DNA from: a virus
Lineage: Duplodnaviria; Caudoviricetes
Reading direction: 5' to 3' (one strand)
Length of the DNA: 64,000 bases
Virus record (IMG/VR): IMGVR_UViG_3300033066_001295
Location: 143,817 to 207,816 of that record
Part shown: in pieces, positions 1 to 64,000 of the stretch
Layout: the number at the start of each line of letters is the position of its first letter
How positions within the stretch are numbered: the stretch's first letter is position 1
The notes under the pieces: model-generated
Database searches by the model: none
The model's input: only the letters and a program-made list of their open reading frames with translations
What the model was told of the DNA's origin: nothing
Translations under genes and position numbers: made by a program

Positions 1-10
1 ACAATGCTTA

Positions 11-742
11 TCATAGACCCAGTGTACTCAACACAGTGGAAAGAAGCCCGTCAGTTTTGCTGCCACCATTAAAGTGGAAAGCTGCTGGGAATGAGCCTGT
101 AACCTTGTTCTGGACATATTCTCCTGATGTGAAATCAAACTCGTCCATTTTGCACCCACACATGGTTTGAGCCATGTGACACTCATGATCCAGAATCATC
201 TTAACTGGCTGGTCAAGATAGGCCAGCGTTATGTACCCTTGGTCATTAGGGTGGACAACCCTGCCCTCTGAGTCAACATGGTCATCACAGTTGAAGCCTT
301 CCGGCACGTTCACTTTATACATGTGCTCAAGCATGGTGACAAAGGCGTCACGATGACCGACAATAAAGCCTGAGTTAAGGTACCTGAATTCGGTGCCACA
401 TTCAGGAAACTTGTCTGCCAGATGGCCCAAAGGGAAACAGTTCTTCTCAGCATTAAGCACAAGGTCTGCACCAGTTGCTAAAAAAGTGTCATAGATATAG
501 TCTGGGCTTTTGGCGAAGACTAGGTCCCATGAATCGGCCACAATCAACTTTTCAGGAGCATTGCCATCTTTCAGCCACTCCAACAATCGCTGTGGCTTTG
601 TCATAAGCCCGCCCCACCTTTGCTGCCAACCAAGTATGGTTGCCTCATGCCCAAACCTCTTCAGGCTGGCAAAGAACTGGTCAAAGCAGTAATAAGGTTC
701 CCTTGGTCTTCTGTTTGTAATAGTGACAACAGACACACTCAT
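11..742 (-). CDS. PLOD/LH3 glycosyltransferase-domain-like protein
   Basis: Motifs VADSWDLVF, NAEKNCFP, FRYLNSGFIVG, NDQGY and FHFNG resemble the GT-A domain of procollagen lysyl hydroxylases. Confidence 0.75.
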   Translation of the reverse strand: MSVSVVTITNRRPREPYYCFDQFFASLKRFGHEATILGWQQRWGGLMTKPQRLLEWLKDGNAPEKLIVADSWDLVFAKSPDYIYDTFLATGADLVLNAEKNCFPLGHLADKFPECGTEFRYLNSGFIVGHRDAFVTMLEHMYKVNVPEGFNCDDHVDSEGRVVHPNDQGYITLAYLDQPVKMILDHECHMAQTMCGCKMDEFDFTSGEYVQNKVTGSFPAAFHFNGGSKTDGLLSTVLSTLGL

Positions 743-1761
743 GAAATAGCCTCCTCAATTTTTGGAATAAGATACTCTCTGGCATACCGTGCTCCACGAT
801 ACCTGTCAATAGTCTCAAGACCTCTGATGTAGATGTCATACAGATCATCCCTCTTCAAAGCCTCATTCATAGCAGGAACCTCCTCGTCACCTTTCAAGCC
901 ACGGATTATGTCAAAGTCTGTCTGGTCCTTCTCAACCACGATGCTATTAACACCATGAATCCAAGGGAATGACCATGCCAGAGCATCTGATTGTTTCACC
1001 ATCACAGCGTTTACAGGGGCCTCAGCGTGCCTGAAACACTTGATACCCGCACCGGGCAGAGACAAGGAAAGTTTACTTCTGCCCTGACAGAGCAGCACTT
1101 TCTTAATGTCAATGCGGGTGAAGAAAGGTGAGTATATGGCAGCCCACACATGACTTTTACTGTTAGGGTCTGTGTGCTTGAAATGAGGGTCAAACTGGTC
1201 CCATGCTGAAATCAGATCATACCCAAGGTGTGATGACTGCTTGAATATCTCACCATGAACACGTCTGCGACCCTCGTGACTATGACCCCAGCTATAAAAT
1301 ACCTCAAGAGGTCTCCCATTAAAAGCCTCTCTGCTGTCTGCTGGTATGGGTCCTATGTAACAACCATAGTCGATAGGTTGCAAAGTTGGAGATACATCCT
1401 TGGCTAAAAGTTCTCTTTTGAAGACCAAAGCAGGTGGGCAGTCAGCCACCCACTTGTCAAACTTGCGCCACTCGTCAATTTTGATACCCCAGTCCTTAAA
1501 GGTGCCGAAGTTATCAAGGGTATTCGTGCCCCATATGTGAGTGTCCTTACGATCCCACTCATTGGCACCGTACTCAACGAAGTCAACAATCACAATGGGC
1601 TTTCGTATCTTGTACAACTCCTCATTGAATTGAAAATGCCCAAACCTTGATATTGGCACAATGACAACATCGTCACCTTTTGGAAGATAGCTGAGTATGT
1701 TGGAGTTTATAGCACCCTCAACAGTGCCACCCTTGTCAGGGCTTACAATGGTGAAATTCAT
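739..1761 (-). CDS. putative glycosyltransferase (GT-B/exostosin-like C-terminus)
   Basis: RPLEVFYSWG...RRRV and SKLSLSLPGAGIKCFRHAEA motifs; overlaps the adjacent GT gene. Confidence 0.5.
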   Translation of the reverse strand: MNFTIVSPDKGGTVEGAINSNILSYLPKGDDVVIVPISRFGHFQFNEELYKIRKPIVIVDFVEYGANEWDRKDTHIWGTNTLDNFGTFKDWGIKIDEWRKFDKWVADCPPALVFKRELLAKDVSPTLQPIDYGCYIGPIPADSREAFNGRPLEVFYSWGHSHEGRRRVHGEIFKQSSHLGYDLISAWDQFDPHFKHTDPNSKSHVWAAIYSPFFTRIDIKKVLLCQGRSKLSLSLPGAGIKCFRHAEAPVNAVMVKQSDALAWSFPWIHGVNSIVVEKDQTDFDIIRGLKGDEEVPAMNEALKRDDLYDIYIRGLETIDRYRGARYAREYLIPKIEEAIS

Positions 1762-2042
1762 TTAGACCTTTCGCACTTATTACAAAAAGGTTCAATCACT
1801 TTTTTGCAAGTTTCTTCCTGATTACAGGCTTCTTGATTGGCAAACCAATTGTGGCCTTATTAGCCTTGACTGCTTTTACAAGCAGCTTATGTATGTTATC
1901 AGCCATGACTTCTCAAATATCTAAGTTGGTAGTGAAAGCTCTCAAAAAATGTGACACCGACGATGATATAGACCGGTATGTCAGCAAGACAGGGCTGTCA
2001 AGAAGAGCCAGAAGTCAGATGATGAAAAAGATCGCCAAAAAG

Positions 2043-3212
2043 TCAGACTTCAAAGAGGCTAGTGAAAGTGCCCCTGTCACTGCTCTCCCCCTTGATAAGA
2101 CGCGAGTGGTCCGCTGATATTTCAGCACCACCAGCTTCGTCATCTTTCGGCAACCTTTTTGTTATAGCTGCGAGATGATGTGGTGATGAGCCTTTGTAGC
2201 TCCTCACACGGCTAACCCCTGATTGGCTTGGAAGCTGGACATCAATAGGCTTGCCGCCAAAATGCTTGATCTTCTGATATATGATGCTGCACCAAATGTT
2301 CCAGAGTACCTCACTTGTAGTACCTTTGGCTTCAAGATCGGCCAAGTAGTCTGCATATCCACGGAGCACCTCATAGCTCTTTTTGGTCAACTCACCATAC
2401 AGGAACTTCAGCAACTCCTTCTTGTCGTCCTTCAAGACTTTGGATAGCATGGCATACTCATGAGAGGTGATAACACCCTGACCACTGGTCGGCACACTAA
2501 CCTGAGAAGCATTCTGGAAACCTCCAGACGGGTTCATGATGCCCGTAGGCTTGTTGACACCCAGAACATTCAAGTTCACAGAGTCAATGCACCCAACCTT
2601 GCCTATCAAAAGCTGAACGGCAAAGCCAGCCTTCGGAACTCCGAGACCGGGCACCATTATCATCTTCCGGTAAACCAGAAAGCCTGTGTCACCGTTCTTT
2701 GAGTCGAGGTCAACAGCACGCATCAGCCCGGAATAAAGCTGGTTCCTGTTGTGCCAGATAATGTCAATCTGCTTCCTTCTACCGGCCCACCAACTAACAC
2801 CTGCATTCAACTCACTTGGGGCAACAGGATCACCATTGAGCGGAGGAAACTCACTCTTCCCCTGTTTAGGGAAGCCATCACTAGCAACAAGAGCTTCCCA
2901 GAAAGGAGGGAACAGGGCATTGAAACGAGGCCACTCGGTCTGCTGTGAGCAAATGACAAAAATGAGCAGTTTGGCCATGTTCTCAGGTGATGACTGGGCA
3001 TAGCTGCCTATCTCAGGCTGGTCCTTCTTAAACATCGGGTACTTCATGATGTCGAAGTCAGCCCTCACTGTGGCTACAGCGGGCTTTGGCTCGAACTCAG
3101 TGTCACCAAAAAGGTCATCACCTTCTGTTAGAGCCTCAAGAAGAGGTTTCCAGTTTTCCCTGCTGATGTCAAACTCAGCAATAAATTTTTCGATCAAGCT
3201 GAATTGTGTCAT
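2043..3212 (-). CDS. HhH-GPD superfamily (DNA glycosylase-like) protein
   Basis: MIMVPGLGVPKAGFAVQLLIGKVGCIDSVN: helix-hairpin-helix followed by a conserved Asp. Confidence 0.55.
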   Translation of the reverse strand: MTQFSLIEKFIAEFDISRENWKPLLEALTEGDDLFGDTEFEPKPAVATVRADFDIMKYPMFKKDQPEIGSYAQSSPENMAKLLIFVICSQQTEWPRFNALFPPFWEALVASDGFPKQGKSEFPPLNGDPVAPSELNAGVSWWAGRRKQIDIIWHNRNQLYSGLMRAVDLDSKNGDTGFLVYRKMIMVPGLGVPKAGFAVQLLIGKVGCIDSVNLNVLGVNKPTGIMNPSGGFQNASQVSVPTSGQGVITSHEYAMLSKVLKDDKKELLKFLYGELTKKSYEVLRGYADYLADLEAKGTTSEVLWNIWCSIIYQKIKHFGGKPIDVQLPSQSGVSRVRSYKGSSPHHLAAITKRLPKDDEAGGAEISADHSRLIKGESSDRGTFTSLFEV

Positions 3213-3238
3213 GGCTTTGAGAATAGATACTCGCTATC

Positions 3239-3874
3239 TCATTCGCCATACTTGCCAATAGGCCTGATGTTAAACCACTGGGTCACCAAATCGAGATTCT
3301 CCTTCTGAGTCTGAGTGAGCTTGCCAAGCTCCTTGGCACTCGGCACAGCCTTCATCTTCCTGATGAGCGCAATACTGTCTGACAGGTCTTTTGCCCTCAT
3401 TGAGTTGAGCTTCATTTTGAGAAGATCAAGCCAGTGGGCAACCGGGTAATCTGTCTCTGCTGAAGCTTGGTCGTAAGTGATTGACTTGGGGTTTTGTGTG
3501 CCACCGGGAAACTCGTGTCCCGGAGTCATGAAGTCAACATACCCACCACTTGGGGAAATCCATGATTCAACACCAACGCTCTCGTGGTCACGAGACCAGC
3601 CCTGCGGAGGTGATGGAACCTTGGTCACCCACACGTCGAGGTCAACGGTAGGACGGAACCCATCGGCACTGCCGATATGACGTAGAATGCCAACTGAGCC
3701 TACAATGGCAGGCTTCAGGCCAAGGTCACGAAGGTACTTGATCAGGAACTTTGTCTCCTCCGCTGTAGGCGGAACATGGGTGCCCTCCTCGCTCTCTACC
3801 AGCCTGTTTTTGACACGGCACTGGTTGAGGTAGGACTCGATGTTATTTTCAAAAAGCAAGGTAAATGGTTTCAT
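3239..3874 (-). CDS. Pol-beta superfamily nucleotidyltransferase
   Basis: AIVGSVG...RPTVDLDVWV and LLKMKLNSMRAKDLSD; start moved to MKPFTLLFE, which follows a TACCTATT motif. Confidence 0.7.
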   Translation of the reverse strand: MKPFTLLFENNIESYLNQCRVKNRLVESEEGTHVPPTAEETKFLIKYLRDLGLKPAIVGSVGILRHIGSADGFRPTVDLDVWVTKVPSPPQGWSRDHESVGVESWISPSGGYVDFMTPGHEFPGGTQNPKSITYDQASAETDYPVAHWLDLLKMKLNSMRAKDLSDSIALIRKMKAVPSAKELGKLTQTQKENLDLVTQWFNIRPIGKYGE

Positions 3875-3875
3875 T

Positions 3876-4187
3876 TCAAATAGGTAGAACTTCCTCAATT
3901 TCACTCCGGTCAAGATGGACAATATCACCATCCTTCAAGTCGGTACACCAGATAGGGTCATTGTTAAGACGACCACAAAGTTCTTTGGAACCACAAAGCT
4001 CTTCAATACTCGGACCAACGATGCTCACCCACATGTGCTCGGTAAGGTCATCCTTGTGGAAGGCAATTTTGCAGTTCCTGCCCGCAAACCACTCCAGAGG
4101 TTTTTCTTGAAATTCTGGCTTGGGCTGTAGCCTGCTTTTAGCACAGCTTGGGCAAACAAGGCCCATATTTGAAAAAGGTTCGGTCAT
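3876..4187 (-). CDS. DUF2314/YegJ-like protein
   Basis: EHMWVSIV...GRLNNDPI...LKDGDIV. Confidence 0.55.
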   Translation of the reverse strand: MTEPFSNMGLVCPSCAKSRLQPKPEFQEKPLEWFAGRNCKIAFHKDDLTEHMWVSIVGPSIEELCGSKELCGRLNNDPIWCTDLKDGDIVHLDRSEIEEVLPI

Positions 4188-4223
4188 ACCTACCAATATA
4201 TTGAAATTGAGGCTTTTGTCAAT

Positions 4224-4622
4224 TCAATTCTGGGGTATCTTGAGGTCACCGATATACTTTACCCTCTTTTCACCACCGACCCGGAGTGTTTTTAACAGGT
4301 CTAGTTCTTTTCGTGATTCTGTTTTCTCAGTTCCAGTATCCCCACTGTACCTGAAGAACTTGGCAAGCTTCTCCTTCCCTTCTGGAGAGTCGGCATCAAC
4401 CCAGTCGGTGTTGATCTCAGCCTTCATGCCGGAGAAGACAAAGTTTGCCACCCCGCTGTCACGGGCACACTTCAGCCACCCTTTGACCATAGTGAAATTC
4501 TCATCAGTCAGTTCAATGTTGAAGTGCTGCATCAGCCCAGTCGCATAGAGACTTTCCATCAAATCGCACTGGCCCTCAAACAGCTTGGTCTGAGCCTCTG
4601 TTGTGTGAAATTTCACTTTCAT
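4224..4622 (-). CDS. hypothetical protein
   Basis: 132-aa ORF 6 nt after a TTGACA-N17-TAGCTT promoter. Confidence 0.6.
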   Translation of the reverse strand: MKVKFHTTEAQTKLFEGQCDLMESLYATGLMQHFNIELTDENFTMVKGWLKCARDSGVANFVFSGMKAEINTDWVDADSPEGKEKLAKFFRYSGDTGTEKTESRKELDLLKTLRVGGEKRVKYIGDLKIPQN

Positions 4623-4675
4623 GGTTGAAAGCTAAGTGAGTTAAGGCTTCTGTCAAACCGATAGCATGGCTCAAA

Positions 4676-4765
4676 TGGTCACCTAGCTCAGATTTCCACT
4701 GAGACGAAGATTTTACCTCCGGGACGTTTTAAGTGTCCTGCGTCTGGTTGTTCCGCCACTAGGTG
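4676..4765 (-). tRNA. tRNA-Leu(TAA)
   Basis: Acceptor CACCTAG/CTAGGTG-A-CCA, loop CT-TAA-AA, long variable arm. Confidence 0.85.
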
Positions 4766-4830
4766 TTGATGATTTATCCGGTAGGGGTCTGCGATGACCC
4801 CACCTATCTTTATCTTATACGTGTCACCTG

Positions 4831-5247
4831 TCATGTGATGTCTTTAATGAAAGGGAAGGAGAACTTGTCAAACACAACTGGCATGTGCAGTTTGTCCTCC
4901 ATTTTAGGAAGCACCTCAAGTTCTTCTGGTGTTATAGCCCTCCAGCACTGCTGCCCATGGTCCCACACTCTTTTCCAAAAATAAGAAGTTCTGCCAATGT
5001 AGCCATCTGGGAGGTTGTCCGTGTCGAATTTGGAATCCCACTCATACACGTCTTTGCTAGGGCTGAAAACATGCCATTGCCTCTCACCACCCATGCCTCC
5101 CCACTTGCCGTCACAGATTGAGTAAGGGTTAGCCATGTCAAGCTCATCTGATTCCTCCTTTGAGAGGAACTTGAACTTGAAGGTTAGGTCCGTAGGACCG
5201 TCCATAGGCTGGACGGTTACAAGGTCATGTGCGCTTAGAGTGCTCAT
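4831..5247 (-). CDS. small protein with N-terminal gp23 major capsid fragment
   Basis: LSAHDLVTVQPMDGPTDLTF resembles T4 gp23 LIAFDICGVQPMNSPTG. Confidence 0.55.
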   Translation of the reverse strand: MSTLSAHDLVTVQPMDGPTDLTFKFKFLSKEESDELDMANPYSICDGKWGGMGGERQWHVFSPSKDVYEWDSKFDTDNLPDGYIGRTSYFWKRVWDHGQQCWRAITPEELEVLPKMEDKLHMPVVFDKFSFPFIKDIT

Positions 5248-5429
5248 CTTCCTGCTTCTTGATGTCTTTCTTGGTGGCAATACGCTCTTTGCTCCAAAAC
5301 ACCTTTTTGAAGTCACGAAGATGTTTCCACCATTGAGGGGGTTTGGTCAACAGTCCTTTCTTTACAGTGGCCATATGATCTTGAGACGTGGAAATTCATC
5401 TGCTGAAGGGGATGGCTTGTAATCAGCCT

Positions 5430-5654
5430 TCATTTGGTCTTCAGACGGGAAGTAGATCGAACAGGTAGTTGGGTCATATCCGGCGGCAGGATCTTGATGG
5501 CCACCGTGCGCCCCAGTGTCTTCTGCACACCTGATGGAACCTTATAGGTCACATGAGTGCTCATTCTTAGCTTCTTAGCAATGTCAGCCCAAGAAACCTT
5601 TTGTTCACGAAGAGAGATGATCTGATTGATATAGCGTGATGCTGGTTTTTTCAT
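5430..5654 (-). CDS. small HTH-like protein
   Basis: IISLREQKVSWADIAKKL. Confidence 0.45.
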   Translation of the reverse strand: MKKPASRYINQIISLREQKVSWADIAKKLRMSTHVTYKVPSGVQKTLGRTVAIKILPPDMTQLPVRSTSRLKTK

Positions 5655-5880
5655 ATCAGAAAACTATGACAGCATGGCTTCAACCTGTCAAACATTTTGT
5701 TATTCCACCAAGCGGTAACTCTCCAAACTGCGAAGATTGATAAAACAGAGTCTCCAAAGAATTTGGAATACCTCATCATCTGGGGCTTCTTTGGTGATAG
5801 CAGTGGCAGCCTGAAGAACAGCCGTCTTGGCCTTCTCAAGCTCTACCTTGGCTTGGGGGGAGTTTGACATGTGCATAGAA

Positions 5881-5954
5881 TGGAGCCTCTTAACGGATTC
5901 GCACCGTTCTATCTGCGCTACGAGGGCAGAACATCGCTTCTATGTTTAAGAGGC
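5881..5954 (-). tRNA. tRNA-Thr(CGT)
   Basis: GCCTCTT/AAGAGGC-T-CCA, loop CT-CGT-AG. Confidence 0.85.
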
Positions 5955-6138
5955 ATTACTTTTTCTTTTTTGCATAACTGCTCGCACCGGATGGTGATAG
6001 CTGCTTGCAGTTTGCTCTGGGGCGACCGTAAGAATCCCTAGACTTGTCCGGTGTTACAAGCCTTCTACGCTCCTCTTTTGTAAGGGTAGCACCTTTTCGA
6101 GAGTAACTTACTAGCTCATGAATTGATCTCATAGTGTG

Positions 6139-6447
6139 TCAGGCGTAATACTCACGCCAAATAACTGGTTGTTTTTGACCGTAGATCATAGCCATAGCCT
6201 GTCGCAAAAGATTCTCACGGTCTGTATCTGACAAGGCATTGCACTCAGCCCTGTTACAACGTGCTATCTCATTCTCTGCTAGCCTCCTCAGTCTCCTCTG
6301 GTGCTTGAACCAAGCAGCCTGAGCAGCCAAAACAGTGAAGTCGATACCTGAGTTGTGGAACCATTCCACAACTTCCTTCCACGTCATACCCTCTTCCCTG
6401 AGAGTTTGAATACGTGGTATGTGATTTGAAGCTAAGTCATATGACAT
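6139..6447 (-). CDS. hypothetical protein
   Basis: 102-aa ORF directly downstream of a tRNA. Confidence 0.5.
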   Translation of the reverse strand: MSYDLASNHIPRIQTLREEGMTWKEVVEWFHNSGIDFTVLAAQAAWFKHQRRLRRLAENEIARCNRAECNALSDTDRENLLRQAMAMIYGQKQPVIWREYYA

Positions 6448-6448
6448 A

Positions 6449-6523
6449 TGGTACGCCCGGTTGGTTCTGCCCCAACTACCAAGGAATTATGAGTTCCCTG
6501 CTCTACTATTGAGCTACAAGCGC
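6449..6523 (-). tRNA. tRNA with CAT anticodon (Met or Ile2)
   Basis: GCGCTTG/CGGGCGT-A-CCA, loop CT-CAT-AA. Confidence 0.85.
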
Positions 6524-6532
6524 AAATGCAAA

Positions 6533-6648
6533 AGGAGAAAATCGGAGAGAGTAATTACCGTGCTGCCGTTACACTAAAGGCTTTCACCTTTGGGAGTCGA
6601 ACCCATCCGGTCGATAATCAGTCGAAGTAACTCTGTTCCTCGCTGCCT
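6533..6648 (-). ncRNA. YrlA/Y-RNA-like RNA 1
   Basis: CAGCGAG..GAGTTACTTC 5' motif and CTCCGATTTTCT 3' motif enclosing permuted T arm, loop-closed acceptor stem and D arm. Confidence 0.7.
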
Positions 6649-6652
6649 ATGC

Positions 6653-6729
6653 TGGTCAGGTTAATGGGATTCGCACCCATGGTCTCTTCGTCCCGAACGA
6701 AGCGTGATACTAGGCTTCACTATAACCTG
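6653..6729 (-). tRNA. tRNA-Pro(CGG)
   Basis: CAGGTTA/TAACCTG-A-CCA, loop TT-CGG-GA. Confidence 0.9.
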
Positions 6730-6736
6730 TTAAATA

Positions 6737-6890
6737 TGTCAGAGAAAATTGAAGAGCGGTATTTTTCGGTGCTCTACTATTAAGCTATAGTGGAATTGAA
6801 ATCTCGATCATGAGACTTCAATTCCACCAAGGGGAATTGCACACCCTACACCCGTCTTGAATGAAGTAACGCTTTTTCTCGCTGCTGACA
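6737..6890 (-). ncRNA. YrlA/Y-RNA-like RNA 2
   Basis: Same terminal motifs; T arm, about 18-bp closed acceptor hairpin, D arm. Confidence 0.7.
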
Positions 6891-6891
6891 C

Positions 6892-6968
6892 TGGCGTTCC
6901 TGAGAGGAATTGCACCCCCATCTTTCGCGTTCGATGCGCGAAGCTCTAGTCTGTTAAGCTACAGGAAC
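6892..6968 (-). tRNA. tRNA-Arg(TCG)
   Basis: GTTCCTG/CAGGAAC-G-CCA, loop CA-TCG-AA (A33). Confidence 0.8.
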
Positions 6969-6969
6969 A

Positions 6970-7425
6970 TTAACTTTCACCGACGTATGTCACGCCACAG
7001 GCGTTACACACATATTTTGAAGAATCGCCATTCGGTGGATGACGAAAAACATTGCAGCCACAGTCACACCGGAATGACTGTCCGCCAGAAAGCCTCACCA
7101 TTCTGTCCACGTCAGGATCAGCCCAGTTGGCTACCTTCTCAGGCACAGAACGCTGGGTTCTCAGTTCAAACAAGCCTTTGAGGTCAGACTCCTGTTCCAT
7201 GATCAATCGAGCATAAAAGGCACGATGGTTATTGCAGAGTTTGAAGTCAGGATCAGTTGTGCTGAGTCCTACCTCCCATCTAACAAGCTCATAGATCATG
7301 CTAATACCAAGCTTGGTCTTGCCACCCTTGGCTTTCACCCAGTCACGGGCAAAACCAACAAGAAGCTCATAGACCTTTGGGTTCTCTTTGTGGAACTTCT
7401 GGAACTCTTTTTCAAGCTTTGACAT
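6970..7425 (-). CDS. hypothetical phage protein with C-terminal Zn ribbon
   Basis: FHKENPKVYE...FKLCNNHRAFYARL and CDCGC...CNAC. Confidence 0.6.
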   Translation of the reverse strand: MSKLEKEFQKFHKENPKVYELLVGFARDWVKAKGGKTKLGISMIYELVRWEVGLSTTDPDFKLCNNHRAFYARLIMEQESDLKGLFELRTQRSVPEKVANWADPDVDRMVRLSGGQSFRCDCGCNVFRHPPNGDSSKYVCNACGVTYVGES

Positions 7426-7496
7426 TAGTTGACTATAACTAATACAAAACTCCTGTCAAATTGTTTTGAAAAGTCCGTTGAGTGTATGTATTTCTT

Positions 7497-8048
7497 ATGG
7501 AAGACTTAACGGGAAACATCTTCGGACTACTTACTGTTATAGGTCCAGCGAGCAAAGCTAACAAACAACGTGGCAGACGTTGGGAATGCCGCTGCTTGTG
7601 TGGTAAGCTAACCTCTGTACAAGGCTACAACCTAAAAAGAGGAAACACAAAATCGTGTGGATGTTTAGTCGGTGAAAAAATGAGGGGAAAATGTAACCCA
7701 AGATTCAAAGGTTATGAGGAAATCAGTGGGTCAAAATTATATGAGTACAAGAAAAATGCAAAACTTAGGGGGTTAAATTTTGAAGTCACTATTCAAGACC
7801 TTTGGGAGCAATTTCTAGCACAAAATCGAAAGTGTGCTCTAACTGGAGTAGAACTCACATTTCAAAAAACCATTTTAGACCGAGCATCAACAGCCTCTTT
7901 AGACAGAGTTGACAGCACACTAGGGTACACTAAAGGCAATATTCAATGGCTTCACAAAGATGTTAATTATATGAAATCAGACCTTCCACAGGAAGTATTC
8001 ATACAAATCTGTAAACAAGTAGCATCTCAGCACGAAGGAAAACCATGA
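7497..8048 (+). CDS. HNH homing endonuclease
   Basis: DLTGNIFGLLTVIG..WECRCLCG..TKSCGC N-terminus; ASLDRVDSTLGYTKGNIQWLHKDVNYMK. Confidence 0.85.
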   Translation: MEDLTGNIFGLLTVIGPASKANKQRGRRWECRCLCGKLTSVQGYNLKRGNTKSCGCLVGEKMRGKCNPRFKGYEEISGSKLYEYKKNAKLRGLNFEVTIQDLWEQFLAQNRKCALTGVELTFQKTILDRASTASLDRVDSTLGYTKGNIQWLHKDVNYMKSDLPQEVFIQICKQVASQHEGKP

Positions 8049-8133
8049 GGGGAGGGAGCCACTTTCACATCCTGTAGCTCCAACCCATGTGCAGGCCGAC
8101 AACGGCAATTCGCTGCTCCCCCCACTCATGGTT
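8041..8133 (-). ncRNA. unassigned structured RNA
   Basis: Long closing helix AACCATGAG-TGGGGGAGC / GCTCCCTCCC-CTCATGGTT. Confidence 0.45.
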
Positions 8134-8144
8134 CAAAAAAAGTG

Positions 8145-8346
8145 TTTCCCATGCCAATGATTTTACGGCGGGTCTGGTTACCCGCTTTCACCTTCACGTC
8201 ATTACCTCTTTCAGGCGGATTGTGACTGGCCTAGTCACTCTCTGACGGAGACAACCTCTCATAGGATTTGATAGGTATATGGGGGTGAAGCGCATCAATC
8301 AAACGAAGGGTACATTGCTGTCCCTAATTCGTCACTGACTGGGAAA
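8145..8346 (-). ncRNA. unassigned multi-stem RNA with probable pseudoknot
   Basis: Closing stem TTTCCCA-GTCAGTGA / TCATTGGC-A-TGGGAAA; several internal hairpins. Confidence 0.55.
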
Positions 8347-8347
8347 T

Positions 8348-8469
8348 TGGTCGAACAGGAGGATTTTCACCACCGTCTCTGAGGAGCTATTAGAGCCAAC
8401 CTTTTTGCACTCATTGCTTGTTGGTCATCTGTCTAGCCGTCTCCATCTCGCGTATGGGCACGCTGTTCG
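8348..8469 (-). ncRNA. expanded tRNA-like RNA
   Basis: CGAACAG/CTGTTCG-A-CCA, T-loop-like TGAAAAT, long arm instead of an anticodon loop. Confidence 0.55.
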
Positions 8470-8509
8470 ATAAAAGGAGTGTATATCACTCCGAGAAAAT
8501 TGTCAACCA

Positions 8510-8851
8510 CTACTTTGTGGTAGGCTCTGGCTGAGGTTTTGCCTTCAACATATCAGTCAAGAAGCTGAGAGTCTTGTCATGGGCTTGATCAGCCCCGTAG
8601 GAGCGGTTTATCTCAGCCCTGATGTCACCTTTAACTGTCTCTATGTCAGCCTTCATGTTAGAGATAGACGAGGCATAGACAGCACTCTCATCAACGAGGT
8701 GCTTCACCCTTTCGATGGTAGCAGACTCAGTAGCTTTGGCCACTGCCCAAGATGATATACCATCCTTGAACTGAGTGAAGACAGCCCATATACCCAGAAA
8801 AAGCATTATCTGGTTGTTTGAGATGTTGATCCTCGGCTCCTCAGCAGGCAT
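8510..8851 (-). CDS. membrane-anchored coiled-coil protein (holin-like candidate)
   Basis: Single N-terminal hydrophobic segment IMLFLGIWAVF; TACCTATT 4 nt upstream. Confidence 0.4.
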   Translation of the reverse strand: MPAEEPRINISNNQIMLFLGIWAVFTQFKDGISSWAVAKATESATIERVKHLVDESAVYASSISNMKADIETVKGDIRAEINRSYGADQAHDKTLSFLTDMLKAKPQPEPTTK

Positions 8852-9023
8852 ACCAAATAGGTAGGTGTGTGATGGTATTCCCAAGTGGAATTGCACCACT
8901 TCGAGCACCTTCGGAGAGTGCCATGCCTCTATTACATCATGGGAACTGGTGCTCACGACTGGAGTTGCACCAGCACTGCCACGCTTCTGAGACGTGTGCC
9001 TCCTGCTATTGGGCTACGTGAGC

Positions 9024-9371
9024 TTAATGATACAAAGCCGCAGATGCTCTGTGACGAGAGTATGGTTCAGGCTCGTCATCACCATCATCAAGAAATTCAA
9101 TCTTTGTCACTGTATGCGAGGTCTCATCAGCTTTCTCAAAGGGCTTGCCCATGTAATAGGCATATGCTTCATCCCGAGAGGCATTGATGGTGGTGTAAAG
9201 GTAGTCACCGTCATCAAATGTCACCTTCAAAGCGTGTTTTTCAGGTTTGACCTTACCATAACGCAAGTCATCAGGCAACTCAGGAAGACCTCTTTGCTGC
9301 CTAATTTTAACCATTTCATCATGGTCCATACCTAGAGGTGACTCGTTCATCGAGCTAATGAAACTGTTCAT
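9024..9371 (-). CDS. hypothetical protein, possible internal head protein
   Basis: 115 aa, TAGATATT motif upstream, N-terminus MNSFISSMNES. Confidence 0.5.
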   Translation of the reverse strand: MNSFISSMNESPLGMDHDEMVKIRQQRGLPELPDDLRYGKVKPEKHALKVTFDDGDYLYTTINASRDEAYAYYMGKPFEKADETSHTVTKIEFLDDGDDEPEPYSRHRASAALYH

Positions 9372-9379
9372 GTCAATAT

Positions 9380-9580
9380 CTACCCTGTTGAAGCAGTAAA
9401 CTTGATTTTTGACTTCGGTATGTCGTGAGGTGTCTTGTATGAAGCCGACCTGAAACGGTGTGTATAGACGAAGAAGCCGTTGGCATCCTTGCCCAAGCTC
9501 ACCTCTTTCATGATCTCCTTCAGATCATCGGGCTTGGGGACGTTCTCCATTTCAGATTCAAACAGGTTGAGAAAGGTCAT
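9380..9580 (-). CDS. small protein with FxxLFE N-terminus
   Basis: MTFLNLFES. Confidence 0.55.
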   Translation of the reverse strand: MTFLNLFESEMENVPKPDDLKEIMKEVSLGKDANGFFVYTHRFRSASYKTPHDIPKSKIKFTASTG

Positions 9581-9914
9581 GTGTTGTCAAATACCTATAA
9601 GTAGGCTTATACCTGTCAAATAACAAGCTTTGTTGAGTTACCTGACTGAACGCCCTCATTTCAGCAGCCAAAACTTCAGCATCTTTTTGGCTAAATCCGC
9701 CACCATCAAGTGCTCTTAGCTCAAGGATGTAATGACTGTCACGTAAAAAAGTTGAGTACTTGTAAGCTGGATGGACAATGTGACAATTAACCCACACAAC
9801 CACCTTATCAGAATCGGCCAGTCGAACAATATCAACAGGCCTATCTTTGAAAAAGCTTAGTAGTGGGAAAACCTCACCCACCACATTGAACTTGATGCCA
9901 TTGAACTCGTACAT
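9558..9914 (-). CDS. hypothetical protein
   Basis: 118-aa ORF behind a TTGACA promoter. Confidence 0.5.
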   Translation of the reverse strand: MYEFNGIKFNVVGEVFPLLSFFKDRPVDIVRLADSDKVVVWVNCHIVHPAYKYSTFLRDSHYILELRALDGGGFSQKDAEVLAAEMRAFSQVTQQSLLFDRYKPTYRYLTTHDLSQPV

Positions 9915-9954
9915 CGGGTAATTACATCAGGTACACCTTGAATGTCAAATATTT

Positions 9955-10029
9955 TGGACGCCAGTAAGGGGATCGCACCCTTCTAGTTCGTTTTGCAGAC
10001 GACTCCGCACTCTAGCCCGGTCACTGGCG
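9955..10029 (-). tRNA. tRNA-Cys(GCA)
   Basis: CGCCAGT/ACTGGCG-T-CCA, loop CT-GCA-AA. Confidence 0.85.
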
Positions 10030-10037
10030 ATTATAAA

Positions 10038-10112
10038 TGGAGCCACCAATGGGATTCGCGCCCATCTCTTCCGAATACCAATCGGATACATCGCTGTCTA
10101 TGCTTTGGCGGC
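10038..10112 (-). tRNA. tRNA-Thr(GGT)
   Basis: GCCGCCA/TGGTGGC-T-CCA, loop TT-GGT-AT. Confidence 0.9.
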
Positions 10113-10544
10113 AAAAGTTATATTTCTCGGCTCGATGACACCGTCATAGAGCACTGTGCCAACACTACTGAGGGAGGCTTGGTAGTAGCTTGAGGGTATT
10201 GATAGGTACCCATCAACAACCCACTCGGGGTGATTTTCGGTAAGTTTGGCAAACATTTCTTCAACCCTGTCTTCCAACTCTTTGGAAGTGGTACTGCCAT
10301 ACCCAACAGGTTCACTCAATGATGGCCTGTCAACCCGGAGGAGAGTTGTATCAACTAGGCAGCTAAGAACTACAGGTTCCCCACCACCATCTGCTGCTTC
10401 AGCATAGTAGTAGGCAAGCTCAAACTTGTCTGATAAGCAAGGATTCTTCAGCCCATGAATTTTGATCGAAGAAACCCACTCGCTATTTGTCCCGTGGTAC
10501 AAGGTTACTGAGCTTTCAAACAGGCTGACAAAACTAGCTGACAT
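10098..10544 (-). CDS. ADP-ribosyltransferase-fold (KptA/ART-like) protein
   Basis: TLYHGT...SIKIHGL...CLSD..LAYYYA...YDGVIEPRNI. Confidence 0.55.
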   Translation of the reverse strand: MSASFVSLFESSVTLYHGTNSEWVSSIKIHGLKNPCLSDKFELAYYYAEAADGGGEPVVLSCLVDTTLLRVDRPSLSEPVGYGSTTSKELEDRVEEMFAKLTENHPEWVVDGYLSIPSSYYQASLSSVGTVLYDGVIEPRNITFAAKA

Positions 10545-10721
10545 ACTGATATGTAGCTATCAAAAAAATTTCAGTGTTCATGTGGGGAGAGGTCTCTTTC
10601 CTACCTTCAAAGTCAGCTTTCGCTTCTCATATCATCACATGAACTCCTGTTTGAGCAGACACCAAGTTAGTCCTTAGACCTTCCAGTGATGCTCGCCGGA
10701 TAGCCCCCGGCTCTCAAATTG

Positions 10722-10949
10722 TTATGGTCTTTTATCACAATGGATCATATAGACCGGTCTCGTTGGAAGAAATCTTTCTTCTGGGTAGAAGCTGTTACAG
10801 ACAAAAATGCCATCTGTCCTGCCCATGCTCTTCATTTCAAGCTCTTCCTGTGACCTCACCTCAATCACGATCTCATTCAGTGAGTAGCCTAGAGCCTTGG
10901 CTGTGCCTGTCTTACCAGACCCCATTGAGCCATAAATCAGAGTGATCAT
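10722..10949 (-). CDS. small P-loop-containing protein
   Basis: LIYGSMGSGKT. Confidence 0.45.
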   Translation of the reverse strand: MITLIYGSMGSGKTGTAKALGYSLNEIVIEVRSQEELEMKSMGRTDGIFVCNSFYPEERFLPTRPVYMIHCDKRP

Positions 10950-11338
10950 TTCTTAGTGCCACTGGCAACGTAGGTTTTCAGTTGCTCCTTCAGTGCTTCC
11001 ACAGCCAGATTGTAAATCTCAGGAACATCACGTTTTACAACCTCTGAATTGGCAATCTCAGGGAGAACGTACATCAGAGCTACGGTCTTACTGGAGGGAA
11101 GAACAGAGGATAGTGTGCCCAGCAAAAGGATAGCAGGCAGTGAAAATAGAAGCGACCACTTTGAGATAGAAGAAAATACTGGTTTGAGTTCCTTATCCAC
11201 CCCTTTGTCATTGGATAAGAACAAAAACACAACTCCGAGAATGGCTAGGAGCACAGAGGCAAAGACTACCCCTCCACAGGTACTACGTACCTCGTCGGCC
11301 ATCTGCCACAGATATACATTGAATGGTGTTATTGACAT
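10946..11338 (-). CDS. two-TM membrane protein
   Basis: Two hydrophobic helices followed by LPSSKTVALMYVLP. Confidence 0.6.
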   Translation of the reverse strand: MSITPFNVYLWQMADEVRSTCGGVVFASVLLAILGVVFLFLSNDKGVDKELKPVFSSISKWSLLFSLPAILLLGTLSSVLPSSKTVALMYVLPEIANSEVVKRDVPEIYNLAVEALKEQLKTYVASGTKK

Positions 11339-11379
11339 ACAGAGACTATATCAAGAGTTGACTTGAGGTCAAATGAAAA

Positions 11380-11454
11380 TGGAAGCCCATGTTGGTAACG
11401 CTCCAATCTTACTCCGGGTCAAAGCCGGATGCATTGCTTCTATGCTAATGGGCT
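11380..11454 (-). tRNA. tRNA-Gln(TTG)
   Basis: AGCCCAT/ATGGGCT-T-CCA, loop CT-TTG-AC. Confidence 0.85.
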
Positions 11455-11647
11455 AAAAAGGTAAATAGCCGGTTACTATTCCGGCGTCCCTGAACCCGCT
11501 TGCTACAGGCTGGACAGTACTCCTTTTGGGCAAGCAGCCCCCGCAACTTCCCTGCGGACGGTATGGTGAGAAACCCTCTTTGCAAAAGGAGAGCGATAAC
11601 ACCCATGACACACCTTCGTGTGTTTCGTCCTTTTTGGACTCATCAGA

Positions 11648-11795
11648 TGGGAGTCAAAGAAGTGGAATCACACATTTGCACAGCACATGTTGCACCACTC
11701 ACGCTGGGTAGGACAGTCTTCACATCCAGCAGGCTCACCAAGGGGGACTGACTCTCCCATAGGTGGCACCTCGCGTCTTATTCCGCCACTTTGAT
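11648..11795 (-). ncRNA. expanded tRNA-like RNA
   Basis: Leu-like 5' end TCAAAG-TGGCGGAATAAGACGC, 3' CTTTGA; T stem GAGTGG/CCACTT with an insertion. Confidence 0.4.
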
Positions 11796-11796
11796 T

Positions 11797-11871
11797 TGGC
11801 AGCCATGGTAGGATTTGCACCCACTTAAAACACCTTCAGAGGGTGTCGCATATCTATTCTGCCACATGGCT
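11797..11871 (-). tRNA. tRNA-Gln(CTG)
   Basis: AGCCATG/CATGGCT-G-CCA, loop CT-CTG-AA. Confidence 0.9.
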
Positions 11872-11890
11872 ATAACACTTTAACTCACAC

Positions 11891-12598
11891 TCATGCTGCT
11901 GCCCCCATTGCTTCGGCCATGGCGCGGGTTTCTTCGAGGTCAGGAACAACCACAGCCTTGGGCTTGGCACCCCAAGGCAAACCGAACCGCTTGGCGCAGA
12001 TGGGGCCGTAGCCAACATCAGTGGAACGCTCATCATCCAAGCCACGGCTGCAAAAGCAGCAACAACCGGTGCGGTGACCATACTCAGCAGCAACCTTGGC
12101 AGGATCAGCGGCGAAGTTCTTCAGGAGGTCAACCACAGTGGAGTCATTGTCACGGCCAGCGAAGAACTCGCCTGACTCAGTGACACGGCCATAATAGGCA
12201 CCACCGAAAGTAGGGCTGGAAACCATCAAGTTGCCGACATACTTGGACCGCTCACCGGCAAAGGAAATCTTCACCTTGTTGCCGGAGGCGGCGGAGAGGA
12301 TGACGGCTGGACGCTTGAGGGCTGAGGCAGCCTTGATGAAGAGGTTCTTGATGCCACTCAAGTCGATCTGGGCGGCTGGAGTTGGAGCCACCTTGGGCGT
12401 TGCCAGCTTGTGAAACCAGAACAAACGGGCTGGAGTGAGGTTGTTTGGGTATGCCTCGACCAGAGACCGGGCGAAGGAGGGGTCATTGAACTCCCCATTG
12501 GCGATTTTGGCAACCAGAGCTTCCTTTGCTTCTGCATCGGAATTGAACGGGCTGGTGATGACTTCGTTGTTCTTCGGATTGGTAAGTGTCGTGCTCAT
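11891..12598 (-). CDS. DUF6011 domain protein (early)
   Basis: GCCCFCSRGLDDERSTDVGYGPICAKRFG. Confidence 0.75.
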   Translation of the reverse strand: MSTTLTNPKNNEVITSPFNSDAEAKEALVAKIANGEFNDPSFARSLVEAYPNNLTPARLFWFHKLATPKVAPTPAAQIDLSGIKNLFIKAASALKRPAVILSAASGNKVKISFAGERSKYVGNLMVSSPTFGGAYYGRVTESGEFFAGRDNDSTVVDLLKNFAADPAKVAAEYGHRTGCCCFCSRGLDDERSTDVGYGPICAKRFGLPWGAKPKAVVVPDLEETRAMAEAMGAAA

Positions 12599-12605
12599 GG
12601 TGGAC

Positions 12606-12633
12606 ACTATATCGAAAGTCGGTCACTCGTCAA
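12606..12633 (-). promoter_or_regulatory. sigma70-type early promoter with conserved spacer
   Basis: TTGACG-agtgaccgactttcga-TATAGT with A-rich upstream element. Confidence 0.75.
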
Positions 12634-12649
12634 CCAGAAAATGAGTTTT

Positions 12650-12895
12650 TCAGTTAATTTTTTCTTCACCCCGGTACGCCATGAGCCATGAAGAGCAAGT
12701 TGGCGAGCACATCCGATTGCCACTGATTGAGCTTTTTGGGTGTTTCACATCGTCTTCGGTCAATCGAGGGTCTTCCCACTCCTTTTCGAGCATTCTCACC
12801 CCACACTTCGGACATCTACGCCAGACGTGTATTGAAGGTGGAAAGTCATCTTCGTATTTGGAAAACATTGGTACCAGTGAGTGGACCCGCCCCAC
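12650..12895 (-). CDS. small Zn-finger protein
   Basis: CPKC...CSPTC. Confidence 0.4.
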   Translation of the reverse strand: MGRVHSLVPMFSKYEDDFPPSIHVWRRCPKCGVRMLEKEWEDPRLTEDDVKHPKSSISGNRMCSPTCSSWLMAYRGEEKIN

Positions 12896-12922
12896 AGTGC
12901 AAAGGCTTATGAAACCCCGCCC

Positions 12923-13333
12923 CTACTTCAGGACACTGGCATTGATTCTTTGCATTCTGGCTGGCGCAGCAGCGAGAACTCTCGGGCTGATGTGCTTTTC
13001 ACAGGACTGCCTCAAAGCACCTTTTTGCTCAAGAGAGAGCAAACTCACAGATGGCCCAAGGTGTTTTAGCTGAGGAAAGCTAATGTCTTCTGAAAGGACA
13101 TAACCAGCCTCCCTGAGAACCTCTTCAGCAGGCTTGTAAGGTGTCCCCATTCCAGCAATTCGCCTGATGTCACGGATGACCTCCCAGTCGATCTCTGTTT
13201 GGAGCAAAAGGGCAAGCCACTCAGAGAAGTCGGTGATGATGATCTTCTTGGGAACAGGTGCTACAGCCGGAAGAGGCACGACAGCAGCTACTGCCACGCC
13301 CATGAGTCTCTTGAAAAAATCGCGCCTGTCCAT
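12923..13333 (-). CDS. Tat-like signal plus gp23 major capsid fragment
   Basis: MDRRDFFK plus hydrophobic stretch; LQTEIDWEVIRDIRRIA and EAGYV resemble gp23-type MCP motifs. Confidence 0.55.
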   Translation of the reverse strand: MDRRDFFKRLMGVAVAAVVPLPAVAPVPKKIIITDFSEWLALLLQTEIDWEVIRDIRRIAGMGTPYKPAEEVLREAGYVLSEDISFPQLKHLGPSVSLLSLEQKGALRQSCEKHISPRVLAAAPARMQRINASVLK

Positions 13334-13672
13334 TCAAGAATATGTCACAAGAGGTGGACACTTCAAGATTTTACTTTCTGGAATTATAACCAGACTAGGG
13401 TAGGCAAACTTGTTGAAGTACTCTGGAAGGGCTGCTGCGTACATCTGCCCAAACAGTGAGTCTATAGAGTCCTTCGTCCCGTCCCCACCTAGATGGGTAC
13501 AGTGTGTCTTGCCACAAATGGAGCAGGTGTCATATGCAGCACTGGAAGCAAAGTCTGACAACCAGTTACTAACAGCAGAAACAACTGCTATGGCTGAAGG
13601 AACATCGAGAGTGGACATCTGACTGCCCATCCATCCCCAGAACTCGTCACTTTCTCTTGAAGGAACATCCAT
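13334..13672 (-). CDS. hypothetical protein
   Basis: 112-aa ORF with CSIC..HCTH. Confidence 0.45.
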   Translation of the reverse strand: MDVPSRESDEFWGWMGSQMSTLDVPSAIAVVSAVSNWLSDFASSAAYDTCSICGKTHCTHLGGDGTKDSIDSLFGQMYAAALPEYFNKFAYPSLVIIPESKILKCPPLVTYS

Positions 13673-13675
13673 AAT

Positions 13676-13752
13676 TGGTCAGGCTAGAGGGATTCGCACC
13701 CTCGGTCTCTTGCACCCCATGCAAGCGTGATACTAAGCTTCACCATAGCCTG
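13676..13752 (-). tRNA. tRNA-Pro(GGG)
   Basis: CAGGCTA/TAGCCTG-A-CCA, loop AT-GGG-GT. Confidence 0.9.
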
Positions 13753-13758
13753 TTAAAT

Positions 13759-13888
13759 GATCAAAGGAAACTGAAGAGGGCAAAATAGCTTTCGCTACTT
13801 CCCCATTAATCAACCATACCAATGTTATGGCTGATGGTGGGGAAGGCTGCCTTTCGGCAACGAAGTAGCCTGTTTCTCGCTGTTGATC
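13759..13888 (-). ncRNA. YrlA/Y-RNA-like RNA 3
   Basis: CAGCGAGAAACAGGCTACTTCG..CTTCAGTTTCCT; T and D arms replaced by GAAA hairpins flanking a long stem. Confidence 0.65.
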
Positions 13889-13962
13889 TGGTGGAACCGG
13901 ACGGTAACCCTCCGTCGTTTGAGACATGCCATGCCCCCGTTCTAGTTTTGAACTACGATCCC
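13889..13962 (-). tRNA. tRNA-Ala(GGC)
   Basis: GGGATCG/CGGTTCC-A-CCA (G3:U70), loop AT-GGC-AT. Confidence 0.85.
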
Positions 13963-14010
13963 ATAAAGTACCCGTTCTGGTGCGCTTCTTTGAGAGGCGT
14001 AACGGGTTTT

Positions 14011-14056
14011 TGGAGGACGCACTCGGCGTTTAGCCGATTCTCATGAACATGCGCCC
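14011..14056 (-). ncRNA. tRNA minihelix-like RNA
   Basis: GGGCGCA/TGCGTCC-T-CCA plus TCGG-CTAAACG-CCGA hairpin; no D or anticodon arm. Confidence 0.5.
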
Positions 14057-14061
14057 ATAAA

Positions 14062-14232
14062 TGCAGGCCGGTTTTACCCGGCTGGTACTTCAAGTAAGAG
14101 GGTAGATGCCTCATCCTCTATTTTCGGGCAGCCCCGTCCTTAATGGAGCGTTGTACCTACCCCTCCCCACCGCTTGGTTTAGCTACGCCATTCGGTGCCT
14201 GTTTACTGTGCGTGCCTAGCACGCTGTCTGCA
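14062..14232 (-). ncRNA. unassigned structured RNA
   Basis: TGCAG/CTGCA closing stem; hairpins GCGTGC-TAG-GCACGC and GCCGG-GTAAAA-CCGGC. Confidence 0.4.
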
Positions 14233-14238
14233 AAATTT

Positions 14239-14347
14239 TAGCTTCATCACCCCTCACGTTCTCTTACTCTTGGAGTGACATACCACGTTGACAAGCCCCG
14301 AATAACGATCCGAACTTATCTAGGCTGGGAATATCTTCCTGAAGCTA
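14239..14347 (-). ncRNA. unassigned structured RNA
   Basis: TAGCTTCA/TGAAGCTA closing stem directly after a tRNA CCA. Confidence 0.4.
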
Positions 14348-14440
14348 TGGCGGATAATCGAGGACTTGCACCCCAAGCTCACTTTCGTGGCTCAATCCGA
14401 TTTCGAGTCGGCACCGGCTCGCTTGTCCGGTTGATCATCC
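14348..14440 (-). tRNA. tRNA-Ser(CGA), 8/4 fold
   Basis: GGATGATC/GATTATCC-G-CCA, loop CT-CGA-AA, long variable arm. Confidence 0.85.
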
Positions 14441-14652
14441 AAAACTGAATCTGGGTCTTTCCAAGTAATCTCAAGGGTCCCATCTTCCAAAAACTTGCAC
14501 TTGCAGTCAACGCTCAGCTTTCGCTGAGCGACTATTGGCATTGACACAATCTCAAGATCAAAGCTTGGAAGGTCTTCAGGTAGGACCCCTTCAGGCACTA
14601 CTGAGACTACAGCCGAAGCGGCAGCAGACTTGAAAAGTGTTCGTCTATCCAT
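14392..14652 (-). CDS. Tat-like signal plus gp23 major capsid fragment
   Basis: MDRRTLFK plus hydrophobic stretch; LPSFDLEIVSMPIVAQRKL. Confidence 0.5.
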   Translation of the reverse strand: MDRRTLFKSAAASAVVSVVPEGVLPEDLPSFDLEIVSMPIVAQRKLSVDCKCKFLEDGTLEITWKDPDSVLDDQPDKRAGADSKSD

Positions 14653-14869
14653 GACGCCTTGCCTCCTCTCTTGTTACCTCTAGGAGAGGGCCATATCTAA
14701 CGTGAACAGCCGTGTCAAATTCAGGCTCGTCAGAAATGCATGAAATAGTGAGAGCATCACTGCCATCACCACATGCTGCTACTTCAGAGCATTCAAATTT
14801 ACCATTCCAGAATGATATGCTGAGAAACCCCCTATAGGGTTTCATAAATCTGTAATACCCTACTGGCAT
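14645..14869 (-). CDS. hypothetical protein
   Basis: Overlapping operon-like ORF. Confidence 0.45.
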   Translation of the reverse strand: MPVGYYRFMKPYRGFLSISFWNGKFECSEVAACGDGSDALTISCISDEPEFDTAVHVRYGPLLEVTREEARRHG

Positions 14870-15300
14870 GATTCACAAGGACCATCAACTGAACAGGAAG
14901 GTTGACCGAGTTTGGTGTCACCAAAGTCGAGGTCATCTTTCTGTGCAACTTCATCTGCTGCCTGCCATATTCTGGCTTTCACCTCTGTACGAGGCTCTAT
15001 TTTGAACTCCCCATCAACACGAAGCGTGCGACGATCCTCTGAAATGAAGTTTGGGTCTGACAAGCTCTGCTGAATAGCCTCACAAAGAATCTCAACAACC
15101 TCATCATCAATGCTAAGACCATGACGCTGAAACACGGTATCAACAACGTCATTATTCCAACGAACTTTGATGGTACGGCCATCCACAGCAATACCCCTCC
15201 TTAGCACGATGTCATCAGGCCCAAGTGGTGCATCTGGGAAGGTGATTGTGTGACCGGGAAATCGCTCCTGAACCTTTACCATAAAGTCTTGATCAGTCAT
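14860..15300 (-). CDS. hypothetical protein
   Basis: 146 aa, C-terminal CSVDGPCESCQ. Confidence 0.55.
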   Translation of the reverse strand: MTDQDFMVKVQERFPGHTITFPDAPLGPDDIVLRRGIAVDGRTIKVRWNNDVVDTVFQRHGLSIDDEVVEILCEAIQQSLSDPNFISEDRRTLRVDGEFKIEPRTEVKARIWQAADEVAQKDDLDFGDTKLGQPSCSVDGPCESCQ

Positions 15301-15322
15301 AACTCAAGCTAGGCTACATTTC

Positions 15323-15414
15323 TGGCGGGTCAAGGAGGACTTGCACCCCAAACCACTTTCGTGGCTCCAATTGCTTTCCAAGCAACGCTGACTCGCTTGT
15401 TCAGTTCTTGACCC
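15323..15414 (-). tRNA. tRNA-Ser(GGA), 8/4 fold
   Basis: GGGTCAAG/CTTGACCC-G-CCA, loop TT-GGA-AA. Confidence 0.85.
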
Positions 15415-15418
15415 AAAA

Positions 15419-15493
15419 TGGTGGAGAATAACGGTTCCGCCCCGTTGACTTCGCGTTGCAAGCGCAATGTGTTACTATTAGCACCAATCCCCC
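15419..15493 (-). tRNA. tRNA-Ala(TGC)
   Basis: GGGGGAT/ATTCTCC-A-CCA, loop CT-TGC-AA. Confidence 0.9.
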
Positions 15494-15633
15494 TTAAAGC
15501 CGGTTCTCTCACACCGGAAAGTCACACAACTTTCGTCATCGCAAGAAATAGCTCGGTGCCTCCATCGAGGTCGTCACTACAACTGCTCCGGGACATGTGT
15601 CGTCTTTATCTGCATATCTCCCGATCTGCAAAA

Positions 15634-15708
15634 TGGCCGCTTGAACTGGTAACGCTCCAGTCTTCTCTCCTTTTCAGGGAGGCACCCATCTATCTAGGTC
15701 ATCAAGCG
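15634..15708 (-). tRNA. tRNA-Phe(GAA)
   Basis: CGCTTGA/TCAAGCG-G-CCA, loop CT-GAA-AA. Confidence 0.85.
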
Positions 15709-15724
15709 AAAATGGTGGCTGTAA

Positions 15725-15798
15725 TGGAGGGCCATGTCGGTAACGCTCCGACTTAGTCTGCTTGGAAGGCAGTTGCACTACTTTTGTGCTAATGACCC
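15725..15798 (-). tRNA. tRNA-Gly(TCC)
   Basis: GGGTCAT/ATGGCCC-T-CCA, loop CT-TCC-AA. Confidence 0.9.
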
Positions 15799-15906
15799 AT
15801 AATTTGTTGTTGCTCTCTAGCTGCCCGCCTGTCGGCTGCCCGCTTATAGTCCAGACCACAACATCCTGATAAAATCAGAAGGAGCAAACAAAGACTTCTC
15901 CTCATA

Positions 15907-16251
15907 TTACAAAGGACCGTTGGTTATCTCACCATAAAACTCGCCTGCGTACCCATTAATCGCAAACCGCTCTTCTGGCATGGACTCGTCCAAAATTACA
16001 CTCTTACTCTTGAACACTCGTTTGGCTGGGTCGTAATCTGGCAGTGTTTCCAAAATAGCAAACACTTCTGATCCAGCAGTAATTTCATCGCCCTCAAGTT
16101 GACTTAGCAAGGTTCCAAACGAGAGCTTATGCTCAAGAAATGAGATTCTAGGCCACAGATTTAGAGGCAATGTATGCTTATAGCCAACTGGCATAGGGGC
16201 GAATGGGGGTGTTTTGTCCCATCTCACTGTAACTGGAAGTGTGTCACACAT
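15907..16251 (-). CDS. protein resembling an internal segment of a gp23-type capsid protein
   Basis: GDEITAGSEVFAILETLPDY...VILDESMPEERFAINGY. Confidence 0.4.
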   Translation of the reverse strand: MCDTLPVTVRWDKTPPFAPMPVGYKHTLPLNLWPRISFLEHKLSFGTLLSQLEGDEITAGSEVFAILETLPDYDPAKRVFKSKSVILDESMPEERFAINGYAGEFYGEITNGPL

Positions 16252-16293
16252 GCCACACATGCCACATAAGCTAGTAACTATGTCAACAAAAAA

Positions 16294-16449
16294 GTCAGGG
16301 GAGGCTGGAATCGAACCAGCTACATGGTTACTCTCTTGAACCACCAGTACCATACCCATGCTGTCATGCTCTGGGTTACCGCAGACTTAGCAGTGGTTTA
16401 CGTTGCCACCCTGCGGGCCAAAGCAGCCTTTCCAATTGGATACTCCCCG
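16294..16449 (-). ncRNA. tRNA-Pro-derived RNA with anticodon-loop and variable-arm insertions
   Basis: CGGGGAG-TA-TCCAATTGG 5' end, canonical GCTGG-TTCGATT-CCAGC T arm, TGCTTTGG[insert]GAGCA. Confidence 0.6.
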
Positions 16450-16457
16450 ATTTTGAA

Positions 16458-16531
16458 TGGTAGCCCGTGAGGGTGTTGCTCCCCCGATTTCTGGATGTAA
16501 ACCAGACGTGATACTGTTTCACCAACAGGCC
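16458..16531 (-). tRNA. tRNA-Val(TAC)
   Basis: GGCCTGT/ACGGGCT-A-CCA, loop TT-TAC-AT. Confidence 0.9.
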
Positions 16532-16626
16532 ATTAAATTTGCTGTGCTGTAAGGTGACACAGACCCATGCACCACACAGAACCGTTGAGCCTCCTCCTCG
16601 TCTTCTCAACAGGCCAGTGCATGTTT

Positions 16627-16693
16627 TGGTACGGGAAGTGTGAGTTTCACACACTCCTCCACCGCAAGGTGGCGTTCGTCTAAACTATCCCGC
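16627..16693 (-). ncRNA. compact tRNA-like RNA with 4-nt anticodon loop
   Basis: GCGGGA/TCCCGT-A-CCA, CCACC-TTGC-GGTGG, GTGTG-TGAAACT-CACAC. Confidence 0.55.
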
Positions 16694-16726
16694 AAATGTC
16701 ACCACGCTCGGTTGCCCGACTTCTGA

Positions 16727-16800
16727 GCGACATATTGCTTTTACGCAACGTGGTGTGGTAGGCGACATATTGCTTTTACGCAACGTGGTGTGGTAGGCGA
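16727..16800. repeat. perfect 35-bp tandem duplication
   Basis: gcgacatattgcttttacgcaacgtggtgtggtag twice, then gcga. Confidence 0.9.
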
Positions 16801-16865
16801 TGCAGGTGCTGCCCCTGCCACTTCCACAATGTCAATGTGGCTATCTACTGCTGATATAATCGCCC
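16791..16865 (-). tRNA. tRNA-Val(GAC)
   Basis: GGGCGAT/ATCGCCT-A-CCA, loop TT-GAC-AT. Confidence 0.9.
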
Positions 16866-16871
16866 ATAAAT

Positions 16872-17038
16872 TGGTGACTGTCCCTCAACGAGACCTAGCA
16901 ACCTCCACGGTTACCGTGCAAGCTTTCCCTCAGATGGCAAGCTAAGTTCGCGCGACCCGAGCAGGCTCTTCTGAGTTGATTGCAACCAAGCCCGCCACCG
17001 TCGCAGCCGTCATCACTTGGTTCCGTACACTACAGTCA
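16872..17038 (-). ncRNA. CCA-ended non-tRNA structured RNA
   Basis: TGACTGT/ACAGTCA-CCA closing stem; fills the gap between two tRNAs. Confidence 0.5.
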
Positions 17039-17113
17039 TGGTGGGTGTGGTTGGTAATGCTCCAACTACTTCTGCAATGTGAATGCAGCACTCTACTTTT
17101 GAGTTACACACCC
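17039..17113 (-). tRNA. tRNA-Val(CAC)
   Basis: GGGTGTG/CACACCC-A-CCA, loop TT-CAC-AT. Confidence 0.9.
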
Positions 17114-17181
17114 TGATTACCCATGCCGAAGCACAGGGGTGAGTTGAATTAGCCTTTCGGCACGGGCACCTCACCAGCCCC

Positions 17182-17403
17182 CTAACCGGCATTGAATGAC
17201 GAAAGAATAACCACTGAATCGCCTGAACATGCAAGAACTTCGCAGTCCACATGCTGAGGGTCTTCCCGCACCTTTCCTTCGTCACCATACTGCTCGTTAG
17301 CAAGTTTCCTTGCTTCCGATTCATTTTCTGCCCTCACAACCTTTGAGTCATAAGAGTCATAACCGACATAGCCCTTTACTGAGAGTAAGTAGAATTGTTT
17401 CAT
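17182..17403 (-). CDS. hypothetical phage protein
   Basis: GYDSYDSKVVRAENESEARKLA...VILSSFNAG. Confidence 0.6.
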   Translation of the reverse strand: MKQFYLLSVKGYVGYDSYDSKVVRAENESEARKLANEQYGDEGKVREDPQHVDCEVLACSGDSVVILSSFNAG

Positions 17404-17437
17404 AGTTGTGACCCAACTACTCACTACAGGCAAAGGA

Positions 17438-17601
17438 TGGTCGTGATGGGCGACCCAAGCTTGTATTTAACTCCCACAGACCCGAAGGCCACAAGCCAGA
17501 ACTTGTACAACGTGGAGGATTTCTTCGTCCTATCTACCCACAAGATAGCCCTAACGGGCGAATTGGACAGCCTACCTCAAGGATAGGCGCGAACATTCAC
17601 G
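17438..17601 (-). ncRNA. CCA-ended non-tRNA structured RNA
   Basis: CGTGA(A)TG/CATCACG-A-CCA, several short hairpins. Confidence 0.45.
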
Positions 17602-17606
17602 TTGAC

Positions 17607-17690
17607 TGGTGCGCAGTGTGGGTAACGCTCCCACTTGGCCGAAACGACGGGTTTACAGTCCGCCCCACATCTTTAGTGGTCTAACTGCGC
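17607..17690 (-). tRNA. tRNA-Tyr(GTA)
   Basis: GCGCAGT/ACTGCGC-A-CCA, loop CT-GTA-AA. Confidence 0.9.
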
Positions 17691-17717
17691 ATAAATTTTT
17701 ACTGAGATACTTTCCCA

Positions 17718-17960
17718 CTAACATACCTTCTTGTATGCTCCGGGCTTGGTGCCAAGACGACGGCAGAACATCATCACCACATCCTCTTCAAGCTTTTCTA
17801 CCTCCTCTGTCTGACCTGTTTTGTTGATGTAGTCAGTTATCACCTCCATGTTTACATCAACTGTCAGCACACGGCGAAGAACAAAGTTCTTGTCACTAAC
17901 TGAGTCTGAAGTAACCACTACAGCTACTTCGTCTCCGAGCTTTATCTCGTCTTTTATCAT
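17718..17960 (-). CDS. hypothetical protein
   Basis: ORF MIKDEIKLG starting just after tRNA-Trp. Confidence 0.5.
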   Translation of the reverse strand: MIKDEIKLGDEVAVVVTSDSVSDKNFVLRRVLTVDVNMEVITDYINKTGQTEEVEKLEEDVVMMFCRRLGTKPGAYKKVC

Positions 17961-17961
17961 A

Positions 17962-18035
17962 TGGCATGTCCTGTAGGATTCGCACCCACGCAAGAAGTTT
18001 TGGAGGCTTCCGTGCTACTGTTACACCAAGGACAT
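17962..18035 (-). tRNA. tRNA-Trp(CCA)
   Basis: ATGTCCT/AGGACAT-G-CCA, loop CT-CCA-AA. Confidence 0.9.
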
Positions 18036-18042
18036 AAAAAAT

Positions 18043-18441
18043 TCACAATCGAAAACTATCAAAGTGACCACCTGCCACGTTAACGTCACGACCGCACTGG
18101 CGAATGTACTCCAGAGCTTGACCCATGTCCAGCTTGATTTGCTTGCTTACAAGGTAGAGAGCAACGACATAGACAGACCGTGAACGGCCTTCGTGGCAAT
18201 GAACCAGCACCTTGGCACCCGGATCAGCACAGATGGCATCGAGAATGTTCAATGCTGCTGCATAAAGGGCTGGATGGTTTGCACCGTCCACCATGCCAAC
18301 ATGAAAGTGGTTCACCCTGTGTGCCCATCCAACTCTCTGGTCTAGGTCATGGGCACAGTTGAGGATATGAGTGATCCCGTCTTGTGGTTGTGAAGCATCA
18401 CGACTGTTACCGATCCATATTTGTGGCGTGATCTGGTTCAT
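18043..18441 (-). CDS. dual-specificity protein phosphatase
   Basis: QITPQIWIGN, ITHILNCA, KVLVHCHEGRSRS (HCx5R). Confidence 0.9.
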   Translation of the reverse strand: MNQITPQIWIGNSRDASQPQDGITHILNCAHDLDQRVGWAHRVNHFHVGMVDGANHPALYAAALNILDAICADPGAKVLVHCHEGRSRSVYVVALYLVSKQIKLDMGQALEYIRQCGRDVNVAGGHFDSFRL

Positions 18442-18550
18442 TGAAAGGGTGCATGTTGAGGGTTCTCACCTCTTTACAAGCTCACATGCGGAGAGCTTAC
18501 GGCTGTCACATCACATAATGATGATCTGGCTGTAACAGTGTTACCTGTCG

Positions 18551-18625
18551 TGGTACCCTTATCAGGAGTCGCACCTGAACTTAGACTTTAGGAGAATCCC
18601 GTGCGGTCTATTACACTATAAGGGC
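18551..18625 (-). tRNA. tRNA-Arg(CCT)
   Basis: GCCCTTA/TAAGGGT-A-CCA, loop CT-CCT-AA. Confidence 0.9.
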
Positions 18626-18631
18626 ATTAAC

Positions 18632-18707
18632 TGGCACTCGTGACAAGAGTTGCACTTGTACCTTACTCCTTAGAAGGGAGCCATGCTGTCTATTACACCA
18701 CACGAGC
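18632..18707 (-). tRNA. tRNA-Arg(TCT)
   Basis: GCTCGTG/CACGAGT-G-CCA, loop CT-TCT-AA. Confidence 0.9.
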
Positions 18708-18762
18708 TTAACTGAGATCAGGGTGCAACTCAATGAAAACTTTGCACCCTGTATCTATTTGT

Positions 18763-19197
18763 ATGAGAGAAAAAATTTTGGAACTAAAAAAGCAAAACCC
18801 GGTATGGGGCTACAAGCGTATTGCAAAAAAATTAGGCTGTAGCCACAATACAGTAAAGTACCACCTTCTGACGACTGTCAGAAAAACCTACGCTACTAGG
18901 CAACAAGAAAGACGTGCTATGGTGATGATGTCACTGAAAATGCTGCACGGTGGCTGCTGTGTAAAATGTGGTTACAGCAAAGCCATTACAGCCCTTCAGT
19001 TCCATCACAGAGACCCAAGTACAAAAGTTAAAATGGTATCACAGCTTATCCGTGAACACAATTTTACTGCTGCCCAAGAAGAAGCTGATAAGTGTGACCT
19101 TCTGTGTGCTAACTGCCATTTTGAGGTTCATGAGCAAGCCGACAAAACCTACATAAAATGGGCACAGCCTAGTCTGTTCGAGCCACAGGAGCATTAA
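18763..19197 (+). CDS. HTH plus HNH endonuclease
   Basis: WGYKRIAKKLGCSHNTV; CVKCGY..ALQFHHRDP..KCDLLCANCHFEVH. Confidence 0.85.
   Translation: MREKILELKKQNPVWGYKRIAKKLGCSHNTVKYHLLTTVRKTYATRQQERRAMVMMSLKMLHGGCCVKCGYSKAITALQFHHRDPSTKVKMVSQLIREHNFTAAQEEADKCDLLCANCHFEVHEQADKTYIKWAQPSLFEPQEH
19159..19192 (-). pseudogene. 5' half of a tRNA truncated at the HNH gene
   Basis: GCTCCTG-TG-GCTC-GAACAGACTA-GGC-TGTGCC; no matching 3' half seen. Confidence 0.45.
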
Positions 19198-19341
19198 TTT
19201 TTTCGTTGTGCCGTCGAACGGCTTCATCAAGGGTCTCACCCGGCTTCATGTCAATGTCGGGCATGTACCACACATTAGGAAAGTTTCCTCTTTTCTCAGG
19301 AGGTATGAGCACCCAGTCTATCTTCTTGTTGGGTGCCTCGT

Positions 19342-19539
19342 TCATAAAGCCAGAGACTTCACTTTAAGGCCAGTGTAAGGTGGTGGTTTCCTACCAATAT
19401 ACACCTTGTTACCTGATATGATGTCCTCAAGAAAAGCATCTTCACTTATGAAGGTGATCTGCTTCGTAATCTGGGGAACACCATCCACCTCCACGTTAGG
19501 GAGAGATTTGACAGCTTTAGTGAGAAGCCTCTTGTTCAT
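19342..19539 (-). CDS. hypothetical protein
   Basis: 65-aa ORF in an operon. Confidence 0.4.
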   Translation of the reverse strand: MNKRLLTKAVKSLPNVEVDGVPQITKQITFISEDAFLEDIISGNKVYIGRKPPPYTGLKVKSLAL

Positions 19540-19669
19540 TTGTCAGCAGGAAGACTCAGAATGGCCTTCATGTCAATGAAGCTCTGCCTCTCGGTGAGCT
19601 TCTCAACCTTGCAGTTTTTGTGAGTGCATCCAAGGGGGGCACTGACACAGAAGAGGAGCAGGAAGAATT

Positions 19670-20092
19670 TCATGTGAGACCTTTCTTGATTGAAGCTGAA
19701 ATTGCCTTCAGGAGTGGAACAAGCTCGTGCTTGTCGAGGTTATCCTTCACCACGTTGGCGTAGGAAGCATTGTACAAAGCTGTCACTATGTCGATAACGG
19801 CCAGTGCCTCAGCAGATGAAGGCAGGTCCAGTTTCACGGATGAAAGTGCTTCAGTGAAGGCTTTTGGGTCAAAGTCCTTGCCGTCAGCAAAGGTGTCGAT
19901 GGTGAGGGCGATGTCCCTCAAGTACTTGGTGGCAGCAGGCTGCTTTGAAACACCAATGCGAACCGCTGAAGGCACCGTGGCGTTCACCACTGTAACCGCC
20001 CTGACAGGATCAAAAGCTTTCTTGCCCTCCGGTGTGGTTGTGCATTGAACGAGGGTGACGGCAACAACTAGCGAAGTGAAAATTGATTTCAT
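19670..20092 (-). CDS. putative lipoprotein
   Basis: Signal peptide ending TLVQ-C; TTGACA-N17-TAGCAT promoter 6 nt before the ATG. Confidence 0.6.
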   Translation of the reverse strand: MKSIFTSLVVAVTLVQCTTTPEGKKAFDPVRAVTVVNATVPSAVRIGVSKQPAATKYLRDIALTIDTFADGKDFDPKAFTEALSSVKLDLPSSAEALAVIDIVTALYNASYANVVKDNLDKHELVPLLKAISASIKKGLT

Positions 20093-20154
20093 GTGGAAAT
20101 GCTAGCTGATGATATTGAGGATGTCAAGGATTAACGAATCGCACCAATATAGAA

Positions 20155-20229
20155 TGGTATCCGTAACAGGAGTCGCACCTGTGTCTCAGCCTTCGCAAAG
20201 CTGAATTCTATCTACTGAACTATACGGAC
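20155..20229 (-). tRNA. tRNA-Arg(GCG)
   Basis: GTCCGTA/TACGGAT-A-CCA, loop TT-GCG-AA. Confidence 0.9.
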
Positions 20230-20279
20230 ATTAAAAAACCGGCCAAAATTGTGCATCATAGAGAGGCATGGTAGGTAAA

Positions 20280-20356
20280 TGGTTGCGGGAGTTGGATTTG
20301 CACCAACGCATACCAGCTTATGAGGCTGGTGACTTAAACTGCTTGTCGATCCCGCA
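20280..20356 (-). tRNA. tRNA-Met(CAT)
   Basis: TGCGGGA/TCCCGCA-A-CCA, loop CT-CAT-AA. Confidence 0.9.
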
Positions 20357-20362
20357 ATGAAA

Positions 20363-20438
20363 TGGTGCTCCAAGAGAGACTTGCACTCTCGTTGCCCAGA
20401 TTAAGAGTCTGGTGTAATAGCTTCTATACGATTGGAGC
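20363..20438 (-). tRNA. tRNA-Lys(CTT)
   Basis: GCTCCAA/TTGGAGC-A-CCA, loop CT-CTT-AA. Confidence 0.9.
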
Positions 20439-20442
20439 TTTG

Positions 20443-20517
20443 TGGCTCCCCATTTTGGACTCGCACCAAACTCACACAGCTTAACAGGCTGGCCGCACAC
20501 TCGGTGCGTTACGGGGA
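20443..20517 (-). tRNA. tRNA-Asn(GTT)
   Basis: TCCCCGT/ATGGGGA-G-CCA, loop CT-GTT-AA. Confidence 0.9.
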
Positions 20518-20565
20518 ATAAACGGTTAAAATTGTATTTTAGTTCTTAACCGACTACATATTTGT

Positions 20566-21081
20566 ATGACTAAAAAATGTTGTAGGTGTAAGATTGAGAA
20601 ATCAGTTACTGATTTTGGCAAAATGTCTTCTGCCAAAGATGGTCTTCAAAGTAGGTGTAAGCCTTGTAATAGGGCTGTTGCTCTGGACTACTCAAGAAAA
20701 TTCAAGGAGCGGAGCTACACTAACACAAAAGAACGGAAGAAGCGGATTACCACAGCTATATCAGAGGTGAAGCGACGTGCTGGATGTGCTCTATGCACAG
20801 AAAGTGACCCTGTATGCTTGGTATTCCACCACCTTGACCCAACTCAAAAGGAGCTTCAGGTAAATGGTGCAACAAACCCATCTGTCCAAAGAATAACCCT
20901 AGAGGCAGTCAAATGTGAGGTAGTTTGCTGCAATTGTCACCGCAAGGTCCACTTTGGGAACATGGTCATAGACTCAAGGCGTGATATAGACTTGTCCCCT
21001 ATAGAGATGTTAGTGCCTAGAAAGGGACGAACAAAAAGGATGGTCCCTCCTGACGGTAACGCTCCGTCTTCTGCGAGTTAA
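20566..21081 (+). CDS. HNH endonuclease with N-terminal Zn finger
   Basis: KKCCRCKIEK..DGLQSRCKPC; CALC..LVFHHLDP..KCEVVCCNCHRKVH. Confidence 0.85.
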   Translation: MTKKCCRCKIEKSVTDFGKMSSAKDGLQSRCKPCNRAVALDYSRKFKERSYTNTKERKKRITTAISEVKRRAGCALCTESDPVCLVFHHLDPTQKELQVNGATNPSVQRITLEAVKCEVVCCNCHRKVHFGNMVIDSRRDIDLSPIEMLVPRKGRTKRMVPPDGNAPSSAS

Positions 21082-21115
21082 AAGCTCGCTGCTATCACTA
21101 AAAAGCTTAGGAGGG
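21041..21115 (-). tRNA. tRNA-Lys(TTT)
   Basis: CCCTCCT/AGGAGGG-A-CCA, loop CT-TTT-AA. Confidence 0.9.
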
Positions 21116-21121
21116 GAAAAT

Positions 21122-21228
21122 TTGAGTAGAAGCATCCGGCACAGTTGATCAGCTTCTCTTGACAGTCCGGTGCCCGGTGATCATCTGTCATCTCTGTCTG
21201 GTTGTCAGACATGCCTGACTTGCTACAA
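21122..21228 (-). ncRNA. unassigned compact RNA with crossing helices
   Basis: TGACAG/CTGTCA, TGATCA/TGATCA, GGCAC/GTGCC, TGTCTG/CAGACA. Confidence 0.4.
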
Positions 21229-21250
21229 TTGCAAAACAGTATGTATTGAC

Positions 21251-21850
21251 ATGAATATAGAACTAACTCAATTGACACAAGCAGTAAGCAATTCAGTGTC
21301 CTTGTCGAGTGCGCTGAAACTGCTCAAAAAGCCTGTAAACGGTAGTTACATGAAGAAACTCAAGAACCTCATCGAAGAGGCTAACCTTGACACAGGCCAT
21401 TTTACTGAACTAGGAGTAAAAAAGGTCCGCCCAAAGGAGTACAGGAAGTGCAAGCACTGCAATTCAGAGTTCTTGGTGAAATCTGACAACCTAGACAAAC
21501 AGTGCTGCTCATATTCCTGCTCAAACAAATCAAAGCTAAGAGGACTAGCTGGTGTCAAAACCACCTATCGGTCTATCTGCTTTGAGCATCACCAGCACAA
21601 GTGCTGTGTCTGCCCAGAGACTAATGTTGTAGCTGTCCATCACATGGACGGTAACCACAAAAACAACACCCCCTCTAACTTAGTGCCCTTGTGCCCAACT
21701 CATCACACCTATGTTCACAGTAAAAAACTGAAACACTTGGTAGATGGCACAATCAAGGACTACTTAACCAAATGGTCGGCTATGCCGGACTTGCACCGTG
21801 ACTCAACGCCCCAAACGTCGCGTGTTACTATTACACCACATAACCGATAA
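21251..21850 (+). CDS. HNH endonuclease
   Basis: CKHC..CCSYSC; CCVC..VAVHHMDGNHKNNTPSNLVPLCPTHH. Confidence 0.9.
   Translation: MNIELTQLTQAVSNSVSLSSALKLLKKPVNGSYMKKLKNLIEEANLDTGHFTELGVKKVRPKEYRKCKHCNSEFLVKSDNLDKQCCSYSCSNKSKLRGLAGVKTTYRSICFEHHQHKCCVCPETNVVAVHHMDGNHKNNTPSNLVPLCPTHHTYVHSKKLKHLVDGTIKDYLTKWSAMPDLHRDSTPQTSRVTITPHNR
21773..21846 (-). tRNA. tRNA-Pro(TGG)
   Basis: CGGTTATG/CATAGCCG-A-CCA, loop TT-TGG-GG. Confidence 0.85.
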
Positions 21851-21852
21851 AA

Positions 21853-21956
21853 TGTGTGAAGGGCCGGGCTTTCACCGACACATGATTTCTAAGAGTTGCA
21901 ACTCCAATCACGGCGATAAGAGCGTCCCCTCATCGTGCATCTGCTGCCGCCTTCGC
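21853..21956 (-). ncRNA. tRNA-like RNA lacking an anticodon loop
   Basis: GCGAAGG/CCTTCAC, T arm GTCGG-TGAAAGC-CCGGC, 9-bp arm with GACG loop, long variable arm. Confidence 0.5.
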
Positions 21957-22129
21957 TGGAACCCTTGATAGGGCATAAAATTTCAGCAGGCTGCATGTCA
22001 AAGGAACCGTACAAATAGGCGAACCTTTGACCCTACACTTACAACACCCTCATGAAGGCAAAAGTAAGCATATAAAGGTACTGTCGTCCCATGGTCTGTA
22101 ATCACTTGCAGCTACATATCTTCTGCTGA

Positions 22130-22203
22130 TGGCATCCCCGACTGGACTCGCACCAGCTTTTCCTGTTTGAGAGACAGGGTTCCTACTCATAGAAGACAGG
22201 GAC
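22130..22203 (-). tRNA. tRNA-Glu(CTC)
   Basis: GTCCCTG/CGGGGAT-G-CCA, loop CT-CTC-AA. Confidence 0.9.
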
Positions 22204-22211
22204 ATTGAAAA

Positions 22212-22318
22212 GGAAGCCCTTGAGTGAAGTCGAATCACCCACCTACCAGCTTTACACTTTCGATCCTTGGCACAAGGTTCACTGTGTAAGGTGCCTCTGG
22301 CAGGCTACCACAAAGGGC
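22212..22318 (-). ncRNA. tRNA-like RNA with extended anticodon arm
   Basis: GCCCTT/AAGGGC, T arm GGTGA-TTCGACT-TCACT, arm TTACAC..CCTTG-TGC-CAAGG..GTGTAA. Confidence 0.5.
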
Positions 22319-22325
22319 ATAAAAT

Positions 22326-22402
22326 TGGCAACCGTGTTGGGAGTCCCACCCAATACATGTCTGGTTGAAAGCCAGACCTCTCCAGTCTTTGAATTCACGG
22401 TC
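22326..22402 (-). tRNA. tRNA-Glu(TTC), atypical
   Basis: GACCGTG/CACGGTT-G-CCA, loop CT-TTC-AA. Confidence 0.8.
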
Positions 22403-22410
22403 ATTGAAAT

Positions 22411-22485
22411 TGGCACTCCATGCGAGGCTCGCACTCACTTTGCCGCCTTGAAAGGGCGGAATCCTAACTCATAGATGAATGGAGT
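22411..22485 (-). tRNA. tRNA-Glu(TTC)
   Basis: ACTCCAT/ATGGAGT-G-CCA, loop CT-TTC-AA. Confidence 0.9.
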
Positions 22486-22499
22486 ATTGAAATTTTACA

Positions 22500-22642
22500 T
22501 GGCTGATCCCGTGGCTCTAGCAAGTTTCCCCGCCAGAGTTTTCGGCCTAGTTCTCCAGTTATTCCCCTGCTTGGGAGACTCCACGGAGTGCAGGGCTAGA
22601 TGTCCAAATGTCAGCCTACTTGTTGGACCCACGGGATCAACC
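22500..22642 (-). ncRNA. unassigned multi-way junction RNA
   Basis: 14-bp closing stem GGTTGATCCCGTGG/CCACGGGATCAGCC with three internal arms. Confidence 0.55.
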
Positions 22643-22831
22643 ATGCATTGAAATTTTGTCATTCAGGCGGGTGCCACATTGTGGGCACGGAATAGTTCCC
22701 CACACTCCGGCTGAAACTTCTTCAAGATGGCAGTTTGGCACTTCAATAACAAAGCCACACTGACATGCCACCTTAGTAGCTGCACCAATGGCATAGTCAA
22801 TGTCAGGTGACATGCTTAAAATTGCTTTCAT
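22637..22831 (-). CDS. small Zn-ribbon protein
   Basis: CQCG...CPQCG. Confidence 0.45.
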   Translation of the reverse strand: MKAILSMSPDIDYAIGAATKVACQCGFVIEVPNCHLEEVSAGVWGTIPCPQCGTRLNDKISMHG

Positions 22832-22832
22832 A

Positions 22833-22905
22833 TGGTAGCAGGACGTGGAGTCTCACCACGATGAACAAGCTTATGAGGCTCGTTGGGTTAATCAACCTTC
22901 CTGCC
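22833..22905 (-). tRNA. tRNA-Met(CAT), atypical (7-bp anticodon stem, small D loop)
   Basis: GGCAGGA/TCCTGCT-A-CCA, loop CT-CAT-AA. Confidence 0.75.
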
Positions 22906-22906
22906 G

Positions 22907-22968
22907 TGGTGGAGGTGACAACAACACTAAAAGGACTCTCACCTTTCAGTTATCACGTTGCCACCCCC
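22907..22968 (-). ncRNA. Ala-acceptor hairpin RNA
   Basis: GGGGGTGGCAAC/GTTGTCACCTCC-A-CCA (G3:U70, A73) capped by AAAGG-TGAGAGT-CCTTT. Confidence 0.6.
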
Positions 22969-23021
22969 ATAAAATGCCTAGCCGCCTGTAAAGGCAACAG
23001 CCCGGTAAAGGGTTTTCGGCT

Positions 23022-23098
23022 TGGTGCTCACAGAGGGAGTTGCACCCTCACTGCCATGGTCCTTAGCCATGTGCCTCCTGCTGTTGGGCTATGTGAGC
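23022..23098 (-). tRNA. tRNA-Leu(AAG), short variable arm
   Basis: GCTCACA/TGTGAGC-A-CCA, loop CT-AAG-GA. Confidence 0.85.
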
Positions 23099-23175
23099 AA
23101 TTGAAAGCAGAGCGGCAACCAGAAGCTCCTGTTTACACATGAGCTAGTTTAGCGTTTAGGTTGCTGCCCTGCAAA

Positions 23176-23251
23176 TGGAGCCTCGCTGAGGACTTGCACC
23201 CCACGTATCCTGCTTACAAAACAGGTGCATCGCTGTCTATGCTTCCGAGGC
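23176..23251 (-). tRNA. tRNA-Thr(TGT)
   Basis: GCCTCG/CGAGGC-T-CCA, loop TT-TGT-AA. Confidence 0.85.
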
Positions 23252-23257
23252 AAAAAT

Positions 23258-23342
23258 TGGTCGGCTTGGAGGGACTTGCACCCTCAAGAACTGATGATTT
23301 TGAGTCAACCGCTTCTGCTATTTCGCTTTCGTTCACAAGCCG
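23258..23342 (-). tRNA. tRNA-Leu(CAA), atypical D arm
   Basis: CGGCTTG/CAAGCCG-A-CCA, loop CT-CAA-AA. Confidence 0.8.
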
Positions 23343-23406
23343 TAAAAGCTCCGGGTCACCAGTTAATTCTGATCACTATGCATCGCGCGTTTTACCGCGA
23401 CCCGAT

Positions 23407-23490
23407 TGGTAGGCGTGGCGAGACTTGCACTCGCATGAATTTCTTCGCTGGTTCCTAAAACCAGTGCGGCTGCTATTACGCCACACGCCC
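23407..23490 (-). tRNA. tRNA-Leu(TAG)
   Basis: GGGCGTG/CACGCCT-A-CCA, loop TT-TAG-GA. Confidence 0.9.
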
Positions 23491-23497
23491 ATAAAAA

Positions 23498-23565
23498 AGG
23501 TGGTGTTCTGTCTATTAAACTACCAGTCTCTCGACCGTGTCGGAGTTGCACCCACATTTCCACCT
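23498..23565 (-). ncRNA. stand-alone circularly permuted tRNA module
   Basis: AGGTGG, T arm, acceptor closed by GAGA, D arm, CCACCT. Confidence 0.7.
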
Positions 23566-23567
23566 AC

Positions 23568-23661
23568 TGGCGGATGGCAACGGACTTGCACCGTGTGCCC
23601 CACTAAAGAGACACGATCTGTTTAGCAAACAGTCCCGGCACGCTTGTCCGGTTTACCATCC
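23568..23661 (-). tRNA. tRNA-Ser(GCT), 8/4 fold
   Basis: GGATGGTA/TGCCATCC-G-CCA, loop TT-GCT-AA. Confidence 0.85.
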
Positions 23662-23669
23662 ATAAAGAC

Positions 23670-23809
23670 TCAGGAAGAAAATCGAAGAGGGAGTGTTATC
23701 ACACCGTGTAACGGGTGCTGCTCGACCGTTGAGCGTATTCTCTAATTTTGGGCAGAGGATACTGGAGTTGAACCAGTTGTTGAAGTAGCCCTGTTTCTCG
23801 CTGTCCTGA
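23670..23809 (-). ncRNA. YrlA/Y-RNA-like RNA 4
   Basis: Terminal motifs plus ACTGG-TTCAACT-CCAGT, closed acceptor, GCTC-AACGGTC-GAGC. Confidence 0.7.
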
Positions 23810-23858
23810 TGGCGGATGGCAGAGGATTCACACCTCCTGCACAAGTAAATGACCACCC
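23810..23858 (-). ncRNA. tRNA minihelix-like RNA
   Basis: GGGTGGT/GCCATCC-G-CCA plus GGAGG-TGTGAAT-CCTCT joined by a 14-nt linker. Confidence 0.6.
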
Positions 23859-23865
23859 ATAATTA

Positions 23866-23992
23866 ACAAGAGAAAGTTGAGTAGAGTATGACAGCTTTCG
23901 CTGTTCGGTTGGAGTCGCACCAACTAATGTCTGATTTGTAGTCAAATGCCCAACTGGTAGGCGTCGAAGTAACTCTGGCTCTCGCTGCTTGT
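23866..23992 (-). ncRNA. YrlA/Y-RNA-like RNA 5
   Basis: Terminal motifs enclosing D-like, anticodon-like (CT-ACA-AA) and T arms in normal order. Confidence 0.65.
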
Positions 23993-23993
23993 C

Positions 23994-24061
23994 TGGAGCC
24001 GGTGGTCACGGTTATTATGGCAAGCCTTTCGGCTATTCCAGTTCACAACGTGACCCCCAGC
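23994..24061 (-). ncRNA. CCA-ended hairpin RNA
   Basis: GCTGGGG-GTCACG / CGTGAC-CACCGGC-T-CCA with apical AGCC-GAAA-GGCT. Confidence 0.5.
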
Positions 24062-24068
24062 ATTAGAT

Positions 24069-24152
24069 GAAGAAAGAAAATCGGAGAGAGGTATTAATGG
24101 CACGAGGCCATTTTCGTATTCATCGAAGTAACTCTTTTCCTCGCTGTTCTTC
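24069..24152 (-). ncRNA. YrlA/Y-RNA-like RNA 6 (minimal)
   Basis: CAGCGAGGAAAAGAGTTACTTCG..CTCTCTCCGATTTTCT with only a small hairpin. Confidence 0.65.
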
Positions 24153-24227
24153 TGGAGCGATCAACGGGACTTGCACCCGTAGTCCCATCCTTGGCAAGGA
24201 TGTGCTTTTCTATTAAGCTATGACCGC
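24153..24227 (-). tRNA. tRNA-Gly(GCC)
   Basis: GCGGTCA/TGATCGC-T-CCA, loop TT-GCC-AA. Confidence 0.9.
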
Positions 24228-24233
24228 ATTAAA

Positions 24234-24308
24234 TGGGGTGTCTGACGGGTTACGCTCCCGCACTGCCTTCTTCACAGGAAGGGATGCTACTACTACAATA
24301 CAGACACC
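24234..24308 (-). tRNA. tRNA-His(GTG)
   Basis: G-1 plus GTGTCTG/CAGACAC-C-CCA, loop CT-GTG-AA. Confidence 0.9.
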
Positions 24309-24463
24309 ATCTTATTGATGGAAATGAATGAACATCCAGTCGCCAACTGGAATCACGTTACTGTGGCAGGATACCACTGCCGATCTCGTGACATCTTGTT
24401 TCTAGTGCGGCTTCGCTATGTTCAATGGGGCTTAGCAAGGCCATGCCTAACACTAAGCATAAA

Positions 24464-24540
24464 TGGCGAAGCGTACGGGTTTTGCACCCGTCATGTCCAC
24501 CTTGACAGGGTGGTGGCTCCTCTAAGTTGCCCTACGCTCC
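24464..24540 (-). tRNA. tRNA-Asp(GTC)
   Basis: GGAGCGT/ACGCTTC-G-CCA, loop CT-GTC-AA. Confidence 0.9.
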
Positions 24541-25006
24541 TTTTTTTGTTACCCCATGTTGGTGTTTGAGAGTGACAATTCGGACAGATATATGCCAAAT
24601 TTTCAGCCCTATCATCAATGGGGTTACCGTTTAAGTGGTCTATCTGAAGTGTGAGTTCTTTACCCATCCACTCGGACAAACCGCACTTACTACATGAGTA
24701 TTCTCGCCCAATCTCATTTAGTGCATTTCTGAGATACTTTGTACTGACCCTTGCACCTGACGTTCGGTAAATGAGCCTCTCACTTGGTGGCAGCTTATTC
24801 CAAGAGGTTTTACCTCTATTTGAAGCGAGACCTAAAAAATGAGATATGTCTATGCTATTTTCGACTATCTTACGCTTTATGAAGCGGTATATCTCACTAC
24901 CATTGGGGTTACCACCTAAAGCAGAAATTAACTGCCTCAGAGACTTTGAAGATTTAGCAGCTTCACGGATAGACTCAGCATCGTACTTCAGCTTTCTCAT
25001 AGTCAT
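24491..25006 (-). CDS. HNH endonuclease
   Basis: CSKCGLSEWMGKELTLQIDHLNGNPIDDRAENLAYICPNCHSQT. Confidence 0.9.
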   Translation of the reverse strand: MTMRKLKYDAESIREAAKSSKSLRQLISALGGNPNGSEIYRFIKRKIVENSIDISHFLGLASNRGKTSWNKLPPSERLIYRTSGARVSTKYLRNALNEIGREYSCSKCGLSEWMGKELTLQIDHLNGNPIDDRAENLAYICPNCHSQTPTWGNKKRSVGQLRGATTLSRWT

Positions 25007-25036
25007 ACATACTGACTACGCGATCAGCATATGTGA

Positions 25037-25942
25037 TCAAGCTTTTTTGCTATTATCCCACTGCTTGTAGCGTTCACGCTTTTGAGCCGGTGTCATGCCA
25101 GCAAGCTCTTTCTGAACATCGGCATACGCCTTGTTGCCCTGAGCCTTGGCTGCACGCTGTTTGGCGTACTTGGCATCAATATCAGCAAACCCTTTCTTCA
25201 CCCTAGCGTCACGAATGGTCTTGTCAGGGTCCACATACGTGGATGCCTTGGGCTGCTGAAGGGTGGCAGGAACAGCTTGGTTAGACTTGGCACCCCAAGG
25301 GTTGGCCTTGTCCTTCTGAGACTGGAGATAAGCTTGTCCCTGCGGAGTGTTCAAAGTTGCCTGTGACGCTGCGATCTGCTCTGGAGTCCAGTTGGAAGGT
25401 CCGACTGTTGGCTTGGCAGGAGCGGGAGCGGCTACAGGGGCAGGAGCTTGAGCGGCAGGTGTCGGAGCGGCGGCTACTTGGGGTGCCGGAGCGGCAGCAG
25501 GAGCTTGAGCAGCAGGTGCTGGAGTGCCCATAGCCTGAAGCTTGGCAGCAGGAGGTAGAGCAAGAAATGCTTCCGCCTCTTTTTTAACAGAGGCCAATTC
25601 TTGACCTAGCTGCTGATATTTTGGACCCCACTTCTGAACAATGAAATTATTGATGGCGTCAGCCGTTGGACCACCAGCAGGGGCTTGAGCAGCAGGTGCC
25701 GGAGCTTGGGGTGCCGGAGCTTGGGGTGCCGGAGCGGCAGCCGGAGCTTGTGGGGCAGGCTGGTTGGCGTTAGGGTCAACAACATCGTTGTACCCACCTG
25801 TAACATCGTGATATGCGCCAGAAACAGCGTTCCCTACAGCGGAGGCTGCACTACCAATACCTTGGCGAAGTCCACCAGCTAGTTGCCCAGCTTTGCGAAA
25901 GAACCCAGTTCCAGCCTCAAAAAGGTCGATGAACGATGACAT
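25037..25942 (-). CDS. Ala/Pro/Gln-rich protein, probable internal head protein
   Basis: MSSFIDLFEA N-terminus, APQAPA repeats, TATCTATT upstream. Confidence 0.6.
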   Translation of the reverse strand: MSSFIDLFEAGTGFFRKAGQLAGGLRQGIGSAASAVGNAVSGAYHDVTGGYNDVVDPNANQPAPQAPAAAPAPQAPAPQAPAPAAQAPAGGPTADAINNFIVQKWGPKYQQLGQELASVKKEAEAFLALPPAAKLQAMGTPAPAAQAPAAAPAPQVAAAPTPAAQAPAPVAAPAPAKPTVGPSNWTPEQIAASQATLNTPQGQAYLQSQKDKANPWGAKSNQAVPATLQQPKASTYVDPDKTIRDARVKKGFADIDAKYAKQRAAKAQGNKAYADVQKELAGMTPAQKRERYKQWDNSKKA

Positions 25943-25966
25943 ATCAATAGATACTCAAAGAAAGAT

Positions 25967-26097
25967 TTCAAAGGGGAAGGATTTACACCTCCACACCGGT
26001 CTCTGTCAGCACACCGGTAAGCACCTAGTAATTACTTTCGGTAGCCGTAGCACCCTACTCGCTGTACAGTTGTCTTGAGCTTTGCTTTACCTCTGAA
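25967..26097 (-). ncRNA. expanded tRNA-like RNA
   Basis: TTCAGAGG/CCTTTGAA stem, T arm GGAGG-TGTAAAT-CCTTC, small D-like arm, expanded core. Confidence 0.5.
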
Positions 26098-26191
26098 TGG
26101 CGGATGACTGAGGAATCGAACCCCATGCCGGTCTCCCGGACATACTCCACTTTCAAGGCGGCTGCTGGGAACACACCCAACTAAATCATCC
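26098..26191 (-). tRNA. tRNA-Ser(TGA), 8/4 fold with 6-bp D stem
   Basis: GGATGATT/AGTCATCC-G-CCA, loop CT-TGA-AA. Confidence 0.85.
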
Positions 26192-26416
26192 AAAAAATTG
26201 CTTTTGCCGTGCCTCAGCAGGACACGAGCGAGTCCTCACTCAGAGCCACCTTTTGTGGCCCTGTTTACGGTCATAAACATAGCTTCTGCCACAACTACAG
26301 GTAACAGTAGTTCCCTTTTTCACCTTCATACTTATTCATATCAATCAGGCTGGTGAGCAGCCCTTTCTCCATGCCTATTGTGCAAATGGAATGTGGTAGA
26401 GCTAACTTTGCTCTCA

Positions 26417-26470
26417 CTACATTTTGTGCTAACTGCCATGGTGAAGTCCATGAAGAACTGGAAATGGTCC
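26417..26470 (+). pseudogene. HNH endonuclease remnant
   Basis: Translates to ..CANCHGEVHEELEM, similar to the C-terminus of the 18763 HNH; no intact ORF. Confidence 0.5.
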
Positions 26471-26540
26471 GTGTAGTTGGTAACGCTCCAACCTGAAACA
26501 CGCTTATCGGGCGTGCGCTTCTCTTCTCAGCCATACACGG
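26465..26540 (-). tRNA. tRNA-Ile(GAT)
   Basis: CCGTGTA/TACACGG-A-CCA, loop CC-GAT-AA. Confidence 0.85.
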
Positions 26541-26550
26541 TGGAAATGTT

Positions 26551-26655
26551 GCATCCTCAAATCGAATCACCATCCTGTTTACTTCCCTCATGCTGCGAGT
26601 TTCCCCGGAGCACTCTATGGCATCATTTTGCAGTGATGAGTCGATTTGAAGATGC
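26551..26655 (-). ncRNA. unassigned structured RNA
   Basis: GCATCTTCAAATCGA / TCGATTTGAGGATGC closing helix. Confidence 0.5.
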
Positions 26656-26684
26656 CGCTGAATGAGTCCGAAGACCGACGCAGC

Positions 26685-26862
26685 GACATCCAAAAATCTG
26701 TTATTCACTAACGGAACCGAAGTGCCAATCAGTGAATAACAGAAAGCCATGCTATCCACTCCTTTTCGGAGTCGATGCCGCATCAGTGCATTGCGAGTGC
26801 CCTATCAGCGGAGTCGTTCGGGTGATTGTGGCCCACCCTCCATTTGGCCTTTTGGATATGTC
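26685..26862 (-). ncRNA. unassigned structured RNA (first element after the attenuator)
   Basis: GACA(TA)TCCAAAA/TTTTGGATGTC closing stem; internal 13-bp stem TCTGTTATTCACT/AGTGAATAACAGA. Confidence 0.5.
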
Positions 26863-26871
26863 TTGGAAATG

Positions 26872-26901
26872 AAAAACCCTGCTACCTTCCGGTTTGCAGG
26901 G
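26872..26901 (-). terminator. intrinsic terminator (attenuator)
   Basis: CCCTGC-AA-ACC-GGAA-GGT-A-GCAGGG-TTTTT. Confidence 0.8.
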
Positions 26902-26935
26902 CCTCTGAGTTTCGTGTTATAGTGAACACTCTACG

Positions 26936-27028
26936 TCATAGGCCCGCTCCTGAAAACCCGATCACCCTATCGGTGACTGGGTGGCGACTTTCGTTCGCCG
27001 GTTTATAAGATTGTTTCATCGTTAACAT
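26936..27028 (-). CDS. attenuation leader peptide MLTMKQSYKPANESRHPVTDRVIGFSGAGL
   Basis: 30-codon ORF at the predicted +1; its stop region pairs with the 5' arm of the terminator. Confidence 0.7.
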   Translation of the reverse strand: MLTMKQSYKPANESRHPVTDRVIGFSGAGL

Positions 27029-27034
27029 GTGCTC

Positions 27035-27063
27035 AAGATACATAGCAGATGGGGTCTGCGCAA
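27035..27063 (-). promoter_or_regulatory. sigma70-type promoter of the tRNA island
   Basis: TTGCGC-N17-TATCTT with TG nearby and A-tracts upstream. Confidence 0.65.
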
Positions 27064-27094
27064 CATCTTTTTTACATTTTGTCGATTTTTTTCA

Positions 27095-27454
27095 TCAATC
27101 ACCCTTAAATCGTTGATCCTGAGAGGTTTTTTCTGGGCCGTGAACATAGACAAAATTGGCTGACAGTTCGGTTTGGAGGGATTTTCTGGCTGAAACAAGC
27201 TGTTCTTCAGAGAAATTCTCGGTTTCAAGGTCACCACCATCCATGACAAAATGATCAATTGAGCTTGAACCCATGATAATGGCGTCTTCACCATTGACTG
27301 TGTAGAGGACCATCATCGCAGCAGCATAATCAACAGTCGGATTACCTGTATTGATGAAGTACATGCGCTTGTCACGATCAACCCTGTACCCAACTCCAGC
27401 GTAAGTGGCCGGATCACCTTCGTCGTACTTGATGCTAATATGTGCAACTTTCAT
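27095..27454 (-). CDS. hypothetical protein
   Basis: 119-aa ORF in the early operon. Confidence 0.55.
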   Translation of the reverse strand: MKVAHISIKYDEGDPATYAGVGYRVDRDKRMYFINTGNPTVDYAAAMMVLYTVNGEDAIIMGSSSIDHFVMDGGDLETENFSEEQLVSARKSLQTELSANFVYVHGPEKTSQDQRFKGD

Positions 27455-27681
27455 GTTAGTGATGTGGCCAGAACCACGTGCTTTGTCTCTACCACCTGAA
27501 CAGCATGATCATTGCTAAACATGGCCCCACAGCAGTTGCAACCATACATGGAAACGTCATCCCACAGGTCTTTTGAACCACATCGACCACATCGCCCTGT
27601 AAAGTCACCTGTAGCTTCGTTATCAGGATTGTTAGCCTTGATCACCTTCAGCTTGTCCTCTTCTGATAATGTGTCCCACAT
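27451..27681 (-). CDS. small Zn-ribbon protein
   Basis: CGRCGSKDLWDD..YGCNCC. Confidence 0.55.
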   Translation of the reverse strand: MWDTLSEEDKLKVIKANNPDNEATGDFTGRCGRCGSKDLWDDVSMYGCNCCGAMFSNDHAVQVVETKHVVLATSLT

Positions 27682-27682
27682 G

Positions 27683-27985
27683 TTATGCTGAGCACTTGCG
27701 ATTAAGTTCTGTCAGGAACATGCTCCTGATATTCTGGATGTTCTTCTTGAGGTAGGATGTGAACTTCTTCTTGGCTTCTGCCTTTGAAACTTGATCACCT
27801 TGGGAATCAAAAAACCATCTCAAGTTCTTCGAGAAGTACACCTCCTTGGCATCCTCCTTGTTAAAGCCGAAGTCGAAGAGTGCCTTGATGATTTCAATGG
27901 ATACCTCACGGCCACACTTGTCGGCACTATAAGCTCCACTCCACTCCTCTGCGATGTTATCTAGCTCTTTAGTTGTGTTCTTCAT
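27683..27985 (-). CDS. hypothetical protein
   Basis: 100-aa ORF in an operon. Confidence 0.55.
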   Translation of the reverse strand: MKNTTKELDNIAEEWSGAYSADKCGREVSIEIIKALFDFGFNKEDAKEVYFSKNLRWFFDSQGDQVSKAEAKKKFTSYLKKNIQNIRSMFLTELNRKCSA

Positions 27986-28542
27986 ACAAATCTATGTTTC
28001 ACCCAGTTTGAATTTTCCTTTGAAGGTGACGAGTGCTGGCGGATGTACCCAGCACTAAGTCTCTTTGACACAAGACCCTCAACAAGCTTGTTACCGGGCA
28101 CATCCCATTCAGCCCAGAACCTCCTAGCCTCATCTTCAGTCATGCACTGGAGGCGATACACTCCGCGTGGAATGCTTCCAACAAGTGGCAGGTAGGGAAG
28201 GTCATTGAATGCCTCACGACGTTCCAGATAAACTCCTTTGACTGTTGGCACATCAAGCACTATGAGGATGCCCTTGCCTGTGCCACGACGTTCAAGAAAC
28301 TCACAGTCGATCCATTCAAAATCTGGCAGACTATTGATCAACGGGAGCATTTCATTTTCGATTGAAAGTCTTCCCCCATGCCTGTTCCAGCAAGTCCTAT
28401 GGTGAGGTGACACAAGTGCCCTCCAGCCATTGATCTTAACCTCATTAGTCCAGCCGTCACCTTTCGGGTCAGACAGTTCAAACCTACCGCCGTTAATGGG
28501 GCGCATAGGGTAGAAGGAAGGTTCTGAAGGGGCTAGGACCAT
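27982..28542 (-). CDS. minimal ATP-dependent ligase-family nucleotidyltransferase
   Basis: Motif I EVKINGWRA, III WIDCEF, IIIa LIVLDV, IV VEGLVSKR, V WVKHR; no OB domain. Confidence 0.75.
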   Translation of the reverse strand: MVLAPSEPSFYPMRPINGGRFELSDPKGDGWTNEVKINGWRALVSPHHRTCWNRHGGRLSIENEMLPLINSLPDFEWIDCEFLERRGTGKGILIVLDVPTVKGVYLERREAFNDLPYLPLVGSIPRGVYRLQCMTEDEARRFWAEWDVPGNKLVEGLVSKRLSAGYIRQHSSPSKENSNWVKHRFV

Positions 28543-28555
28543 ATGATGTCGTACT

Positions 28556-28873
28556 TCATGAAAAATAACGAGAAACAGTTTCGTGGTCCATGCCATCTGT
28601 GAAAATCCAACGAAATCCACCACGCTTTTGCAATTGGCACCACCAACCACCACGTCCGCTGAAGGATAGTCTGAGATTAGGGTTATCCTTGGCAAGGTAT
28701 GACAGGGCGAGAAATTTTCGCCTTCTTGCCTGAACTTCAGGGTGCTCAGTAGCCTTGCGCAGAGCGTCACCAATCTTGAGCTTCGGCTTTGGGTCTTCTC
28801 CAGACATAGCTCTGCTCAAAGAGGTTAAAGACTCCTGAAGCTTGCTAACAAGCTGTGTTGTTTCAGGACTCAC
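28556..28873 (-). CDS. hypothetical protein
   Basis: 105-aa ORF. Confidence 0.5.
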   Translation of the reverse strand: MSPETTQLVSKLQESLTSLSRAMSGEDPKPKLKIGDALRKATEHPEVQARRRKFLALSYLAKDNPNLRLSFSGRGGWWCQLQKRGGFRWIFTDGMDHETVSRYFS

Positions 28874-29088
28874 AGCACCTCCCCTTTCTCAGAGATTTTA
28901 CCTGAGTTGATCAGGTCTCGGGCAGTGCGGCCATACCAGCCCTGAAGGCTCCACACTTCACCTGTTTTGATCAGGTACGCCCATGCTTCCAGTTGATCCT
29001 CCTCAGAGGCACCTTCGCCTTCACAGAAGCCTTCAGCGTAAGCACAGGCGAGGTATGAATTCCACTTGATCTTTGTTGGTGTGCTCAT
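28870..29088 (-). CDS. conserved-looking small phage protein
   Basis: EAWAYLIKTGEVWSLQGWYGRTARDLI. Confidence 0.6.
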   Translation of the reverse strand: MSTPTKIKWNSYLACAYAEGFCEGEGASEEDQLEAWAYLIKTGEVWSLQGWYGRTARDLINSGKISEKGEVL

Positions 29089-29092
29089 GGTA

Positions 29093-29350
29093 TTAGCAGA
29101 CTGGGATGAGTTCTCCTTCACCGGCTTCTCTCAGCCAGAAATTGCCACAAGACATGCCACTGATTGGAAACAGGAGGCTCTTGTCCTTCTCATTCCGCAA
29201 CAGCCGCCATGTCTTGCCACGACCATTCTGAGGGGTGAGGATATAAGGTGCCTGCAAGTCGGCATCCTCCGGTTTGACAGGCTCAACGGTGACGTTGTAC
29301 GCCTTGCCGTTGATGATGATGTTGGTTGTAGCTGGGGCTGTTGTTGGCAT
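29093..29350 (-). CDS. hypothetical protein
   Basis: 85-aa ORF. Confidence 0.5.
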   Translation of the reverse strand: MPTTAPATTNIIINGKAYNVTVEPVKPEDADLQAPYILTPQNGRGKTWRLLRNEKDKSLLFPISGMSCGNFWLREAGEGELIPVC

Positions 29351-29416
29351 AAAAGTTGGGGAAGAATGTTGAAAAAGATTGGGGCTGGTCCCACCACGAG
29401 ACCAGCCCCGGCACCA

Positions 29417-30004
29417 CTACTTCACTCCCGCCGTAGCAGGGAATGTGAAGACCTCATTGAGGGCAGTTGCCTCCTCAACAGAAAGGGCAGTGAAAAGCTC
29501 ACGCACACCGATAGGGACGAAGTCTTCCTTGGAAGTGAGAGCTTCGGAAACACCATACTTGGTGAAAAGCTCGACAAGGTCATTGACCAGCTTGCCAGTC
29601 TTGGCCACACCGATTTTCTCAGTGAGAACATCACCATCAACCTTGAGGTTAAAACGCTGACGGAACAGCTTGTCAGTGTTCTTCTTGCCGATGGCTTCCT
29701 CAACTTGTTTGAGGTCGGCACCGCTCTTGTAGGCGGCGGTATAAACAACGAGAACAGAACCCGTGTCGCCAACGGCTGACACACCGAGTTCGTCACTGCC
29801 ATCCTTGATATGCTGGGCGGCGACGGGGAAAACTTCCTCCTTCAATTCGTCCTTGTAACGCTTCACCTCGCCTTCCAAGACCTTGATCTGACGATCCTTG
29901 TCAACGATCTTGTTGACGAGCGAACGATTGCCATCAAAAACCGGGTAATCCTTGCCCTTTTTGGTGGAAGACTTTGCGACGGAACCGAGTGGGACTGTTT
30001 TCAT
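29417..30004 (-). CDS. early protein with coiled coil
   Basis: 195 aa, directly behind an early promoter. Confidence 0.6.
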   Translation of the reverse strand: MKTVPLGSVAKSSTKKGKDYPVFDGNRSLVNKIVDKDRQIKVLEGEVKRYKDELKEEVFPVAAQHIKDGSDELGVSAVGDTGSVLVVYTAAYKSGADLKQVEEAIGKKNTDKLFRQRFNLKVDGDVLTEKIGVAKTGKLVNDLVELFTKYGVSEALTSKEDFVPIGVRELFTALSVEEATALNEVFTFPATAGVK

Positions 30005-30037
30005 AGTGGTGTGTGGTGTGGTTTATTGTTCGACACC

Positions 30038-30065
30038 AATATATCGAAAGTAAGTCACCTGTCAA
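30038..30065 (-). promoter_or_regulatory. sigma70-type early promoter with conserved spacer
   Basis: TTGACA-ggtgacttactttcga-TATATT. Confidence 0.75.
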
Positions 30066-30262
30066 AGAGAAAAGACATTTTTTCTTTCTTTTTTCACTTT
30101 TGAAGCGAGACTGCTACATGAGCAACCCAAACCTGCCACCACCTGACTGGGGGGCAAAACCGACAGCAAGCCGGGAAGATGATGGCACCGTTACGGTGGA
30201 AGTGACCGGCACTATCTCAACTGACAAGCTGAGGGAGAAATCCTCAAGAATAGGCCAAAGGA

Positions 30263-30796
30263 TCAAGCAAATCTTTGCTTTCTGGAGAAGATCGAAATAG
30301 CCTCTTTGATCTGTGGAAGGTAGGGCCTGATTGAGGCGAACCTGTCTTCCTCACCCTGCTTTGGAGGGGCGGAAAGAGCCTCAAATGCCTTCTCAATCTT
30401 CTTGCTGTTGGTGTAAAGGGCATGTTTCAGCCTTTTGATCACCCTTGAAGCTTCAACAAAAGCCCTCGATGTCTTTGGCAACCTTGTCATGGCCTTTTCA
30501 GCCCAGATGGCAAGCTTTCCGCCCTTCCCAATCAAGTCACCAATAGCTGGAATGCACGAAATGATCGACAAACCTGCAAAGAGGTAATTTGGAGGAGTAT
30601 CTGACAGATAGATGACTGCGTTGGCAGCATCAGCAAACTCGCCTATTCCGGGGATCAAGCCCATGACATCAAGACCTGTCTGGACAGCGTCACGAAACAT
30701 ACCTTCTCCCATGGAAGCAAGAGCCTCCTCATGGAGCAGAGCCAGATCATCTGGCTGGAAGGTGTTGTCGATTGCTTGAAGGAATGAAGTAGCCAT
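30263..30796 (-). CDS. pre-toxin TG (PT-TG)-like domain protein
   Basis: QTGLDVMGLIPGIGEFADAANAVIY...AGLSIISCIPAIGDLIGKGGK. Confidence 0.65.
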   Translation of the reverse strand: MATSFLQAIDNTFQPDDLALLHEEALASMGEGMFRDAVQTGLDVMGLIPGIGEFADAANAVIYLSDTPPNYLFAGLSIISCIPAIGDLIGKGGKLAIWAEKAMTRLPKTSRAFVEASRVIKRLKHALYTNSKKIEKAFEALSAPPKQGEEDRFASIRPYLPQIKEAISIFSRKQRFA

Positions 30797-30804
30797 GACA
30801 ATAA

Positions 30805-33800
30805 TTAGGCACAGGTGACTGAGTTGCTATCAACTGATGTGTACCCCATTGAGTTTGTTGCTGTGACGTTAAAGTGGATGCTGTTCCCGGAATCAAATGT
30901 GGCAACTGTAACAGAAGAGCTAACTCCACCATAGTAACCGTTATTTGAGTAGGTGAAAACAGGTGCAGGTACTGCGTCCCATGTGCCAGTATTAACTGAA
31001 ATAATATCACCACTGTTGGCTGGCTCACCTGAACTTGCAGTAGCTACAGGTGCCACTGAGCACGATGGAGCGTAGCCTATAACAGTCCACCCCTTGGATA
31101 GAGCTATAGTGGCGTCACAAGACCCTATGCCTGATGTACGTGTTGTGATGGTCTTTGAAGAAACGGTAGCAAGGTTGTTGAACACAACATCAAAAGCAGT
31201 GGCATCAAGGGCTGTATCAGACAGGTCTATGTCTGCTGATATACCAAACAAACCACATGATGTGAGAGTTGAACAACCAAATAGTGCAGAAGTAAAGTCA
31301 GTCCCGGAAGATACATTACAGGTGCCTATAGACGTAAGGCTTGAACAGCCATCCCAAGCACTTGCGAAGTTAACACCAGACGACATGTCATTGTCTAAGA
31401 ATGTTATAAGAGAAGTGCAACCAGTCCAAGCGTTCTGGAAGAACTCTGCTGATGACATATCAAGAGTTGGGAATGAAGTGAGACCTGAGCAACCATACCA
31501 AGCTGAGTTGAAGTTAACTGCTACAGGAGTCACTATAGCGGGGAATGAGGTAAGTCCTGAGCAAAGGAACCAAGCTGCACTAAAGTCAGAACCTGAAGTG
31601 AAATTGATGGCAGGGAATGAAGTGAGGGATGTACAAGTAGTCCAAGAACCATTAAACACTTCACCAACAGGGAATGAGGTTGAAAGGAACGAAACAAGAC
31701 CTGAGCAGCCGTACCAAGCGGATGTAAAATCAACACCTGAAGCAAAGTTGATGGCAGGGAATGAAGTAAGACCTGAGCAACCATTCCAAGCATTTGAGAA
31801 ATTAACACCACTTGAGAGGTCAAGAGCAGGGAATGAAGTAAGGCTTGAGCACCCGGACCACGTGTAGTCAAAATCAGTGCCCAAAGACAGGTTCAAGACA
31901 GGCAGGGATGTGAGACTTGAACATGAACCCCACGTTTCAACAAAGCTGGTTCCTGATGATAGATCAAGAGCAGGGAATGAGGTAAGGCTTGAACAAGAAG
32001 CCCAAGCATGGTCGAAGTTTGTGACTGAAGAGAAGTTACCTCCAGATGCAATACTAATAAGATTGGAGCACCCAGTGAATGCACCCGACATGCTTCTCCA
32101 GATACCACTACCCCACTGGTCAATGGACCTCAGCTTTGTGGCACTGCTGCTACCATCAAACTTCAGGGCTGGAAGAGTTCCGACTATGGTAACCTGATAG
32201 TTGCCATTGGTAGCATAAGTGTGAGTGGCACCTGAGTCATCCCAAGATGTTACAACGCTGTGTGACCCATCACCCCAGTAAACAGTGAAATAATATGACT
32301 CAGTTGAAACCAGAGGCAGCGTTATACCACTCGCGCCATTGAAGAAGGTAGCCTTAAAGGCTGTACTGAAACCACCACCTCTCCAGATATTACGTGGTGG
32401 TGAAACCACCTCAACTGTCATGCTCTCGTCAGTGCTGCTTGGTCGAGATATATGTGAAGATGAGATTGTATCAACAAAAGGGCTTTCCAATAGTACACTT
32501 GCTGTTGAAGAGACGGTGAGAAGTGTAACCTCAAGTGAATCTCTTGAGTTATGCCATGCCATGCCACCCTCATACTCAGAGTTTTTGAGAACACCAGAAG
32601 ATGCGTCCTGATGCAACTTTGCGAAAACGGGGAATGACCCGTCGCCACACTTAACACAGAGCATCAGTGTTCTTTTCTGCTGTGTTGATGGCACAAAGAT
32701 TGAGTCAGTAGGGTCAAATGACTCAGTTCTGTCCTCTGAGTAATGAAGGCTCCCTGAGTGAACAATAGCACTACTGGACAAGTTTAGATCGCTTGTCGAA
32801 TTAACGTACACCCTATAGCCAACAGAGCCTGAAAGCTGACCTGAGTCGAAAGGTCTAATACTTGTATAACAGGTGTTACCTGAACTATGCCATAGGTCAA
32901 AGTCAATCAGCTTGACCCAGAAGCTCTTGTCTGAAGCAGTGCTACCAGCCACATAAACTGCCGAGATGGTGATATAGACATCACCGATGGTCAAAATCTG
33001 GTACACGCCAGTGTAACCAGACTCATCTGAGAAGAAGAGCTTCAACCCGATGTACAAATCATCGGTGTTTATTGTTGAAGCAAAGTTGATGCGTACCTTA
33101 CCTCCACTGTTAGTGAGAGATGTGTAGTTTAGCTGTGGAGGGGTAAACACCCTAGACTTCATCTTCTTCCATGGGTACTCAATATCAATGTCATGATAAA
33201 ATGCACCTGAACCTGATACAGGCTCAATAGGCCCATCCAGATAGCTTATGCCGACATCAATACGCTGAGGCCCCATGTTTGAGGCAGCCGACGAGTGACT
33301 GTAAGAAGAGATATAAGGCCTGTTAGTGACACGGTCACGCCATGCATACAGGTTATGGTGGTCGAGGAACCAGACAGGGTAGTTGTAGTCAAGACCATAG
33401 CCTGCTGAGCTACTGGATGGCACAGGCTCAATAATACCACACTCGATGCCCCTGTTATCCCACCTTGGGTCCTGACCACGAAACTCAGCACCATGCCATG
33501 ACTCACCATCATCCGAATTGAAGTAGTGATGCCACAAGCCCTCGGAGAAACCCTCTGCATTAAGCTGAATTGGGGTGGCAAACACAAGTTTACCTCCAAC
33601 CCATTCAAGCTTCACATCATTCAGCATTGGCGTATTGACATGGCCAAATGAGAAATCCTGATTGATGACAACATGGGAAAGGTCATCTTCTGGTGCGTCC
33701 TGAAAAACGAAATTATCAGATGGTACATCTGTTGAAAAAGCCGCAGCACCCATGTACCGGGCAACTTTTTCTGGGATTGACTCCACTACATTCTGGATGT

Positions 33801-36225
33801 CATCATTCAAGTAACTCTCAGAACCATCACGCAGGTGTATGGTCTCAACAGCAGCTTCAGGAGTGCTGGATGAGGCTATGAGACCTTTGTCATAGATCAC
33901 CACATAGGCGTTGTACTCATCGTCCTCAACAGCCTTGAATAGAACCAGTGTTGTTTCTGATGACGTTGTGACGGTGAATGTAACAACGCCAAGATCAGTT
34001 ATACCCCACCGGTAAAACTTACCGTCTATGTCCTTCTGAACAACTGGGATGGTTGTGGCGTCAGTAGTGACCTTCCATTTAATGGAGAAGTCTTTTGCAA
34101 CAGAAAGACGATACCTTATACCTGAAGGGCTTTCCATGACCACAGCAGACTCAACCAGCAACGGAGCATAGTTGATGTTATCACGGAAGTAGATACCGTT
34201 GATGTCACGACGCATTGTACGTGACACGGGCTTCATATCTTCAACAAGCTGCCTCACCACGGCAACAAGTTCAAAGTAAGCCTTCATGTTTAGCTGATAG
34301 TTGACAGAAGGGTCAGCCTGAGACTCCATACCAACTATGTCACCCAGAATTGGGTAAGCACCAGCCGTCTGGCCTACAGAGTACACTTTTATTAGCTTGC
34401 CACTTAGAGACTGGCTACCAGAACCGCTCGGAACAACGCCATCATCATAGCCATTACCTTGGAAAAAGGCTGACCCATACTCTGTTGAAATGGATACAAA
34501 AGGCACAAGACCTGAGATACCTGAGTCATAGAGTTTCAGTGAGTTACCTAGACCATCAAAATCTGATACAGTGTACTCCCCATCATAGAGGCCACTAAAT
34601 GAGTTCTTGATTACTACAGGGGCAGTATTGCTGGTTGAAACAACGTCAGAGAAGTTAAGCAAGGCCTTGCCTGAACCATCGTCCTCAATGCTGTTTATAT
34701 CAAGCTTTGACCTGCCGTAAGCATTGGAGTCATAAGCAGCGTTTTCACCCTCCAGCATACCAAGAGTGATGTGTGTCTCACCACTGGTAAGGGACACTGA
34801 CAAAACCTTGTAGTTCTTGTTACGATCAATCAAGAAAGAGTCATCGTCATACTGACTTGATGAGTTGGTAATGACTACGCTATCACCACTGTTAACAAAA
34901 GATGTAACATCTGAAGGCACGACAGCACTAAGTGTGTTGGTCACAATATCAACACTGTAGCTGAATCCACCAATATCCTTGAGACTGTTGTTCTTGGTTA
35001 CATTGACAGCCGGATAGTGCAGCATGAACCCTATAGGGTCAATGGCAGTAATAAGGTCAAAAAATGATGACTTGAACTTGATTTTACTCTGAGGGCCTGA
35101 CAGCGACATTTTCTGCTTAGCCTCAAGAAGGTCATAGTCCACACTCTCATCACAGATGCTCGCTGTAGAGATCAGATTGCTGATGGTGAGAGTGACACTA
35201 TTAGCCCAGTCCCCATGAGCTACTGCTTCAAAAATAAATGAAGTCGTCCCGTCATCTGACGGGATAGACACACTGGCACGTGTGTGGTTACTGCCAGAAG
35301 CTAAGTTGTAAGTTCCGTACTTTAGCTTCTTATCAACCAGACTGGTAAAGTTACCGAATGGGTTGTGATTGTTGACAATAAGGTTGTAGTGCAGCCTGCT
35401 TGAGGTGACATGTGTGACGTTCTCAAACTCCACAGTGTAGATGAAGTTGGCATCATCCAGAATATTTGGATTATAGGTTATTGAGCCATAAGGAAGCTGG
35501 AGTGTCTCCTCCTTGTTGTAACTGTCACCCAAACCGTCCTCCCTCGTGTAAGCCTTCACAAGGTCCTCAACATTGCCATATGTGTCGGAGAGAGGGTTAT
35601 AGGGGTACTCTTCCGGGTAGTAGGCGAAATCAGAGTCGTTTCTGGTAGCTTTAGGCTCTCCGGGGTCCTTGATGGCAAACCTGCTCCAAAGCTCAGACAC
35701 CTTCAAGTCGATGAAGCCAAGAACCCTGCCTATAACATAAATAGCTGAGTGGGTTCCTGAAATGTGTGACCGAAGAACTCCAGTTTTAACCCATGAACGA
35801 AGGATTCCTGATACAAACCTGCCAAGAAGCTTCACACCAACAGTGTCAGAAAGAAGACCAAGGAACTTCAGTTCCATCTCTCTGGCATTCAAGCTCTGAG
35901 GAAGCCTCGTTTTGAGTGTTTCCATGTAGCCAAGCTCACCAGAAGAAAGGGCACCTGATTCCTGCTTGTAAATCAAGTCTAGGTAGGTGTCATAGTCTGC
36001 TTGAGACTCACCAAAGTCTTCCGGTGAGAACTTGCCACACTGGCCGGGGTCTTGAAGCCTTGGCATCTCACGCAACTTCTCCGCTGCATGATTGTGAAAC
36101 TCAGTGAGGGCATTAAAAACAACCCTGATTGAGTCATTTGGGTCCGTAGCCCTTACTATATAGGGGAGCAGACGATACAAATCGTCAGGACCCAAGGTAG
36201 CAATGTTATAATCAACCTCTCTCAT
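30805..36225 (-). CDS. large baseplate wedge/tail protein with PKD domain and BspA/DUF285-like leucine-rich repeats
   Basis: N-terminal wedge-like region, VYWGDGS..THTYATNGNYQVTI, about 11 repeats of FxxAWxGCSxLTSFPxxDxSSG. Confidence 0.7.
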   Translation of the reverse strand: MREVDYNIATLGPDDLYRLLPYIVRATDPNDSIRVVFNALTEFHNHAAEKLREMPRLQDPGQCGKFSPEDFGESQADYDTYLDLIYKQESGALSSGELGYMETLKTRLPQSLNAREMELKFLGLLSDTVGVKLLGRFVSGILRSWVKTGVLRSHISGTHSAIYVIGRVLGFIDLKVSELWSRFAIKDPGEPKATRNDSDFAYYPEEYPYNPLSDTYGNVEDLVKAYTREDGLGDSYNKEETLQLPYGSITYNPNILDDANFIYTVEFENVTHVTSSRLHYNLIVNNHNPFGNFTSLVDKKLKYGTYNLASGSNHTRASVSIPSDDGTTSFIFEAVAHGDWANSVTLTISNLISTASICDESVDYDLLEAKQKMSLSGPQSKIKFKSSFFDLITAIDPIGFMLHYPAVNVTKNNSLKDIGGFSYSVDIVTNTLSAVVPSDVTSFVNSGDSVVITNSSSQYDDDSFLIDRNKNYKVLSVSLTSGETHITLGMLEGENAAYDSNAYGRSKLDINSIEDDGSGKALLNFSDVVSTSNTAPVVIKNSFSGLYDGEYTVSDFDGLGNSLKLYDSGISGLVPFVSISTEYGSAFFQGNGYDDGVVPSGSGSQSLSGKLIKVYSVGQTAGAYPILGDIVGMESQADPSVNYQLNMKAYFELVAVVRQLVEDMKPVSRTMRRDINGIYFRDNINYAPLLVESAVVMESPSGIRYRLSVAKDFSIKWKVTTDATTIPVVQKDIDGKFYRWGITDLGVVTFTVTTSSETTLVLFKAVEDDEYNAYVVIYDKGLIASSSTPEAAVETIHLRDGSESYLNDDIQNVVESIPEKVARYMGAAAFSTDVPSDNFVFQDAPEDDLSHVVINQDFSFGHVNTPMLNDVKLEWVGGKLVFATPIQLNAEGFSEGLWHHYFNSDDGESWHGAEFRGQDPRWDNRGIECGIIEPVPSSSSAGYGLDYNYPVWFLDHHNLYAWRDRVTNRPYISSYSHSSAASNMGPQRIDVGISYLDGPIEPVSGSGAFYHDIDIEYPWKKMKSRVFTPPQLNYTSLTNSGGKVRINFASTINTDDLYIGLKLFFSDESGYTGVYQILTIGDVYITISAVYVAGSTASDKSFWVKLIDFDLWHSSGNTCYTSIRPFDSGQLSGSVGYRVYVNSTSDLNLSSSAIVHSGSLHYSEDRTESFDPTDSIFVPSTQQKRTLMLCVKCGDGSFPVFAKLHQDASSGVLKNSEYEGGMAWHNSRDSLEVTLLTVSSTASVLLESPFVDTISSSHISRPSSTDESMTVEVVSPPRNIWRGGGFSTAFKATFFNGASGITLPLVSTESYYFTVYWGDGSHSVVTSWDDSGATHTYATNGNYQVTIVGTLPALKFDGSSSATKLRSIDQWGSGIWRSMSGAFTGCSNLISIASGGNFSSVTNFDHAWASCSSLTSFPALDLSSGTSFVETWGSCSSLTSLPVLNLSLGTDFDYTWSGCSSLTSFPALDLSSGVNFSNAWNGCSGLTSFPAINFASGVDFTSAWYGCSGLVSFLSTSFPVGEVFNGSWTTCTSLTSFPAINFTSGSDFSAAWFLCSGLTSFPAIVTPVAVNFNSAWYGCSGLTSFPTLDMSSAEFFQNAWTGCTSLITFLDNDMSSGVNFASAWDGCSSLTSIGTCNVSSGTDFTSALFGCSTLTSCGLFGISADIDLSDTALDATAFDVVFNNLATVSSKTITTRTSGIGSCDATIALSKGWTVIGYAPSCSVAPVATASSGEPANSGDIISVNTGTWDAVPAPVFTYSNNGYYGGVSSSVTVATFDSGNSIHFNVTATNSMGYTSVDSNSVTCA

Positions 36226-36758
36226 CAGCCTCTATAGAAGGAGCTACGTACACTAGACGCATCAAGTTTTTTTGATGTGATAACAACATTGTTACCACCG
36301 CTAGTGTAACCCGGCATAAGAAGGAAAACACCAGAAAATTTGCACGAAGTTGGATAATTTGTATCAGGCTCCCAAGGACCTGAAGCAGATGTTGTTATAG
36401 TCTTGATTGAACCGGGACAGTCAATGTAATCGCCCAAGCTTAGCGTCACAACAAGAGGCGAGTTACAGTTTTCGCCTTCCAGTGTATGAGCAGCCCATGA
36501 GTGCATGAGACGCATTTTCTCAACCAAAGTACTTCTGGACTTGATGTCACCAATACCTGCGACAAGTTGGAAGTCAAAGGCATATTCAACAGGCTGGTCA
36601 CCTTTCCAGATAGCCAAGCTAACAGAGGTAATGCTCATGCCACTAACCTTCCAGTCATTATTCCTTGTTATATTTATCGAATCAGCCCCATAAATAGGCA
36701 CAGAACCCCCCTCCCCGGAGAATTTGCCCATCTGGTTGATTGTTTTCGATAGACTCAT
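36225..36758 (-). CDS. baseplate/tail-tube-initiator-like protein
   Basis: SPLVVTLSLGDYIDCPGSIKTI..GPW..PTSC; structural gene context. Confidence 0.5.
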   Translation of the reverse strand: MSLSKTINQMGKFSGEGGSVPIYGADSINITRNNDWKVSGMSITSVSLAIWKGDQPVEYAFDFQLVAGIGDIKSRSTLVEKMRLMHSWAAHTLEGENCNSPLVVTLSLGDYIDCPGSIKTITTSASGPWEPDTNYPTSCKFSGVFLLMPGYTSGGNNVVITSKKLDASSVRSSFYRG

Positions 36759-36778
36759 GGTTAGCTATCTATAAATAG

Positions 36779-37825
36779 ATGTCAGCACCAGTAGTAAGCC
36801 TCAAGAAGTTAGAGCCAAAAAACGGCACGTTGATAAATGGCGTGTGGGTGTTTGAGATTGGCACACCCGTCATAGTAAACTATGCTGTTGACTCCTCTGG
36901 TGATGGTCAGAAGTATATCAAACAGGTGATAAACTGGGGTGACGAAACTGTCGTAGAATCGTCACAGCTTCCTGTAGGAAGGCCTTTTCAGTCACATCAT
37001 GCCTACACAGAAGTAGGAGAGTACACAATCAAGCTTGGTGCTGTAAACTTGAGTGGTGCTGAGTGCCTGTACAACAGCAACAACCTCATCAGGGTCAGAG
37101 TAACACCTCTAGCCGAGAGCAAGAAGGAGCTTTTCAAGTGGCGCGGTCTTGCTCTGCCCTTCAAGAGTATATCAGACAACATAGCAGCAATAGAGGACCT
37201 GCCTGTATCAATCACGTTCGCTCTTGCTCAAGATGCACCAGAACTGGCAGAGGATAATACCCCAAATACAGTGATAGTAGTAGCTGGAGAAGCTCTTGAA
37301 TTTGAGCTAGGTGCCAGTGTTGTCATATCTCAGGAGGACAAGCTCATCACCACCAGCAAGGTTGTTGGTATAAACCTGAATGTCATCACACTGGATGAGT
37401 CATTCCCTCTTGTTGACTCTTATGAAAGAGACAAGGCCACAGTTGAGCTAATCAGGTCAAATCTAGGCAGGACATTCCATAAGGAGAGGGTTAACAAAAG
37501 CTGGTATTTCCCTGTGTCATACGACAATGACTTGGTAAAGGCCTCCATTGCAAATATCCTGTCAACAACACCCTATGAGCGGGTGATGCTGCCTGAATTT
37601 GGCAGCAGACTTCATGAGATACCCTTTGAGCCAAATGACAAGTTTACTAATGGCCTCATTCAAAGGTATGTTGTAACAGCCATTGAAAAATGGGAGCCAA
37701 GAGCGGATGTTGTTGATGTTAAGATAGTTAATTTGAATGACACAGTAACAGCCCACATAAAGCTGAAAATCAACTTGGAGACATTCACGGTTGATTTTAA
37801 CCTAGACCAGTCACTAACAGCCTGA
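36779..37825 (+). CDS. PKD-fused gp25-like baseplate wedge protein
   Basis: LVKASIANILSTTPYERVMLPEFGSRL..FEP..AIEKWEPR; N-terminal INWGD..HAYTEVGEYTIKL. Confidence 0.85.
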   Translation: MSAPVVSLKKLEPKNGTLINGVWVFEIGTPVIVNYAVDSSGDGQKYIKQVINWGDETVVESSQLPVGRPFQSHHAYTEVGEYTIKLGAVNLSGAECLYNSNNLIRVRVTPLAESKKELFKWRGLALPFKSISDNIAAIEDLPVSITFALAQDAPELAEDNTPNTVIVVAGEALEFELGASVVISQEDKLITTSKVVGINLNVITLDESFPLVDSYERDKATVELIRSNLGRTFHKERVNKSWYFPVSYDNDLVKASIANILSTTPYERVMLPEFGSRLHEIPFEPNDKFTNGLIQRYVVTAIEKWEPRADVVDVKIVNLNDTVTAHIKLKINLETFTVDFNLDQSLTA

Positions 37826-38622
37826 TGAGAGTGCTCTCTAAAAATTCAAGATACCACTCAACACCTCTTGTTACAGATGACAAGAACGTGACCAGATTCA
37901 TTGAGTGGAAACCACCCCTCTATGGTGAAATACCCGAGTTCATTTATACTGTTGATGCTCGTGACATAGACAGACCCGGATTCATCAGCCACAGGCTGTT
38001 TGGCACAGTTCAGCTATGGTGGCTGATTCTTCACTACAACAAGATAACCGACCCCTACACTCTTGAAGTAGGGCAGAAGCTGAGAATACCCTCAGTTGAC
38101 ATAATCAAAAGAAGGCTGGACTCGAAATCAAGAGTGTCACAGCTATTCACAGATATTGCCGTTAATGAGGGCAACTACAAAGTGAACAAGATGATCAGGA
38201 GGAAGGTGCTGCCGTTCAAAAGCCCTCCGTCCTCGACATCGACTACATCAACAACCACCACGCTGTTCTTGTTCAACTTTGCCTTCCCAGTTCCTGACAA
38301 CCTGTCTGGGACGACACACTTTCAGCTTCAAATATCTGATACAAGTGACTTCAGTAACTTGCTGTCGTCACTGATGACACAAACCTCAGTTGAGAGGTGG
38401 TTCTACTATGACCCATCAGCTTCAAGTGGGGCAGGGGCTTTCAGGGCTTTTCCAACTGCCGGGATAAATGGTTCGGCCTATGCATCACAAACAGTCTATT
38501 ACAAAGTATCTGAAAGTAACCTTGCAGGTGCTGAAGCCCCGGAGTACTACTTTCGCTACCGTACATGGGTTAACAACATTGAAGGCCCATGGTTTGTAAG
38601 CCCACCTTTGATCCTATCATGA
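37825..38622 (+). CDS. gp53-like baseplate wedge protein (LysM-like)
   Basis: DRPGFISHRLFGTVQLWWLILHYNKITDPYTLEVGQKLRIP. Confidence 0.8.
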   Translation: MRVLSKNSRYHSTPLVTDDKNVTRFIEWKPPLYGEIPEFIYTVDARDIDRPGFISHRLFGTVQLWWLILHYNKITDPYTLEVGQKLRIPSVDIIKRRLDSKSRVSQLFTDIAVNEGNYKVNKMIRRKVLPFKSPPSSTSTTSTTTTLFLFNFAFPVPDNLSGTTHFQLQISDTSDFSNLLSSLMTQTSVERWFYYDPSASSGAGAFRAFPTAGINGSAYASQTVYYKVSESNLAGAEAPEYYFRYRTWVNNIEGPWFVSPPLILS

Positions 38623-39080
38623 ACGCTGAAATACTTATTGAGGAGATAAACAGGACCTCACTGAAAGAACACCTGTGCAGCTTTGCCTTGGCAAAAACAG
38701 ACTTTATCCTACCGGCTCTCATAGAGGGTGGAAATCCAGTTTACAAGATAAAAGGTGATACTGTGCTCTTCGGGTACACCAACCCCCCAGTTGGTGTAGG
38801 GTACACCAAACTTTCAAGAGATCAGGCCTTGTCTTGGTTCAACTCACTCAATGAGAGTGATACTGGTGAGGATACCAGTGAGGAATCAGACAGTGGTGCT
38901 TGTGAAATATGTGAAGTGACCCCCTACCAGTGGGATAAACTCGTCCAGATCGTCAATGGTGAGCAAACTGAAGTGGACGAAGATGTAAGGTGGTTAGCAG
39001 AGACTGGTCTTGTCACTATCAAGCTTAGTGGTAACCCTCAAGCTACGTCTCTTGGCCGTAACTGGGCCAGACTAAAATAA
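38619..39080 (+). CDS. hypothetical protein
   Basis: 153-aa ORF overlapping the upstream stop. Confidence 0.55.
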   Translation: MNAEILIEEINRTSLKEHLCSFALAKTDFILPALIEGGNPVYKIKGDTVLFGYTNPPVGVGYTKLSRDQALSWFNSLNESDTGEDTSEESDSGACEICEVTPYQWDKLVQIVNGEQTEVDEDVRWLAETGLVTIKLSGNPQATSLGRNWARLK

Positions 39081-39081
39081 A

Positions 39082-39111
39082 AACGGACTGATGGGGCTAC
39101 CATCAGTCCGT
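39082..39111. terminator. hairpin terminator between convergent genes
   Basis: AACGGACTGATGG-GCTA-CCATCAGTCCGTT with a T-tract on the minus strand. Confidence 0.75.
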
Positions 39112-39132
39112 TCTGCTGCTCTTGAGAATAGA

Positions 39133-39555
39133 TCAGACTTCAGCGGGAGGAGGGGTGGTTTCGACAGGAGGTGCTTCAGCAGGAGGTGCTTCAGCAGGAG
39201 ATGCTTCAGCAGGAGGTGCTTCAGCTTCAACCTTCACCTTCTTTGTGCGAGGCTTGCGTGGCTTCCTGTTCGGGTCAAAGTCGATGACAGTGATCTCATA
39301 AGACGCACAAGGCTTACCCAGCGGTGAAACAACAGGAGTCTCACTTTCGATCTTTTTGCCCTGATAGTTCTTCTTGAACCTCTGACGCTGAATAGCGAGC
39401 CATCCAGCAAAGGATGTCTTCATAGGCTCCCCAGTTTTTACATCCACATGCTCATGAATGTAAGAGTTACCTTTTTCCAATGACATGAGGGCCAAGATTT
39501 GAGGCTTGCGCTTCCGGCCCCTACCGATTTCGATTGTGTTATTGTCTTCTGACAT
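39133..39555 (-). CDS. hypothetical protein with AEAPP repeats
   Basis: Four 15-bp coding repeats at 39166-39225. Confidence 0.6.
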   Translation of the reverse strand: MSEDNNTIEIGRGRKRKPQILALMSLEKGNSYIHEHVDVKTGEPMKTSFAGWLAIQRQRFKKNYQGKKIESETPVVSPLGKPCASYEITVIDFDPNRKPRKPRTKKVKVEAEAPPAEASPAEAPPAEAPPVETTPPPAEV

Positions 39556-39686
39556 GATCTGATATTAGTTACTTGGTGCTCAGTGTAAAGACGAAATAAA
39601 TTACAAAAATTCAGTTTTTTGTAAAACTTCACTTCACTGGGTATAGTGTAGCACGTGTTATAGGGGCTTGCAACTACAAAATGATT

Positions 39687-40466
39687 CTAGCAAGCACCCG
39701 TTGCATGAATGACAACAGCCTTCAGAGACCTCTGTGAGAAAGCCTGAAGATCAGCATAGCCAGACACAGCAGGGTAGCCATCTGGGTAGTTGACATCATT
39801 CGGAATAAGCACATGCAGGGTGTCAGTATTAGTATCATCCAGCCACAGGGCATCAATCTTAAAATTGGTGCTATTACCAGCTACGTACTGCATGTAGATA
39901 TACTGAGGACTTTCTTCTGTGCCAAGGTTAAGTCTTTCAGTTATAGACATGAGAACTACGTCTGTAATGTCTGCTTTAGTTGGAGTTAAAGTGAAAGTGA
40001 GATGAGTCTTTTCACCGGCACTCCATGTGTAGTCAACCCAGTCTGACACCCTAACTAAGGGAAGTATAGATTCAAGGTGATCAACCTGAGTGCTGAGTGC
40101 TGCTACTGAGGACTGAACTGTAGCCACAGAGCCATCAGTGTAACCTTTCGTGGCAAGGTGGCTTGAAAGAGTAGGGGTGACACCGGGAATGGGGCTGGTG
40201 AACGGGTGTGTCCCATCAGTCTTCACAAAGGTTGTGTCATCAAACCCTGATGTGTAGGGGTTTGTGTTGAATGATGTGATAACAGCATTCAACTTGTCTT
40301 CAACAAGCCTGATTCGATGAAATGAGTCACCCATGTACCTCTGCATTGCCGACAAAGCATTAGCATCTGAGGCATTCACATACCGGATAACACCAGCCGT
40401 GTTAGTAGCATGGTAGCTGTCAGCAGCCGGATAGCTTGTGTCAAGATTTAGCAGAGAAATGGTCAT
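39687..40466 (-). CDS. tail fibre/structural protein
   Basis: FVKTDGTHPFT..PTLSSHLATKGYTD fibre motif. Confidence 0.55.
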   Translation of the reverse strand: MTISLLNLDTSYPAADSYHATNTAGVIRYVNASDANALSAMQRYMGDSFHRIRLVEDKLNAVITSFNTNPYTSGFDDTTFVKTDGTHPFTSPIPGVTPTLSSHLATKGYTDGSVATVQSSVAALSTQVDHLESILPLVRVSDWVDYTWSAGEKTHLTFTLTPTKADITDVVLMSITERLNLGTEESPQYIYMQYVAGNSTNFKIDALWLDDTNTDTLHVLIPNDVNYPDGYPAVSGYADLQAFSQRSLKAVVIHATGAC

Positions 40467-40474
40467 AACAATAG

Positions 40475-41578
40475 TTACAGAGAGCCTCCTTTGTCACGAA
40501 GGCAGGTTATGTGTACTCGATACTCACCAACTCGGTAAATGTGCTTTATTGTGGAGGCATAGCCACGAAGGCTTCCACCTCCTTGTTCGTGAACTACGTT
40601 TACCGTCAAGTTATAAGGGACCTCATCCCACCCCTCACTGCCACGAACAACAACCACAAAAGGAAAAGCAGCGTAAACTTCCTTGTACTGACACCTTAGA
40701 GCAAAACTGTCAATGGCATCCTGTGATGTGAAAGCTGAGTGTGTGTATGACTCACTCTTGTCATAGGGTTCAGGTATAGCCATATCACCATAGCTATTAC
40801 TCACATCAGGACCCTTCTTAGCGAGAAGAGGAACCTTAGAATCCATGTCAAACCCTGTAACCTGATGGACAGCACTACCACTTTCAGCAACCCACTGTGC
40901 TCTTCTGGAAGGGATCACTTCAACGACCATGTCATCATCCACTGTCTTCTCCTCAGCATCGTCGCCTATAACTGACCATATAGCTTCAACCCCATCAATG
41001 GTGAAAAGTCTGAAGCCTGAAGACCCATCCTCACTTTGTGCTCTAGCGTTGACCTCATTAACAATGAAGTCATAGTCAGAAATGTACGGCTGCCTCAACA
41101 CCTTGAACTCAGGTATTGCAGTTGTCTTCTGAACACTTTTGACTGAGAAGCCATTTTCACCAAGGATTGACTCTACCATGTCGCTGAGCTTTTCATACTC
41201 ATGTGCCCTGCACTTCTCAGCCACCTTCATATCATTCTTACACTGCTCACGAGTAAACAGTGTTAGGCTGTAAGCTTCTCCACGGTTGTTATAGTTTAGC
41301 CTGTGATCAACATAGACATGGCTGTGCTTCCGTGTCATAGCCTGATCATCCATGTCAAAAATCTGAAATTTTACAGTCTTGCCTTTAACTGTCTCCTTTG
41401 GCAAGACATCATAAATCTGCTTCCCATCATACAGGCTCTTTATTCGGAAAACGATTTCAGCTTCAGAAAGAGCATTGCTTGTAGTCTGGGTGAAGGTAAG
41501 ACTCTGGCAGGAGGCTGTCAGCATGTCATCCATGTCAACAGCCTCAACCCTCACTTTGAATGTCTTTTCAACGCTCAC
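40475..41578 (-). CDS. baseplate hub (gp27/gpD-like)
   Basis: KLSDMVESIL..LRQPYISDYDFI..TIKHIYRVGEYRVHITC. Confidence 0.55.
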   Translation of the reverse strand: MSVEKTFKVRVEAVDMDDMLTASCQSLTFTQTTSNALSEAEIVFRIKSLYDGKQIYDVLPKETVKGKTVKFQIFDMDDQAMTRKHSHVYVDHRLNYNNRGEAYSLTLFTREQCKNDMKVAEKCRAHEYEKLSDMVESILGENGFSVKSVQKTTAIPEFKVLRQPYISDYDFIVNEVNARAQSEDGSSGFRLFTIDGVEAIWSVIGDDAEEKTVDDDMVVEVIPSRRAQWVAESGSAVHQVTGFDMDSKVPLLAKKGPDVSNSYGDMAIPEPYDKSESYTHSAFTSQDAIDSFALRCQYKEVYAAFPFVVVVRGSEGWDEVPYNLTVNVVHEQGGGSLRGYASTIKHIYRVGEYRVHITCLRDKGGSL

Positions 41579-41581
41579 ACG

Positions 41582-42235
41582 CTACACAGTGTTTGCCGCA
41601 ACGCTTATGAAGCCATTTAGCTGGGCATTGCTGGATGCATGGTCATTAAAAGCTTCAATTCGTACAGCGGTTGCTGTTGATGTGATCTGAGTTCCCCTGT
41701 TAGAGACTGAAAGAGCACCCGTAGTGAAAATAGTGCCTGAAGCAGGGGTGGTGTACAGCACAGTCTCATTACCAGAGACAGTACCAACTACCCTGATGCC
41801 ACAATTACCACTGTCAGTTGTCTTGTAACATCTAGCGGCAGTGATAAACAACCCTGTGTACGCTAGAAGAGACGTGGCACGGTCATCAAGATAGCCTATG
41901 GTGACCGTCTTGGTAGGGGCAATGAGCACTTCTGGGATGCTAAAAACCAGACCAGTCCTCTGCCCAAGATAGTTGATAATACGGTCGAGGGCATCCGCAA
42001 TAAGCATGTCACGGTGAAACAAGTCACCTTCAATCCTCTGACGAATAAGGTAGTTCTGATAGTCGTGACCGTCTGTCTTTCGCAAGGACGAGTTGTCATC
42101 AGTAACTGGTGTTATTGATGGGTTTAGCTCACCACCGACAGCAACTGGCACACCTCCAAGTGTTTTGGAGGTTGAGTATGACTGCAACCAGATTGGTGGG
42201 TAAGCAGTGTCCAGAGCTATGATTTCGAGAGGCAT
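41582..42235 (-). CDS. virion structural protein
   Basis: N-terminus LDTAYP and GDLFHR parallel the 39687 protein (LDTSYP, GDSFHR). Confidence 0.5.
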   Translation of the reverse strand: MPLEIIALDTAYPPIWLQSYSTSKTLGGVPVAVGGELNPSITPVTDDNSSLRKTDGHDYQNYLIRQRIEGDLFHRDMLIADALDRIINYLGQRTGLVFSIPEVLIAPTKTVTIGYLDDRATSLLAYTGLFITAARCYKTTDSGNCGIRVVGTVSGNETVLYTTPASGTIFTTGALSVSNRGTQITSTATAVRIEAFNDHASSNAQLNGFISVAANTV

Positions 42236-42519
42236 CAGCGTGTAATAGTGATATACTTCTTACCAACCTTGACAGCAACGTCAGGACCAAGATTGACATC
42301 TGGCCACACCAGTTCTGATCTAGCTGGTATCTCAATACCTACGAGCAAACCATCTGCCTTCCGTATGTTGAGAGGTATCATCTGGTTCAGGTTGTTTTTC
42401 AGACGAATAACCGGGGTTGAAACTTTTTTTGGTGGCTTTATGTCAACAACCACGTTCTCAACAGGCTCAGGCCCCTGCTCGGCTATCTCTTCTGTTGATG
42501 TCTTTCTTTTGTTGCTCAT
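42235..42519 (-). CDS. hypothetical protein
   Basis: 94-aa ORF. Confidence 0.5.
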   Translation of the reverse strand: MSNKRKTSTEEIAEQGPEPVENVVVDIKPPKKVSTPVIRLKNNLNQMIPLNIRKADGLLVGIEIPARSELVWPDVNLGPDVAVKVGKKYITITR

Positions 42520-42546
42520 GGTAGAAGCCTATTTATAGTTACACTT

Positions 42547-43149
42547 ATGAATTTGAATTCTCTCAGTGACAAAATTGATCCTATCCATGGGGAAGTAGCA
42601 GTCAAGCCTTTTGATAGAAATGGCTGCCCCCTAAAGGACCCTTTCAGCATATTTCAATACCCATCTGAGGCTAAGAACCAAGTTGAGAGTATTGAGGGGT
42701 ACCTTGAGCTTAAAGGAAACCTCGTTGTCAATCTTGGCAGGCAAACTATAGCTTACCTCATCGGTGGAAGGGATTACAGCAGTGTCACACCAAATAACAA
42801 CTGGATTGTGACAAAAGTATCGTGGGGTATCGGTGAAGAAGCTCCACGGTTTACTGACACGTCACTATCACCCCAAGCTGTAACAGGTGAGACATCAGGA
42901 GGTGAAAATGAGATCATCTATGACATCGACAACGGGTTCAAAAAGAAAAACCTGTCATCAACTGACTGGCCATCACCATTTCTGGTGAGATTTGAGGCAG
43001 TTCTTGGTGCTGATGAGGCAGTCGGTTACCTCATCCGTGAAATGGGCCTCTGGACATCCAACAATACTCTGTTTGCAAGGAAGGTGTTTCCCGCCATCAA
43101 CAAGAGTGGTGACTTCGGTCTGTCGTTCCTTTGGAGAGCCAGATGCTGA
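42547..43149 (+). CDS. tail-collar/baseplate fibre-attachment protein
   Basis: NLVVNLGR..IREMGLWTSNNTLFARKVFPAINK. Confidence 0.65.
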   Translation: MNLNSLSDKIDPIHGEVAVKPFDRNGCPLKDPFSIFQYPSEAKNQVESIEGYLELKGNLVVNLGRQTIAYLIGGRDYSSVTPNNNWIVTKVSWGIGEEAPRFTDTSLSPQAVTGETSGGENEIIYDIDNGFKKKNLSSTDWPSPFLVRFEAVLGADEAVGYLIREMGLWTSNNTLFARKVFPAINKSGDFGLSFLWRARC

Positions 43150-43196
43150 ATAAGGGCATATAAACTACTTGCTTCGGTCTTAGTATCATAGTAGGT

Positions 43197-44354
43197 ATGT
43201 GTGTGAATATACATACCTGTACTCAAAAAAGAAGACCAGTAACTGCCGTCACATTTAACTCAATAGACAAGTTACAGACAACCCATCAAAGGCTAACGGA
43301 CTTGATGGGCATAAGGAAGGGCTGCGTTCAGGGCCTAAAGTTGACAGTAAGTGGCAATCACGCCATCAACTTGCTAAGACTTCTTGAGCATAAAATACCC
43401 TCAGAGTTTGAAAACTGGGTGCCTAAACAGGACCCAACAAAGTATCTTCGTCTGCCAGACTCCCACTTCATTCAAGAAGCTCAAAAGTACCGAGAACGTC
43501 ACGAGTGGAAAAAGAAATCAGGTTGGAGCTACCAACACGTCCATAGCCATCGCCGCCACCTTCTCCCACAATGCACGGCACACATGGCAGCAGCCATCAA
43601 CCCGTTCTCAGATGGCTACCAAGTCTATGCCTACGAATTTGAGGACAAGTCAGCCTATGTAGGCATCACCTGTGCTCCGCACAAACGCCGCCAACAGCAC
43701 CAAGAACGTGGCACCGTAGCTGAAAAAAGAAAGACCACCCCGTCTAACTTGTTAGAAGTTGCTAGTGGCCTGCCAGCAAACCAAGCAGCCAAAAAAGAAG
43801 AAGAAACCATCCAGCATTACAAGTCTAATGGGTGGACCCTGCTCAACAAAGAAAAAGGCGGCAGTCTTGGGCAAATACGAAGCAAGTACACCTATGACAG
43901 GGTGCTGGAAATTGCCCGCCCCTGTAGCACCAAGTTCAATTTCTTGAAGACGCGACCAGAAGTATTTCAAGCAGCTTCAAAGTATGGCTACCTTCGTCGT
44001 CTCGAAAAAGACCTTCAATGGCCTGAAAACGCCAACAGAAAGTGGGCCTATAACATGTGCCTAGAAAGTGCCAAACAGCACAAGTATATTACAGACTGGT
44101 TGGAAGCAGACCAACAAGCCTACCACGCTGCCCAGTCTAACGGCTGGATGCCTAAGCTCAAAAAAGAACATTTTACAGTGACTAAACAGGGCATGAAACT
44201 AAAATGGAACCCAGTTACCTGCCTCGAACGTGCCAAACAATTCACCCATAGAAGTGACTGGCAATACCTCTGCCGCGACGGCTCCTACATAGCAGCACGA
44301 AAGAAAGGGTGGCTACAGGAAATAGCTGATAAGGCGTTTGCACCAACTATCTAG
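43197..44354 (+). CDS. GIY-YIG homing endonuclease with C-terminal repeats
   Basis: VYAYEFEDKSAYVGIT..RRQQH..E..LLN; repeated KW..C.E.AK...W...AY.AA...GW. Confidence 0.8.
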   Translation: MCVNIHTCTQKRRPVTAVTFNSIDKLQTTHQRLTDLMGIRKGCVQGLKLTVSGNHAINLLRLLEHKIPSEFENWVPKQDPTKYLRLPDSHFIQEAQKYRERHEWKKKSGWSYQHVHSHRRHLLPQCTAHMAAAINPFSDGYQVYAYEFEDKSAYVGITCAPHKRRQQHQERGTVAEKRKTTPSNLLEVASGLPANQAAKKEEETIQHYKSNGWTLLNKEKGGSLGQIRSKYTYDRVLEIARPCSTKFNFLKTRPEVFQAASKYGYLRRLEKDLQWPENANRKWAYNMCLESAKQHKYITDWLEADQQAYHAAQSNGWMPKLKKEHFTVTKQGMKLKWNPVTCLERAKQFTHRSDWQYLCRDGSYIAARKKGWLQEIADKAFAPTI

Positions 44355-44375
44355 CCGACACTTGCGGTGTCTGCC

Positions 44376-44588
44376 TCATTTCGACTCTAGTGCCTTCAAC
44401 TCCCCATCAACTAGGGTAATATATGCCTCCACCTTAGCTGCGTTTTCAGCATTAGCTTTGGCTTGTTCATCAAAACCAGCAATCCTCATATTTTTTGCCC
44501 GAAAACGGAGCATGAACAAGCTTTCCTTGTTGACTTTAAGTTCCTCTCTTAGAAGGACTTCTGCATTGGATGGGATGGTTTCGTTCAT
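44376..44588 (-). CDS. small coiled-coil protein (fibre chaperone candidate)
   Basis: Downstream of the fibre gene. Confidence 0.4.
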   Translation of the reverse strand: MNETIPSNAEVLLREELKVNKESLFMLRFRAKNMRIAGFDEQAKANAENAAKVEAYITLVDGELKALESK

Positions 44589-44842
44589 TGTTGGTTAAGT
44601 TGAGATTCAATGGTGGCAATCACAGCAAGTCGCTGCTCATAGGGTAGCGAAACGGCAGCAGCAGCGAGCCGTTTTACGGAGGCGTCAAATGCTGCATTAA
44701 CATAGGACTCTATTTGTGCATTCAGGCTACGAGTCAGGTATTGATCTGCGGAGAGTTTGTCACCGCTATTTTCATTGTGTTCCGAAACGACTGCGGCGAG
44801 CACAGTTTCCTGTTCGGAGTTTAGATTTAGAATGATGGTCAT
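44585..44842 (-). CDS. small protein (fibre chaperone candidate)
   Basis: Downstream of the fibre gene. Confidence 0.45.
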   Translation of the reverse strand: MTIILNLNSEQETVLAAVVSEHNENSGDKLSADQYLTRSLNAQIESYVNAAFDASVKRLAAAAVSLPYEQRLAVIATIESQLNQQ

Positions 44843-44846
44843 GGGA

Positions 44847-46010
44847 TTATAAACATGGTATTTTCACGCTAACACCAGCAATGGAAACCGTTATTGTTTT
44901 GTCCGGTATGATAGTCTCAGTTGTGGTTGCAAGCATAGCAAAGTCGATGCCTCCAGCAGTGGAAATCTTGATTGCCGCAGAATCTCCTACTTCGAGATGC
45001 ATCGCGCGTGTTGATCCGCCGCCGCTACCCTTGCTGGTTCCAATTCGACATACATTTGACGTTCCTACCCAATCAATCTTGAATCGCTCAAAATTGGTTG
45101 TCGATGTCCATGTATTTGCAATGGACAGTATTTGTGCAGTTGTTCCATTTCTCGAAATCAGATGACCGGCTGCCTCCCTTTTCAGTATAACATCAGCAGT
45201 GTCATAAGAGTTGACTGTAGATGACCAGCTTAGTTGGCGAGCACTGCCGAGAGCGATTCCAGCCACGTCATTGTCGATGGAAAAAGTGTTTGATATTGAA
45301 GCCAACTTACCAAGCGAAATAATATTCGCCCCTCCTATCTTTTCCACGCTGAAAATCCTTGTTGTTCCGGCTGCTCCGCCATAGACGCCGAAATATTCCT
45401 CTGATAAAGCCGAACTTGTATCTGTAAATGAAAATTTTACACCTGAGTAAGAAACGCCTGCGCCTCCAGTCCATGTTTGAGTTACTGATAAAGGCGGAGC
45501 GGAAACAGCGGATGAACCAGCAGTTATTGCCAATGCCCCAGTCATCGTATCACCAGTCAGACGAACATGACTCACCCATGCCGCTCCACTATAAGACTGG
45601 AAGCGGCCAAGATCGGTATCGAAGACGATCATCCCTGCCGCAGCGGTCAATGCGCCCTTTTGCGCCGTGGTCAGATTGTTCATGCGGATACCCGCATGAG
45701 TAGTACCTGAAAAACTAAGAAGACCAGTAAGTGTATTTGACCCTAATGATGCGTAGTTAGTACTATAACTAAAACTTCCCGACCCGTTATTAACTAATAC
45801 ACCGGCAGAGTTTGATAACCCAGATATGGATGTAAGAATATCTGACAGTGGCTGCTTAATAGCAGCTACCGCTGCTGCTGAACCAGCAGCGTCAAAAGAA
45901 TCAGACGAAGCTACTGCTGCTGACCCGAGACCCAACTCAGACCTTGCTGCCGCCTTATTGGCAGAGCACAAAAAAGCGTCTATATCTGAAGATATTATGA
46001 GGTTAGACAT
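44847..46010 (-). CDS. tail fibre protein
   Basis: AARSELGLGSAA, LTGDTMTGAL, G/S/T-rich. Confidence 0.65.
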   Translation of the reverse strand: MSNLIISSDIDAFLCSANKAAARSELGLGSAAVASSDSFDAAGSAAAVAAIKQPLSDILTSISGLSNSAGVLVNNGSGSFSYSTNYASLGSNTLTGLLSFSGTTHAGIRMNNLTTAQKGALTAAAGMIVFDTDLGRFQSYSGAAWVSHVRLTGDTMTGALAITAGSSAVSAPPLSVTQTWTGGAGVSYSGVKFSFTDTSSALSEEYFGVYGGAAGTTRIFSVEKIGGANIISLGKLASISNTFSIDNDVAGIALGSARQLSWSSTVNSYDTADVILKREAAGHLISRNGTTAQILSIANTWTSTTNFERFKIDWVGTSNVCRIGTSKGSGGGSTRAMHLEVGDSAAIKISTAGGIDFAMLATTTETIIPDKTITVSIAGVSVKIPCL

Positions 46011-46011
46011 A

Positions 46012-46155
46012 TTATGGTCTTACGAAGCTACTGACGCCATCTGGTCTGAAGTAGTGACTACTACCATCAGGTCTTAAATAAGTTATAATTATGTTGGAAG
46101 CAAACCTGAGAGTGCCAATGTATAAACCACCAAACGCCTTTCTAAACCGGAACAT
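46012..46155 (-). CDS. 47-aa microprotein with YxRPDG repeats
   Basis: MFRFRKAFGGLYIGTLRFASNIIITYLRPDGSSHYFRPDGVSSFVRP fills the intergenic gap. Confidence 0.55.
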   Translation of the reverse strand: MFRFRKAFGGLYIGTLRFASNIIITYLRPDGSSHYFRPDGVSSFVRP

Positions 46156-46157
46156 AA

Positions 46158-46910
46158 CTAAACCTCCTTGCAGGTGTATCCTTTACCCGTAGCTGAGCAG
46201 ATCAGATTGAGGGCACGCTTATCAACAAAAGTTGGCTCATAGGCTAAACCAGAACCTACTTTTATACTCGGCTGACCAGACACAGCAGATGATGAAAAAT
46301 TGAGCCACATGTCAGTGTCTGACACATTCTGGAAGAACAGGTAGCTACGATCAGGATTGACATCAATAACCCTGCGACTAAGGCCACTAACAGAGGTAGT
46401 CCCACTGTGATCAATGAGACCAGAAGTGCTACCCATCACTGTAGATATGCTGGTATCCCAGTGTGATTGGCCGAGAGTCTCCCTTGTATAGTCCTTTTGT
46501 GGCTTGAGCAACACTTGTGGGTCACTACTGGCGACACCGGAGATCATCAATTTACCTCCGACTACTTTTGGATTGTCCTCAGTGATAGATGTCACCACAA
46601 ACTGAAGGGCGTTGTAGTCTTTCAGAGTTAGCTTGACATAAACCTCACCACCGGCAACAACAGTGTAGGTTTGACCATCTATATCTGAAAAGACACTTAC
46701 TGAGGTGATGTCTGTGTCAATAACACCACTCTGAAGCTTGAATGACACAGAGTTGTCACCCATGTTCTTAACAATGGCATCAAATATAACAGATGGCCTG
46801 CTGGTGCTTCTGCCGGAAGGGAAGTAAATCTGGATGAACTCAAAAGGGTCATCAGATGCCCTTTTTGTAACAGACACGTGCTCCCTGAATGGATATGAGT
46901 TGAAAAGCAT
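46158..46910 (-). CDS. virion structural protein
   Basis: NPDRSYLFFQNVSDTDMWLNF beta-rich domain; TATCTATT upstream. Confidence 0.55.
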   Translation of the reverse strand: MLFNSYPFREHVSVTKRASDDPFEFIQIYFPSGRSTSRPSVIFDAIVKNMGDNSVSFKLQSGVIDTDITSVSVFSDIDGQTYTVVAGGEVYVKLTLKDYNALQFVVTSITEDNPKVVGGKLMISGVASSDPQVLLKPQKDYTRETLGQSHWDTSISTVMGSTSGLIDHSGTTSVSGLSRRVIDVNPDRSYLFFQNVSDTDMWLNFSSSAVSGQPSIKVGSGLAYEPTFVDKRALNLICSATGKGYTCKEV

Positions 46911-46922
46911 AAAAATAGATAC

Positions 46923-47231
46923 TCAGGTGGGCCACACCACACTTACCAAGTTATCACCTTCGTCCTCTGTGTATTCAATGACAGGCGGACCAGACTCCCT
47001 CACTTTGGAGGAGTACCTCCTGAGTGCTTCGCCGCTTAACTTAACAACAGAATGCCCTTGTTGGATTAAAAGGCATGATATGATATGTCTCATCAAGGTG
47101 AGGTCCTTCATCATAGAGTCTCTCTCACTTGTAATTAGCACCCTCAAGAGACTCACCTTGTCTGAGTCTGGTAGGTTGCTGTCTAGGATAGCTGAAAACC
47201 TAGCATTATCTGTCTCCGAAGGAACACGCAT
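46923..47231 (-). CDS. hypothetical protein
   Basis: 102-aa ORF. Confidence 0.5.
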   Translation of the reverse strand: MRVPSETDNARFSAILDSNLPDSDKVSLLRVLITSERDSMMKDLTLMRHIISCLLIQQGHSVVKLSGEALRRYSSKVRESGPPVIEYTEDEGDNLVSVVWPT

Positions 47232-47260
47232 CCAAAATGCTAAGCTACAGCTTTACACAA

Positions 47261-47461
47261 TCAATCAAAAAGACTGGTAAACTTGGGTGGTGATTCAGAT
47301 ATGCCACCTGAACCCTTGGATAGGCCTCGTGGTAACTCTGTTATAGTCTGAAATCTGCCGTCAAAACTATGACCACCTTTCTTGGTAACAGACCAGTTGC
47401 CATTTTTTCGCCTCACCTTGAATCCAAGAGGAGCATCTTCAGGCTGTTTTGGGAGAATCAT
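47261..47461 (-). CDS. small protein ending FTSLFD
   Basis: 66-aa ORF. Confidence 0.45.
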   Translation of the reverse strand: MILPKQPEDAPLGFKVRRKNGNWSVTKKGGHSFDGRFQTITELPRGLSKGSGGISESPPKFTSLFD

Positions 47462-48087
47462 TTGATGTACTTGGCACCATCAATAATTCTGTAGCTGACA
47501 ACGGCAGAAAAGTTGGTGGCTGAAGCTTTTGGGTCAATGAGTCTGGCTGCCGCCACGGTAAGGTCAATGGCATGAGCCAGACTTCCGGTACGTGTTGCCT
47601 GTTTTCCGGGACCGAGATCAATTACACCCTGATTTGGACGTATCAGCTTACCATTAGCCGTTACTTCAACCATGGTATGCCAAGGGAGACGTGGAATAGG
47701 TGAGCCATCAAGTGCCCTGTGTTCCGCTGCTGACATGCCCGGAAACTGCCTGCCATCCATGGGCAGGCTGACAGCCTGAACGAGGGGGTTGGTTTTTGTG
47801 CTCATACCACTGGCTGTATCACCATTGTCCTGTGGGTCACTGCTGCCACCAAAACAGGTGGCTTTGACATTCTCCACTACAATGTCGTCGCCATCAATAC
47901 GGGCGGTAAAAGGCCATGTTCCATCGCCTTTGAGCACCTTTCCATCAGTCTTTGCTGGTGGAGGGAAAGACTGAACGTACAAGTCAACAATGCCTTCGAG
48001 CTTGTCCAGAGTCTTTGGACCTATCACCCCGTCATCTACCAATCCAAGTTTCTTTTGAATGGATGCGATGCGGAGTTGCGTGCTCAT
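47458..48087 (-). CDS. endolysin: PG-binding domain plus DPBB/3D-like lytic transglycosylase
   Basis: IQKKLGLVDDGVIGPKT; ATCFGG..TASG..VIDLGP..IDLTVAAA. Confidence 0.7.
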   Translation of the reverse strand: MSTQLRIASIQKKLGLVDDGVIGPKTLDKLEGIVDLYVQSFPPPAKTDGKVLKGDGTWPFTARIDGDDIVVENVKATCFGGSSDPQDNGDTASGMSTKTNPLVQAVSLPMDGRQFPGMSAAEHRALDGSPIPRLPWHTMVEVTANGKLIRPNQGVIDLGPGKQATRTGSLAHAIDLTVAAARLIDPKASATNFSAVVSYRIIDGAKYIK

Positions 48088-49088
48088 GCAGGTAGTCGTC
48101 GTTTCAGTTTCTTCTCAAAGAGGTCTGGCCTGTTATGCTTCCGTGTAAGGGAAAGCTTCAGGGCCTCTTCAATAGATACATCCGCGATTTCTACATCACC
48201 CAAAGACACAACATCGGCACGCCTCATGATAGACTTACAGCCAGTCTCCTCAATTGCCTCAGCCTCCTCACGTGTGTCACACTCAACAGTGTTGAAGTCT
48301 GCCTCCTTAGCATCAAGAGTAAAGGTATCGACGTTATCCCACCTTTTGTGCTTTGGCATACCAACTACAGGAACAGTATCAACAACCCAGCTACCACTTT
48401 CGTCAGAAAGTGTTATAAACCTCTTGTCCTCACCTGCCTCACCCTCGTCTATCTCATAAGGTGATCCGATATACCACACATTTCTTGCCAAAGCTTGTGG
48501 TCTATGGTAATGCCCGAGGAAAACAGCACCAACCTCATCAAATCTCAAGTCACCAAGACTCAAGCCACCCTTCGACTTAACACCTTGGGCCAAAGTAGAG
48601 CCTTCCACGCCTTGATGCACCACCATTACAGAAAACTCATCAGCCCTAAATTCAAGAGCAGAGGACCACTGGCGAAAGGCTTGTAGGTCGGTGGTGAATG
48701 GGTGGATGTAAAGGCGAAGGTCCTCTCCAAGAGGTATATCACATGGTGAATCAATAACCCTTACGTTAGACATACCATTGAACATGCTCAAACTATGGAT
48801 TGCCCCACTACGCAAGAACTGGTCGTGGTTACCAATGTTGAGTATAACAGGCACATCAGAGTGTTTTTGAAACACCTCACAGGTAGCATGGATAACTTCA
48901 ATACTCAGATGTTTCCTGTCATGGAACAAGTCACCGTTTATAACAAGAACTCCTCCTTTGGCCAAAACAAAAGCCTGCTCAAGGCAATCAAGACCATTCT
49001 GGAGTCTTGAGTTTCTACCATTTGGCAACACTCTTGACCATTTCTGGTGTTCGTGAATCTGCAAATCTGCTGTAAAAACTAAGCGCAT
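48084..49088 (-). CDS. gp47/SbcD/Mre11-like nuclease
   Basis: FTADLQI, INGDLFH, IGNHD, VVHQ, FLGHYHRPQ, YIGSPY. Confidence 0.9.
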   Translation of the reverse strand: MRLVFTADLQIHEHQKWSRVLPNGRNSRLQNGLDCLEQAFVLAKGGVLVINGDLFHDRKHLSIEVIHATCEVFQKHSDVPVILNIGNHDQFLRSGAIHSLSMFNGMSNVRVIDSPCDIPLGEDLRLYIHPFTTDLQAFRQWSSALEFRADEFSVMVVHQGVEGSTLAQGVKSKGGLSLGDLRFDEVGAVFLGHYHRPQALARNVWYIGSPYEIDEGEAGEDKRFITLSDESGSWVVDTVPVVGMPKHKRWDNVDTFTLDAKEADFNTVECDTREEAEAIEETGCKSIMRRADVVSLGDVEIADVSIEEALKLSLTRKHNRPDLFEKKLKRRLPA

Positions 49089-49090
49089 GG

Positions 49091-50545
49091 TTATTCGTCG
49101 TCGTCAGCAGCTTTGGCGTCCTTAACGGCCTGAACCTTGCTAAGAAACTTATTGTTGCCTCCACCGCTCTTTCTCATCTTCTTCATGTCCTCTTCAAACT
49201 CAATCTGGGACACACCAAGACTGGTGAGCTTCATAAGCGGGTAGTCAACCTTGCACTCCACCTGCTTATCACCAGCGTCATTACGGGCGGCAACCATGGC
49301 CAGCCTAAGCCTGCCATTAGCCTTCTCCTCTTCCGTCTGACAGGCAGCTATAACAAGGTCGGCTACACCCACACGCTCAAATGACTTTGACATGTGATTC
49401 ATGGAAAGGTAGGGCTTGCCTACAGCCTCCCTAGTAGCACGACAGGCAGTCCAGATAGGTATGTCATACTCAATAGCAACATCACGGAGGTCCTCACAGA
49501 TGAGAGCAGCGTCGTCCCAACTGTCTTTTTTATTCTTGGATTCGGACGACTTTGTAAGATCGAGGTAATCAACGATCATCTCACCAAACTGGATGTTATG
49601 CTCATCATACATCCTGTCGAGGTAAGCCCTGAAGGTATCACAGGTAGCCTGCTTTGACTTGAACCCCTTGATGAAGAGTTTGCTGTTGGCACAAACTGAA
49701 CCCATCATGGTTTGAAGCCGGTTGGCATAAGCTTCAGGGTCACGAATCATCTCATCACGAGTCATCAGAGAGCACCTACGGTCAAACCTAGAACCTACCA
49801 GACGCTCAGAAAGCTCCAAAGTGAAGTAAATCACATTGGTACCCTTTGTCGGTGTATTCTGATATAGATAGGGTGACATAGCACCATAGGCGAAGTTGAG
49901 CATGGTGCCACTCTTGAAGCCTTTTGGGACAGCTAGGATGATACCAAGCTCACCACCTTTAAGACCACCACCAATCTCCTTGTCAAAGTGGTACAGCCCG
50001 GTTGGAACACGTGAAGTTTGCGACTCATTGGCATCTTCAGAGATACGTGGGTACACGTCTTCATGCCAAGCAAGACCGGGTGAAAAAGCCTTGTCACCTT
50101 TGGAGAGTGCAAGCCTAGCTTTCTTCGGAAGATCAGTATCAAACTCGTTCTTTTTCAGGCCCTCATAGGCCATGTAAACGAAGTCCTTCATGGAACACCA
50201 CCTGATGAACTCACGAATCCTCTTGTCTATGTAATCTGCATCGGAAATATCAAGTTCAAGAAGACTTTCAAGCCTTTCCTGACAAGCTGTCTTTTTCCTC
50301 TTGTTATCCTCTGTGTCCTCAATGAATCCCTGACTTATCAGTTCAAGAACAACTTCCCGTGACGGGTTCTTCTTATGCTTCTTGTAATACTCCACATAGT
50401 AGGAGTACAAAGTGCCATTTATGGAGGACTCAAAGTAGGCTGCTGACAGGCTGCTTTCATAGGTAGCCAAAGCCCCCTTCGCCCTTGCCAGATATGCCAG
50501 CACCAATGTTTGAAACTCATCATGAAAGGGGAATGATTCAGCCAT
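49091..50545 (-). CDS. gp41/DnaB-like replicative helicase
   Basis: VPTG..DKEIGGGLKGGELGII..GFKS, YFTLELSE, IVDYLD, LRDVAIEYDIPIWTA. Confidence 0.9.
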   Translation of the reverse strand: MAESFPFHDEFQTLVLAYLARAKGALATYESSLSAAYFESSINGTLYSYYVEYYKKHKKNPSREVVLELISQGFIEDTEDNKRKKTACQERLESLLELDISDADYIDKRIREFIRWCSMKDFVYMAYEGLKKNEFDTDLPKKARLALSKGDKAFSPGLAWHEDVYPRISEDANESQTSRVPTGLYHFDKEIGGGLKGGELGIILAVPKGFKSGTMLNFAYGAMSPYLYQNTPTKGTNVIYFTLELSERLVGSRFDRRCSLMTRDEMIRDPEAYANRLQTMMGSVCANSKLFIKGFKSKQATCDTFRAYLDRMYDEHNIQFGEMIVDYLDLTKSSESKNKKDSWDDAALICEDLRDVAIEYDIPIWTACRATREAVGKPYLSMNHMSKSFERVGVADLVIAACQTEEEKANGRLRLAMVAARNDAGDKQVECKVDYPLMKLTSLGVSQIEFEEDMKKMRKSGGGNNKFLSKVQAVKDAKAADDDE

Positions 50546-50912
50546 ACTTCGTTACAACATAGACAAAGAGTTCTTTTCCAGAGATAGCTTTGGGCAGCAT
50601 GGACAGGTCTTCACCCTCTTGATTAAAATTGACACCATGGAAGCAGCAGGTCTGCTTTCTTGGAATCCACCCAATCTGGACATCTTGGTACAACACCTTT
50701 ATGGCCTTCGGGTCAAACTTATTTTCGGTATCGTGTTCCAAAACCAAAACGTCATCCAGAACAAGGTCCTCTGACACACCTTGGTGTTTCATACCAATGA
50801 TAGGAATACGTGTCACCTCTATTTCAGGAGGTTCGATGTGATACATCTCAGCATTCAGCCACTTGTCATACCATTCAGCCGCACTACGGCTGAAGCGTGT
50901 CGTTATAGTCAT
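50538..50912 (-). CDS. HIRAN domain protein
   Basis: IIGMKH..LVLEHDTENKFDPKAIKV..QIGWIPR. Confidence 0.8.
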   Translation of the reverse strand: MTITTRFSRSAAEWYDKWLNAEMYHIEPPEIEVTRIPIIGMKHQGVSEDLVLDDVLVLEHDTENKFDPKAIKVLYQDVQIGWIPRKQTCCFHGVNFNQEGEDLSMLPKAISGKELFVYVVTKYG

Positions 50913-52660
50913 GGCTTATGAGTCTTCTTACCTGTCTGCAACTTCCTTATATCACTGTAGTACCTTTTGATCTTCAAGAAGGCTTTGTCAAGAGACTCGT
51001 GCTGAGACATGGATGGTACATGGATGTAACCACACGTTTTACCCACAGCCAGACGCTCAACACGGCCTTTTTGCTGCTCAAGAACCTGCTCACTTGACAG
51101 ATTGTCCAGCTTGATGAAGTGGAGAAGAGACGGCACATCAAGCCCCTCAGCAGAAATAACATACTGAGAAACGACACCATCTAACTCACCCCTTTCCAAC
51201 TTTTCAAAGGTCTCAAGCTGCTTTTTACCTGAAAGGCTACCATCGACAAAACCCACCCTCAAATCGGGGTAGTGCTTGGCAAATAGATTGCGAAATTTTG
51301 ATATTTGGCGTGATCTCCTGACAGACATCACCCACTTCTCCATATTCTGGGAGAATGAGTTGGCTAAACCTGCATAGAACAGGTTGAAATCAGAGAACTC
51401 CATGACCCCTATGTCATAAGGCATCCAGTAAATGGTGTGCTTTGAATCCGGCTGAGGTTCTAGCTTAACCTCACTGTTTATGTCACTGTATATGCCACAA
51501 AGGCTTCTATCTGGCTTCACAGAACACTCTTTGCCGCATGTTTGGCAGATGTATTGAGAGCCTGTGTCTGAAAAGCCACTTTTACAGCACGAAGACACAA
51601 GCATAAACTCAGGGTACTGCCCCTCGTCGTCAGGACCCAACCAAACACCCTCTTTCCACTCTGCTAGTTCACTAGCCCGATGAAAAACAGGCACACCATT
51701 TACCAAAGCCGGGTAAAGGCCTTCATCATCAAACTTTCCACGCCATTTTGGGTGGTAGTGGTATGTGGCTATAACAGGAACAGTCCTATCCTTGGAAAAA
51801 CCAACATAAACAGGCTTACCAAAGGTGCTTTCAAGCTCAGCAGTTTTTATCTCACTTGTGTGGTAAACCATTTTTCCAGAAACAGCCCACAGGTGGCTTG
51901 GCTTACAGGTGTGGACCACCTCAAGCCAGCCTTTTGCCCTACTATGGTGAGCTTCGTCCAGAATAAGGAGGTCAACACCCTCCTTCCACTTGGCTATAGC
52001 CTCGTAGGCAAGAAGCTTGTCATTGTCCCTTGATGAGTTGGGTGTAGAAACAACAATCTGCCTCAAATCAGCCTTGCTATCACCAAGAAGACCCATCCTG
52101 TCAACATACTGAGGCAGCCTTTTCTTGAACCTCTTCTCAAGCTCACGGAGAAGAACCTTTTTAGACGTAACCACGAGTATCTTCGCATTAGGATACTTCT
52201 TGAGATAGCAGGCCATAGCCATGAAAAATATCTCAGTCTTGCCCGATCCTGTGCCAAGCTCGATGGAGCACACTTTGTGCTTCAACATGGCTGCCAGACA
52301 CTCTTTTTGAACATCATCCAGAGTGATTCCCTTCAAGAGGTCGTCACAGTATGGGATAGGCTCTACTGGAGGAGGCTCTTTCCAAGAATATTCGATGTCC
52401 TCACCCTCGATGGTCTCCTTTAACCGCTGCCTGAAGCCACAACCAACTGAAATAACAGAATATGGTTTGCCTTCAACAAAGTGTTCTGATATTCTCCGAT
52501 AAAACTTGATCATCCCGTCCCAGTCACTGAGACGTTTGAGCCTGCGCTTCATCATGGCAAGCTTGGGATGCTCGTACGAAAAACGGTTCTGTACGAAGTC
52601 AACCTCTAGCTTTGGGCCTTCAATGCGAATCCTCCAAGGCTCTTCTGAAATTTGGAGCAT
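50909..52660 (-). CDS. UvsW-like SF2 helicase with Zn-finger insertion
   Basis: LGTGSGKT, LILDEAHH, AEGLDVP, QQKGRVER. Confidence 0.85.
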   Translation of the reverse strand: MLQISEEPWRIRIEGPKLEVDFVQNRFSYEHPKLAMMKRRLKRLSDWDGMIKFYRRISEHFVEGKPYSVISVGCGFRQRLKETIEGEDIEYSWKEPPPVEPIPYCDDLLKGITLDDVQKECLAAMLKHKVCSIELGTGSGKTEIFFMAMACYLKKYPNAKILVVTSKKVLLRELEKRFKKRLPQYVDRMGLLGDSKADLRQIVVSTPNSSRDNDKLLAYEAIAKWKEGVDLLILDEAHHSRAKGWLEVVHTCKPSHLWAVSGKMVYHTSEIKTAELESTFGKPVYVGFSKDRTVPVIATYHYHPKWRGKFDDEGLYPALVNGVPVFHRASELAEWKEGVWLGPDDEGQYPEFMLVSSCCKSGFSDTGSQYICQTCGKECSVKPDRSLCGIYSDINSEVKLEPQPDSKHTIYWMPYDIGVMEFSDFNLFYAGLANSFSQNMEKWVMSVRRSRQISKFRNLFAKHYPDLRVGFVDGSLSGKKQLETFEKLERGELDGVVSQYVISAEGLDVPSLLHFIKLDNLSSEQVLEQQKGRVERLAVGKTCGYIHVPSMSQHESLDKAFLKIKRYYSDIRKLQTGKKTHKP

Positions 52661-52732
52661 AAAAAAGCATTGATATACCTAATCCAGTTCAATGTCAATT
52701 TCTTTCAAATTACTGAGGCGTAGGTATTAACG

Positions 52733-53131
52733 ATGAACATCGCACTCTGCTTCAAAAAACGGAAAAGCCTGCTTAAACAGGTGGAAGAAATGACCTCAAC
52801 GATGTCCATCCCCTGCACTCAGGCCCGACCTAAAAAGAAAAAAAGTGAAGACCTCACTGAAGCCCTCTCGGGGACGTTGTCTCCAGTGGACTTTGCCAAA
52901 GGTGATACTGTTATGAGGTGTGACCATGACATCCGCAAAGCTCGTGACTACTGGATGCAGCAAGGTAGAGAGCCAGCGAAAAGCAACGCAGAGCGTTGGT
53001 ACAAGGACATGGAAGCCGAAAGAGGCACAGTGGTAGAGGTGACATCCAATGAGCATGGACCGTACCTTGTCATCAACTGGGGTGGCAACAAAGTAAGCCA
53101 CACCCTCCCTTACAAGGTAAAAAAGGCTTAG
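52733..53131 (+). CDS. hypothetical protein (SH3-like)
   Basis: FAKGDTV..RGTVVEV..LVINW. Confidence 0.5.
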   Translation: MNIALCFKKRKSLLKQVEEMTSTMSIPCTQARPKKKKSEDLTEALSGTLSPVDFAKGDTVMRCDHDIRKARDYWMQQGREPAKSNAERWYKDMEAERGTVVEVTSNEHGPYLVINWGGNKVSHTLPYKVKKA

Positions 53132-54045
53132 TCTGAGCCACCGCCCAAAGCCCCAAGCTTGGAAGCATAAGCAGCAGCCAAGCTTTCACTAACACCTTCG
53201 AGCTTGGCAGGTGCTGAGTACCTCTTTGGAGCGGCAGGAGTGCCCTGTTCAGCCTTCTTGATGGCACGAAATTGCTTCACCATATTGATAGCACCCGTGG
53301 CACTCATGTTGCCATCCTCAGTCAGGTTATCAACGCCACCTTCAAGTGCTGTTTCACCAAGCAAAGCAGCTTGTGCCAAGGCCATATAGTCTGGCTTCTT
53401 GGATTCAAAAGTCTGGAGAATGTCATTTGTCTGGTCACCCGGATCACTCTGCTTGAAAGTGTCCTTAACCGGACCACTCTGCTGCTGCGGCTGCTGTTGT
53501 GGGGCAGGTTGCTGAGATTGCTGAGCATCAGGCTGTTGCTGAACAGGCCTATACTCCCTCTCTTCACCACCACTCTTGAGAACTTCAAGGGTGGCAAGAA
53601 CTTCAGGTGGAATTGGTTCACTGGAACCCACCGTGTTATCCGGGGCACACAAAGCAACCGTAACAGGAAACTTATCCATGGGTTCAATGGTGTGAGAGAG
53701 AGTTGAAGCTTCTGATTCACCACCCTCGTCATCGTCGTCATCGTCTGTAACACCAGCACCAGCATCGACTGTCTTCAGGCCAAGCCTTTTCAGGTCTTCA
53801 GGTGTAATGAAGGCTTCACCAGAGAAAGGGTCAGAATCAAGCTGCTCAAGAAGATTGCGCAGCAACCTCACTTCAGTCTCAGTAAAAGTGATACTGCCCC
53901 TAGCACCAGCAACCTTACGCCTCACGGTAGATTCCGTGATATGACTGTGCTCAACAAAAGACCTCTGAGGCTGCGTCGGAGTGGCCTGCCTGACGGGGGA
54001 GGAGTTAAGATACCCTTCCACCACTGAATCAATGTCAAATTTCAT
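53128..54045 (-). CDS. acidic Gln-rich protein, possible head scaffold/internal protein
   Basis: Low complexity; several xxE motifs; TAAATATA upstream. Confidence 0.5.
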   Translation of the reverse strand: MKFDIDSVVEGYLNSSPVRQATPTQPQRSFVEHSHITESTVRRKVAGARGSITFTETEVRLLRNLLEQLDSDPFSGEAFITPEDLKRLGLKTVDAGAGVTDDDDDDEGGESEASTLSHTIEPMDKFPVTVALCAPDNTVGSSEPIPPEVLATLEVLKSGGEEREYRPVQQQPDAQQSQQPAPQQQPQQQSGPVKDTFKQSDPGDQTNDILQTFESKKPDYMALAQAALLGETALEGGVDNLTEDGNMSATGAINMVKQFRAIKKAEQGTPAAPKRYSAPAKLEGVSESLAAAYASKLGALGGGSD

Positions 54046-54061
54046 ATGCTTATATTTACGC

Positions 54062-54799
54062 TCAATCAAATAGTGGTATGGCTCTTGGCTGGAAACTCAT
54101 GAGTTCGTCCCTGCACGCCTTCAACTCTTCAGTAGCCTCCTTTGACAAGGAATCACCGTCAAGTTTTATCGTGTTGCCTCCGGGTCCCGGAATATCACCA
54201 AACTTACGACGAATCAAGGCAAGCTTCTCCTTCGTTTGAGCAATTGAGAACCTTCGGATGAAGTCTTTGTGAATGAGTGATATATCCTCAAACTTTTTTG
54301 GGAGGAAGGTATAGGCACAAGCTTTTGCAAAGTCAGCCACGTTATAGATGAACAGCGTTTTACTGTCCTCATGCCACTTCCACATAGGCTCTGATGAGAT
54401 AACACGGCGAAAAGTTTTCCTCCAGTTGATGAACTCAGCAATCTCATCTCCTGAAAAGTTTGAGATTGGTGTGACACCAAGAAGGTTAAACGTAATAGGT
54501 GCTACCAGTGGGACAGGCTCAATAAAATCAACCCTCCACACGCCATAGCCAGCCTCTGGCTCACCATGATTCTTGCCCCGCATAGGGTAAGCGTGCTTAC
54601 GTGAATTGGTGTTGAGTATGGTGAACCCCTCTCTTGGGCAACGACGTGAATACTCAAGCAAAGCTGCTGATATAGCTTGGTCTATGAGATCGCTATCACT
54701 CTCACCCATACCCTCAAGCCTCCACACAGAACCCCCCAGTGATTTGCGAATGTGGTTCCTTAGCTGTGCAAGGCTGAAATCTTCGTCCAAAAGTGCCAT
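54062..54799 (-). CDS. neck/head-tail adaptor (gp13-like)
   Basis: LRNHIRKSLGG..IRRFSIAQTKEKLALIRRKFGDIPGPGGNTIKLDGDSL. Confidence 0.8.
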   Translation of the reverse strand: MALLDEDFSLAQLRNHIRKSLGGSVWRLEGMGESDSDLIDQAISAALLEYSRRCPREGFTILNTNSRKHAYPMRGKNHGEPEAGYGVWRVDFIEPVPLVAPITFNLLGVTPISNFSGDEIAEFINWRKTFRRVISSEPMWKWHEDSKTLFIYNVADFAKACAYTFLPKKFEDISLIHKDFIRRFSIAQTKEKLALIRRKFGDIPGPGGNTIKLDGDSLSKEATEELKACRDELMSFQPRAIPLFD

Positions 54800-54858
54800 G
54801 CTTATAACTACGGCCAGTCTGAAGTTGCACAAGGAGTAAATGAACATAAGCTTAGGCT

Positions 54859-56886
54859 ATGAAGAAAGACCTCAAGTCAGCACTTAACAACCCTGACAAA
54901 CTTCTGGATATACTCATAGACAAGGGTGTGGAAGTAACTGATTCACTATCCAGCGGTGATCTGGAACTCATTGCCAAGATACTTGATGAGCTAAGAGCGA
55001 CTGGTGACAGTCAGATTCTCAATGCCCTATATGAGGTTGATTATATCAAGCCACCTCCGACAATTGAAGACTTCCTGAATGATGACTACTATCTTGGTGC
55101 CGTATGCCGACCTGACAAGGACAACGACTATGAAGGCATGTTCCCAAAGTGGAAGGAATCAGTGGAGGGAATCTTCCAACCAGACAGTATAATAAATCAA
55201 ATCATTTTAGGCGGGTCAATCGGAACTGGAAAAACCTATACTGGGGTTGTGTGTACCCTCTACAAGCTGGCCCATTGCCTGAGTTTGAGAAACCCTCTGA
55301 TGTATTATGGTCTGGCACGAGGAACACACATCACCTGTTCCATCTTCTCCATCACACAGGCACAGGTCAAACGTGGTGCCTTTCAGGACATGCTCAATAT
55401 CATGAGGCTGTCACCGTTCTTTGTGGAAAAGGCCAAGGCACCGATCAAAGACAAAGCTTTCTCAGACCGTGTCATACCTATGCACAATGAGCTTCAGATA
55501 GAAGCTGGATCGAAGGTGCATGAAGCTATCGGAAGAAACACACTTATAGCTTTGATTGACGAAATCAACTTCCGTCTTGAAGCTGATGCCAGCCTGTCGG
55601 CCTACAAGCTTATATCAGCCATCGACCGTCGTCTCAAAAGCCGTTTCAAACGTGGTAACAAAAATCCGGGTCTTCTCACACTCATATCATCTGCCAATCA
55701 AGAAACAGACTTCCTTGTAAAGCACATTGAAACACAGAGGAAGGTGCCAACCACAGCCGTGTTCACCTTCGCTCAGTGGGAAGTGTTGAACAATGTCAAA
55801 TTTGTCCTGAGCGGTGAAACCTTCAAGGTAAGTGTGGGTGACAGCATTCACCCACCAAGATTGATGGAACCTAATGAAGCTGCCCACGAAGGAACCAGAG
55901 TTATTGACGTTCCAGAAGAATACAGGGACCAGTTTGAAACAAACCTTGAAGACTCAATACGTGACATTGCTGGTATATCAACCGGGTCAGTGATGAAGTT
56001 CTTCGGCAACATACGCCCACTTCTTGACAGCCTGTCTGACGACCTTGTAAACCCCTTCACGGTTGATGAGATACCTCTTGGTGTTGGATGTGGCGTTCAA
56101 ATACGTGACTTCATGATACTGGACAAATATTTCGGCCAAAGGGGTACACAGCTTTTCCCAAAAAGGCATCCGTCTGCTCCAAGATTTATTCACATAGACA
56201 TGTCAACTGGTGCTGGTGACGCTCTAGCCATTGTCTGCATTCACCCTGTTGGGACCATACAGATCAACGAACGCCATAAGGTGACTCAGAGAAAAGAGGC
56301 CATCTTAAAGCCGTCATTTGAAGTCGATTTTGTCCTCCGCATTATTCGTTCCGGCCATATCAAAGAGCCGATAGACATCGGTGAGGTAAGAATGTTCCTC
56401 TACTGGCTGAAGCTCCAAAACGTGCCAATCAAGATGATAACGGCTGACCTTCTCAGCATGTCATCTGAGACACTGGCAATCATGAGGCAACTTGGTTTTG
56501 AAGCTGAGTACCAGTCAATCGACCGGACCAAGGAACCCTACAAAACAATGCGTCAGGTGTTTGGAGAACGAAGAGTGAAAACCTTCATCCATGACTACCT
56601 CTTCCTTGAGTTGATCAACCTCGAAGACCACGAAAAGAAGATTGACCACCCACAAGAATTCACACAAAGATGGGATATAGCAGGGAAAAAAGTGCAACCA
56701 AGAGTTGGCTCAAAGGACTGTGCTGATGCCTTGTGTGGTGCCATCTATGCCGCTGAACAAAGTGAGGAGTGCTACAGCCTGCCACCGATGGAAGAGCTAG
56801 TGGAGAGGCTTCAAGCACTGTCACCTACCTTGGCAATGAGGCAGAGTGAGCATGAGGCTCCAAAAGACACCATCGTCACAATATAA
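54859..56886 (+). CDS. terL: terminase large subunit
   Basis: GGSIGTGKT, LIALIDEINF, LISSA, FIHIDMS..GDA, KIDHP, SKDCADA. Confidence 0.9.
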   Translation: MKKDLKSALNNPDKLLDILIDKGVEVTDSLSSGDLELIAKILDELRATGDSQILNALYEVDYIKPPPTIEDFLNDDYYLGAVCRPDKDNDYEGMFPKWKESVEGIFQPDSIINQIILGGSIGTGKTYTGVVCTLYKLAHCLSLRNPLMYYGLARGTHITCSIFSITQAQVKRGAFQDMLNIMRLSPFFVEKAKAPIKDKAFSDRVIPMHNELQIEAGSKVHEAIGRNTLIALIDEINFRLEADASLSAYKLISAIDRRLKSRFKRGNKNPGLLTLISSANQETDFLVKHIETQRKVPTTAVFTFAQWEVLNNVKFVLSGETFKVSVGDSIHPPRLMEPNEAAHEGTRVIDVPEEYRDQFETNLEDSIRDIAGISTGSVMKFFGNIRPLLDSLSDDLVNPFTVDEIPLGVGCGVQIRDFMILDKYFGQRGTQLFPKRHPSAPRFIHIDMSTGAGDALAIVCIHPVGTIQINERHKVTQRKEAILKPSFEVDFVLRIIRSGHIKEPIDIGEVRMFLYWLKLQNVPIKMITADLLSMSSETLAIMRQLGFEAEYQSIDRTKEPYKTMRQVFGERRVKTFIHDYLFLELINLEDHEKKIDHPQEFTQRWDIAGKKVQPRVGSKDCADALCGAIYAAEQSEECYSLPPMEELVERLQALSPTLAMRQSEHEAPKDTIVTI

Positions 56887-56930
56887 AACTGACTTTTTTG
56901 AACAAATTAAAGAAAAAACATCTTTTGTCG

Positions 56931-56958
56931 TTGACAGATGACTGACTTTCGATATAGT
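56931..56958 (+). promoter_or_regulatory. sigma70-type early promoter with conserved spacer
   Basis: TTGACA-gatgactgactttcga-TATAGT. Confidence 0.75.
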
Positions 56959-56965
56959 AAGCCCC

Positions 56966-57181
56966 ATGACGAACCTCACGCAAGCTACCGAATCGCTCAG
57001 CAAGTCAACCGCTGCAAAGCCATGAGTTCTTGTTCGCTACCTTGGCGGCTACGGAATCAAGAGGCTGGTGGTCACACCTGACAGTAAATTCGCGCAGATT
57101 GACCCGATCAACATCAACGCTGGCAGAGCACTCATCAAGAAAGGTCACGTCGTACACCCAGAAAACACTTGGGTCTGGTAA
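56966..57181 (+). pseudogene. early ORF interrupted by one in-frame TGA
   Basis: MTNLTQATESLSKSTAAKP*VLVRYLGGYGIKRL..WVW. Confidence 0.5.
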
Positions 57182-57209
57182 TCAATCAACACCACCACCA
57201 AACAACACC

Positions 57210-57467
57210 ATGAGCACCACAAACTACACCTCCGCTGTTCAATCCTCACCTGACCCCTATCGTCAGGCACGCAGATATGCTGTTCTGGAAACGAGGGTGT
57301 CACGCTCCAACAAGCTGCCTGTCACCATGGGTGGTAAAGTTCTCCACCGGGCAGTCAAAGTTCCTGCCCATCAAACTGCCGCTGCATATAGCAGGATTCA
57401 TGGGCAGGATGTGGCACTGATCCTCAAAGAAGATGGTCTCCACACGGACAGAGTCGTTCAAGCTTAA
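57210..57467 (+). CDS. hypothetical early protein
   Basis: 85-aa ORF. Confidence 0.5.
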   Translation: MSTTNYTSAVQSSPDPYRQARRYAVLETRVSRSNKLPVTMGGKVLHRAVKVPAHQTAAAYSRIHGQDVALILKEDGLHTDRVVQA

Positions 57468-57480
57468 CACCCCAACCACC

Positions 57481-57759
57481 ATGAGCTTTCCAATCGTCAA
57501 AGTTAACTACATCGCTCAAGTGTTCTCTTCACTTGGAACGAAACACTACTATCTGGCGAAAGTGTCAGGCCACCCATACAAGGGTTCACCTTGGGTGATC
57601 TGTTACAGGGACGACAACAAGCCAGAAGGCACTCTCACCATTTATGAGTGCTGGTTCAACAACCGCCACACAGCCTACCGCGCCTTCAAAGATGGCAAGC
57701 ATGACATCTTCAGCTACGCTTTCAACCCCAACATCAAGACAACCTCAGTAGCCTATTAA
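57481..57759 (+). CDS. hypothetical early protein
   Basis: 92-aa ORF. Confidence 0.5.
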   Translation: MSFPIVKVNYIAQVFSSLGTKHYYLAKVSGHPYKGSPWVICYRDDNKPEGTLTIYECWFNNRHTAYRAFKDGKHDIFSYAFNPNIKTTSVAY

Positions 57760-57765
57760 CACACC

Positions 57766-57978
57766 ATGAGCAAACTATCAGCAGTCGAAGCAAAAGCCTT
57801 TCTCAAGAAGAACAGTGGAGCCACTTTCTTCTACACCTTCAGCACTCAACAAGACGGCACTATACCATTCTGTCGTGGGGAAGTGAAGGCTGATGGAGAT
57901 GTCTCCTTTGAAGCCACCCCGCCAGTCGTGGAAGCACGTCAGGTCTTGAAAAAACTTCGCCAGCAAATTGCGGCGTAA
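57766..57978 (+). CDS. hypothetical early protein
   Basis: 70-aa ORF. Confidence 0.5.
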   Translation: MSKLSAVEAKAFLKKNSGATFFYTFSTQQDGTIPFCRGEVKADGDVSFEATPPVVEARQVLKKLRQQIAA

Positions 57979-57983
57979 CAATT

Positions 57984-58070
57984 GAGTGGTCGTGGTAGTG
58001 GTGAAAGCTGCTACTAAACACCCGGTCAGCGATCTAAACGGTACAGCCAAAGAGCGCGGGACGACCACTC
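57984..58070. ncRNA. structured RNA candidate
   Basis: GAGTGGTCGT/ACGACCACTC closing stem; GGTAGTGG-TGAAAG-CTGCTACT hairpin. Confidence 0.45.
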
Positions 58071-58105
58071 ACCACTTATGGAACATAAAACAGAGGACTT
58101 GCGCC

Positions 58106-58426
58106 CTACAGAACCAAAGCAAATAGAGGAACAAGGTGGGTAGCTTCGTCGCTCTCAATCTTGAACCACACCGGTCCACATTCCACCACCGTGCCTTCAA
58201 TACCAAGGCAACTCACTTTAGGCCGGTTGAAGCAACTGTCCGGTATTGTCTGAACGCTCCCCTTGTTCAACATCCTGAGTGTCAGGCGCAGGATCAAAAA
58301 CCAGTCCTTCTTGCGTCCCTCCATTGTCGCTGTCTTCTTTGACAACCTCCAAGCTTTCTCCACAGAATCCTCCCTCAAGTGGAGAAGCTTCGCAAGAGGG
58401 GTCACCAGATAACGGTTGTGGTTCAT
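58106..58426 (-). CDS. hypothetical protein
   Basis: 106-aa ORF. Confidence 0.45.
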   Translation of the reverse strand: MNHNRYLVTPLAKLLHLREDSVEKAWRLSKKTATMEGRKKDWFLILRLTLRMLNKGSVQTIPDSCFNRPKVSCLGIEGTVVECGPVWFKIESDEATHLVPLFALVL

Positions 58427-58934
58427 GATTCAAAATTGTCAGTATGGCTTCAAGCTGTTCCTGTGACACACGGATCATGCCAATATGGAGGATGAAATGA
58501 TCCTTGTCAGGAGCAGCCATGACGCCTCTGGGAAGATCACGTTTTCTTGGCCTGTCGGTCAACTTGATGCTTAGATCAAGAGCGGACCTTATGGCACGGT
58601 CAAAATTCGGCAAACCACTCACTTTCAGAGGGGCATATTCCTTCACAGGTTTATCGCCATTCGGTGCCCTGTTGGCCTTTTCAGCCACAAACAGCACTGG
58701 GGAAAAGAAGCCCTCACCGTGACTCCTCATGAGCAGCACGATAGCAGCCTTGCCCATGTCATAGGCATACACAGGCTCCTCCTTGATGCCTGAAAGTGTC
58801 TCTACTGTCGAAGCCTCAATGAAGCTCACCACGTCCTTCAGGGCAAGCTGCTTCTCAAGAAGACACCTCCACTGTTCGAGCCTGTTTTGAGCTTCTTCTT
58901 TTGATACTGGGGCTAGGAGATTGATTGGTTCCAT
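58218..58934 (-). CDS. hypothetical protein
   Basis: 238-aa ORF whose 3' end overlaps the next gene. Confidence 0.5.
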   Translation of the reverse strand: MEPINLLAPVSKEEAQNRLEQWRCLLEKQLALKDVVSFIEASTVETLSGIKEEPVYAYDMGKAAIVLLMRSHGEGFFSPVLFVAEKANRAPNGDKPVKEYAPLKVSGLPNFDRAIRSALDLSIKLTDRPRKRDLPRGVMAAPDKDHFILHIGMIRVSQEQLEAILTILNHEPQPLSGDPSCEASPLEGGFCGESLEVVKEDSDNGGTQEGLVFDPAPDTQDVEQGERSDNTGQLLQPA

Positions 58935-59460
58935 TTGTTTTCAGCAGTTTGTGTACAATTGATCTGAGTTCTTCCCTCTTTGCTGATGGCAGCTTCATCA
59001 GCTTTTTGCCCATATCAGCAGACTCTTCGGTTTGATTGAGCAGGCTCTTTTTCAGCCCGTCTGTGTCAAACAGGGTAGAACCTTTCGCGTCCATGAAGGA
59101 CAAAGTAGCTTGGCCCTCCTTGTAAAGGGTGGCAAGGAGCTTAACAGCATAGTCCTTGTCTTTTTCTACGTCTTCTTTCAGCTTCTCTTTATCCAGAAGA
59201 AGGGTGTGAAGCTCACCGATACCCTGCATGATCTGGAGAAGCTTGGCCATGTTATGCTGATATAACACAACATTGACCAAATCGGCACCATTTTGTAATG
59301 TTGCCAAGTAATAGTCCACCTGTTTCAACAAGTTAGCATCAGGTGTCTTACCTTCGACAGCAACACCTACAACCTTTTCAAGAGCATCAATGGACTTGTA
59401 AAAAGGCTCCTGAGTAACAGCTATGGCTGTTTTTTTAACTCTCTTCTTTCGTGTTGACAT
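58855..59460 (-). CDS. helical protein (terminase small subunit candidate)
   Basis: Long amphipathic helices and a basic N-terminus; only weak contextual support. Confidence 0.3.
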   Translation of the reverse strand: MSTRKKRVKKTAIAVTQEPFYKSIDALEKVVGVAVEGKTPDANLLKQVDYYLATLQNGADLVNVVLYQHNMAKLLQIMQGIGELHTLLLDKEKLKEDVEKDKDYAVKLLATLYKEGQATLSFMDAKGSTLFDTDGLKKSLLNQTEESADMGKKLMKLPSAKREELRSIVHKLLKTNGTNQSPSPSIKRRSSKQARTVEVSS

Positions 59461-59497
59461 TTGTGGGATATTCAAAGTATATTGGTATTCAGTATGA

Positions 59498-60025
59498 ATG
59501 CAAACCGAAAATGGATTGTTGTTGAATCAGGCTCAGGCCGACAAGTCGCTGGACCCTTTGAAGGTGACGAAGGACGGAGAAAAGCCAGTGACCAAGCCAC
59601 TAAGCTCAACGAAACAAAAGAAACAGGTCCAAAAGTGCTTCTCGAAGTCAGAGAGTTACTCCTCAGTTAAGGCTACCCTGCTATCTGATGAGCAATGGGG
59701 TAAGGTCCTTCTTGACTGCCTTGAGAGAAACATTATATCAAAGCAGGTATCAGCCTTCCTAGCCAACAAGTTTAGGTGGGCTGACAGGGCGAAGCTTTTC
59801 AAGACAATAGTTGAGGAAAAAAAGGACCTCGAAAGCATCAAGAAAAAAGTAGGTCCTTACCAGTACCTTAAATACCTTGATGAAGTCTTCACTCAGATAC
59901 TCTTCATGTCAAAAAAAGAGGGAACCTACTTACCCAGACCTATGGCAACAGAAGAACCAGCTTATGACAAGCTTGTTGTTGCCATGCTGATCGAAGACAT
60001 GTATGATCATCATTCGATACCTTAA
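59498..60025 (+). CDS. hypothetical protein
   Basis: 175-aa ORF. Confidence 0.45.
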   Translation: MQTENGLLLNQAQADKSLDPLKVTKDGEKPVTKPLSSTKQKKQVQKCFSKSESYSSVKATLLSDEQWGKVLLDCLERNIISKQVSAFLANKFRWADRAKLFKTIVEEKKDLESIKKKVGPYQYLKYLDEVFTQILFMSKKEGTYLPRPMATEEPAYDKLVVAMLIEDMYDHHSIP

Positions 60026-60041
60026 ATCAATCATCTCCAAA

Positions 60042-60593
60042 ATGACAACAGAAACTAACCCAAACGACAGAATCCTCGGCTATGCAAGCACTAAAGATTG
60101 CATGGTAAGCCTACCCCCACAGTCAGCCCACGGTGGACCTATCACAATCGAACCTCTCAGGCCGATAGTCAATCCAGAGGGTTATCTCACCGGGTATCAA
60201 CCAGCCCTCGAAAAGTATGTCAAATCAGGGATTCTCCGCCACGTCCTGATCGGTGACAAGGCTTATGGTAGCTGGAATGAGCGTCAGAAGGTCAAGAACA
60301 CTCCACGAACACCTCCAGTGCCGGAAGAAAAGGTGGCGAAGTATGGTGAGATGAACAGGGTTGACATTTCCAGCAGCCGTGGAATCCAGAACGTCACTGA
60401 AGAAACACAGCCGTCAGTGGTGAAGAACAAGGGTGGACGACCAAGGAAGGTTGTAGCCGAATCAACACCACCGGCAGCCGAACAGAGCAGTGGCCCTCAA
60501 GAACCTGAAGAGCGGGATGGCAAGTTCTGGATCGGAACCAAGGACTTCCCATCAAAGGCAGCAGCTATCGCTTTCCAGAAATTGGGTGTCTAA
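60042..60593 (+). CDS. hypothetical protein with AT-hook-like GGRPRK
   Basis: KGGRPRK. Confidence 0.5.
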   Translation: MTTETNPNDRILGYASTKDCMVSLPPQSAHGGPITIEPLRPIVNPEGYLTGYQPALEKYVKSGILRHVLIGDKAYGSWNERQKVKNTPRTPPVPEEKVAKYGEMNRVDISSSRGIQNVTEETQPSVVKNKGGRPRKVVAESTPPAAEQSSGPQEPEERDGKFWIGTKDFPSKAAAIAFQKLGV

Positions 60594-60603
60594 GACTACC
60601 CGC

Positions 60604-60813
60604 TCAAGATTTAGGAGGCTCGGATAAAACCGGGCCTCCTTTTTTTATGTCCATACCTGTCAAGAGTTTCATCACCCTGTCTGATTCGGCAGCATAGTCT
60701 GCTTCAGACACCTTCTTAAAATCCTTTGGATTGAAGAACTCACTCTTCTCTGGAAGGTCACCAAGGATGGCTAAAAAGCCCCCTGTCTTGCTGTTCTTAA
60801 AGTAGTTGATCAT
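60604..60813 (-). CDS. small fibre-associated protein
   Basis: 69-aa ORF after a fibre-like gene. Confidence 0.4.
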   Translation of the reverse strand: MINYFKNSKTGGFLAILGDLPEKSEFFNPKDFKKVSEADYAAESDRVMKLLTGMDIKKGGPVLSEPPKS

Positions 60814-60816
60814 AGC

Positions 60817-61398
60817 TTATTCTGTAAGGTATCCGACAATCTCAACCGTAACTCCACCTGTTGGTATAAGGCTGTGTACCTGAAGAAAACCTGTGGCCCA
60901 TAGAGGCACGATGTCCATGACATTGTCGGCAACAACATCACCTTGCCATGTGGTGGCACCAATGTACATAACCCTGACACCGTTGACAAAAACAATGGCA
61001 TAGGTAGTGCCATTTCCTGTATCTACGTTACCACATATAGCATGAGCCTTCACCAACATGTGTGTGGCACCAGTTGGCATACCGGGATAGCCAAAGTACA
61101 AAGTAAAGTTTGGTGTAGAGGATACAGCAGAGAAGATAAGAGTCCTAGAGTAAGTGAACCACTTCTTGTCCAAGTTGACAAGGCTCTGGGCTAGAGACTG
61201 ACCATTGACCAACTTGTGTGTGTTGCCAAGTGCTGTGTAATTTGGTGTGCCAGTAGGTGATGACCCGCCGCCTTGACCGATAAAGGTGGCAATGTTGCTG
61301 TCACCGGTCTGCCTAGCTGAAGTTTCGGCAGCATCTGCTGCTATACGGGCAGAAGTTTCAACATCCAGAAATCTTTTTGTTATAAGAGGATCAACCAT
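60817..61398 (-). CDS. short fibre/structural protein
   Basis: ETSARIAADAAETSARQTGD coiled-coil; beta-rich C-terminus ending IVGY. Confidence 0.55.
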   Translation of the reverse strand: MVDPLITKRFLDVETSARIAADAAETSARQTGDSNIATFIGQGGGSSPTGTPNYTALGNTHKLVNGQSLAQSLVNLDKKWFTYSRTLIFSAVSSTPNFTLYFGYPGMPTGATHMLVKAHAICGNVDTGNGTTYAIVFVNGVRVMYIGATTWQGDVVADNVMDIVPLWATGFLQVHSLIPTGGVTVEIVGYLTE

Positions 61399-61404
61399 AA
61401 TGTG

Positions 61405-61755
61405 TTATGAATACTTAGACCAATCGGGTTTGGTTTCGTTCTGCCATGCTTTTGACACAGCCACAACCCATCTCACCTGATCACCCATGTAAAAAACACT
61501 TTTTTTAAGCCTTCTCAAGTGAGACTTTACAACAGTGGCTTTTTTCTTTTTCGGTATAACAGAGACAAACCCAAAATTAAGACGCTCACCTGAATGAATC
61601 TTCTTTGAAAGGAAGCTGATAAGGGTATCCGCAGTAACCTTAGCGACATCTTCGTCCACATTACACATGGATGCTATATCCTCAATCAGCCTTTTCATGT
61701 ACTTCCGCCTAAATTCCTTTGCTGGTAGCATTGTTGTAGCTATCTTTGAAGCCAT
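61405..61755 (-). CDS. HU/IHF-like DNA-binding protein
   Basis: LIEDIASMCNVDEDVAK..LSKKIHSGERLNFGF. Confidence 0.5.
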   Translation of the reverse strand: MASKIATTMLPAKEFRRKYMKRLIEDIASMCNVDEDVAKVTADTLISFLSKKIHSGERLNFGFVSVIPKKKKATVVKSHLRRLKKSVFYMGDQVRWVVAVSKAWQNETKPDWSKYS

Positions 61756-61756
61756 A

Positions 61757-62923
61757 ATGTCGTCAGAATATACAGGGTTATACGTTGGTAAAGTTGAGAA
61801 GAGGGTTGACCCTAACCGTCAGGGACGCTTGAAAGTCCGTATTATAGGCATACACAATGATGAAATCAACGTGGATCAACTCCCATGGGCTTACCCCAAG
61901 AATAATGCTTGGAGCAAAGGTGGGTCTTTTAAGATACCACCAATCAGGTCATGGGTCTATGTTCAATTTCTAAATGGTAACCATGAGTACCCTGTGTGGG
62001 ACGGAAGCTGGTGGGGAACAGCAGAAACATCTGAAGGATCGTGGCTATCAGAGCATAAGATAGCCCCAACTTCTTGGTTCGGAGGTAATGCTGGTGAAGG
62101 ATTGCTGGAGATAGATGCTGACCCGGACACCAAGCCTGAAGACCAGCCAAATAACTTTTGTGATACATCAGTAAATAACAAGAGATATGAGTTTGATGAC
62201 AGGAAAGGTCGTGAAAGAGCAATATTTGCCGACCAGCTTGATAACATGCTTTATATCAACACCGAACAAGGTGTGCTAACTCTTGAAGCAGGTAGGGGTC
62301 TCCAAAATGGTGATTACTTCAAACAGGGAATAACATTCTCATCACACCTGAAAAGCATTCAGATGTACACCTTCAAAGGCTGGAAGCTCACCATAGACGC
62401 GCCGAAGGGTACTTTTGAAGTGTGCGCCCCAATAGGTCACAAATTCAGGATCGAAACGGCGTCAGAGGACGGTAGCAGCACAAAACAAAGGCTGGAGTTG
62501 TGGACCAACAAAGGAAACAAGCTCATCATTGACGAGGAGCACGAATTTGTTATACTAAAAACTGCCAAAGGAAAACATCTCTGGATTGATGATGCAGATG
62601 ACGGTGGTTTTCAGGTAAAAACGAACAAAGGCTACTTTTGCCTTGATGACGCTTCAGGTGATGGTGAACTATTTACTGAAGGTGACCTGAAAGTGAAGGT
62701 GAAAGGCAGCTTGGGAATGTCATGTGAGGGTAAACTCACTTTAGACGGTGCCCAAGGTGTGTTCTTCAATGAAGGTGCCCCCACAATACCAGCCAAAGGT
62801 CCAAACTTCGATACTGAAAAGAGTCCGTGGGAAGAAAAGAGACAGTACACGCTGCCTCAAAATATGGCAGACTTGAAAAGAGCCTTGGACTACCCATATT
62901 ATAAGGGTATTGATATGCCCTAA
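61757..62923 (+). CDS. gp5/VgrG-like baseplate spike (OB fold plus beta-helix)
   Basis: YVGKVEKRVDPNRQGRLKVRI..LPWA..IPPIRSWVYVQFLNGNHEYPVW. Confidence 0.85.
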   Translation: MSSEYTGLYVGKVEKRVDPNRQGRLKVRIIGIHNDEINVDQLPWAYPKNNAWSKGGSFKIPPIRSWVYVQFLNGNHEYPVWDGSWWGTAETSEGSWLSEHKIAPTSWFGGNAGEGLLEIDADPDTKPEDQPNNFCDTSVNNKRYEFDDRKGRERAIFADQLDNMLYINTEQGVLTLEAGRGLQNGDYFKQGITFSSHLKSIQMYTFKGWKLTIDAPKGTFEVCAPIGHKFRIETASEDGSSTKQRLELWTNKGNKLIIDEEHEFVILKTAKGKHLWIDDADDGGFQVKTNKGYFCLDDASGDGELFTEGDLKVKVKGSLGMSCEGKLTLDGAQGVFFNEGAPTIPAKGPNFDTEKSPWEEKRQYTLPQNMADLKRALDYPYYKGIDMP

Positions 62924-62925
62924 TC

Positions 62926-63951
62926 ATGCTGCCATCTGCCTACCTCATTGAATCACTGGAAGACAAGTTCGGACTTGTGTGGGTTGGATCGGGTGGCTCT
63001 GAAATCAACGTAAAGTGCCCTTTCTGTGTCATGCGAGGCCTTTCAGAGGACTTGAGCGGGCATCTGGCACTGAACTTTGGAAAAAATGTCGGGCACTGTG
63101 TAAGGTGTGACAGAGGCATAAAGGACTTAGTTGGGTGGTTGAAAAAGTACCACAACATGCCCTACCTAGTGGATGTCAGGAGAATTGGTTCAGACATCCA
63201 GAACCTGAAAAAGAAGCTGTCCGGGGCAACAGAGCCAGTACTTCTGATCAGTCAGGAGATAGGCCTACCAGCAGGAGCCAAGCCACTTGGTATATCAAAT
63301 TGGGGAAAAGGTGTTTACTCTGAATCTCTCATGAGAAAAAACATTCTCCCTGAAGAGATTGAAGAGTATCAGATACACTACTGCCCAGAGGGTAAGTACG
63401 AAGGGTATGTGATATTTCCCTTCATAGAAGATGATGAGGTGGTTTACTGGCAGGGTAGGGCAGCATTACCTGAACTGTTGAGGAAGACAAACCCTCCAAA
63501 GAACACCGCCCCATTGGGAAAAGCTCACTGGCTTTATCGCAGGGAGATGATCAAAAAAAGGTCAAAAGTATATCTGGTTGAAGGCAGCCTAGACCACATA
63601 TCAGCACAAAGGCACCTTACCAAGAACTTTGGTGAGGGTCACTACTCAACTTCACTACAAGGAACAGCCTTGTCATTCCCGTCTGAAGATGAGCACCCAC
63701 TCAACAGCCAGTTCGGCCAGCTAATGGACTTGGAACCGTCAGAAGTATGTGTATTGTTTGACCCTGACGCACGCAAAAAGGCTGAAGCACTCGCCAACAT
63801 ACTAAACCTATGTGGCCTTCCTGCATATGCAGGTGACCTCTACTTGGGTGACCCAAATGAGGTTGATGAAGAAGAATTTCTCAGGGCAACAGCAAAGAAA
63901 ACGCCACTGCAAAAACTCGAACACCAAATTTTAACACTCAAACCAAGATGA
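62926..63951 (+). CDS. DNA primase (gp61/DnaG-like)
   Basis: CPFC..H..CVRC Zn finger; VIFPF..YWQGR; LVEGSLD; LFDPDA TOPRIM. Confidence 0.9.
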   Translation: MLPSAYLIESLEDKFGLVWVGSGGSEINVKCPFCVMRGLSEDLSGHLALNFGKNVGHCVRCDRGIKDLVGWLKKYHNMPYLVDVRRIGSDIQNLKKKLSGATEPVLLISQEIGLPAGAKPLGISNWGKGVYSESLMRKNILPEEIEEYQIHYCPEGKYEGYVIFPFIEDDEVVYWQGRAALPELLRKTNPPKNTAPLGKAHWLYRREMIKKRSKVYLVEGSLDHISAQRHLTKNFGEGHYSTSLQGTALSFPSEDEHPLNSQFGQLMDLEPSEVCVLFDPDARKKAEALANILNLCGLPAYAGDLYLGDPNEVDEEEFLRATAKKTPLQKLEHQILTLKPR

Positions 63952-64000
63952 TCACAGCAGAACAGGCAAAGAGGCACAGGGAGTCCATCAAAGCAAACCC

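Follow-up and report, generated by a model that had tools for sequence, protein, structure and literature searches.

A tRNA island on one strand of the phage genome

The 64,000-nucleotide stretch of DNA analysed here (the window) comes from an uncultured phage with a genome of 207,816 bp (~208 kb), and carries at positions 4676-26540 an island of 44 cloverleaf tRNA genes, all on the minus strand (Table 1). This count is the union of ARAGORN run at several thresholds, Rfam, our own cloverleaf-plus-CCA scanner (34 matches on the minus strand, none on the plus strand) and two long-arm Ser tRNAs entered by hand; no credible tRNA was found outside the island in the whole genome. Standard scanners under-call these genes, as a sequence-only reading of the window had suspected, with 22 of the 44 recovered by default ARAGORN and 20 by Rfam at its gathering score. 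The same reading had counted 43 tRNAs, 42 of them with G55, a pattern that stands with totals revised to 44 and 43. Homing-endonuclease-like genes also lie inside the island, some with homologues in other tRNA-rich loci.

All 44 tRNAs have an encoded CCA at the 3' end and perfect or near-perfect stems. The set provides for all 20 amino acids, and no sense codon is beyond the reach of its anticodons if one CAT tRNA is of the lysidine type and CTC is read through A34/I34. Bacterial identity elements are found in the Ala (G3:U70), Pro (C1:G72 and A73), Trp (A1:U72 and G73), Gly and Cys (U73), His (G-1:C73) and all five Arg tRNAs (A20). When the anticodon and the two loops are masked, the nearest canonical tRNA is specific for the same amino acid in 23 of 42 cases versus 2.4 expected. 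None of the CAT tRNAs resembles a standard initiator, as all lack both the three G-C pairs and the C1xA72 mismatch.

Table 1. tRNA genes, tRNA-like elements and TTC hairpins of the island, in window positions; T-loop classes are defined in the text, and "parse" denotes a cloverleaf parse.
Feature	Position	Strand	Attributes	Detection
tRNA-Leu(TAA)	4676..4765	-	long variable arm; G55, G56 with A18-C19	ARAGORN -ps; parse
tRNA-Thr(CGT)	5881..5954	-	class 1 T loop, A18/G55, A8	own scanner only; parse
tRNA-Met/Ile2(CAT)	6449..6523	-	class 3 T loop (G54,G55,G58), A18	Rfam 47.4 bits; own scanner; parse
tRNA-Pro(CGG)	6653..6729	-	class 1, A18/G55; C1:G72, A73	ARAGORN; Rfam; parse
tRNA-Arg(TCG)	6892..6968	-	class 1, A18/G55, A20	ARAGORN; Rfam; parse
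tRNA-Arg(CCG)	8873..8946	-	class 1, A18/G55, A20; 0 spacer to Leu(CAG)	ARAGORN; parse
tRNA-Leu(CAG)	8947..9023	-	short (5-nt) variable loop; class 1, G55	ARAGORN; Rfam; parse
tRNA-Cys(GCA)	9955..10029	-	class 1, G55; U73	ARAGORN -ps; parse
tRNA-Thr(GGT)	10038..10112	-	C54,G55,A58; A18; A8	Rfam 44.4 bits with lax filters; own scanner; parse
tRNA-Gln(TTG)	11380..11454	-	class 2 (A54,G55,T58), A18	ARAGORN; parse
tRNA-Gln(CTG)	11797..11871	-	class 1, A18/G55; A1:U72, G73	ARAGORN; Rfam; parse
tRNA-like element, 72 nt	12869..12940	-	CAT loop, class 3-like T loop, CCA; no recognisable D arm; outside the 44	
tRNA-Pro(GGG)	13676..13752	-	class 1, A18/G55	ARAGORN; Rfam; parse
tRNA-Ala(GGC)	13889..13962	-	class 2 with G56 and A18-C19; G3:U70	own scanner only; parse
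tRNA-Ser(CGA)	14348..14440	-	long arm; class 1, G55	T-arm scan and fold
tRNA-Ser(GGA)	15323..15414	-	long arm; class 1, G55	ARAGORN -ps
tRNA-Ala(TGC)	15419..15493	-	class 3, G55; G3:U70	Rfam 36.1 bits; own scanner; parse
tRNA-Phe(GAA)	15634..15708	-	class 2, A18/G55	ARAGORN -ps90; own scanner; parse
tRNA-Gly(TCC)	15725..15798	-	class 2, A18/G55; U73	Rfam; ARAGORN; parse
TTC hairpin	16304..16320			T-arm scan
tRNA-Val(TAC)	16458..16531	-	A54,G55,A58; A18	Rfam; ARAGORN; parse
tRNA-Val(GAC)	16791..16865	-	class 3, A18/G55	own scanner only; parse
tRNA-Val(CAC)	17039..17113	-	class 2, A18/G55	Rfam; ARAGORN; parse
tRNA-Tyr(GTA)	17607..17690	-	12-nt variable region; class 2, G55	ARAGORN -ps90
tRNA-Trp(CCA)	17962..18035	-	class 1, A18/G55; A1:U72, G73	Rfam; ARAGORN; parse
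tRNA-Arg(CCT)	18551..18625	-	class 1, A18/G55, A20	ARAGORN; Rfam; parse
tRNA-Arg(TCT)	18632..18707	-	class 1, A18/G55, A20	ARAGORN; Rfam; parse
tRNA-Arg(GCG)	20155..20229	-	replaces usual bacterial ACG; class 1, A18/G55, A20	ARAGORN; Rfam; parse
tRNA-Met(CAT)	20280..20356	-	class 1, G55; U1:A72	ARAGORN; Rfam; parse
tRNA-Lys(CTT)	20363..20438	-	class 1, G55	ARAGORN; Rfam; parse
tRNA-Asn(GTT)	20443..20517	-	class 1, A18/G55; G73	ARAGORN -ps; own scanner; parse
tRNA-Lys(TTT)	21041..21115	-	class 2, G55	ARAGORN; parse
tRNA-Pro(TGG)	21773..21846	-	class 1, G55; weaker T stem	ARAGORN; Rfam; parse
tRNA-Glu(CTC)	22130..22203	-	class 1, A18/G55	ARAGORN; Rfam; parse
tRNA-Glu(TTC) copy 1	22326..22402	-	G55, G56 with A18-C19	own scanner only; parse
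tRNA-Glu(TTC) copy 2	22411..22485	-	class 1, G55	ARAGORN; parse
aberrant tRNA(CAT)	22833..22905	-	acceptor, anticodon, T arms good; D arm poor; G55, A56	ARAGORN (other register); re-parse
tRNA-Leu(AAG)	23022..23098	-	short variable loop; class 1, G55	ARAGORN; Rfam; parse
tRNA-Thr(TGT)	23176..23251	-	class 1, A18/G55, A8	Rfam 34.3 bits; own scanner; parse
tRNA-like element, Leu CAA-like anticodon loop	23258..23342	-	good acceptor, T arm (G55), CCA; bloated D region; outside the 44	
tRNA-Leu(TAG)	23407..23490	-	long arm; class 1, G55	ARAGORN; Rfam; parse
tRNA-Ser(GCT)	23568..23661	-	long arm; class 1, G55; fills AGY gap	relaxed acceptor/T-arm/CCA scan and fold
TTC hairpin	23761..23777			T-arm scan
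acceptor and T-arm minihelix, 49 nt, with CCA	23810..23858	-	T loop G55, T56; outside the 44	
tRNA-Gly(GCC)	24153..24227	-	class 1, A18/G55; U73	ARAGORN; Rfam 62.6 bits; parse
tRNA-His(GTG)	24234..24307	-	class 2, A18/G55; encoded G-1 (at 24308) opposite C73	Rfam; ARAGORN; parse
tRNA-Asp(GTC)	24464..24540	-	class 1, G55; G73	ARAGORN; parse
tRNA-Ser(TGA)	26098..26191	-	sole T55 (TTC) member; atypical D arm, GG out of register	ARAGORN; Rfam only sub-threshold tRNA-Sec match
tRNA-Ile(GAT)	26465..26540	-	class 2, G55; first gene of island	ARAGORN -ps; parse

Matched changes in the D and T loops

Position 55 is G in 43 of the 44 tRNAs and T in one, Ser(TGA), which is indeed the only member to keep TTC. 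Where D-loop numbering is unambiguous (a 7-nt D loop and a 4-bp D stem) A18 is present in 15 of 15 tRNAs, in agreement with the earlier remark that most D loops read AG rather than GG; the numbering is supported by A20, which directly follows the A-G in all five Arg tRNAs. Apparently, 43 of the 44 tRNAs have swapped the near-universal G18-U55 corner contact for a matched A18 and G55. Universal identity is lost in 43/44 at U55, ~43/44 at G18, 14/44 at U54 and 13/44 at U8.

The T loops fall into three classes: T/C-G-C-R-A-N-Y (class 1; 31 tRNAs, G56 and A56 variants included), A-G-C-R-T-N-A (class 2; 10 tRNAs) and G-G-C-R-G-N-A (class 3; 3 tRNAs). G53:C61 and R57 are retained throughout, and G19-C56 is either retained or exchanged for C19-G56. 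The exchange occurs in three tRNAs, Leu(TAA), Ala(GGC) and the Glu at 22326, and C19 accompanies G56 in all three, confirming the pairing of G56 with a D-loop AC noticed from the sequence. Positions 54 and 58 co-vary as T/A in 30, A/T in 9 and G/G in 3 tRNAs; T58 in 9 of the 10 A54 tRNAs, all of these nine in class 2, bears out the suggested A54-U58 association. Chance is excluded as a source of this elbow pattern. A further claim, that elements retaining TTC also retain D-loop GG, is borne out only in part. Two TTC hairpins do exist, at 16304-16320 and 23761-23777, and may or may not belong to tRNA-like folds with a GG D loop. Ser(TGA) has its GG at D-loop positions one and two, which are not in register with 18/19, and its elbow is not cleanly canonical.

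Structural precedents and the same elbow in other genomes

We found no description of an A18/G55 elbow swap in the literature. T loops of FMN and cobalamin riboswitches follow (YGNRA)NY, where a nearly invariant adenosine inserts between positions 4 and 5 and bonds to the sugar edge of G2, and an rRNA T loop, G-G-A-A-G, is listed among known T loops (bioRxiv 10.1101/2022.12.26.521914; elbow review PMC4810234). The phage T loop U-G-N-R-A and its partner adenine fit this riboswitch T-loop/receptor grammar, and the class 3 loops match the rRNA example. The T loop would then take the generic U-G-N-R-A fold in place of the special U-U-C-R-A fold of tRNA, with the D loop offering A18, not G18, as the base sliding between positions 57 and 58. 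Our inference is that A18 intercalates and makes contact with G55, probably by hydrogen bonding to its sugar edge, while the kept outer G19-C56 pair would provide the stacking surface for the ribosome, RNase P and other partners. With such a fold and G19-C56 kept, the phage tRNAs should behave like ordinary ones in processing, in charging by host synthetases and on the ribosome.

Among the tRNAs of 118 other phage loci that have 7-nt D loops and played no part in ascertainment, 16 are A18/G55, 158 are G18/U55 and none is A18/U55 or G18/G55 (Fisher p = 6e-23). A yeast suppressor tRNA is killed when the G18-U55 pair is altered singly (PMC4117946), which explains the lack of mixed states. The A18/G55 elbow was also found in accessory tRNA arrays of Verrucomicrobia and in individual core tRNAs of SAR11 and CPR bacteria; the core tRNAs show that no phage-defence logic is needed for it to exist. 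The near-complete, 1.3 Mb SAR11 genome HIMB1412 has 32 tRNAs, one per anticodon, of which 29 retain TTC; its sole Phe and sole His tRNA, plus Val(GAC), are A18/G55, and the same tRNA-Phe was seen across 39 SAR11 genomes. Since no other Phe or His tRNA is available to the HIMB1412 bacterium, the design functions in normal translation. One bacterium with a tRNA array was examined, and each of the 28 dispersed tRNAs sampled from it was canonical.

The elbow is thus not phage-specific, but near-total conversion (43/44) is special to this phage. Across the 42 phage loci that carry 10 or more tRNAs, all selected for having one or more with G55, G55 tRNAs make up a median of 8%; just one further locus (L043) is high, at 94%, and none of the rest exceeds 36%. 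Covariation, intact stems, encoded CCA, identity elements and SAR11 reliance favour the earlier proposal of a functional alternative elbow under selection, and we give a probability of roughly three in four to the island being a full and self-sufficient complement of functional tRNAs with this elbow.

What the altered elbow might confer

That these genes serve outside translation, as decoys or sponges for tRNA-binding defence proteins, as punctuation for small-RNA processing or as decaying pseudogenes, is very improbable. About half of them do score below standard tRNA-model thresholds, several clearly defective tRNA-like pieces are interspersed, and staphylococcal tRNA-Gly species without canonical elbow bases act outside the ribosome (PMC4574755); those species, however, also lose G19 and C56, which the phage tRNAs keep. 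Against such roles stand the intact stems with no matches on the other strand, one gene with correct identity elements for nearly every needed anticodon, the co-varying elbow pairs and the dependence of SAR11 on A18/G55 tRNAs. We consider it very unlikely that the elbow is a self/non-self mark, whereby the phage would destroy or inactivate host tRNAs through their canonical T loop, spare its own set and seize translation. The set does serve every amino acid and essentially every codon, as complete replacement of the host pool would demand, and most phage genes carry no assigned function, yet no nuclease candidate emerged (no Schlafen domain, and nothing in Pfam or PHROG scans of ~40 proteins), the phage's own Ser(TGA) bears the TTC loop, and no initiator-like tRNA is recognisable.

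A purely historical origin, in which A18/G55 is an equally fit design across a fitness valley from G18/U55 and needs no present advantage, is unlikely, though less so. The tRNAs would have been drawn from a mobile pool rich in A18/G55 (phage sets and L-type tRNA arrays) or homogenised by gene conversion, and the scatter of this state over SAR11 and CPR core tRNAs, Verrucomicrobia arrays and many phages fits such a history, as do the homing-endonuclease-like genes and an array in a Verrucomicrobiaceae MAG that shares with the phage a short-arm Leu(CAG), Arg(GCG) and an identical Phe D loop. Near-total conversion is nevertheless rare, the phage tRNAs fall in standard amino-acid families, and they are not unduly close to the G55 tRNAs of other phages (7 observed vs 8.2 expected), so that many separate conversions would be needed. 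Doubtful, too, is the idea that the converted elbow was favoured for folding stably without pseudouridine-55, m5U54, Gm18 and s4U8, leaving a large burst of phage tRNA active at once even if host TruB, TrmA, TrmH or ThiI are limiting or absent. The pressure seems weak, as model bacteria can do without TruB, TrmA and TrmH; one CAT tRNA still requires lysidine, Leu(AAG) has A34, and the SAR11 tRNAs with TTC are presumably still modified. On its side, the positions of lost identity (U55, G18, U54 and U8) are near-universal bacterial modification sites, Arg(GCG) stands in for the TadA-dependent Arg(ACG), encoded CCA makes the CCA-adding step unneeded, and the elbow recurs in the streamlined genomes of SAR11 and CPR. 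The riboswitch A-to-G contact moreover has two hydrogen bonds (bioRxiv 10.1101/2022.12.26.521914) versus one in G18-Psi55 (PMC4810234).

Our leading guess, which we hold tentatively, is that the island supplies a private tRNA pool that may evade defence or competitor tRNases reading the universal T loop. Such escape is plausible because CbCash, which cleaves 28 E. coli tRNAs 5' of U55, is blocked by single changes of U54 or U55 (PMC13462974, 2026). Resistance to a T-loop nuclease would be incomplete, since the TTC-bearing Ser(TGA) reads TCA, the top Ser codon (30% usage); T54, retained in 30 of the 44, also weighs against this benefit. Among phage-encoded genes no Schlafen, RtcB, CCA-adding enzyme or TruB was recognisable, and a ligase-like gene adjoining the island was rejected as an RNA ligase, as it is predicted to fold like a DNA ligase. 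By their sequence the tRNAs lack several enzyme sites: without U55 in 43 of 44 there is no TruB site there, without G18 no TrmH site, and without U54 in a third of the set no TrmA site. The converted tRNAs have no U54-U55-C56 motif, the T-loop sequence that certain immune nucleases and modification enzymes recognise; if they do escape cleavage, phage translation could continue while host tRNAs are destroyed.

Inventory and elbow of the island tRNAs

All tRNA genes of the phage lie on the minus strand between positions 4676 and 26540, and none that is credible was found in the rest of the genome. Default ARAGORN recovered 22 of 44 genes, rising to 32-36 at lowered thresholds, and the Rfam tRNA model (RF00005) at its gathering threshold of 29 bits passed 20 of 44 with default filters and 25 with lax filters, which bears out the earlier suspicion that standard scanners under-call these genes. 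Our own structure-only scanner requires a 7-bp acceptor stem, the D, anticodon and T arms and a terminal CCA; it gave 34 minus-strand matches and no plus-strand ones. The long-arm Ser(CGA) and Ser(GCT) genes came from additional searches for T arms and for acceptor/CCA pairs. The union of all methods is 44 genes, each with an encoded CCA, one more than the 43 of the sequence-only reading. All 44 can be parsed as a cloverleaf (5-bp T stem, 7-nt T loop, 5-bp anticodon stem, 7-nt anticodon loop, U33), the tRNA at 22833 being the sole member with a poor D arm. The genes extend over 22 kb at intervals of 0 to 1904 nt, in which ORFs and further RNAs are found; between Leu(CAG) and Arg(CCG) there is no spacer at all. 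All 20 amino acids are represented among the anticodons, and with Ser(GCT) counted only CTC and ATA are without a strict cognate. Leu(AAG) would have to read CTC through A34/I34, and for ATA a lysidine-type Ile tRNA would have to be among the three CAT tRNAs.

G55 occurs nearly throughout the set (43/44), and Ser(TGA) alone carries a TTC T loop, just as had been proposed from the sequence. The T loops fall into three classes: Y-G-C-R-A-N-Y (class 1, n=31), A-G-C-R-T-N-A (class 2, n=10, with T58 in 9) and G-G-C-R-G-N-A (class 3, n=3). G53:C61 and a purine at position 57 are retained in every gene. In the 15 tRNAs whose 7-nt D loop on a 4-bp stem forces the numbering, residue 18 is invariably A. 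The next residue is G19, the exceptions being a single C19, which pairs with G56, and the aberrant CAT tRNA. The 40 of 44 tRNAs that have C56 offer an A-G dinucleotide in their D loops, while each of the three G56 tRNAs has A-C there, so that the compensation claimed for positions 19 and 56 stands; A56 is confined to the aberrant CAT member. The G19-C56 tertiary pair is therefore kept as a feature, and the G18-U55 contact is lost in 43/44. In all five Arg tRNAs A20, a classic ArgRS element, directly follows the A-G, which gives an independent check of the D-loop register. The motif Y54-G55-N56-R57-A58 is present in 31/44, nearly all of these with Y60, and U54/A58 are swapped or replaced in 14/44. 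U8 is found in only 31/44 and is replaced in 13 (e.g. at 5881, 10038 and 23176). U8 is another near-universal base and the s4U8 site, and all three Thr tRNAs have A8. It had also been suggested that elements with TTC keep a D-loop GG; Ser(TGA) does possess GG, but at the first two D-loop positions rather than at 18/19, so this tRNA is itself unusual and the suggestion holds only loosely. We regard the elbow observation as confirmed and solid.

Tertiary changes aside, the genes retain the marks of their families. Both Ala tRNAs have G3:U70, the Pro tRNAs C1:G72 and A73, Trp A1:U72 and G73, Gly and Cys U73, and His an encoded G-1 opposite C73; long arms are present in the Ser and Tyr tRNAs. As far as their sequences can tell, the identity elements are of bacterial type, the exception being Leu(CAG) and Leu(AAG), where a 5-nt variable loop stands in for the long arm that tRNA-Leu has in bacteria. 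Verrucomicrobia arrays (loci L131 and L174) contain comparable short-arm Leu(CAG) genes. The TadA-dependent Arg(ACG) usual in bacteria is replaced by Arg(GCG), both here and in the tRNA array of a Verrucomicrobiaceae MAG (G002). When the D loop, T loop and anticodon were hidden and each tRNA was compared with 903 canonical (U55) tRNAs from other loci, the nearest neighbour shared the amino acid in 23/42 cases versus 2.4 expected, indicating that the conversion spans many separate tRNA families. Duplication of one odd gene is ruled out by these same-amino-acid nearest neighbours across families. Nearest-neighbour comparison also gave no sign of a common origin of G55 tRNAs, those of this phage appearing no closer to the G55 tRNAs of other phages than to U55 tRNAs. 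The best identity of any island tRNA to the sampled tRNAs was about 0.76.

Compared with canonical bacterial and phage elongator tRNAs (RF00005; T4-like and jumbo phage clusters), the set shares the cloverleaf, arm lengths, U33, R57, G53:C61, G19-C56, the discriminator and acceptor identity elements, CCA and clustering, but differs by A18/G55 (43/44), by changes at U54/A58 (14), by replacement of U8 (13), and in that half of its genes fall below standard detection thresholds. By structure and identity these genes thus read as tRNAs in which one textbook feature, G18-U55, is missing.

Setting of the island in a divergent phage

The window forms the final 64 kb of a 207,816-bp IMG/VR virus record, which is 94% complete (CheckV) and has a GC content of 47.5%. 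Those of its proteins that could be matched point to a highly divergent tailed phage (a gp23-like fragment, a baseplate wedge, and DnaB-like and DEAD-box helicases), and megablast and blastn searches against 50,697 phage records found no close relative. Two island proteins had no match in protein-pattern scans of viral contigs; an island protein has homologues at 83-88% identity in ENA and JGI assemblies, and a metagenome scan returned no locus. BLAST of two island tRNAs against cultured phages gave a canonical cyanophage tRNA-Arg as the sole match. A scan of the island for promoters and terminators revealed no excess over shuffles. A Ro60 (TROVE) gene lies 12 kb upstream of the window, and searches of the phage for Schlafen, CCA-adding enzyme, RtcB and TruB found none of them.

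Features in and beside the island are collected in the table. The ligase-like gene was considered as a 'minimal ligase' serving in tRNA repair, a candidacy we reject: its AlphaFold model is confident (pLDDT 89), with its closest structural matches among adenylation domains of ATP-dependent DNA ligases (ASFV, archaeal and LigD; TMq 0.62-0.66), and because the predicted fold is that of a DNA-ligase adenylation domain and not of an RNA ligase, it gives a tRNA-repair context no support. One homologue comes from a Chthoniobacter MAG. The four unnamed ORFs inside the island have homologues 35-57% identical in other tRNA-rich phage loci and are probably mobile genes of the homing-endonuclease type. 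A phosphatase-domain gene and matches to known RNA motifs also lie among the tRNA genes, together with two TTC-loop hairpins that are possibly modules of Y-like RNAs.

Genes, RNA motifs and tRNA-like elements in and beside the tRNA island (window positions)
Feature	Position	Strand	Remarks
Leu(CAG)	8947-9023	minus	
Type I hammerhead-like match	11601-11652	minus	31.1 bits versus gathering score 34; between two Gln tRNAs
D-armless CAT element	12869-12940	minus	G55-type T arm; ends CCA
abiF RNA motif (RF03085)	13970-14006	minus	37.9 bits versus gathering score 37; directly upstream of tRNA-Ala(GGC)
TTC-loop T-arm hairpin	16304-16320	minus	Perfect; no CCA; outside any tRNA
Dual-specificity (Cys) phosphatase domain protein	18043-18441	minus	DSPc, E = 3.9e-13; mid-island
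ORF inside island	18733-19197	plus	Opposite strand to tRNAs
Arg(GCG)	20155-20229	minus	
abiF RNA motif, second copy	20238-20275	minus	Weaker, 26.7 bits; between Met and Arg(GCG)
ORF inside island	20566-21081	plus	Opposite strand to tRNAs
ORF inside island	21170-21850	plus	Opposite strand to tRNAs
Leu(AAG)	23022-23098	minus	
Leu(CAA)-like defective piece	23258-23342	minus	Bloated D region; G55-type T arm; ends CCA
TTC-loop T-arm hairpin	23761-23777	minus	Perfect; no CCA; outside any tRNA
Acceptor/T-arm minihelix	23810-23858	minus	49 nt; G55-type T arm; ends CCA
Partial tRNA-like element	23908-23924	minus	G55-type T arm
ORF inside island	24491-25006	minus	Weak HNH match
Ligase-like gene	27985-28542	minus	186-aa OB-less nucleotidyltransferase; K-x-N-G motif I; adjoins island

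Distribution and structural reading of the A18/G55 pair

A search pattern combining A18-G19, a G55 T loop and CCA matched in at least 118 viral contigs. The loci listed among these matches contain 987 ARAGORN tRNAs; with the 116 pattern-matching ones left out, those with forced numbering comprised 158 G18/U55, 16 A18/G55, 6 G18/C55 and 2 U18/G55, with zero cases each of A18/U55 and G18/G55 (Fisher p = 6e-23 for 18/55 covariation among the matches listed). The absence of mixed states agrees with deep mutagenesis in yeast, where single changes of G18-U55 are never tolerated (PMC4117946). Across the 42 listed loci with at least 10 tRNAs the G55 share had a median of 8% and reached 36%, with one outlier at 94% (locus L043), figures that may be too low, since such genes escape ARAGORN. 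At 98% G55 the present phage is an extreme case. By far the most commonly converted tRNAs in the listed viral loci are those with a CAT anticodon (69 G55 versus 39 U55).

The same pattern run over one genome per prokaryotic species matched at least 120 loci, and among the matches listed were the tRNA-Phe of SAR11 (39 genomes), tRNA clusters in Verrucomicrobia, and a tRNA-Cys and a G55 tRNA-Met of CPR bacteria, so the elbow is not phage-specific. By Rfam and ARAGORN, the 1.3-Mb genome of the SAR11 Pelagibacter HIMB1412 encodes 32 tRNAs, one per anticodon, and the A18/G55 elbow is present in three of these, namely Phe(GAA), His(GTG) and Val(GAC) (loci L257 and L268); neither program found a second Phe or His tRNA in the genome. 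Since its sole Phe and His tRNAs are of this type, the alternative elbow appears to work in the ordinary translation of SAR11, a free-living bacterium, without any phage factor. The seven-base T loop of SAR11 tRNA-His is identical to that of the phage tRNA-His, but the sequences are otherwise unrelated, SAR11 tRNA-His having A73 and no G-1 where the phage has G-1:C73, and the SAR11 case is a cell genome with only 3/32 tRNAs converted.

A further bacterial case is the 6.5-Mb Verrucomicrobiaceae MAG G002, whose 28 sampled dispersed tRNAs are all canonical, and which carries at a contig end (C35:308-2397) a 12-gene accessory array that is almost entirely A18/G55 (loci L131, L293, L300 and L301). 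This array has in common with the phage the short-arm Leu(CAG), Arg(GCG) and an identical Phe D loop. In a rare departure from the pairing rule, its Asn(GTT) appears to have G55 together with a GG D loop. Massed A18/G55 tRNAs are accessory sets beside a canonical core. Hints to the host of the phage are a HisRS of other than alphaproteobacterial type and the Verrucomicrobia-like arrays. Long, horizontally transferred bacterial tRNA arrays linked to homing endonucleases have been described as L-arrays, e.g. the Anabaena trn operon (PMC8421152), and they share with the phage set the dozens of tRNA genes, the single accessory block and the homing endonucleases. The phage set does not fit that type, however, as L-arrays are continuous operons, in bacterial genomes or plasmids, of as many as about 43 tRNA genes, whereas here the genes lie in a phage genome and are interspersed with protein genes and other small RNAs; the L-array paper (PMC8421152) does not discuss the elbow.

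How such an elbow might be built is suggested by other structured RNAs. In the tRNA elbow, residue 18 intercalates between T-loop positions 4 and 5 and touches position 2, while 19-56 forms an exposed pair on which partners stack (PMC4810234). The T loops of FMN and cobalamin riboswitches follow the consensus (YGNRA)NY (bioRxiv 10.1101/2022.12.26.521914; env8 aptamer, PDB 4FRG), with two bulged bases (N-Y) after the five-base loop, and in these a near-invariant adenosine inserts between positions 4 and 5, where two hydrogen bonds join it to the sugar edge of the position-2 G, tRNA with its U at position 2 being the exception; an rRNA T loop of the form G-G-A-A-G is also listed (bioRxiv 10.1101/2022.12.26.521914). 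The class 1 phage T loops match the riboswitch consensus, with A18 and G55 corresponding to the adenosine partner and the position-2 G, and class 3 resembles the rRNA form. Given these correspondences, the phage tRNAs may follow a general T-loop grammar with the outer face (19-56) kept, in which A18 would take the role of the intercalated adenosine and bond G55, a proposal supported by the strict A18/G55 covariation. The partner in the phage tRNAs is the D loop, with an additional Watson-Crick 19-56 pair. The three-dimensional equivalence with the riboswitch motif is by analogy, and we consider this inferred structural reading well grounded.

Why a whole set might be converted

Our leading explanation, to which we give a probability of about 0.3, is that the converted tRNAs are spared by a T-loop tRNase such as CbCash or another Schlafen-like enzyme, or by a toxin that cuts at T54/Psi55. 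The type III CRISPR-associated Schlafen nuclease CbCash cleaves 28 tRNAs of E. coli 5' of U55 and no longer does so when U54 or U55 alone is changed; its authors leave open whether phage tRNAs are targets (PMC13462974). With the U54-U55 motif removed, a complete translation-competent pool would survive when a host or rival tRNase destroys the tRNAs of the cell, and if the threat recognises a feature common to all tRNAs, both the conversion of every isoacceptor and the completeness of the set would be accounted for. Weighing against such escape, TCA, the commonest Ser codon, depends on Ser(TGA), the sole TTC tRNA, and a standard initiator tRNA is not recognisable in the set. A functional analogy is provided by phage T5, whose tRNAs evade anticodon nucleases through changes in the anticodon loop, with experimental support (PMC10264068), and are likewise altered at the nuclease-read site in the cases of PARIS and Retron-Eco7; in T5 the anticodon loop of particular tRNAs is changed, whereas here it is the elbow of the whole set and the benefit is hypothetical. 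A T-loop nuclease encoded by the phage itself, which would spare its own tRNAs, is a possible variant, but a Schlafen search and Pfam and PHROG scans of about 40 phage proteins gave no candidate for it.

The altered positions are also the sites of TruB, TrmH, TrmA and ThiI, while Arg(GCG) avoids TadA and the CCA is encoded, all of which would be expected had the set become independent of modification enzymes, an account we find somewhat less likely than nuclease escape. Less likely still is a neutral lineage trait drawn from a mobile tRNA pool, against which weigh the rarity of near-total conversion and the number of tRNA families involved. The set does not belong with the staphylococcal tRNA-Gly species NP1, NP2 and NEW, which have U18/U19 or C18/U19 with G18, G19, U55 and C56 lost, bind EF-Tu weakly and serve cell-wall synthesis (PMC4574755): both lack G18 and U55, but the phage set keeps G19-C56 and covers 20 amino acids. 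We found no description of the A18/G55 elbow in the searchable literature, a scope outside which most subscription journals lie, and the reviews that deal with T-loop modifications and with non-canonical tRNAs are silent on the design.

G18-Psi55 is taught as one of the invariant contacts that lock the L shape of tRNA, and tRNA finders are built around it. Our data suggest that this invariant is really one of two solutions, the second being that used by other structured RNAs, with a different matched pair found in 43 phage tRNAs and in the sole Phe and His tRNAs of an abundant ocean bacterium. Because standard annotation misses about half of such genes, the tRNA repertoires of phages and arrays are undercounted. 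A naturally validated elbow that has no need of modification at these sites and is perhaps nuclease-resistant would be useful for engineered tRNAs, and the set offers a direct and cheap test of whether phage tRNAs evade T-loop-cutting immune nucleases. If nuclease escape is true, this alternative tRNA core design, absent from the searchable literature, would gain a function, and a natural evasion of tRNA-targeting immunity would for the first time be placed at the elbow and not at the anticodon loop.

Follow-up and report, generated by a model that had tools for sequence, protein, structure and literature searches.

Can a phage carry, as a gene of its own, the bare acceptor arm of an alanine tRNA? 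This question is raised by a 62-nt hairpin, here called HP62, that sits in the tRNA array of an uncultured phage and has neither a D arm nor an anticodon arm. The window, by which we mean the whole 64,000-nt stretch of DNA that was analyzed, comprises bases 143,817 to 207,816 of a 207.8-kb IMG/VR phage record that is 94% complete by CheckV and has a G+C content of 47.5%. Approximately 45 tRNA genes, every one with an encoded CCA, lie on the minus strand of the window between ~4.6 and 26.5 kb; a 140-amino-acid open reading frame inside this array yielded no homologues when searched.

HP62 lies within the array and on its strand at positions 22907 to 22968, where a sequence-only reading had first placed it, with the 5' end of the RNA at 22968 and the 3' end at 22907. 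The predicted mature RNA runs from G1 to the CCA, and the unit is delimited by its fold, by a covariance model (R1, 97.4 bits), and by copies in two other contigs (L122:416-477 and L244:24318-24379). In the direction of the array, tRNA-Leu(AAG) (23022 to 23098, minus strand, within a 271-nt block common to the window and strain L244) is followed by a 53-nt spacer without significant structure (22969 to 23021, minus strand; z = −0.69), HP62, a single C (position 22906) between its CCA and G1 of the next tRNA, and tRNA-Met(CAU) (22833 to 22905, minus strand). The spacer ends in UUUAU (22969 to 22973, minus strand), which is the commonest tRNA leader of the array and would set an RNase P site at U-1/G+1; TTTAT directly precedes 7 of the 45 tRNAs, and AT occupies positions −2/−1 before 21 of them against a background of 5.7%. 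An RNase P cut at the 5' end of tRNA-Met would place the 3' end of HP62 one nucleotide beyond the CCA. Across the array as a whole (window 4600-26600, minus strand), tRNA leaders end in TTTAT, TTAAT, or TCAAT right before +1. A G follows 20 of the 27 TTTAT sites in this interval, and 10 of the 27 precede tRNAs or the mini elements HP62 and mini46, a 46-nt minihelix that we describe below.

The predicted fold is a single rod with no D or anticodon arm, as had been noted. Its basal stem comprises 13 bp (G1-C58 to G13.U46); the original count was 12. The 5' arm of this stem, GGGGGUGGCAACG (22956 to 22968, minus strand), begins with the 7 nt of an acceptor-stem 5' strand, and the 3' arm, UGUUGUCACCUCC (22911 to 22923, minus strand), holds U70. 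An internal loop of UGAUA (22951 to 22955, minus strand) against GU (22924 to 22925, minus strand) separates the basal stem from a 9-bp apical stem with the 7-nt loop UGAGAGU (22926 to 22950, minus strand), of which the top 5 bp and the loop form a T-arm-like module according to the fold and a table of T loops. The discriminator A73 and the encoded CCA form a single-stranded ACCA (22907 to 22910, minus strand). The internal loop was considered as a K-turn and rejected, having no tandem G.A pairs, and the 7-nt loop was rejected as an anticodon loop, having G rather than U at position 33.

The minimum free energy of HP62 is −32.5 kcal/mol, compared with a mean of −15.5 ± 2.9 for shuffled sequences (z = −5.9), and none of 200 shuffles was as stable. 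Its 22 pairs include no mismatch and four G.U pairs, three in the basal stem (G3.U70, G8.U, and G13.U) and one in the apical stem. In the plus-strand sequence the four G.U pairs turn into A.C mismatches, and its folding is consequently poor, not exceeding chance (z = −1.3). That all of the non-Watson-Crick pairs are G.U in the minus-strand RNA points to a structure at the level of RNA on the transcribed strand, not to a palindrome in the DNA. The two helices continue for 6 and 4 bp past the acceptor and T modules, where the D and anticodon arms are absent, and the T-like loop consequently lies 22 bp from the 3' end instead of 12, which makes recognition by enzymes that gauge this distance uncertain.

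The first four pairs of HP62 are, in tRNA numbering, G1-C72, G2-C71, G3.U70, and G4-C69, followed by A73 and CCA. The acceptor determinants of alanine in bacteria are A73, G2-C71, G3.U70, and G4-C69 (PMC9976931), and the claim that HP62 carries a complete alanine acceptor identity without a D or anticodon arm is thus borne out. Among the 45 tRNAs of the array, G3.U70 is restricted to tRNA-Ala(GGC) and tRNA-Ala(UGC). The 7-bp acceptor stem and ACCA of HP62 recur identically in a tRNA-Ala of an unrelated phage (L083). Since HP62 has every acceptor determinant used by bacterial alanyl-tRNA synthetase (AlaRS), it should be charged with alanine, and it is plausible that HP62 is a natural alanine minihelix.

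The apical GG-UGAGAGU-CC resembles the T arms of the phage's own tRNAs, which upholds the description of the cap as T-loop-like. T loops in this phage are typically UGCRAGU; HP62 keeps U54 and A58, along with the phage's unusual G55, and its A56 is common only to itself and the neighboring tRNA-Met, C56 being present in 41 of the 45 tRNAs. The cap is closest to that of tRNA-Met (UGAGACU), and the GGUGAGA-U-CC common to both suggests local copying between them. This tRNA-Met (window 22833-22905, minus strand) has a G1.U72 first pair and the sole A56 T loop among the 45 tRNAs. Neither ARAGORN nor Rfam (RF00005 cloverleaf) detected a tRNA at 22907-22968, not even with the cutoff relaxed to E ≤ 10. 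The tRNA-type features found in HP62 are a 7-bp acceptor stem, a discriminator, CCA, a tRNA-gene context, and the array leader. Judged by its sequence features, HP62 is a gene-like unit derived from a tRNA gene and without an anticodon, and not a chance hairpin.

These data are best explained by a scenario in which HP62 would be cotranscribed with the minus-strand tRNA array, cut by host RNase P at U-1/G+1 and again at the abutting tRNA-Met, and trimmed by one nucleotide at the 3' end to yield a stable 62-nt RNA ending in ACCA. In this RNA the D and anticodon arms would have been replaced by extra helix, giving a rod of 13 + 9 bp. AlaRS would charge it with alanine, and EF-Tu would probably bind it, but it could not decode. 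Minihelices are in vitro substrates of AlaRS, EF-Tu, and bacterial RNase P (PMC11221534), and from this established enzymology we infer both the cleavage and the charging of HP62; AlaRS and the CCA-adding enzyme were looked for in the phage genome and not found. HP62 would then be a non-decoding mimic of the tRNA acceptor end that competes for factors acting on tRNA 3' ends or for factors of the alanine system. A decoy role of this kind is possible; during infection HP62 might, for example, sequester host defense enzymes whose modifying or cleaving activity is directed at tRNA 3' ends, or it might tune the alanine and tmRNA systems. We assign a probability of roughly 40% to the reading that HP62, which has the structure, context, and identity elements of a tRNA-derived unit, would be processed to a chargeable, non-decoding RNA, whose most likely role, in our view, would be that of an acceptor-end mimic or decoy. 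The more exacting proposition that host AlaRS charges it, EF-Tu carries it, and the phage uses this natural alanyl-minihelix as an acceptor-end decoy is doubtful. Of the alanyl-minihelix initially proposed, the alanine identity at the sequence level and the gene-like, tRNA-derived unit stand; of the roles that we take up below, ribosome rescue is disfavored and aminoacyl donation finds no support.

Three assemblies from different samples, all of one phage lineage, contain HP62; the phage itself occurs in SRR32380195 and JGI 3300033121. An identical copy occurs in a Logan contig from another sample (L122), and a third sample provides strain L244, a JGI contig that is 86 to 99% identical to the window in blocks. 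HP62 of L244 bears a single change, C68 to U, which converts G5-C68 to G5.U68, is the sole difference in the 271-nt block, and fits the structure predicted for HP62. This sole differing homologue retains G3.U70. Because the strain copies are 99.6 to 100% identical in the block, the retention of HP62 says nothing about selection. No compensatory base changes were found among the copies, which are only near-identical strain copies with one G-C to G.U change. Between two 99% identical blocks, the L244 stretch that corresponds to window 23103-23405 (L244:23533-24183) differs, is longer by ~480 bases, and packs tRNA-Leu(CAA) and tRNA-Thr differently, a comparison that shows recombination inside the array.

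More distant relatives were identified through the terminase and a large structural protein; P0002-P0005 have terminases 76 to 97% identical to that of the phage. For the closest nonstrain relative (terminase 76% identical), the contig stops short of the array. In a relative at the family level, represented by a 216-kb JGI contig (terminase 51% identical, large structural protein ~55% identical in its N-terminal part), the array has the same rewired T loops, encoded CCA, and a tmRNA. Read end to end, this array contains no HP62 homologue and no CCA-ended element with G3.U70 apart from tRNA-Ala. Approximately 119 phage loci, of which many contain large tRNA arrays, matched the phage-type T arm (GGAGCGTTACC); blastn revealed no close relative among them, and the first 99 gave no HP62 homologue with model R1. 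Metagenome scans gave no match when anchored on the neighboring tRNA-Met and five arrays, none with HP62, when anchored on tRNA-Leu. An exact-pattern scan of viral contigs for the hairpin gave no match, blastn against cultured phages matched tRNA-Leu only, and neither the neighboring 301-amino-acid protein nor the DnaB-like helicase, used as queries against viral contigs, retrieved close relatives. Rod-like matches to GGGGGUG...CACCUCCACCA (L215, L137, L174, L227, and L222) fall within open reading frames and not near tRNAs, and they were rejected as chance. Within the arrays searched, HP62 is thus, as far as sequence comparison reaches, confined to the close strains of this phage.

Such a narrow distribution would agree with HP62 being a neutral remnant of a tRNA-Ala gene left by internal deletion or recombination, perhaps transcribed and processed and without a selected function. 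We consider this somewhat unlikely, yet a strong rival. The array is a mosaic between strains in which elements are gained and lost, and the acceptor stem of HP62 is that of another phage's tRNA-Ala. In the four-codon boxes of the phage's tRNA set, moreover, the only missing isoacceptors are Ala-CGC and Gly-CCC, which would fit a converted or decayed tRNA-Ala(CGC).

Two other CCA-ended minihelices of the array bear on this alternative. A 49-nt minihelix (window 23858 to 23810, minus strand) has G3.U70; its counterpart in L244 (L244:23079-23127) has A3-U70 and an acceptor stem identical to that of tRNA-Ser(GCU) nearby, so that it looks like a truncated derivative of tRNA-Ser, not an alanine element. 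The 46-nt mini46 (window 14056 to 14011, minus strand), with G3.U70 and a TTTAT leader, precedes a 48-nt abiF-like RNA and then tRNA-Ala(GGC). Strain L257 lacks all three and has one different tRNA-Ala(GGC) instead (L257:6025-6103), and the trio is thus a strain-specific cassette, possibly with a small RNA released by tRNA-type processing. The match to the abiF RNA motif (window 13970-14006, minus strand) scores 37.9 bits against a threshold of 37. We therefore rejected the argument that selection is evidenced by three minihelices sharing G3.U70. The siblings vary between strains, which means that G3.U70 is not conserved in the class and that the class turns over fast. Such fast turnover makes it likelier that elements of this kind arise as by-products when the array is rearranged, and the variation between strains weakens the case for a selected alanine identity.

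Several features of HP62 nonetheless run counter to a neutral remnant. Its 22 pairs are free of mismatches, every non-Watson-Crick pair is G.U on the transcribed strand, and helices 6 and 4 bp longer than the tRNA modules would not be expected, on the predicted fold, of a simple deletion remnant. HP62 also has its leader, discriminator, CCA, and junction intact, and the sole polymorphism (G5.U68 in L244) still pairs.

Further tRNA-like elements occur in the window and elsewhere. Two more CCA-ended elements without G3.U70 lie at window 16627-16693 and 20865-20931 (minus strand); both are 67 nt long, one being tRNA-like with a 4-nt loop at the end of its anticodon arm and the other a rod that has a 10-bp stem and is 99% conserved in L257 and L258. 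In other phages (L032:522-604, L047:5356-5435, and L068:8614-8699), RNAs of 80 to 86 nt combine a G3.U70/ACCA acceptor stem and a T arm and have no normal anticodon arm. Those of L047 and L068 are inside tRNA arrays, and that of L032 falls below the Rfam tmRNA threshold.

The HP62 leader and CCA fit recognition by RNase P, and HP62 might accordingly be thought a processing or punctuation element, a "dummy tRNA" that provides RNase P and 3'-end sites or an exonuclease block for its neighbors and whose alanine identity is incidental. The other minihelices come immediately before non-tRNA RNAs, mini46 before the 48-nt abiF-like RNA and then tRNA-Ala, which lends this idea some weight, and a processing role is plausible for mini46, which flanks a small RNA. 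For HP62 it is improbable: the downstream tRNA-Met brings its own RNase P site, the unstructured 53-nt upstream spacer offers nothing obvious to release, and a 22-bp rod with a T-like cap exceeds what a processing site needs.

HP62 had also been compared with tmRNA, and the similarity of ends is real: the phage's tmRNA ends in GGGGACG/CGUCUCC-ACCA, and HP62 likewise has G3.U70 and ACCA. This full tmRNA (G000:C1:138065-138486, minus strand; 97.8 bits), which ARAGORN missed, lies 5.3 kb before the window. Its T loop is the canonical GGUUCAACUCC, unlike those of the phage's tRNAs; the tmRNA of the 216-kb relative is at L248:4607-4991. On the strength of these ends, HP62 could be proposed as a tmRNA-like or puromycin-like acceptor for ribosome rescue, or as an inhibitor of trans-translation of the kind suggested for tmRNAs reduced to the tRNA-like domain (TLD-only), one of which is known in phage DS6A (PMC4131195, PMC11915505) and which are common in viral contigs. 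We judge this highly improbable. HP62 has no T arm beside the 3' acceptor strand: the UGUUGU that lies 5' of CACCUCC pairs with GCAACG. It also has no UUCGAC-type analogue of the D loop, and it matches no Rfam tmRNA at E ≤ 10, whereas 67-nt TLD-only RNAs score 56 bits. The phage, moreover, has its own full tmRNA, and SmpB was looked for in its genome and not found. HP62 is not a TLD-only tmRNA. We observed TLD-only tmRNAs of 66 to 72 nt in IMG/VR viral contigs at L126:7487-7553, L141:3162-3228, and L131:157-224, with ~60 more among L125-L241. They comprise an acceptor stem, a UUCGAC-type D-loop analogue, a short hairpin, a T arm, and ACCA, and at 56 bits they exceed the Rfam tmRNA threshold; the type known from DS6A appears to be far more widespread.

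Some Ala-tRNA-dependent transferases accept acceptor-arm helices, and HP62 might by extension be an alanyl donor for nonribosomal transfer (cell wall cross-bridges, aminoacyl-lipids, or N-terminal addition). All that speaks for such a role is the alanine identity itself (PMC9976931). The phage genome has no homologue of FemAB (PF02388) or of the MprF C-terminal domain (PF09924), and no neighboring gene points to such a transferase. The donor role once suggested finds no support here, and we give it hardly any credence.

That HP62 might be a chance hairpin, a DNA-level palindrome, or a transcription terminator or attenuator was weighed against a shuffled-genome control. Stems of at least 12 bp ending at NCCA number ~1.25 per shuffled genome compared with 5 observed, and at this rate stability alone is weak evidence. 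A 69-nt CCA-ended rod at window 28037-28105 (minus strand), with a 14-bp stem, a GCCA end, and a z-score of −5.5, equals HP62 in stability. It lies inside a protein-coding gene (substitutions by codon position, 14/10/56) and is destroyed in strain L244; being coding and unconserved, it demonstrates that a strong z-score by itself can mislead and serves as a negative control for such hairpins. The apical stem and the GUUGUUGU that follows it were flagged as terminator-like, but the stem has 3 GC pairs, the tail (GUUGUUGUCA) contains no real U tract, and a tRNA gene that must be transcribed follows 1 nt later in the same helix context, so that HP62 is not an intrinsic terminator. Array position, strand, tRNA leader, 1-nt junction, and full alanine identity are jointly too specific for chance, which these sequence features together make very unlikely, and the poor folding of the plus strand tells against a palindrome.

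The reading of HP62 as a tRNA-derived, putatively chargeable mimic of the acceptor end would have consequences beyond this phage. For 35 years, recognition of the acceptor stem by synthetases has been studied with alanine minihelices as artificial models. Were HP62 charged by host AlaRS, carried by EF-Tu, and used as a decoy, it would represent the first gene found in nature for the RNA whose study defined the "second genetic code." It would show that bare acceptor arms serve phages as working molecules, here alongside the rewired tRNAs, the tmRNA, and the further tRNA-like RNAs of this phage, and it would provide a case of tRNA mimicry in phage-host conflict that is simple and open to testing. 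Should HP62 be no more than a remnant, it would show how fast tRNA-derived pieces are made and discarded in phage tRNA arrays and would counsel caution in interpreting similar "mini-tRNAs" elsewhere. HP62 is interesting mainly if its expression and charging are demonstrated.

A literature search for minihelices or tRNA-like genes without an anticodon that occur naturally in the tRNA clusters of phages yielded only synthetic minihelices, TLD-only tmRNA, and the uncharacterized RNAC and RNAD of T4. One likeness is to the synthetic tRNA-Ala minihelices and microhelices (Francklyn and Schimmel 1989, as cited in PMC9976931 and PMC11221534), which share with HP62 an acceptor helix with G3.U70, G2-C71, and G4-C69, A73, CCA, a T-type loop as cap, and the lack of an anticodon. 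Those are laboratory constructs of 12 bp (7 + 5), whereas HP62 is a natural gene-like unit of 13 + 9 bp with an internal loop, its T-like loop lies ~10 bp further from the 3' end, and its charging is a prediction. The TLD-only or CDS-less tmRNAs of the DS6A type, for which a decoy or inhibitor role has been proposed (PMC4131195, PMC11915505), are like HP62 phage encoded, ~65 to 70 nt long, and anticodon-less, with an alanine-type acceptor stem and CCA. They differ in having a T arm that adjoins the acceptor strand, a SmpB-binding D-loop analogue, and a match to RF00023, none of which HP62 has.

T4 RNAC and RNAD measure ~120 to 140 nt, and we know of no alanine identity described for them. As non-tRNA small stable RNAs within a phage tRNA cluster (PMC3014915), they resemble HP62 in setting. 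The precursor of 4.5S RNA (PMC5499578), like the proposed precursor of HP62, is a rod-like hairpin that has no complete tRNA body and is cleaved by RNase P at the base of its long helix. Unlike HP62, 4.5S RNA is the RNA of the signal recognition particle, with neither an aminoacylation identity nor a T-like cap. The armless mitochondrial tRNAs of nematodes are hairpin-like and lack D and T arms, and they have a normal anticodon loop and decode. HP62 differs from them in its UGAGAGU loop, which has no U33, and in its much longer helices. HP62 can best be placed among the tRNA-derived small RNAs of phage tRNA clusters, as a new variety.

Follow-up and report, generated by a model that had tools for sequence, protein, structure and literature searches.

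Organization of the leader locus and of the phage promoters

The window is a 64,000-nt stretch from the 208-kb genome of an uncultured phage. On its minus strand, next to the gene for a 119-aa protein, lies a compact leader unit in which a promoter-like element (TTGCGC, a 17-nt spacer, TATCTT and a further 6 nt) leads directly to the ATG of a 30-codon ORF, whose stop codon is located 35 nt before an intrinsic terminator; a structured RNA and tRNA genes follow (Table 1). A sequence-only reading of this DNA had described the promoter hexamers, the ORF, the terminator and a pairing that competes with the terminator, and all of these are present, letter by letter, where it had placed them. Our comparison set comprises three sequence lineages, namely the window itself, the L003 lineage (including L004 and L005), and L007.

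Table 1. Features of the leader unit and of the RNA genes behind it, in window coordinates
Feature	Coordinates	Strand	Remarks
A-rich block, UP-element-like	27064..27094	-	after the 119-aa gene stop (27095), ahead of the -35 hexamer
-35-like hexamer TTGCGC	27058..27063	-	3/6 matches to TTGACA; invariant in relatives
-10-like hexamer TATCTT	27035..27040	-	TATATT in the L003 lineage, nearer consensus
Leaderless ORF, MLTMKQSYKPANESRHPVTDRVIGFSGAGL + TGA	26936..27028	-	30 sense codons; kept in both related lineages
Hairpin H1 in ORF, GNRA loop GAAA	26983..26999	-	compensatory A-U to G-C in L007
Hairpin H2 in ORF	26956..26982	-	compensatory C-G to U-A; 6-nt insertion in L007 extends the apical stem
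Antiterminator hairpin H3	26896..26947	-	-21 kcal/mol; 5' arm is the last codons plus the stop codon
Intrinsic terminator	26872..26901	-	25-nt hairpin (26901-26877) + UUUUU (26876-26872)
Conserved structured RNA, long closing helix	26687..26860	-	first product behind the terminator; z -4.1 to -6.6
tRNA-Ile(GAU)	26465..26540	-	first tRNA downstream; only at relaxed ARAGORN threshold
tRNA-Ser(UGA)	26098..26191	-	first tRNA at default threshold

The leader ORF contains 27 distinct codons (ATG, AAA and GCG are repeated, and none occurs more than twice) and encodes 18 amino acids, with Cys and Trp absent. Its mean ln RSCU of -0.24 falls below all gene windows of the phage and below 99.4-99.8% of non-coding windows, which makes it rich in rare codons. 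The 30-aa peptide has no match to a Pfam or PHROG family. A 60-aa ORF on the plus strand (26826-27008) was rejected as a candidate, because the 1-nt insertion that L007 has in the loop of the terminator interrupts it; the C-terminal part of this ORF is open in L007 and shares third positions with the leader ORF, and no promoter-like site lies upstream of it on the plus strand.

The structured RNA behind the terminator has no Rfam match. It shows a compensatory U-A to C-G change in L007. In a relative with 4-13% divergence in its genes, a 209-nt comparison of the region shows a single difference. No other strong promoter was found on the same strand between 30065 and 20127, and from 20127 onwards transcription is predicted to restart at strong internal promoters. 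The sequence-only reading had the leader gate the tRNA island; such gating is an inference, with a structured RNA as the first product and with internal promoters serving the region from 20127 onwards.

We scanned the entire phage genome for strong promoters of the pattern TTGACN-N16-18-TAnnnT. In 28 of the 45 sites, the -10 hexamer is followed within 5-9 nt by an ATG that opens an ORF of 46-714 codons, and by our estimate well under one such promoter-ATG pair is expected by chance. Since a gene's ATG as a rule lies 5-9 nt beyond the promoter, the corresponding mRNAs are probably leaderless; the genes of this phage lack Shine-Dalgarno sequences. The leader promoter (27063-27035) has the same geometry as these promoter-gene pairs (6 nt between the -10 hexamer and the ATG in the window, 5 nt in L003), including an A-rich upstream block that resembles those preceding the strong promoters of the phage and is unchanged in all five relatives covering it. 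In the L003 lineage, the spacer and discriminator have accumulated 11 changes in 28 nt (nine substitutions and two deletions), while both hexamers are kept. The proposal that the promoter puts the transcription start on the ATG at 27028 thus fits the genome-wide leaderless architecture as a predicted start. It appears that this phage runs largely on leaderless mRNAs without Shine-Dalgarno sequences, and this bears both on annotation and on attempts to guess the host.

Several other candidates were dropped in the course of this analysis. One is a hairpin in the promoter spacer (27059-27045), which L003 does not share. We also rejected the ATG at 27043 as start codon because a frameshift puts it out of frame in L003, and the Bacteroidota-type promoter TAnnTTTG is not enriched in the phage genome. 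The intergenic DNA of the phage holds no second unit made of a promoter, a short leaderless ORF and a terminator, so that the leader unit is unique, and the phage genome encodes neither a paralogue of the leader nor an RtcB ligase. There is no terminator between the upstream operon and the leader unit, and hence readthrough transcripts in which the ORF lies away from the 5' end may exist.

Competition between the antiterminator and the terminator

The antiterminator hairpin H3 pairs GCGGGCCUAUGA (26947-26936) with UCAGAGGCCCUGC (26908-26896) and appears in the minimum-free-energy (MFE) fold predicted for the naked transcript of each of the three lineages. The 3' arm of H3 and the 5' arm of the terminator hairpin (CCCUGC-A-ACC-GGAA-GGU-A-GCAGGG, -13.4 kcal/mol) have the stretch GAGGCCCUGC in common, and the two structures are mutually exclusive. 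Of 500 shuffles of the upstream 119 nt, 94% had the terminator in the MFE fold. With the native upstream sequence, the equilibrium probability of the terminator is 4e-4, and none of 200 shuffles gave a value as low. The competition between H3 and the terminator is far beyond chance.

The position of a ribosome on the leader was modelled in silico by masking its footprint and refolding the remaining RNA. The terminator was restored by masks over the stop codon or over codons 25-30, masks at codons 5, 10, 20 and 22 kept H3, and in the predicted folds the terminator forms only with the 5' arm of H3 masked. Two masks were borderline, with folds close in energy, and gave the terminator (codon 15 in the window and codon 20 in L003). 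In L007, the outcome of masking was the same as in the window despite the insertion. The expectation that a ribosome at the stop codon would permit termination while an earlier stall would favour the antiterminator is therefore borne out in these folds. The sequence-only reading went further and let a stall at any codon induce the downstream genes; in the predicted folds this holds for early stalls, which mostly keep H3, and fails for stalls at codons 25-30, which favour termination. According to the model, only about codons 1-22 would be able to signal readthrough.

The ORF ends inside a hairpin that competes with the terminator, so that the progress of the ribosome probably decides whether transcription runs on. 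We lean towards interpreting the locus as a transcription attenuator that depends on the ribosome, lies at the 5' edge of the RNA-gene region of the phage and would work in the manner of whiB7-uORF, bmrB and PA5471.1. In the proposed mechanism, a sigma-70-type promoter would start transcription at or next to the A of the ATG, yielding a leaderless mRNA, and the 30-codon ORF would be translated while RNA polymerase advances. With no ribosome at the end of the ORF, H3 would form first and sequester the 5' arm of the terminator, and the polymerase would continue into the structured RNA, tRNA-Ile, tRNA-Ser and beyond. A ribosome at the last codons or at the stop codon would instead cover the 5' arm of H3, allowing the terminator to form and the transcript to end at about 26872. 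Fast and complete translation would thus mean stop, and translation that is slow, stalls or is missing over about codons 1-22 would mean go. Because H1 and H2 do not compete with H3, the absence of translation is also predicted to give readthrough.

From these features we infer where transcription starts, that the ORF is translated, that termination occurs in vivo and what the physiological signal is. The signal is likely to be general decoding capacity, that is, the supply of tRNAs, amino acids or ribosomes, and the rare codons of the leader would perhaps sharpen it. A more specific idea, which we hold only tentatively and with low confidence, is that the phage gauges the overall decoding capacity of the cell by means of a leaderless, rare-codon-rich and amino-acid-diverse test ORF, lagging ribosomes switching on the structured RNAs and tRNAs. 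Triggers might include, for instance, host defences that cut tRNAs or a codon demand of the phage that outruns the tRNA supply of the host. If true, this would amount to feedback control of tRNA genes by translation itself. The poor -35 hexamer, with 3/6 matches to the consensus, counts against the attenuator interpretation.

Sequence constraint and alternative explanations

The region from 27028 to 26560 has diverged by 0.85% in L003 and by 3.6% in L007, compared with 7-9% in neighbouring genes. Within the ORF, the L003 lineage (L003, L004 and L005) has K5R as its sole amino-acid change and zero synonymous changes, while the neighbouring gene differs at 18% of third positions; this absence of synonymous change would fit RNA constraint or recombination as well as coding. 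The window and L007 differ by 7 synonymous and 2 non-synonymous changes, distributed over codon positions 1/2/3 as 1/1/7, and by an in-frame 6-nt insertion that adds 2 whole codons. Third-position divergence from L007 is 23% in the ORF and 22.5% in the flanking 119-aa gene. The third-position excess rests on 9-10 substitutions (P about 0.003-0.02), and one antisense frame has the same third positions. Both related lineages retain the ORF, and its substitutions look coding-like, in agreement with the conservation that the sequence-only reading had called for, and the mostly amino-acid-sparing changes hint that the peptide sequence itself may matter.

On the RNA level, the relatives show two compensatory pairs and two wobble-keeping changes. 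The loop of H1 changes from GAAA to GAGA in L007, retaining the GNRA type. The terminator stems are invariant, the 1-nt insertion of L007 being confined to the loop, and the sole change in H3 (A to G at 26910) retains the pair as U-G. Since H3 and the terminator are otherwise invariant among only three lineages, the switch itself lacks covariation support. A bare attenuator could do without the conservation of H1 and H2 and without the amino-acid-sparing changes, and these features hint that the RNA or the peptide has a role of its own.

Searches for additional relatives covered several collections. Megablast, blastn and tblastn returned no useful relative among GenBank phages, and three protein queries and two DNA patterns against IMG/VR produced L002 as the single hit, a high-GC phage without synteny. 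JGI metagenome contigs searched with the leader peptide alignment and a terminator-arm 20-mer gave nothing useful. The 119-aa protein has distant homologues (40-48% identity) without synteny, and homologues of a spurious 162-aa ORF and of a 301-aa protein led to no new contig reaching the leader. A divergent relative in the riverine run X10 is represented by contigs that do not span 26870-27193, which places the leader outside that comparison. Among the RNA runs listed, none contained the stretch; the run X20, labelled RNA-Seq, contributed a single 193-nt contig at 26629-26820 that was rated as probably DNA and excluded as evidence.

The coding-like pattern could also belong to an ordinary small-protein gene, encoding a functional 30-aa peptide and followed by a constitutive terminator with no regulated readthrough. 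Such a gene would explain why the substitutions mostly spare amino acids (7 synonymous versus 2-3 non-synonymous) and why the indel comprises whole codons; its promoter and leaderless geometry would be those of real genes, and a stop-to-terminator spacing of 35 nt is seen in many genes. However, a plain terminator should avoid being suppressed by its upstream sequence, whereas here the suppression exceeds chance and the stop codon lies inside the competing hairpin. The lack of a family match for the peptide, a codon usage unlike that of every gene window in the phage, and the position of a conserved RNA and tRNAs downstream with no strong promoter of their own before 20127 also argue against this explanation, which we consider unlikely.

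An alternative that we rate as somewhat less probable is that the leader is a structured RNA without coding function and carries the ORF incidentally. It would be either a stable small RNA with its end at the terminator, or a leader in which a protein, a ligand or another RNA binding H1/H2 sets the choice between terminator and antiterminator. The strong fold of the leader (z -4.8), with 5' and 3' ends able to pair, is consistent with it, as are the compensatory changes and retained GNRA loop in H1/H2, the near identity of L003 at the nucleotide level (a property shared with the neighbouring RNA genes) and the non-coding appearance of the codon usage. On the other hand, we estimate a chance of about 2% that an ATG exactly at the predicted +1 would open 30 codons, and 7 of the 9-10 substitutions fall at third positions, with an in-frame indel and a third-position divergence equal to that of the flanking gene. 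In addition, the RNA matches no Rfam family, including T-box, riboswitches and known leaders, at E values up to 5.

The sequence-only reading regarded the leader as built for maximal codon sampling, such that the loss of any tRNA, whether depleted or cleaved (host anticodon nucleases being one possible cause), would induce the tRNA and small-RNA genes. The diversity of the leader was found to be unusual relative to random windows, although only mildly so, in the upper 1.4-3.6% tail, the background being about 22 distinct codons and 14 amino acids per 30 codons. At least 27 distinct codons in 30 occur in 1.4% of the stop-free 30-codon windows of the genome, in 1.8% of the intergenic ones and in 3 of the 84 ATG ORFs of exactly 30 codons, whereas 18 amino acids in 30 codons occur in 1.4-1.9% of windows (P 0.014-0.019), a statistic not independent of codon diversity. 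The L007 leader retains 28 distinct codons in 32 and 18 amino acids, again with no Cys and no Trp, so that the window and L007 share the feature, in a set of three lineages that is too small to reveal selection; the richness in rare codons and the tRNA genes downstream also suit a sensor of this kind, and the whiB7 uORF offers a precedent for one leader reporting shortage of many amino acids, tRNAs and synthetases (PMC10274678). Nevertheless, this diversity was noted post hoc and is mild. Of the 30 leader codons, 16 match the first tRNA block (null 14.5, P 0.38) and 25 match the whole tRNA island (null 24.5, P 0.52), which is chance level. The switching of synonymous codons, taken as a design, is not visibly maintained, as L007 has acquired duplicate codons through two of its synonymous changes (Gly GGA/GGA/GGC, and AGC twice). 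With codons 25-30 unable to signal readthrough, and with amino-acid-preserving substitutions that a pure codon sampler would not need, a pan-tRNA sensor is doubtful, about as improbable as the incidental ORF.

Comparison with known attenuators

In the leaders of classical amino-acid attenuators (trpL, hisL, leuL, pheL, thrL, ilvL), one or a few regulatory codons are repeated in runs, and their 1:2 pairing makes the absence of translation result in termination. The phage unit as modelled here shares with them the order of promoter, translated leader and mutually exclusive antiterminator and terminator, in which the position of the ribosome decides. Unlike them, it has no run of regulating codons, and the region 25900-27300 gave no match to Rfam leader families, T-box or riboswitches at gathering score or at E values up to 5. 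The statement that known attenuator leaders repeat one codon was too strong, as three bacterial systems differ from it.

One of these is the whiB7 (wblC) uORF of mycobacteria, where stalling in a short ORF before a terminator leads to antitermination and the response to shortage of many amino acids, tRNAs and tRNA synthetases is set by the coding sequence (PMC10274678). Like the phage leader, it is a short ORF ahead of a terminator without a run of a single codon. In contrast to the phage leader, it is bacterial and alanine-enriched and acts on the gene of a transcription factor instead of on RNA genes; the two sequences are not similar, and the phage unit is known from its DNA alone. The bmrB-bmrCD system of Bacillus subtilis is a ribosome-mediated attenuator in which rare codons raise readthrough (PMC4191407). 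In the PA5471.1-armZ system of Pseudomonas aeruginosa, downstream expression rises when the leader is deleted or given an early amber codon, and the leader also responds to a defect in the tRNA 3' end (CCA) (PMC13041342). Both are attenuators that report general translation trouble, as in our model of the phage leader, and the default-on logic of PA5471.1 is the one predicted for the phage. They differ in that they are induced by ribosome-targeting antibiotics, control efflux genes and have leaders with ribosome-binding sites in place of a 5'-terminal AUG, and they are found neither in phages nor before tRNA genes. Mycobacterial polycysteine sORFs provide an example of a leaderless sensing ORF at the 5' end of a transcript, where ribosome pausing controls downstream genes (10.1101/834739). 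These sORFs regulate translation, exposing a masked ribosome-binding site, and respond to a single amino acid, whereas the phage leader combines an intrinsic terminator with a mixed codon set.

In a limited text search, we came across no report of leader-peptide attenuation acting on tRNA or small-RNA genes. The usual view of phage tRNA genes is that they help with codon usage or replace tRNAs destroyed by host defence systems, and to our knowledge hardly anything has been established about the control of their expression. If the unit works as predicted, the speed of translation would set the output of an RNA-gene module of the phage, forming a simple feedback loop.

Genomic setting and leaderless promoters

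The leader unit (a minus-strand promoter, 30-codon ORF, antiterminator and terminator) is most likely a ribosome-dependent transcription attenuator, as judged from comparison with relatives and from folding models. It lies in the 311-nt gap between the stop codon (27095) of a gene for a 119-aa protein and a long RNA-gene island on the minus strand of the window. The window makes up the final 64 kb of an IMG/VR phage record (length 207.8 kb, completeness 94%, G+C 47.5%). The tRNAs of the island span positions 26540 down to 4676, and all of them share the minus strand with the upstream genes (27095-30004). ARAGORN called 22 tRNAs at the default threshold, versus 35 on the minus strand at a slightly relaxed one, and Rfam gave additional tRNA matches in the island, as well as an abiF RNA match at 13970-14006 (minus; 37.9 bits, gathering score 37).

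Among the upstream genes, a strong G+C-rich hairpin of 13 bp with a T-run (29381-29409, minus), located 3' of a 195-aa gene, is likely an intrinsic terminator inside the upstream operon, and thus such terminators are apparently used by the phage. The ORF at 27982-28773 (minus; 186 aa as called in relatives) varies more than any other gene in the comparison with the relatives (86% DNA identity). Neither Pfam nor PHROG yielded a match for it, nor did tblastn against phages; it contains EVKINGWRAL, which resembles motif I of ATP-dependent ligases (KxDG). Elsewhere in the phage genome (G000:C1:131190-131933, minus, outside the window), a 507-aa open frame matches TROVE (Ro60) above the Pfam cut-off, so that the phage encodes a Ro60-like protein; no RtcB was found in the phage genome.

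A genome-wide scan revealed a sigma-70-like promoter family, TTGAC(A/G)-N16-18-TA(T/G)nnT, many members of which have in common an A-rich upstream block and the spacer motif CTGACTTTCGA. At 28 of 45 promoter sites the -10 hexamer is followed after 5-9 nt (mode 7) by an ATG that begins an ORF of 46-714 codons; we estimate that chance would yield less than one such pair. Together with the absence of Shine-Dalgarno sequences from the phage genes, this spacing indicates that promoter-proximal genes are leaderless as a rule. The plus-strand promoter listed in the table is followed, instead of by a long gene, by two overlapping 19-codon ORFs joined at ATGA (56966-57082, plus), with no terminator after them. 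The leaderless promoter family, its spacer motif and the missing Shine-Dalgarno sequences may help to guess the host.

The leader promoter has the geometry of this family and an A-rich block upstream, and its -35 hexamer is poor (3/6 matches). The leader unit is the only combination of promoter, short leaderless ORF and terminator in the intergenic DNA of the phage genome.

Features of the leader unit, its first downstream RNAs and representative phage promoters
Feature	Position	Strand	Remarks
-35-like hexamer TTGCGC, leader	27063-27058	minus	17-nt spacer follows
-10-like hexamer TATCTT, leader	27040-27035	minus	ATG 27028 six nt on
Leader ORF	27028-26936	minus	ATG at 27028, 30 sense codons, TGA at 26936; 27 distinct codons, 18 amino acids
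Terminator hairpin	26901-26872	minus	CCCUGC-A-ACC-GGAA-GGU-A-GCAGGG + UUUUU; -13.4 kcal/mol
Conserved structured RNA	26860-26687	minus	directly behind U-tract; long closing helix; z about -4 to -6.6
tRNA-Ile	26540-26465	minus	after structured RNA
Promoter-family examples	20127-20099, 12633-12606, 7459-7432, 4656-4629	minus	genome scan
Promoter-family example	56931-56958	plus	genome scan; strong consensus promoter

Conservation of the leader ORF

Scans of GenBank phages, IMG/VR and JGI contigs gave nothing useful as relatives of the leader region. The 119-aa protein of the neighbouring gene, used as a query, identified two lineages (87% amino acid identity) whose contigs cover the region (L003, L004, L005 and L006 in the first, L007 in the second). 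The whole non-coding stretch is much better conserved than the genes: divergence over 27028-26560 is 0.85% in L003 and 3.6% in L007, versus 7-9% in flanking genes. In the L003 lineage the conserved block starts sharply at ATG 27028. Upstream of it, the -35 hexamer is unchanged and the -10 is TATATT; 9 substitutions and 2 single-base deletions fall in the spacer and discriminator, one of the deletions shifting the upstream ATG 27043 out of frame.

Both lineages retain the peptide, with K5R as the sole change in the L003 lineage; L007 has K9N, N12S and two additional residues from a 6-nt, in-frame insertion. Substitutions between the window and L007 are distributed 1/1/7 over codon positions 1/2/3, seven being synonymous and two non-synonymous (P ~0.003-0.02 for the third-position excess, a binomial estimate that varies with the alignment of the insertion), and third-position divergence is 23%, versus 22.5% in the flanking gene. 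Three caveats apply to this coding-like pattern. One antisense frame shares these third positions, and L007 has a frameshift in the N-terminal part of that frame but leaves its C-terminal part open. There are zero synonymous changes in the leader of the L003 lineage, although 18% of third positions differ in its neighbouring gene. The third caveat is the unusual codon usage of the leader, described below.

The proposed RNA switch and its predicted targets

According to the proposed mechanism, a ribosome at the end of the ORF would let the terminator form, while a late, stalled or absent ribosome would leave the antiterminator hairpin (H3) to form and polymerase to read through. For the transcript 27028-26860 the predicted folding energy is -58.4 kcal/mol (z -4.8), and the pairing of 26947-26936 with 26908-26896 belongs to its minimum-free-energy (MFE) fold. 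H3 has -21 kcal/mol versus -13.4 kcal/mol for the terminator, whose equilibrium probability in naked RNA is 4e-4. With the upstream 119 nt shuffled, the terminator appeared in 94% of 500 MFE folds, and native-level suppression was reached by none of 200 shuffles. A plain small-protein gene with its own terminator would account for the coding-like changes in the ORF; this reading is unlikely, as it leaves unexplained both such strong, specific terminator suppression and a stop codon inside the competing hairpin.

The sequence-only reading was correct on checking in all that it stated of the promoter, ORF, codon counts, terminator and competing pairing, and its ribosome logic was borne out in silico when the footprint was modelled as a 30-nt mask. 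Masks at the stop codon, codon 25 or codon 29 restored the full terminator, and masks at codons 5, 10, 20 and 22 of the window sequence retained H3, with the same outcomes in L007. The exceptions giving the terminator, codon 15 in the window and codon 20 in L003, indicate that the fold balance is close at some positions.

Across the relatives the switch varies at two points alone: one U-A pair becomes U-G, and the terminator loop gains a base. Its support hence comes from energetics rather than covariation. In contrast, each of the two hairpins inside the ORF has one compensatory pair in L007 (A-U to G-C; C-G to U-A), the GNRA loop is kept (GAAA to GAGA), the insertion extends one hairpin apically, and two further leader changes preserve pairs as G-U. 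A non-coding RNA with an incidental ORF, which would explain this covariation and the near-identity in L003, is quite improbable given that it leaves out of account the ATG at the predicted +1, the open frame, the in-frame indel and the third-position excess. Taken with the codon pattern, the hairpin changes suggest that the leader region of the putative attenuator seems to be under RNA-level and codon-level constraint together.

The first predicted target is the structured RNA, in whose closing helix AUAUCCAAAAGGCC pairs with ...AUUUUUGGAU. It has no Rfam match and includes a 14-bp hairpin that underwent a compensatory change in L007; a relative with 4-13% divergence in its genes shows a single difference over 209 nt. 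Past tRNA-Ile, the island continues with tRNA-Ser, genes for a 301-aa protein and an HNH endonuclease, and some 15 further tRNAs. Between 30065 and 20127 no strong promoter was found on this strand, but from 20127 onwards strong ones start transcription anew, so that the leader unit would control no more than the first third of the island.

Several other features were observed around these RNAs. The 10-mer TTTTTGGATG occurs twice (expected 0.23) on the minus strand, at the 5' end of tRNA-Ser (26187-26196) and the 3' end of the structured RNA (26687-26696), and may be a shared processing or junction motif. L007 has an 18-nt tandem duplication in the hairpin after the structured RNA (about 26680) and lacks 26128-26523 entirely. 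In the L003/L004 lineage, 85 nt (26251-26335) lie in inverted orientation, at 100% identity to the opposite strand, with ~225-310 nt inserted beside them just upstream of tRNA-Ser (window 26251-26422 compared with L003 7253-7425 and L004 5589-5761). A 162-aa ORF (26295-26783, minus), for which a gene of 141 aa is called in L003, overlies the structured RNA and tRNA-Ile, has no family match and one database relative only, and probably does not represent a gene.

Codon sampling and comparison with known attenuators

The leader had been proposed to sample codons as a sensor of all tRNAs. Its codon diversity is indeed unusual, but only mildly: among all stop-free windows of 30 codons, 1.4% contain at least 27 distinct codons (1.8% of the intergenic windows), as do 3 of 84 ATG ORFs of exactly its length, and 18 amino acids in 30 residues are found in 1.4-1.9% of windows. 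Beyond this, codon sampling found no support. Leader codons match the first-block tRNAs (16/30, null 14.5) and whole-island tRNAs (25/30, null 24.5) at chance level, and the last 6-8 codons are unable to signal readthrough in the footprint masks. Two synonymous changes in L007 produce duplicate codons (GGA twice, AGC twice), so that synonymous switching is not visibly preserved; changes sparing the amino acid are not what a pure codon sampler would predict. Codon usage is unlike any phage gene window (mean ln RSCU -0.24, below 99.4-99.8% of non-coding windows), which is consistent either with deliberate use of rare codons or with RNA structure as the chief influence on the sequence. A purpose-built pan-tRNA sensor is therefore a minority reading that we consider doubtful, while a general sensor of translation capacity is plausible.

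New sequence evidence of independent kinds supports the attenuator architecture itself. In trp-type attenuators, the absence of translation results in termination; the leader unit differs in that absent translation is predicted to give readthrough. The logic predicted for the leader unit is that of PA5471.1-armZ, where an early amber codon or leader deletion raises downstream expression (PMC13041342), of bmrB, where rare codons raise readthrough (PMC4191407), and of the whiB7 uORF, which responds to loss of many amino acid biosynthesis genes, tRNAs and synthetases in a manner set by its coding sequence (PMC10274678). Sensory leaderless short ORFs are known in mycobacteria (10.1101/834739). The leader unit is predicted to extend a known class of regulators, in a variant form, to a new location, on a leaderless transcript at the head of a phage RNA-gene island.
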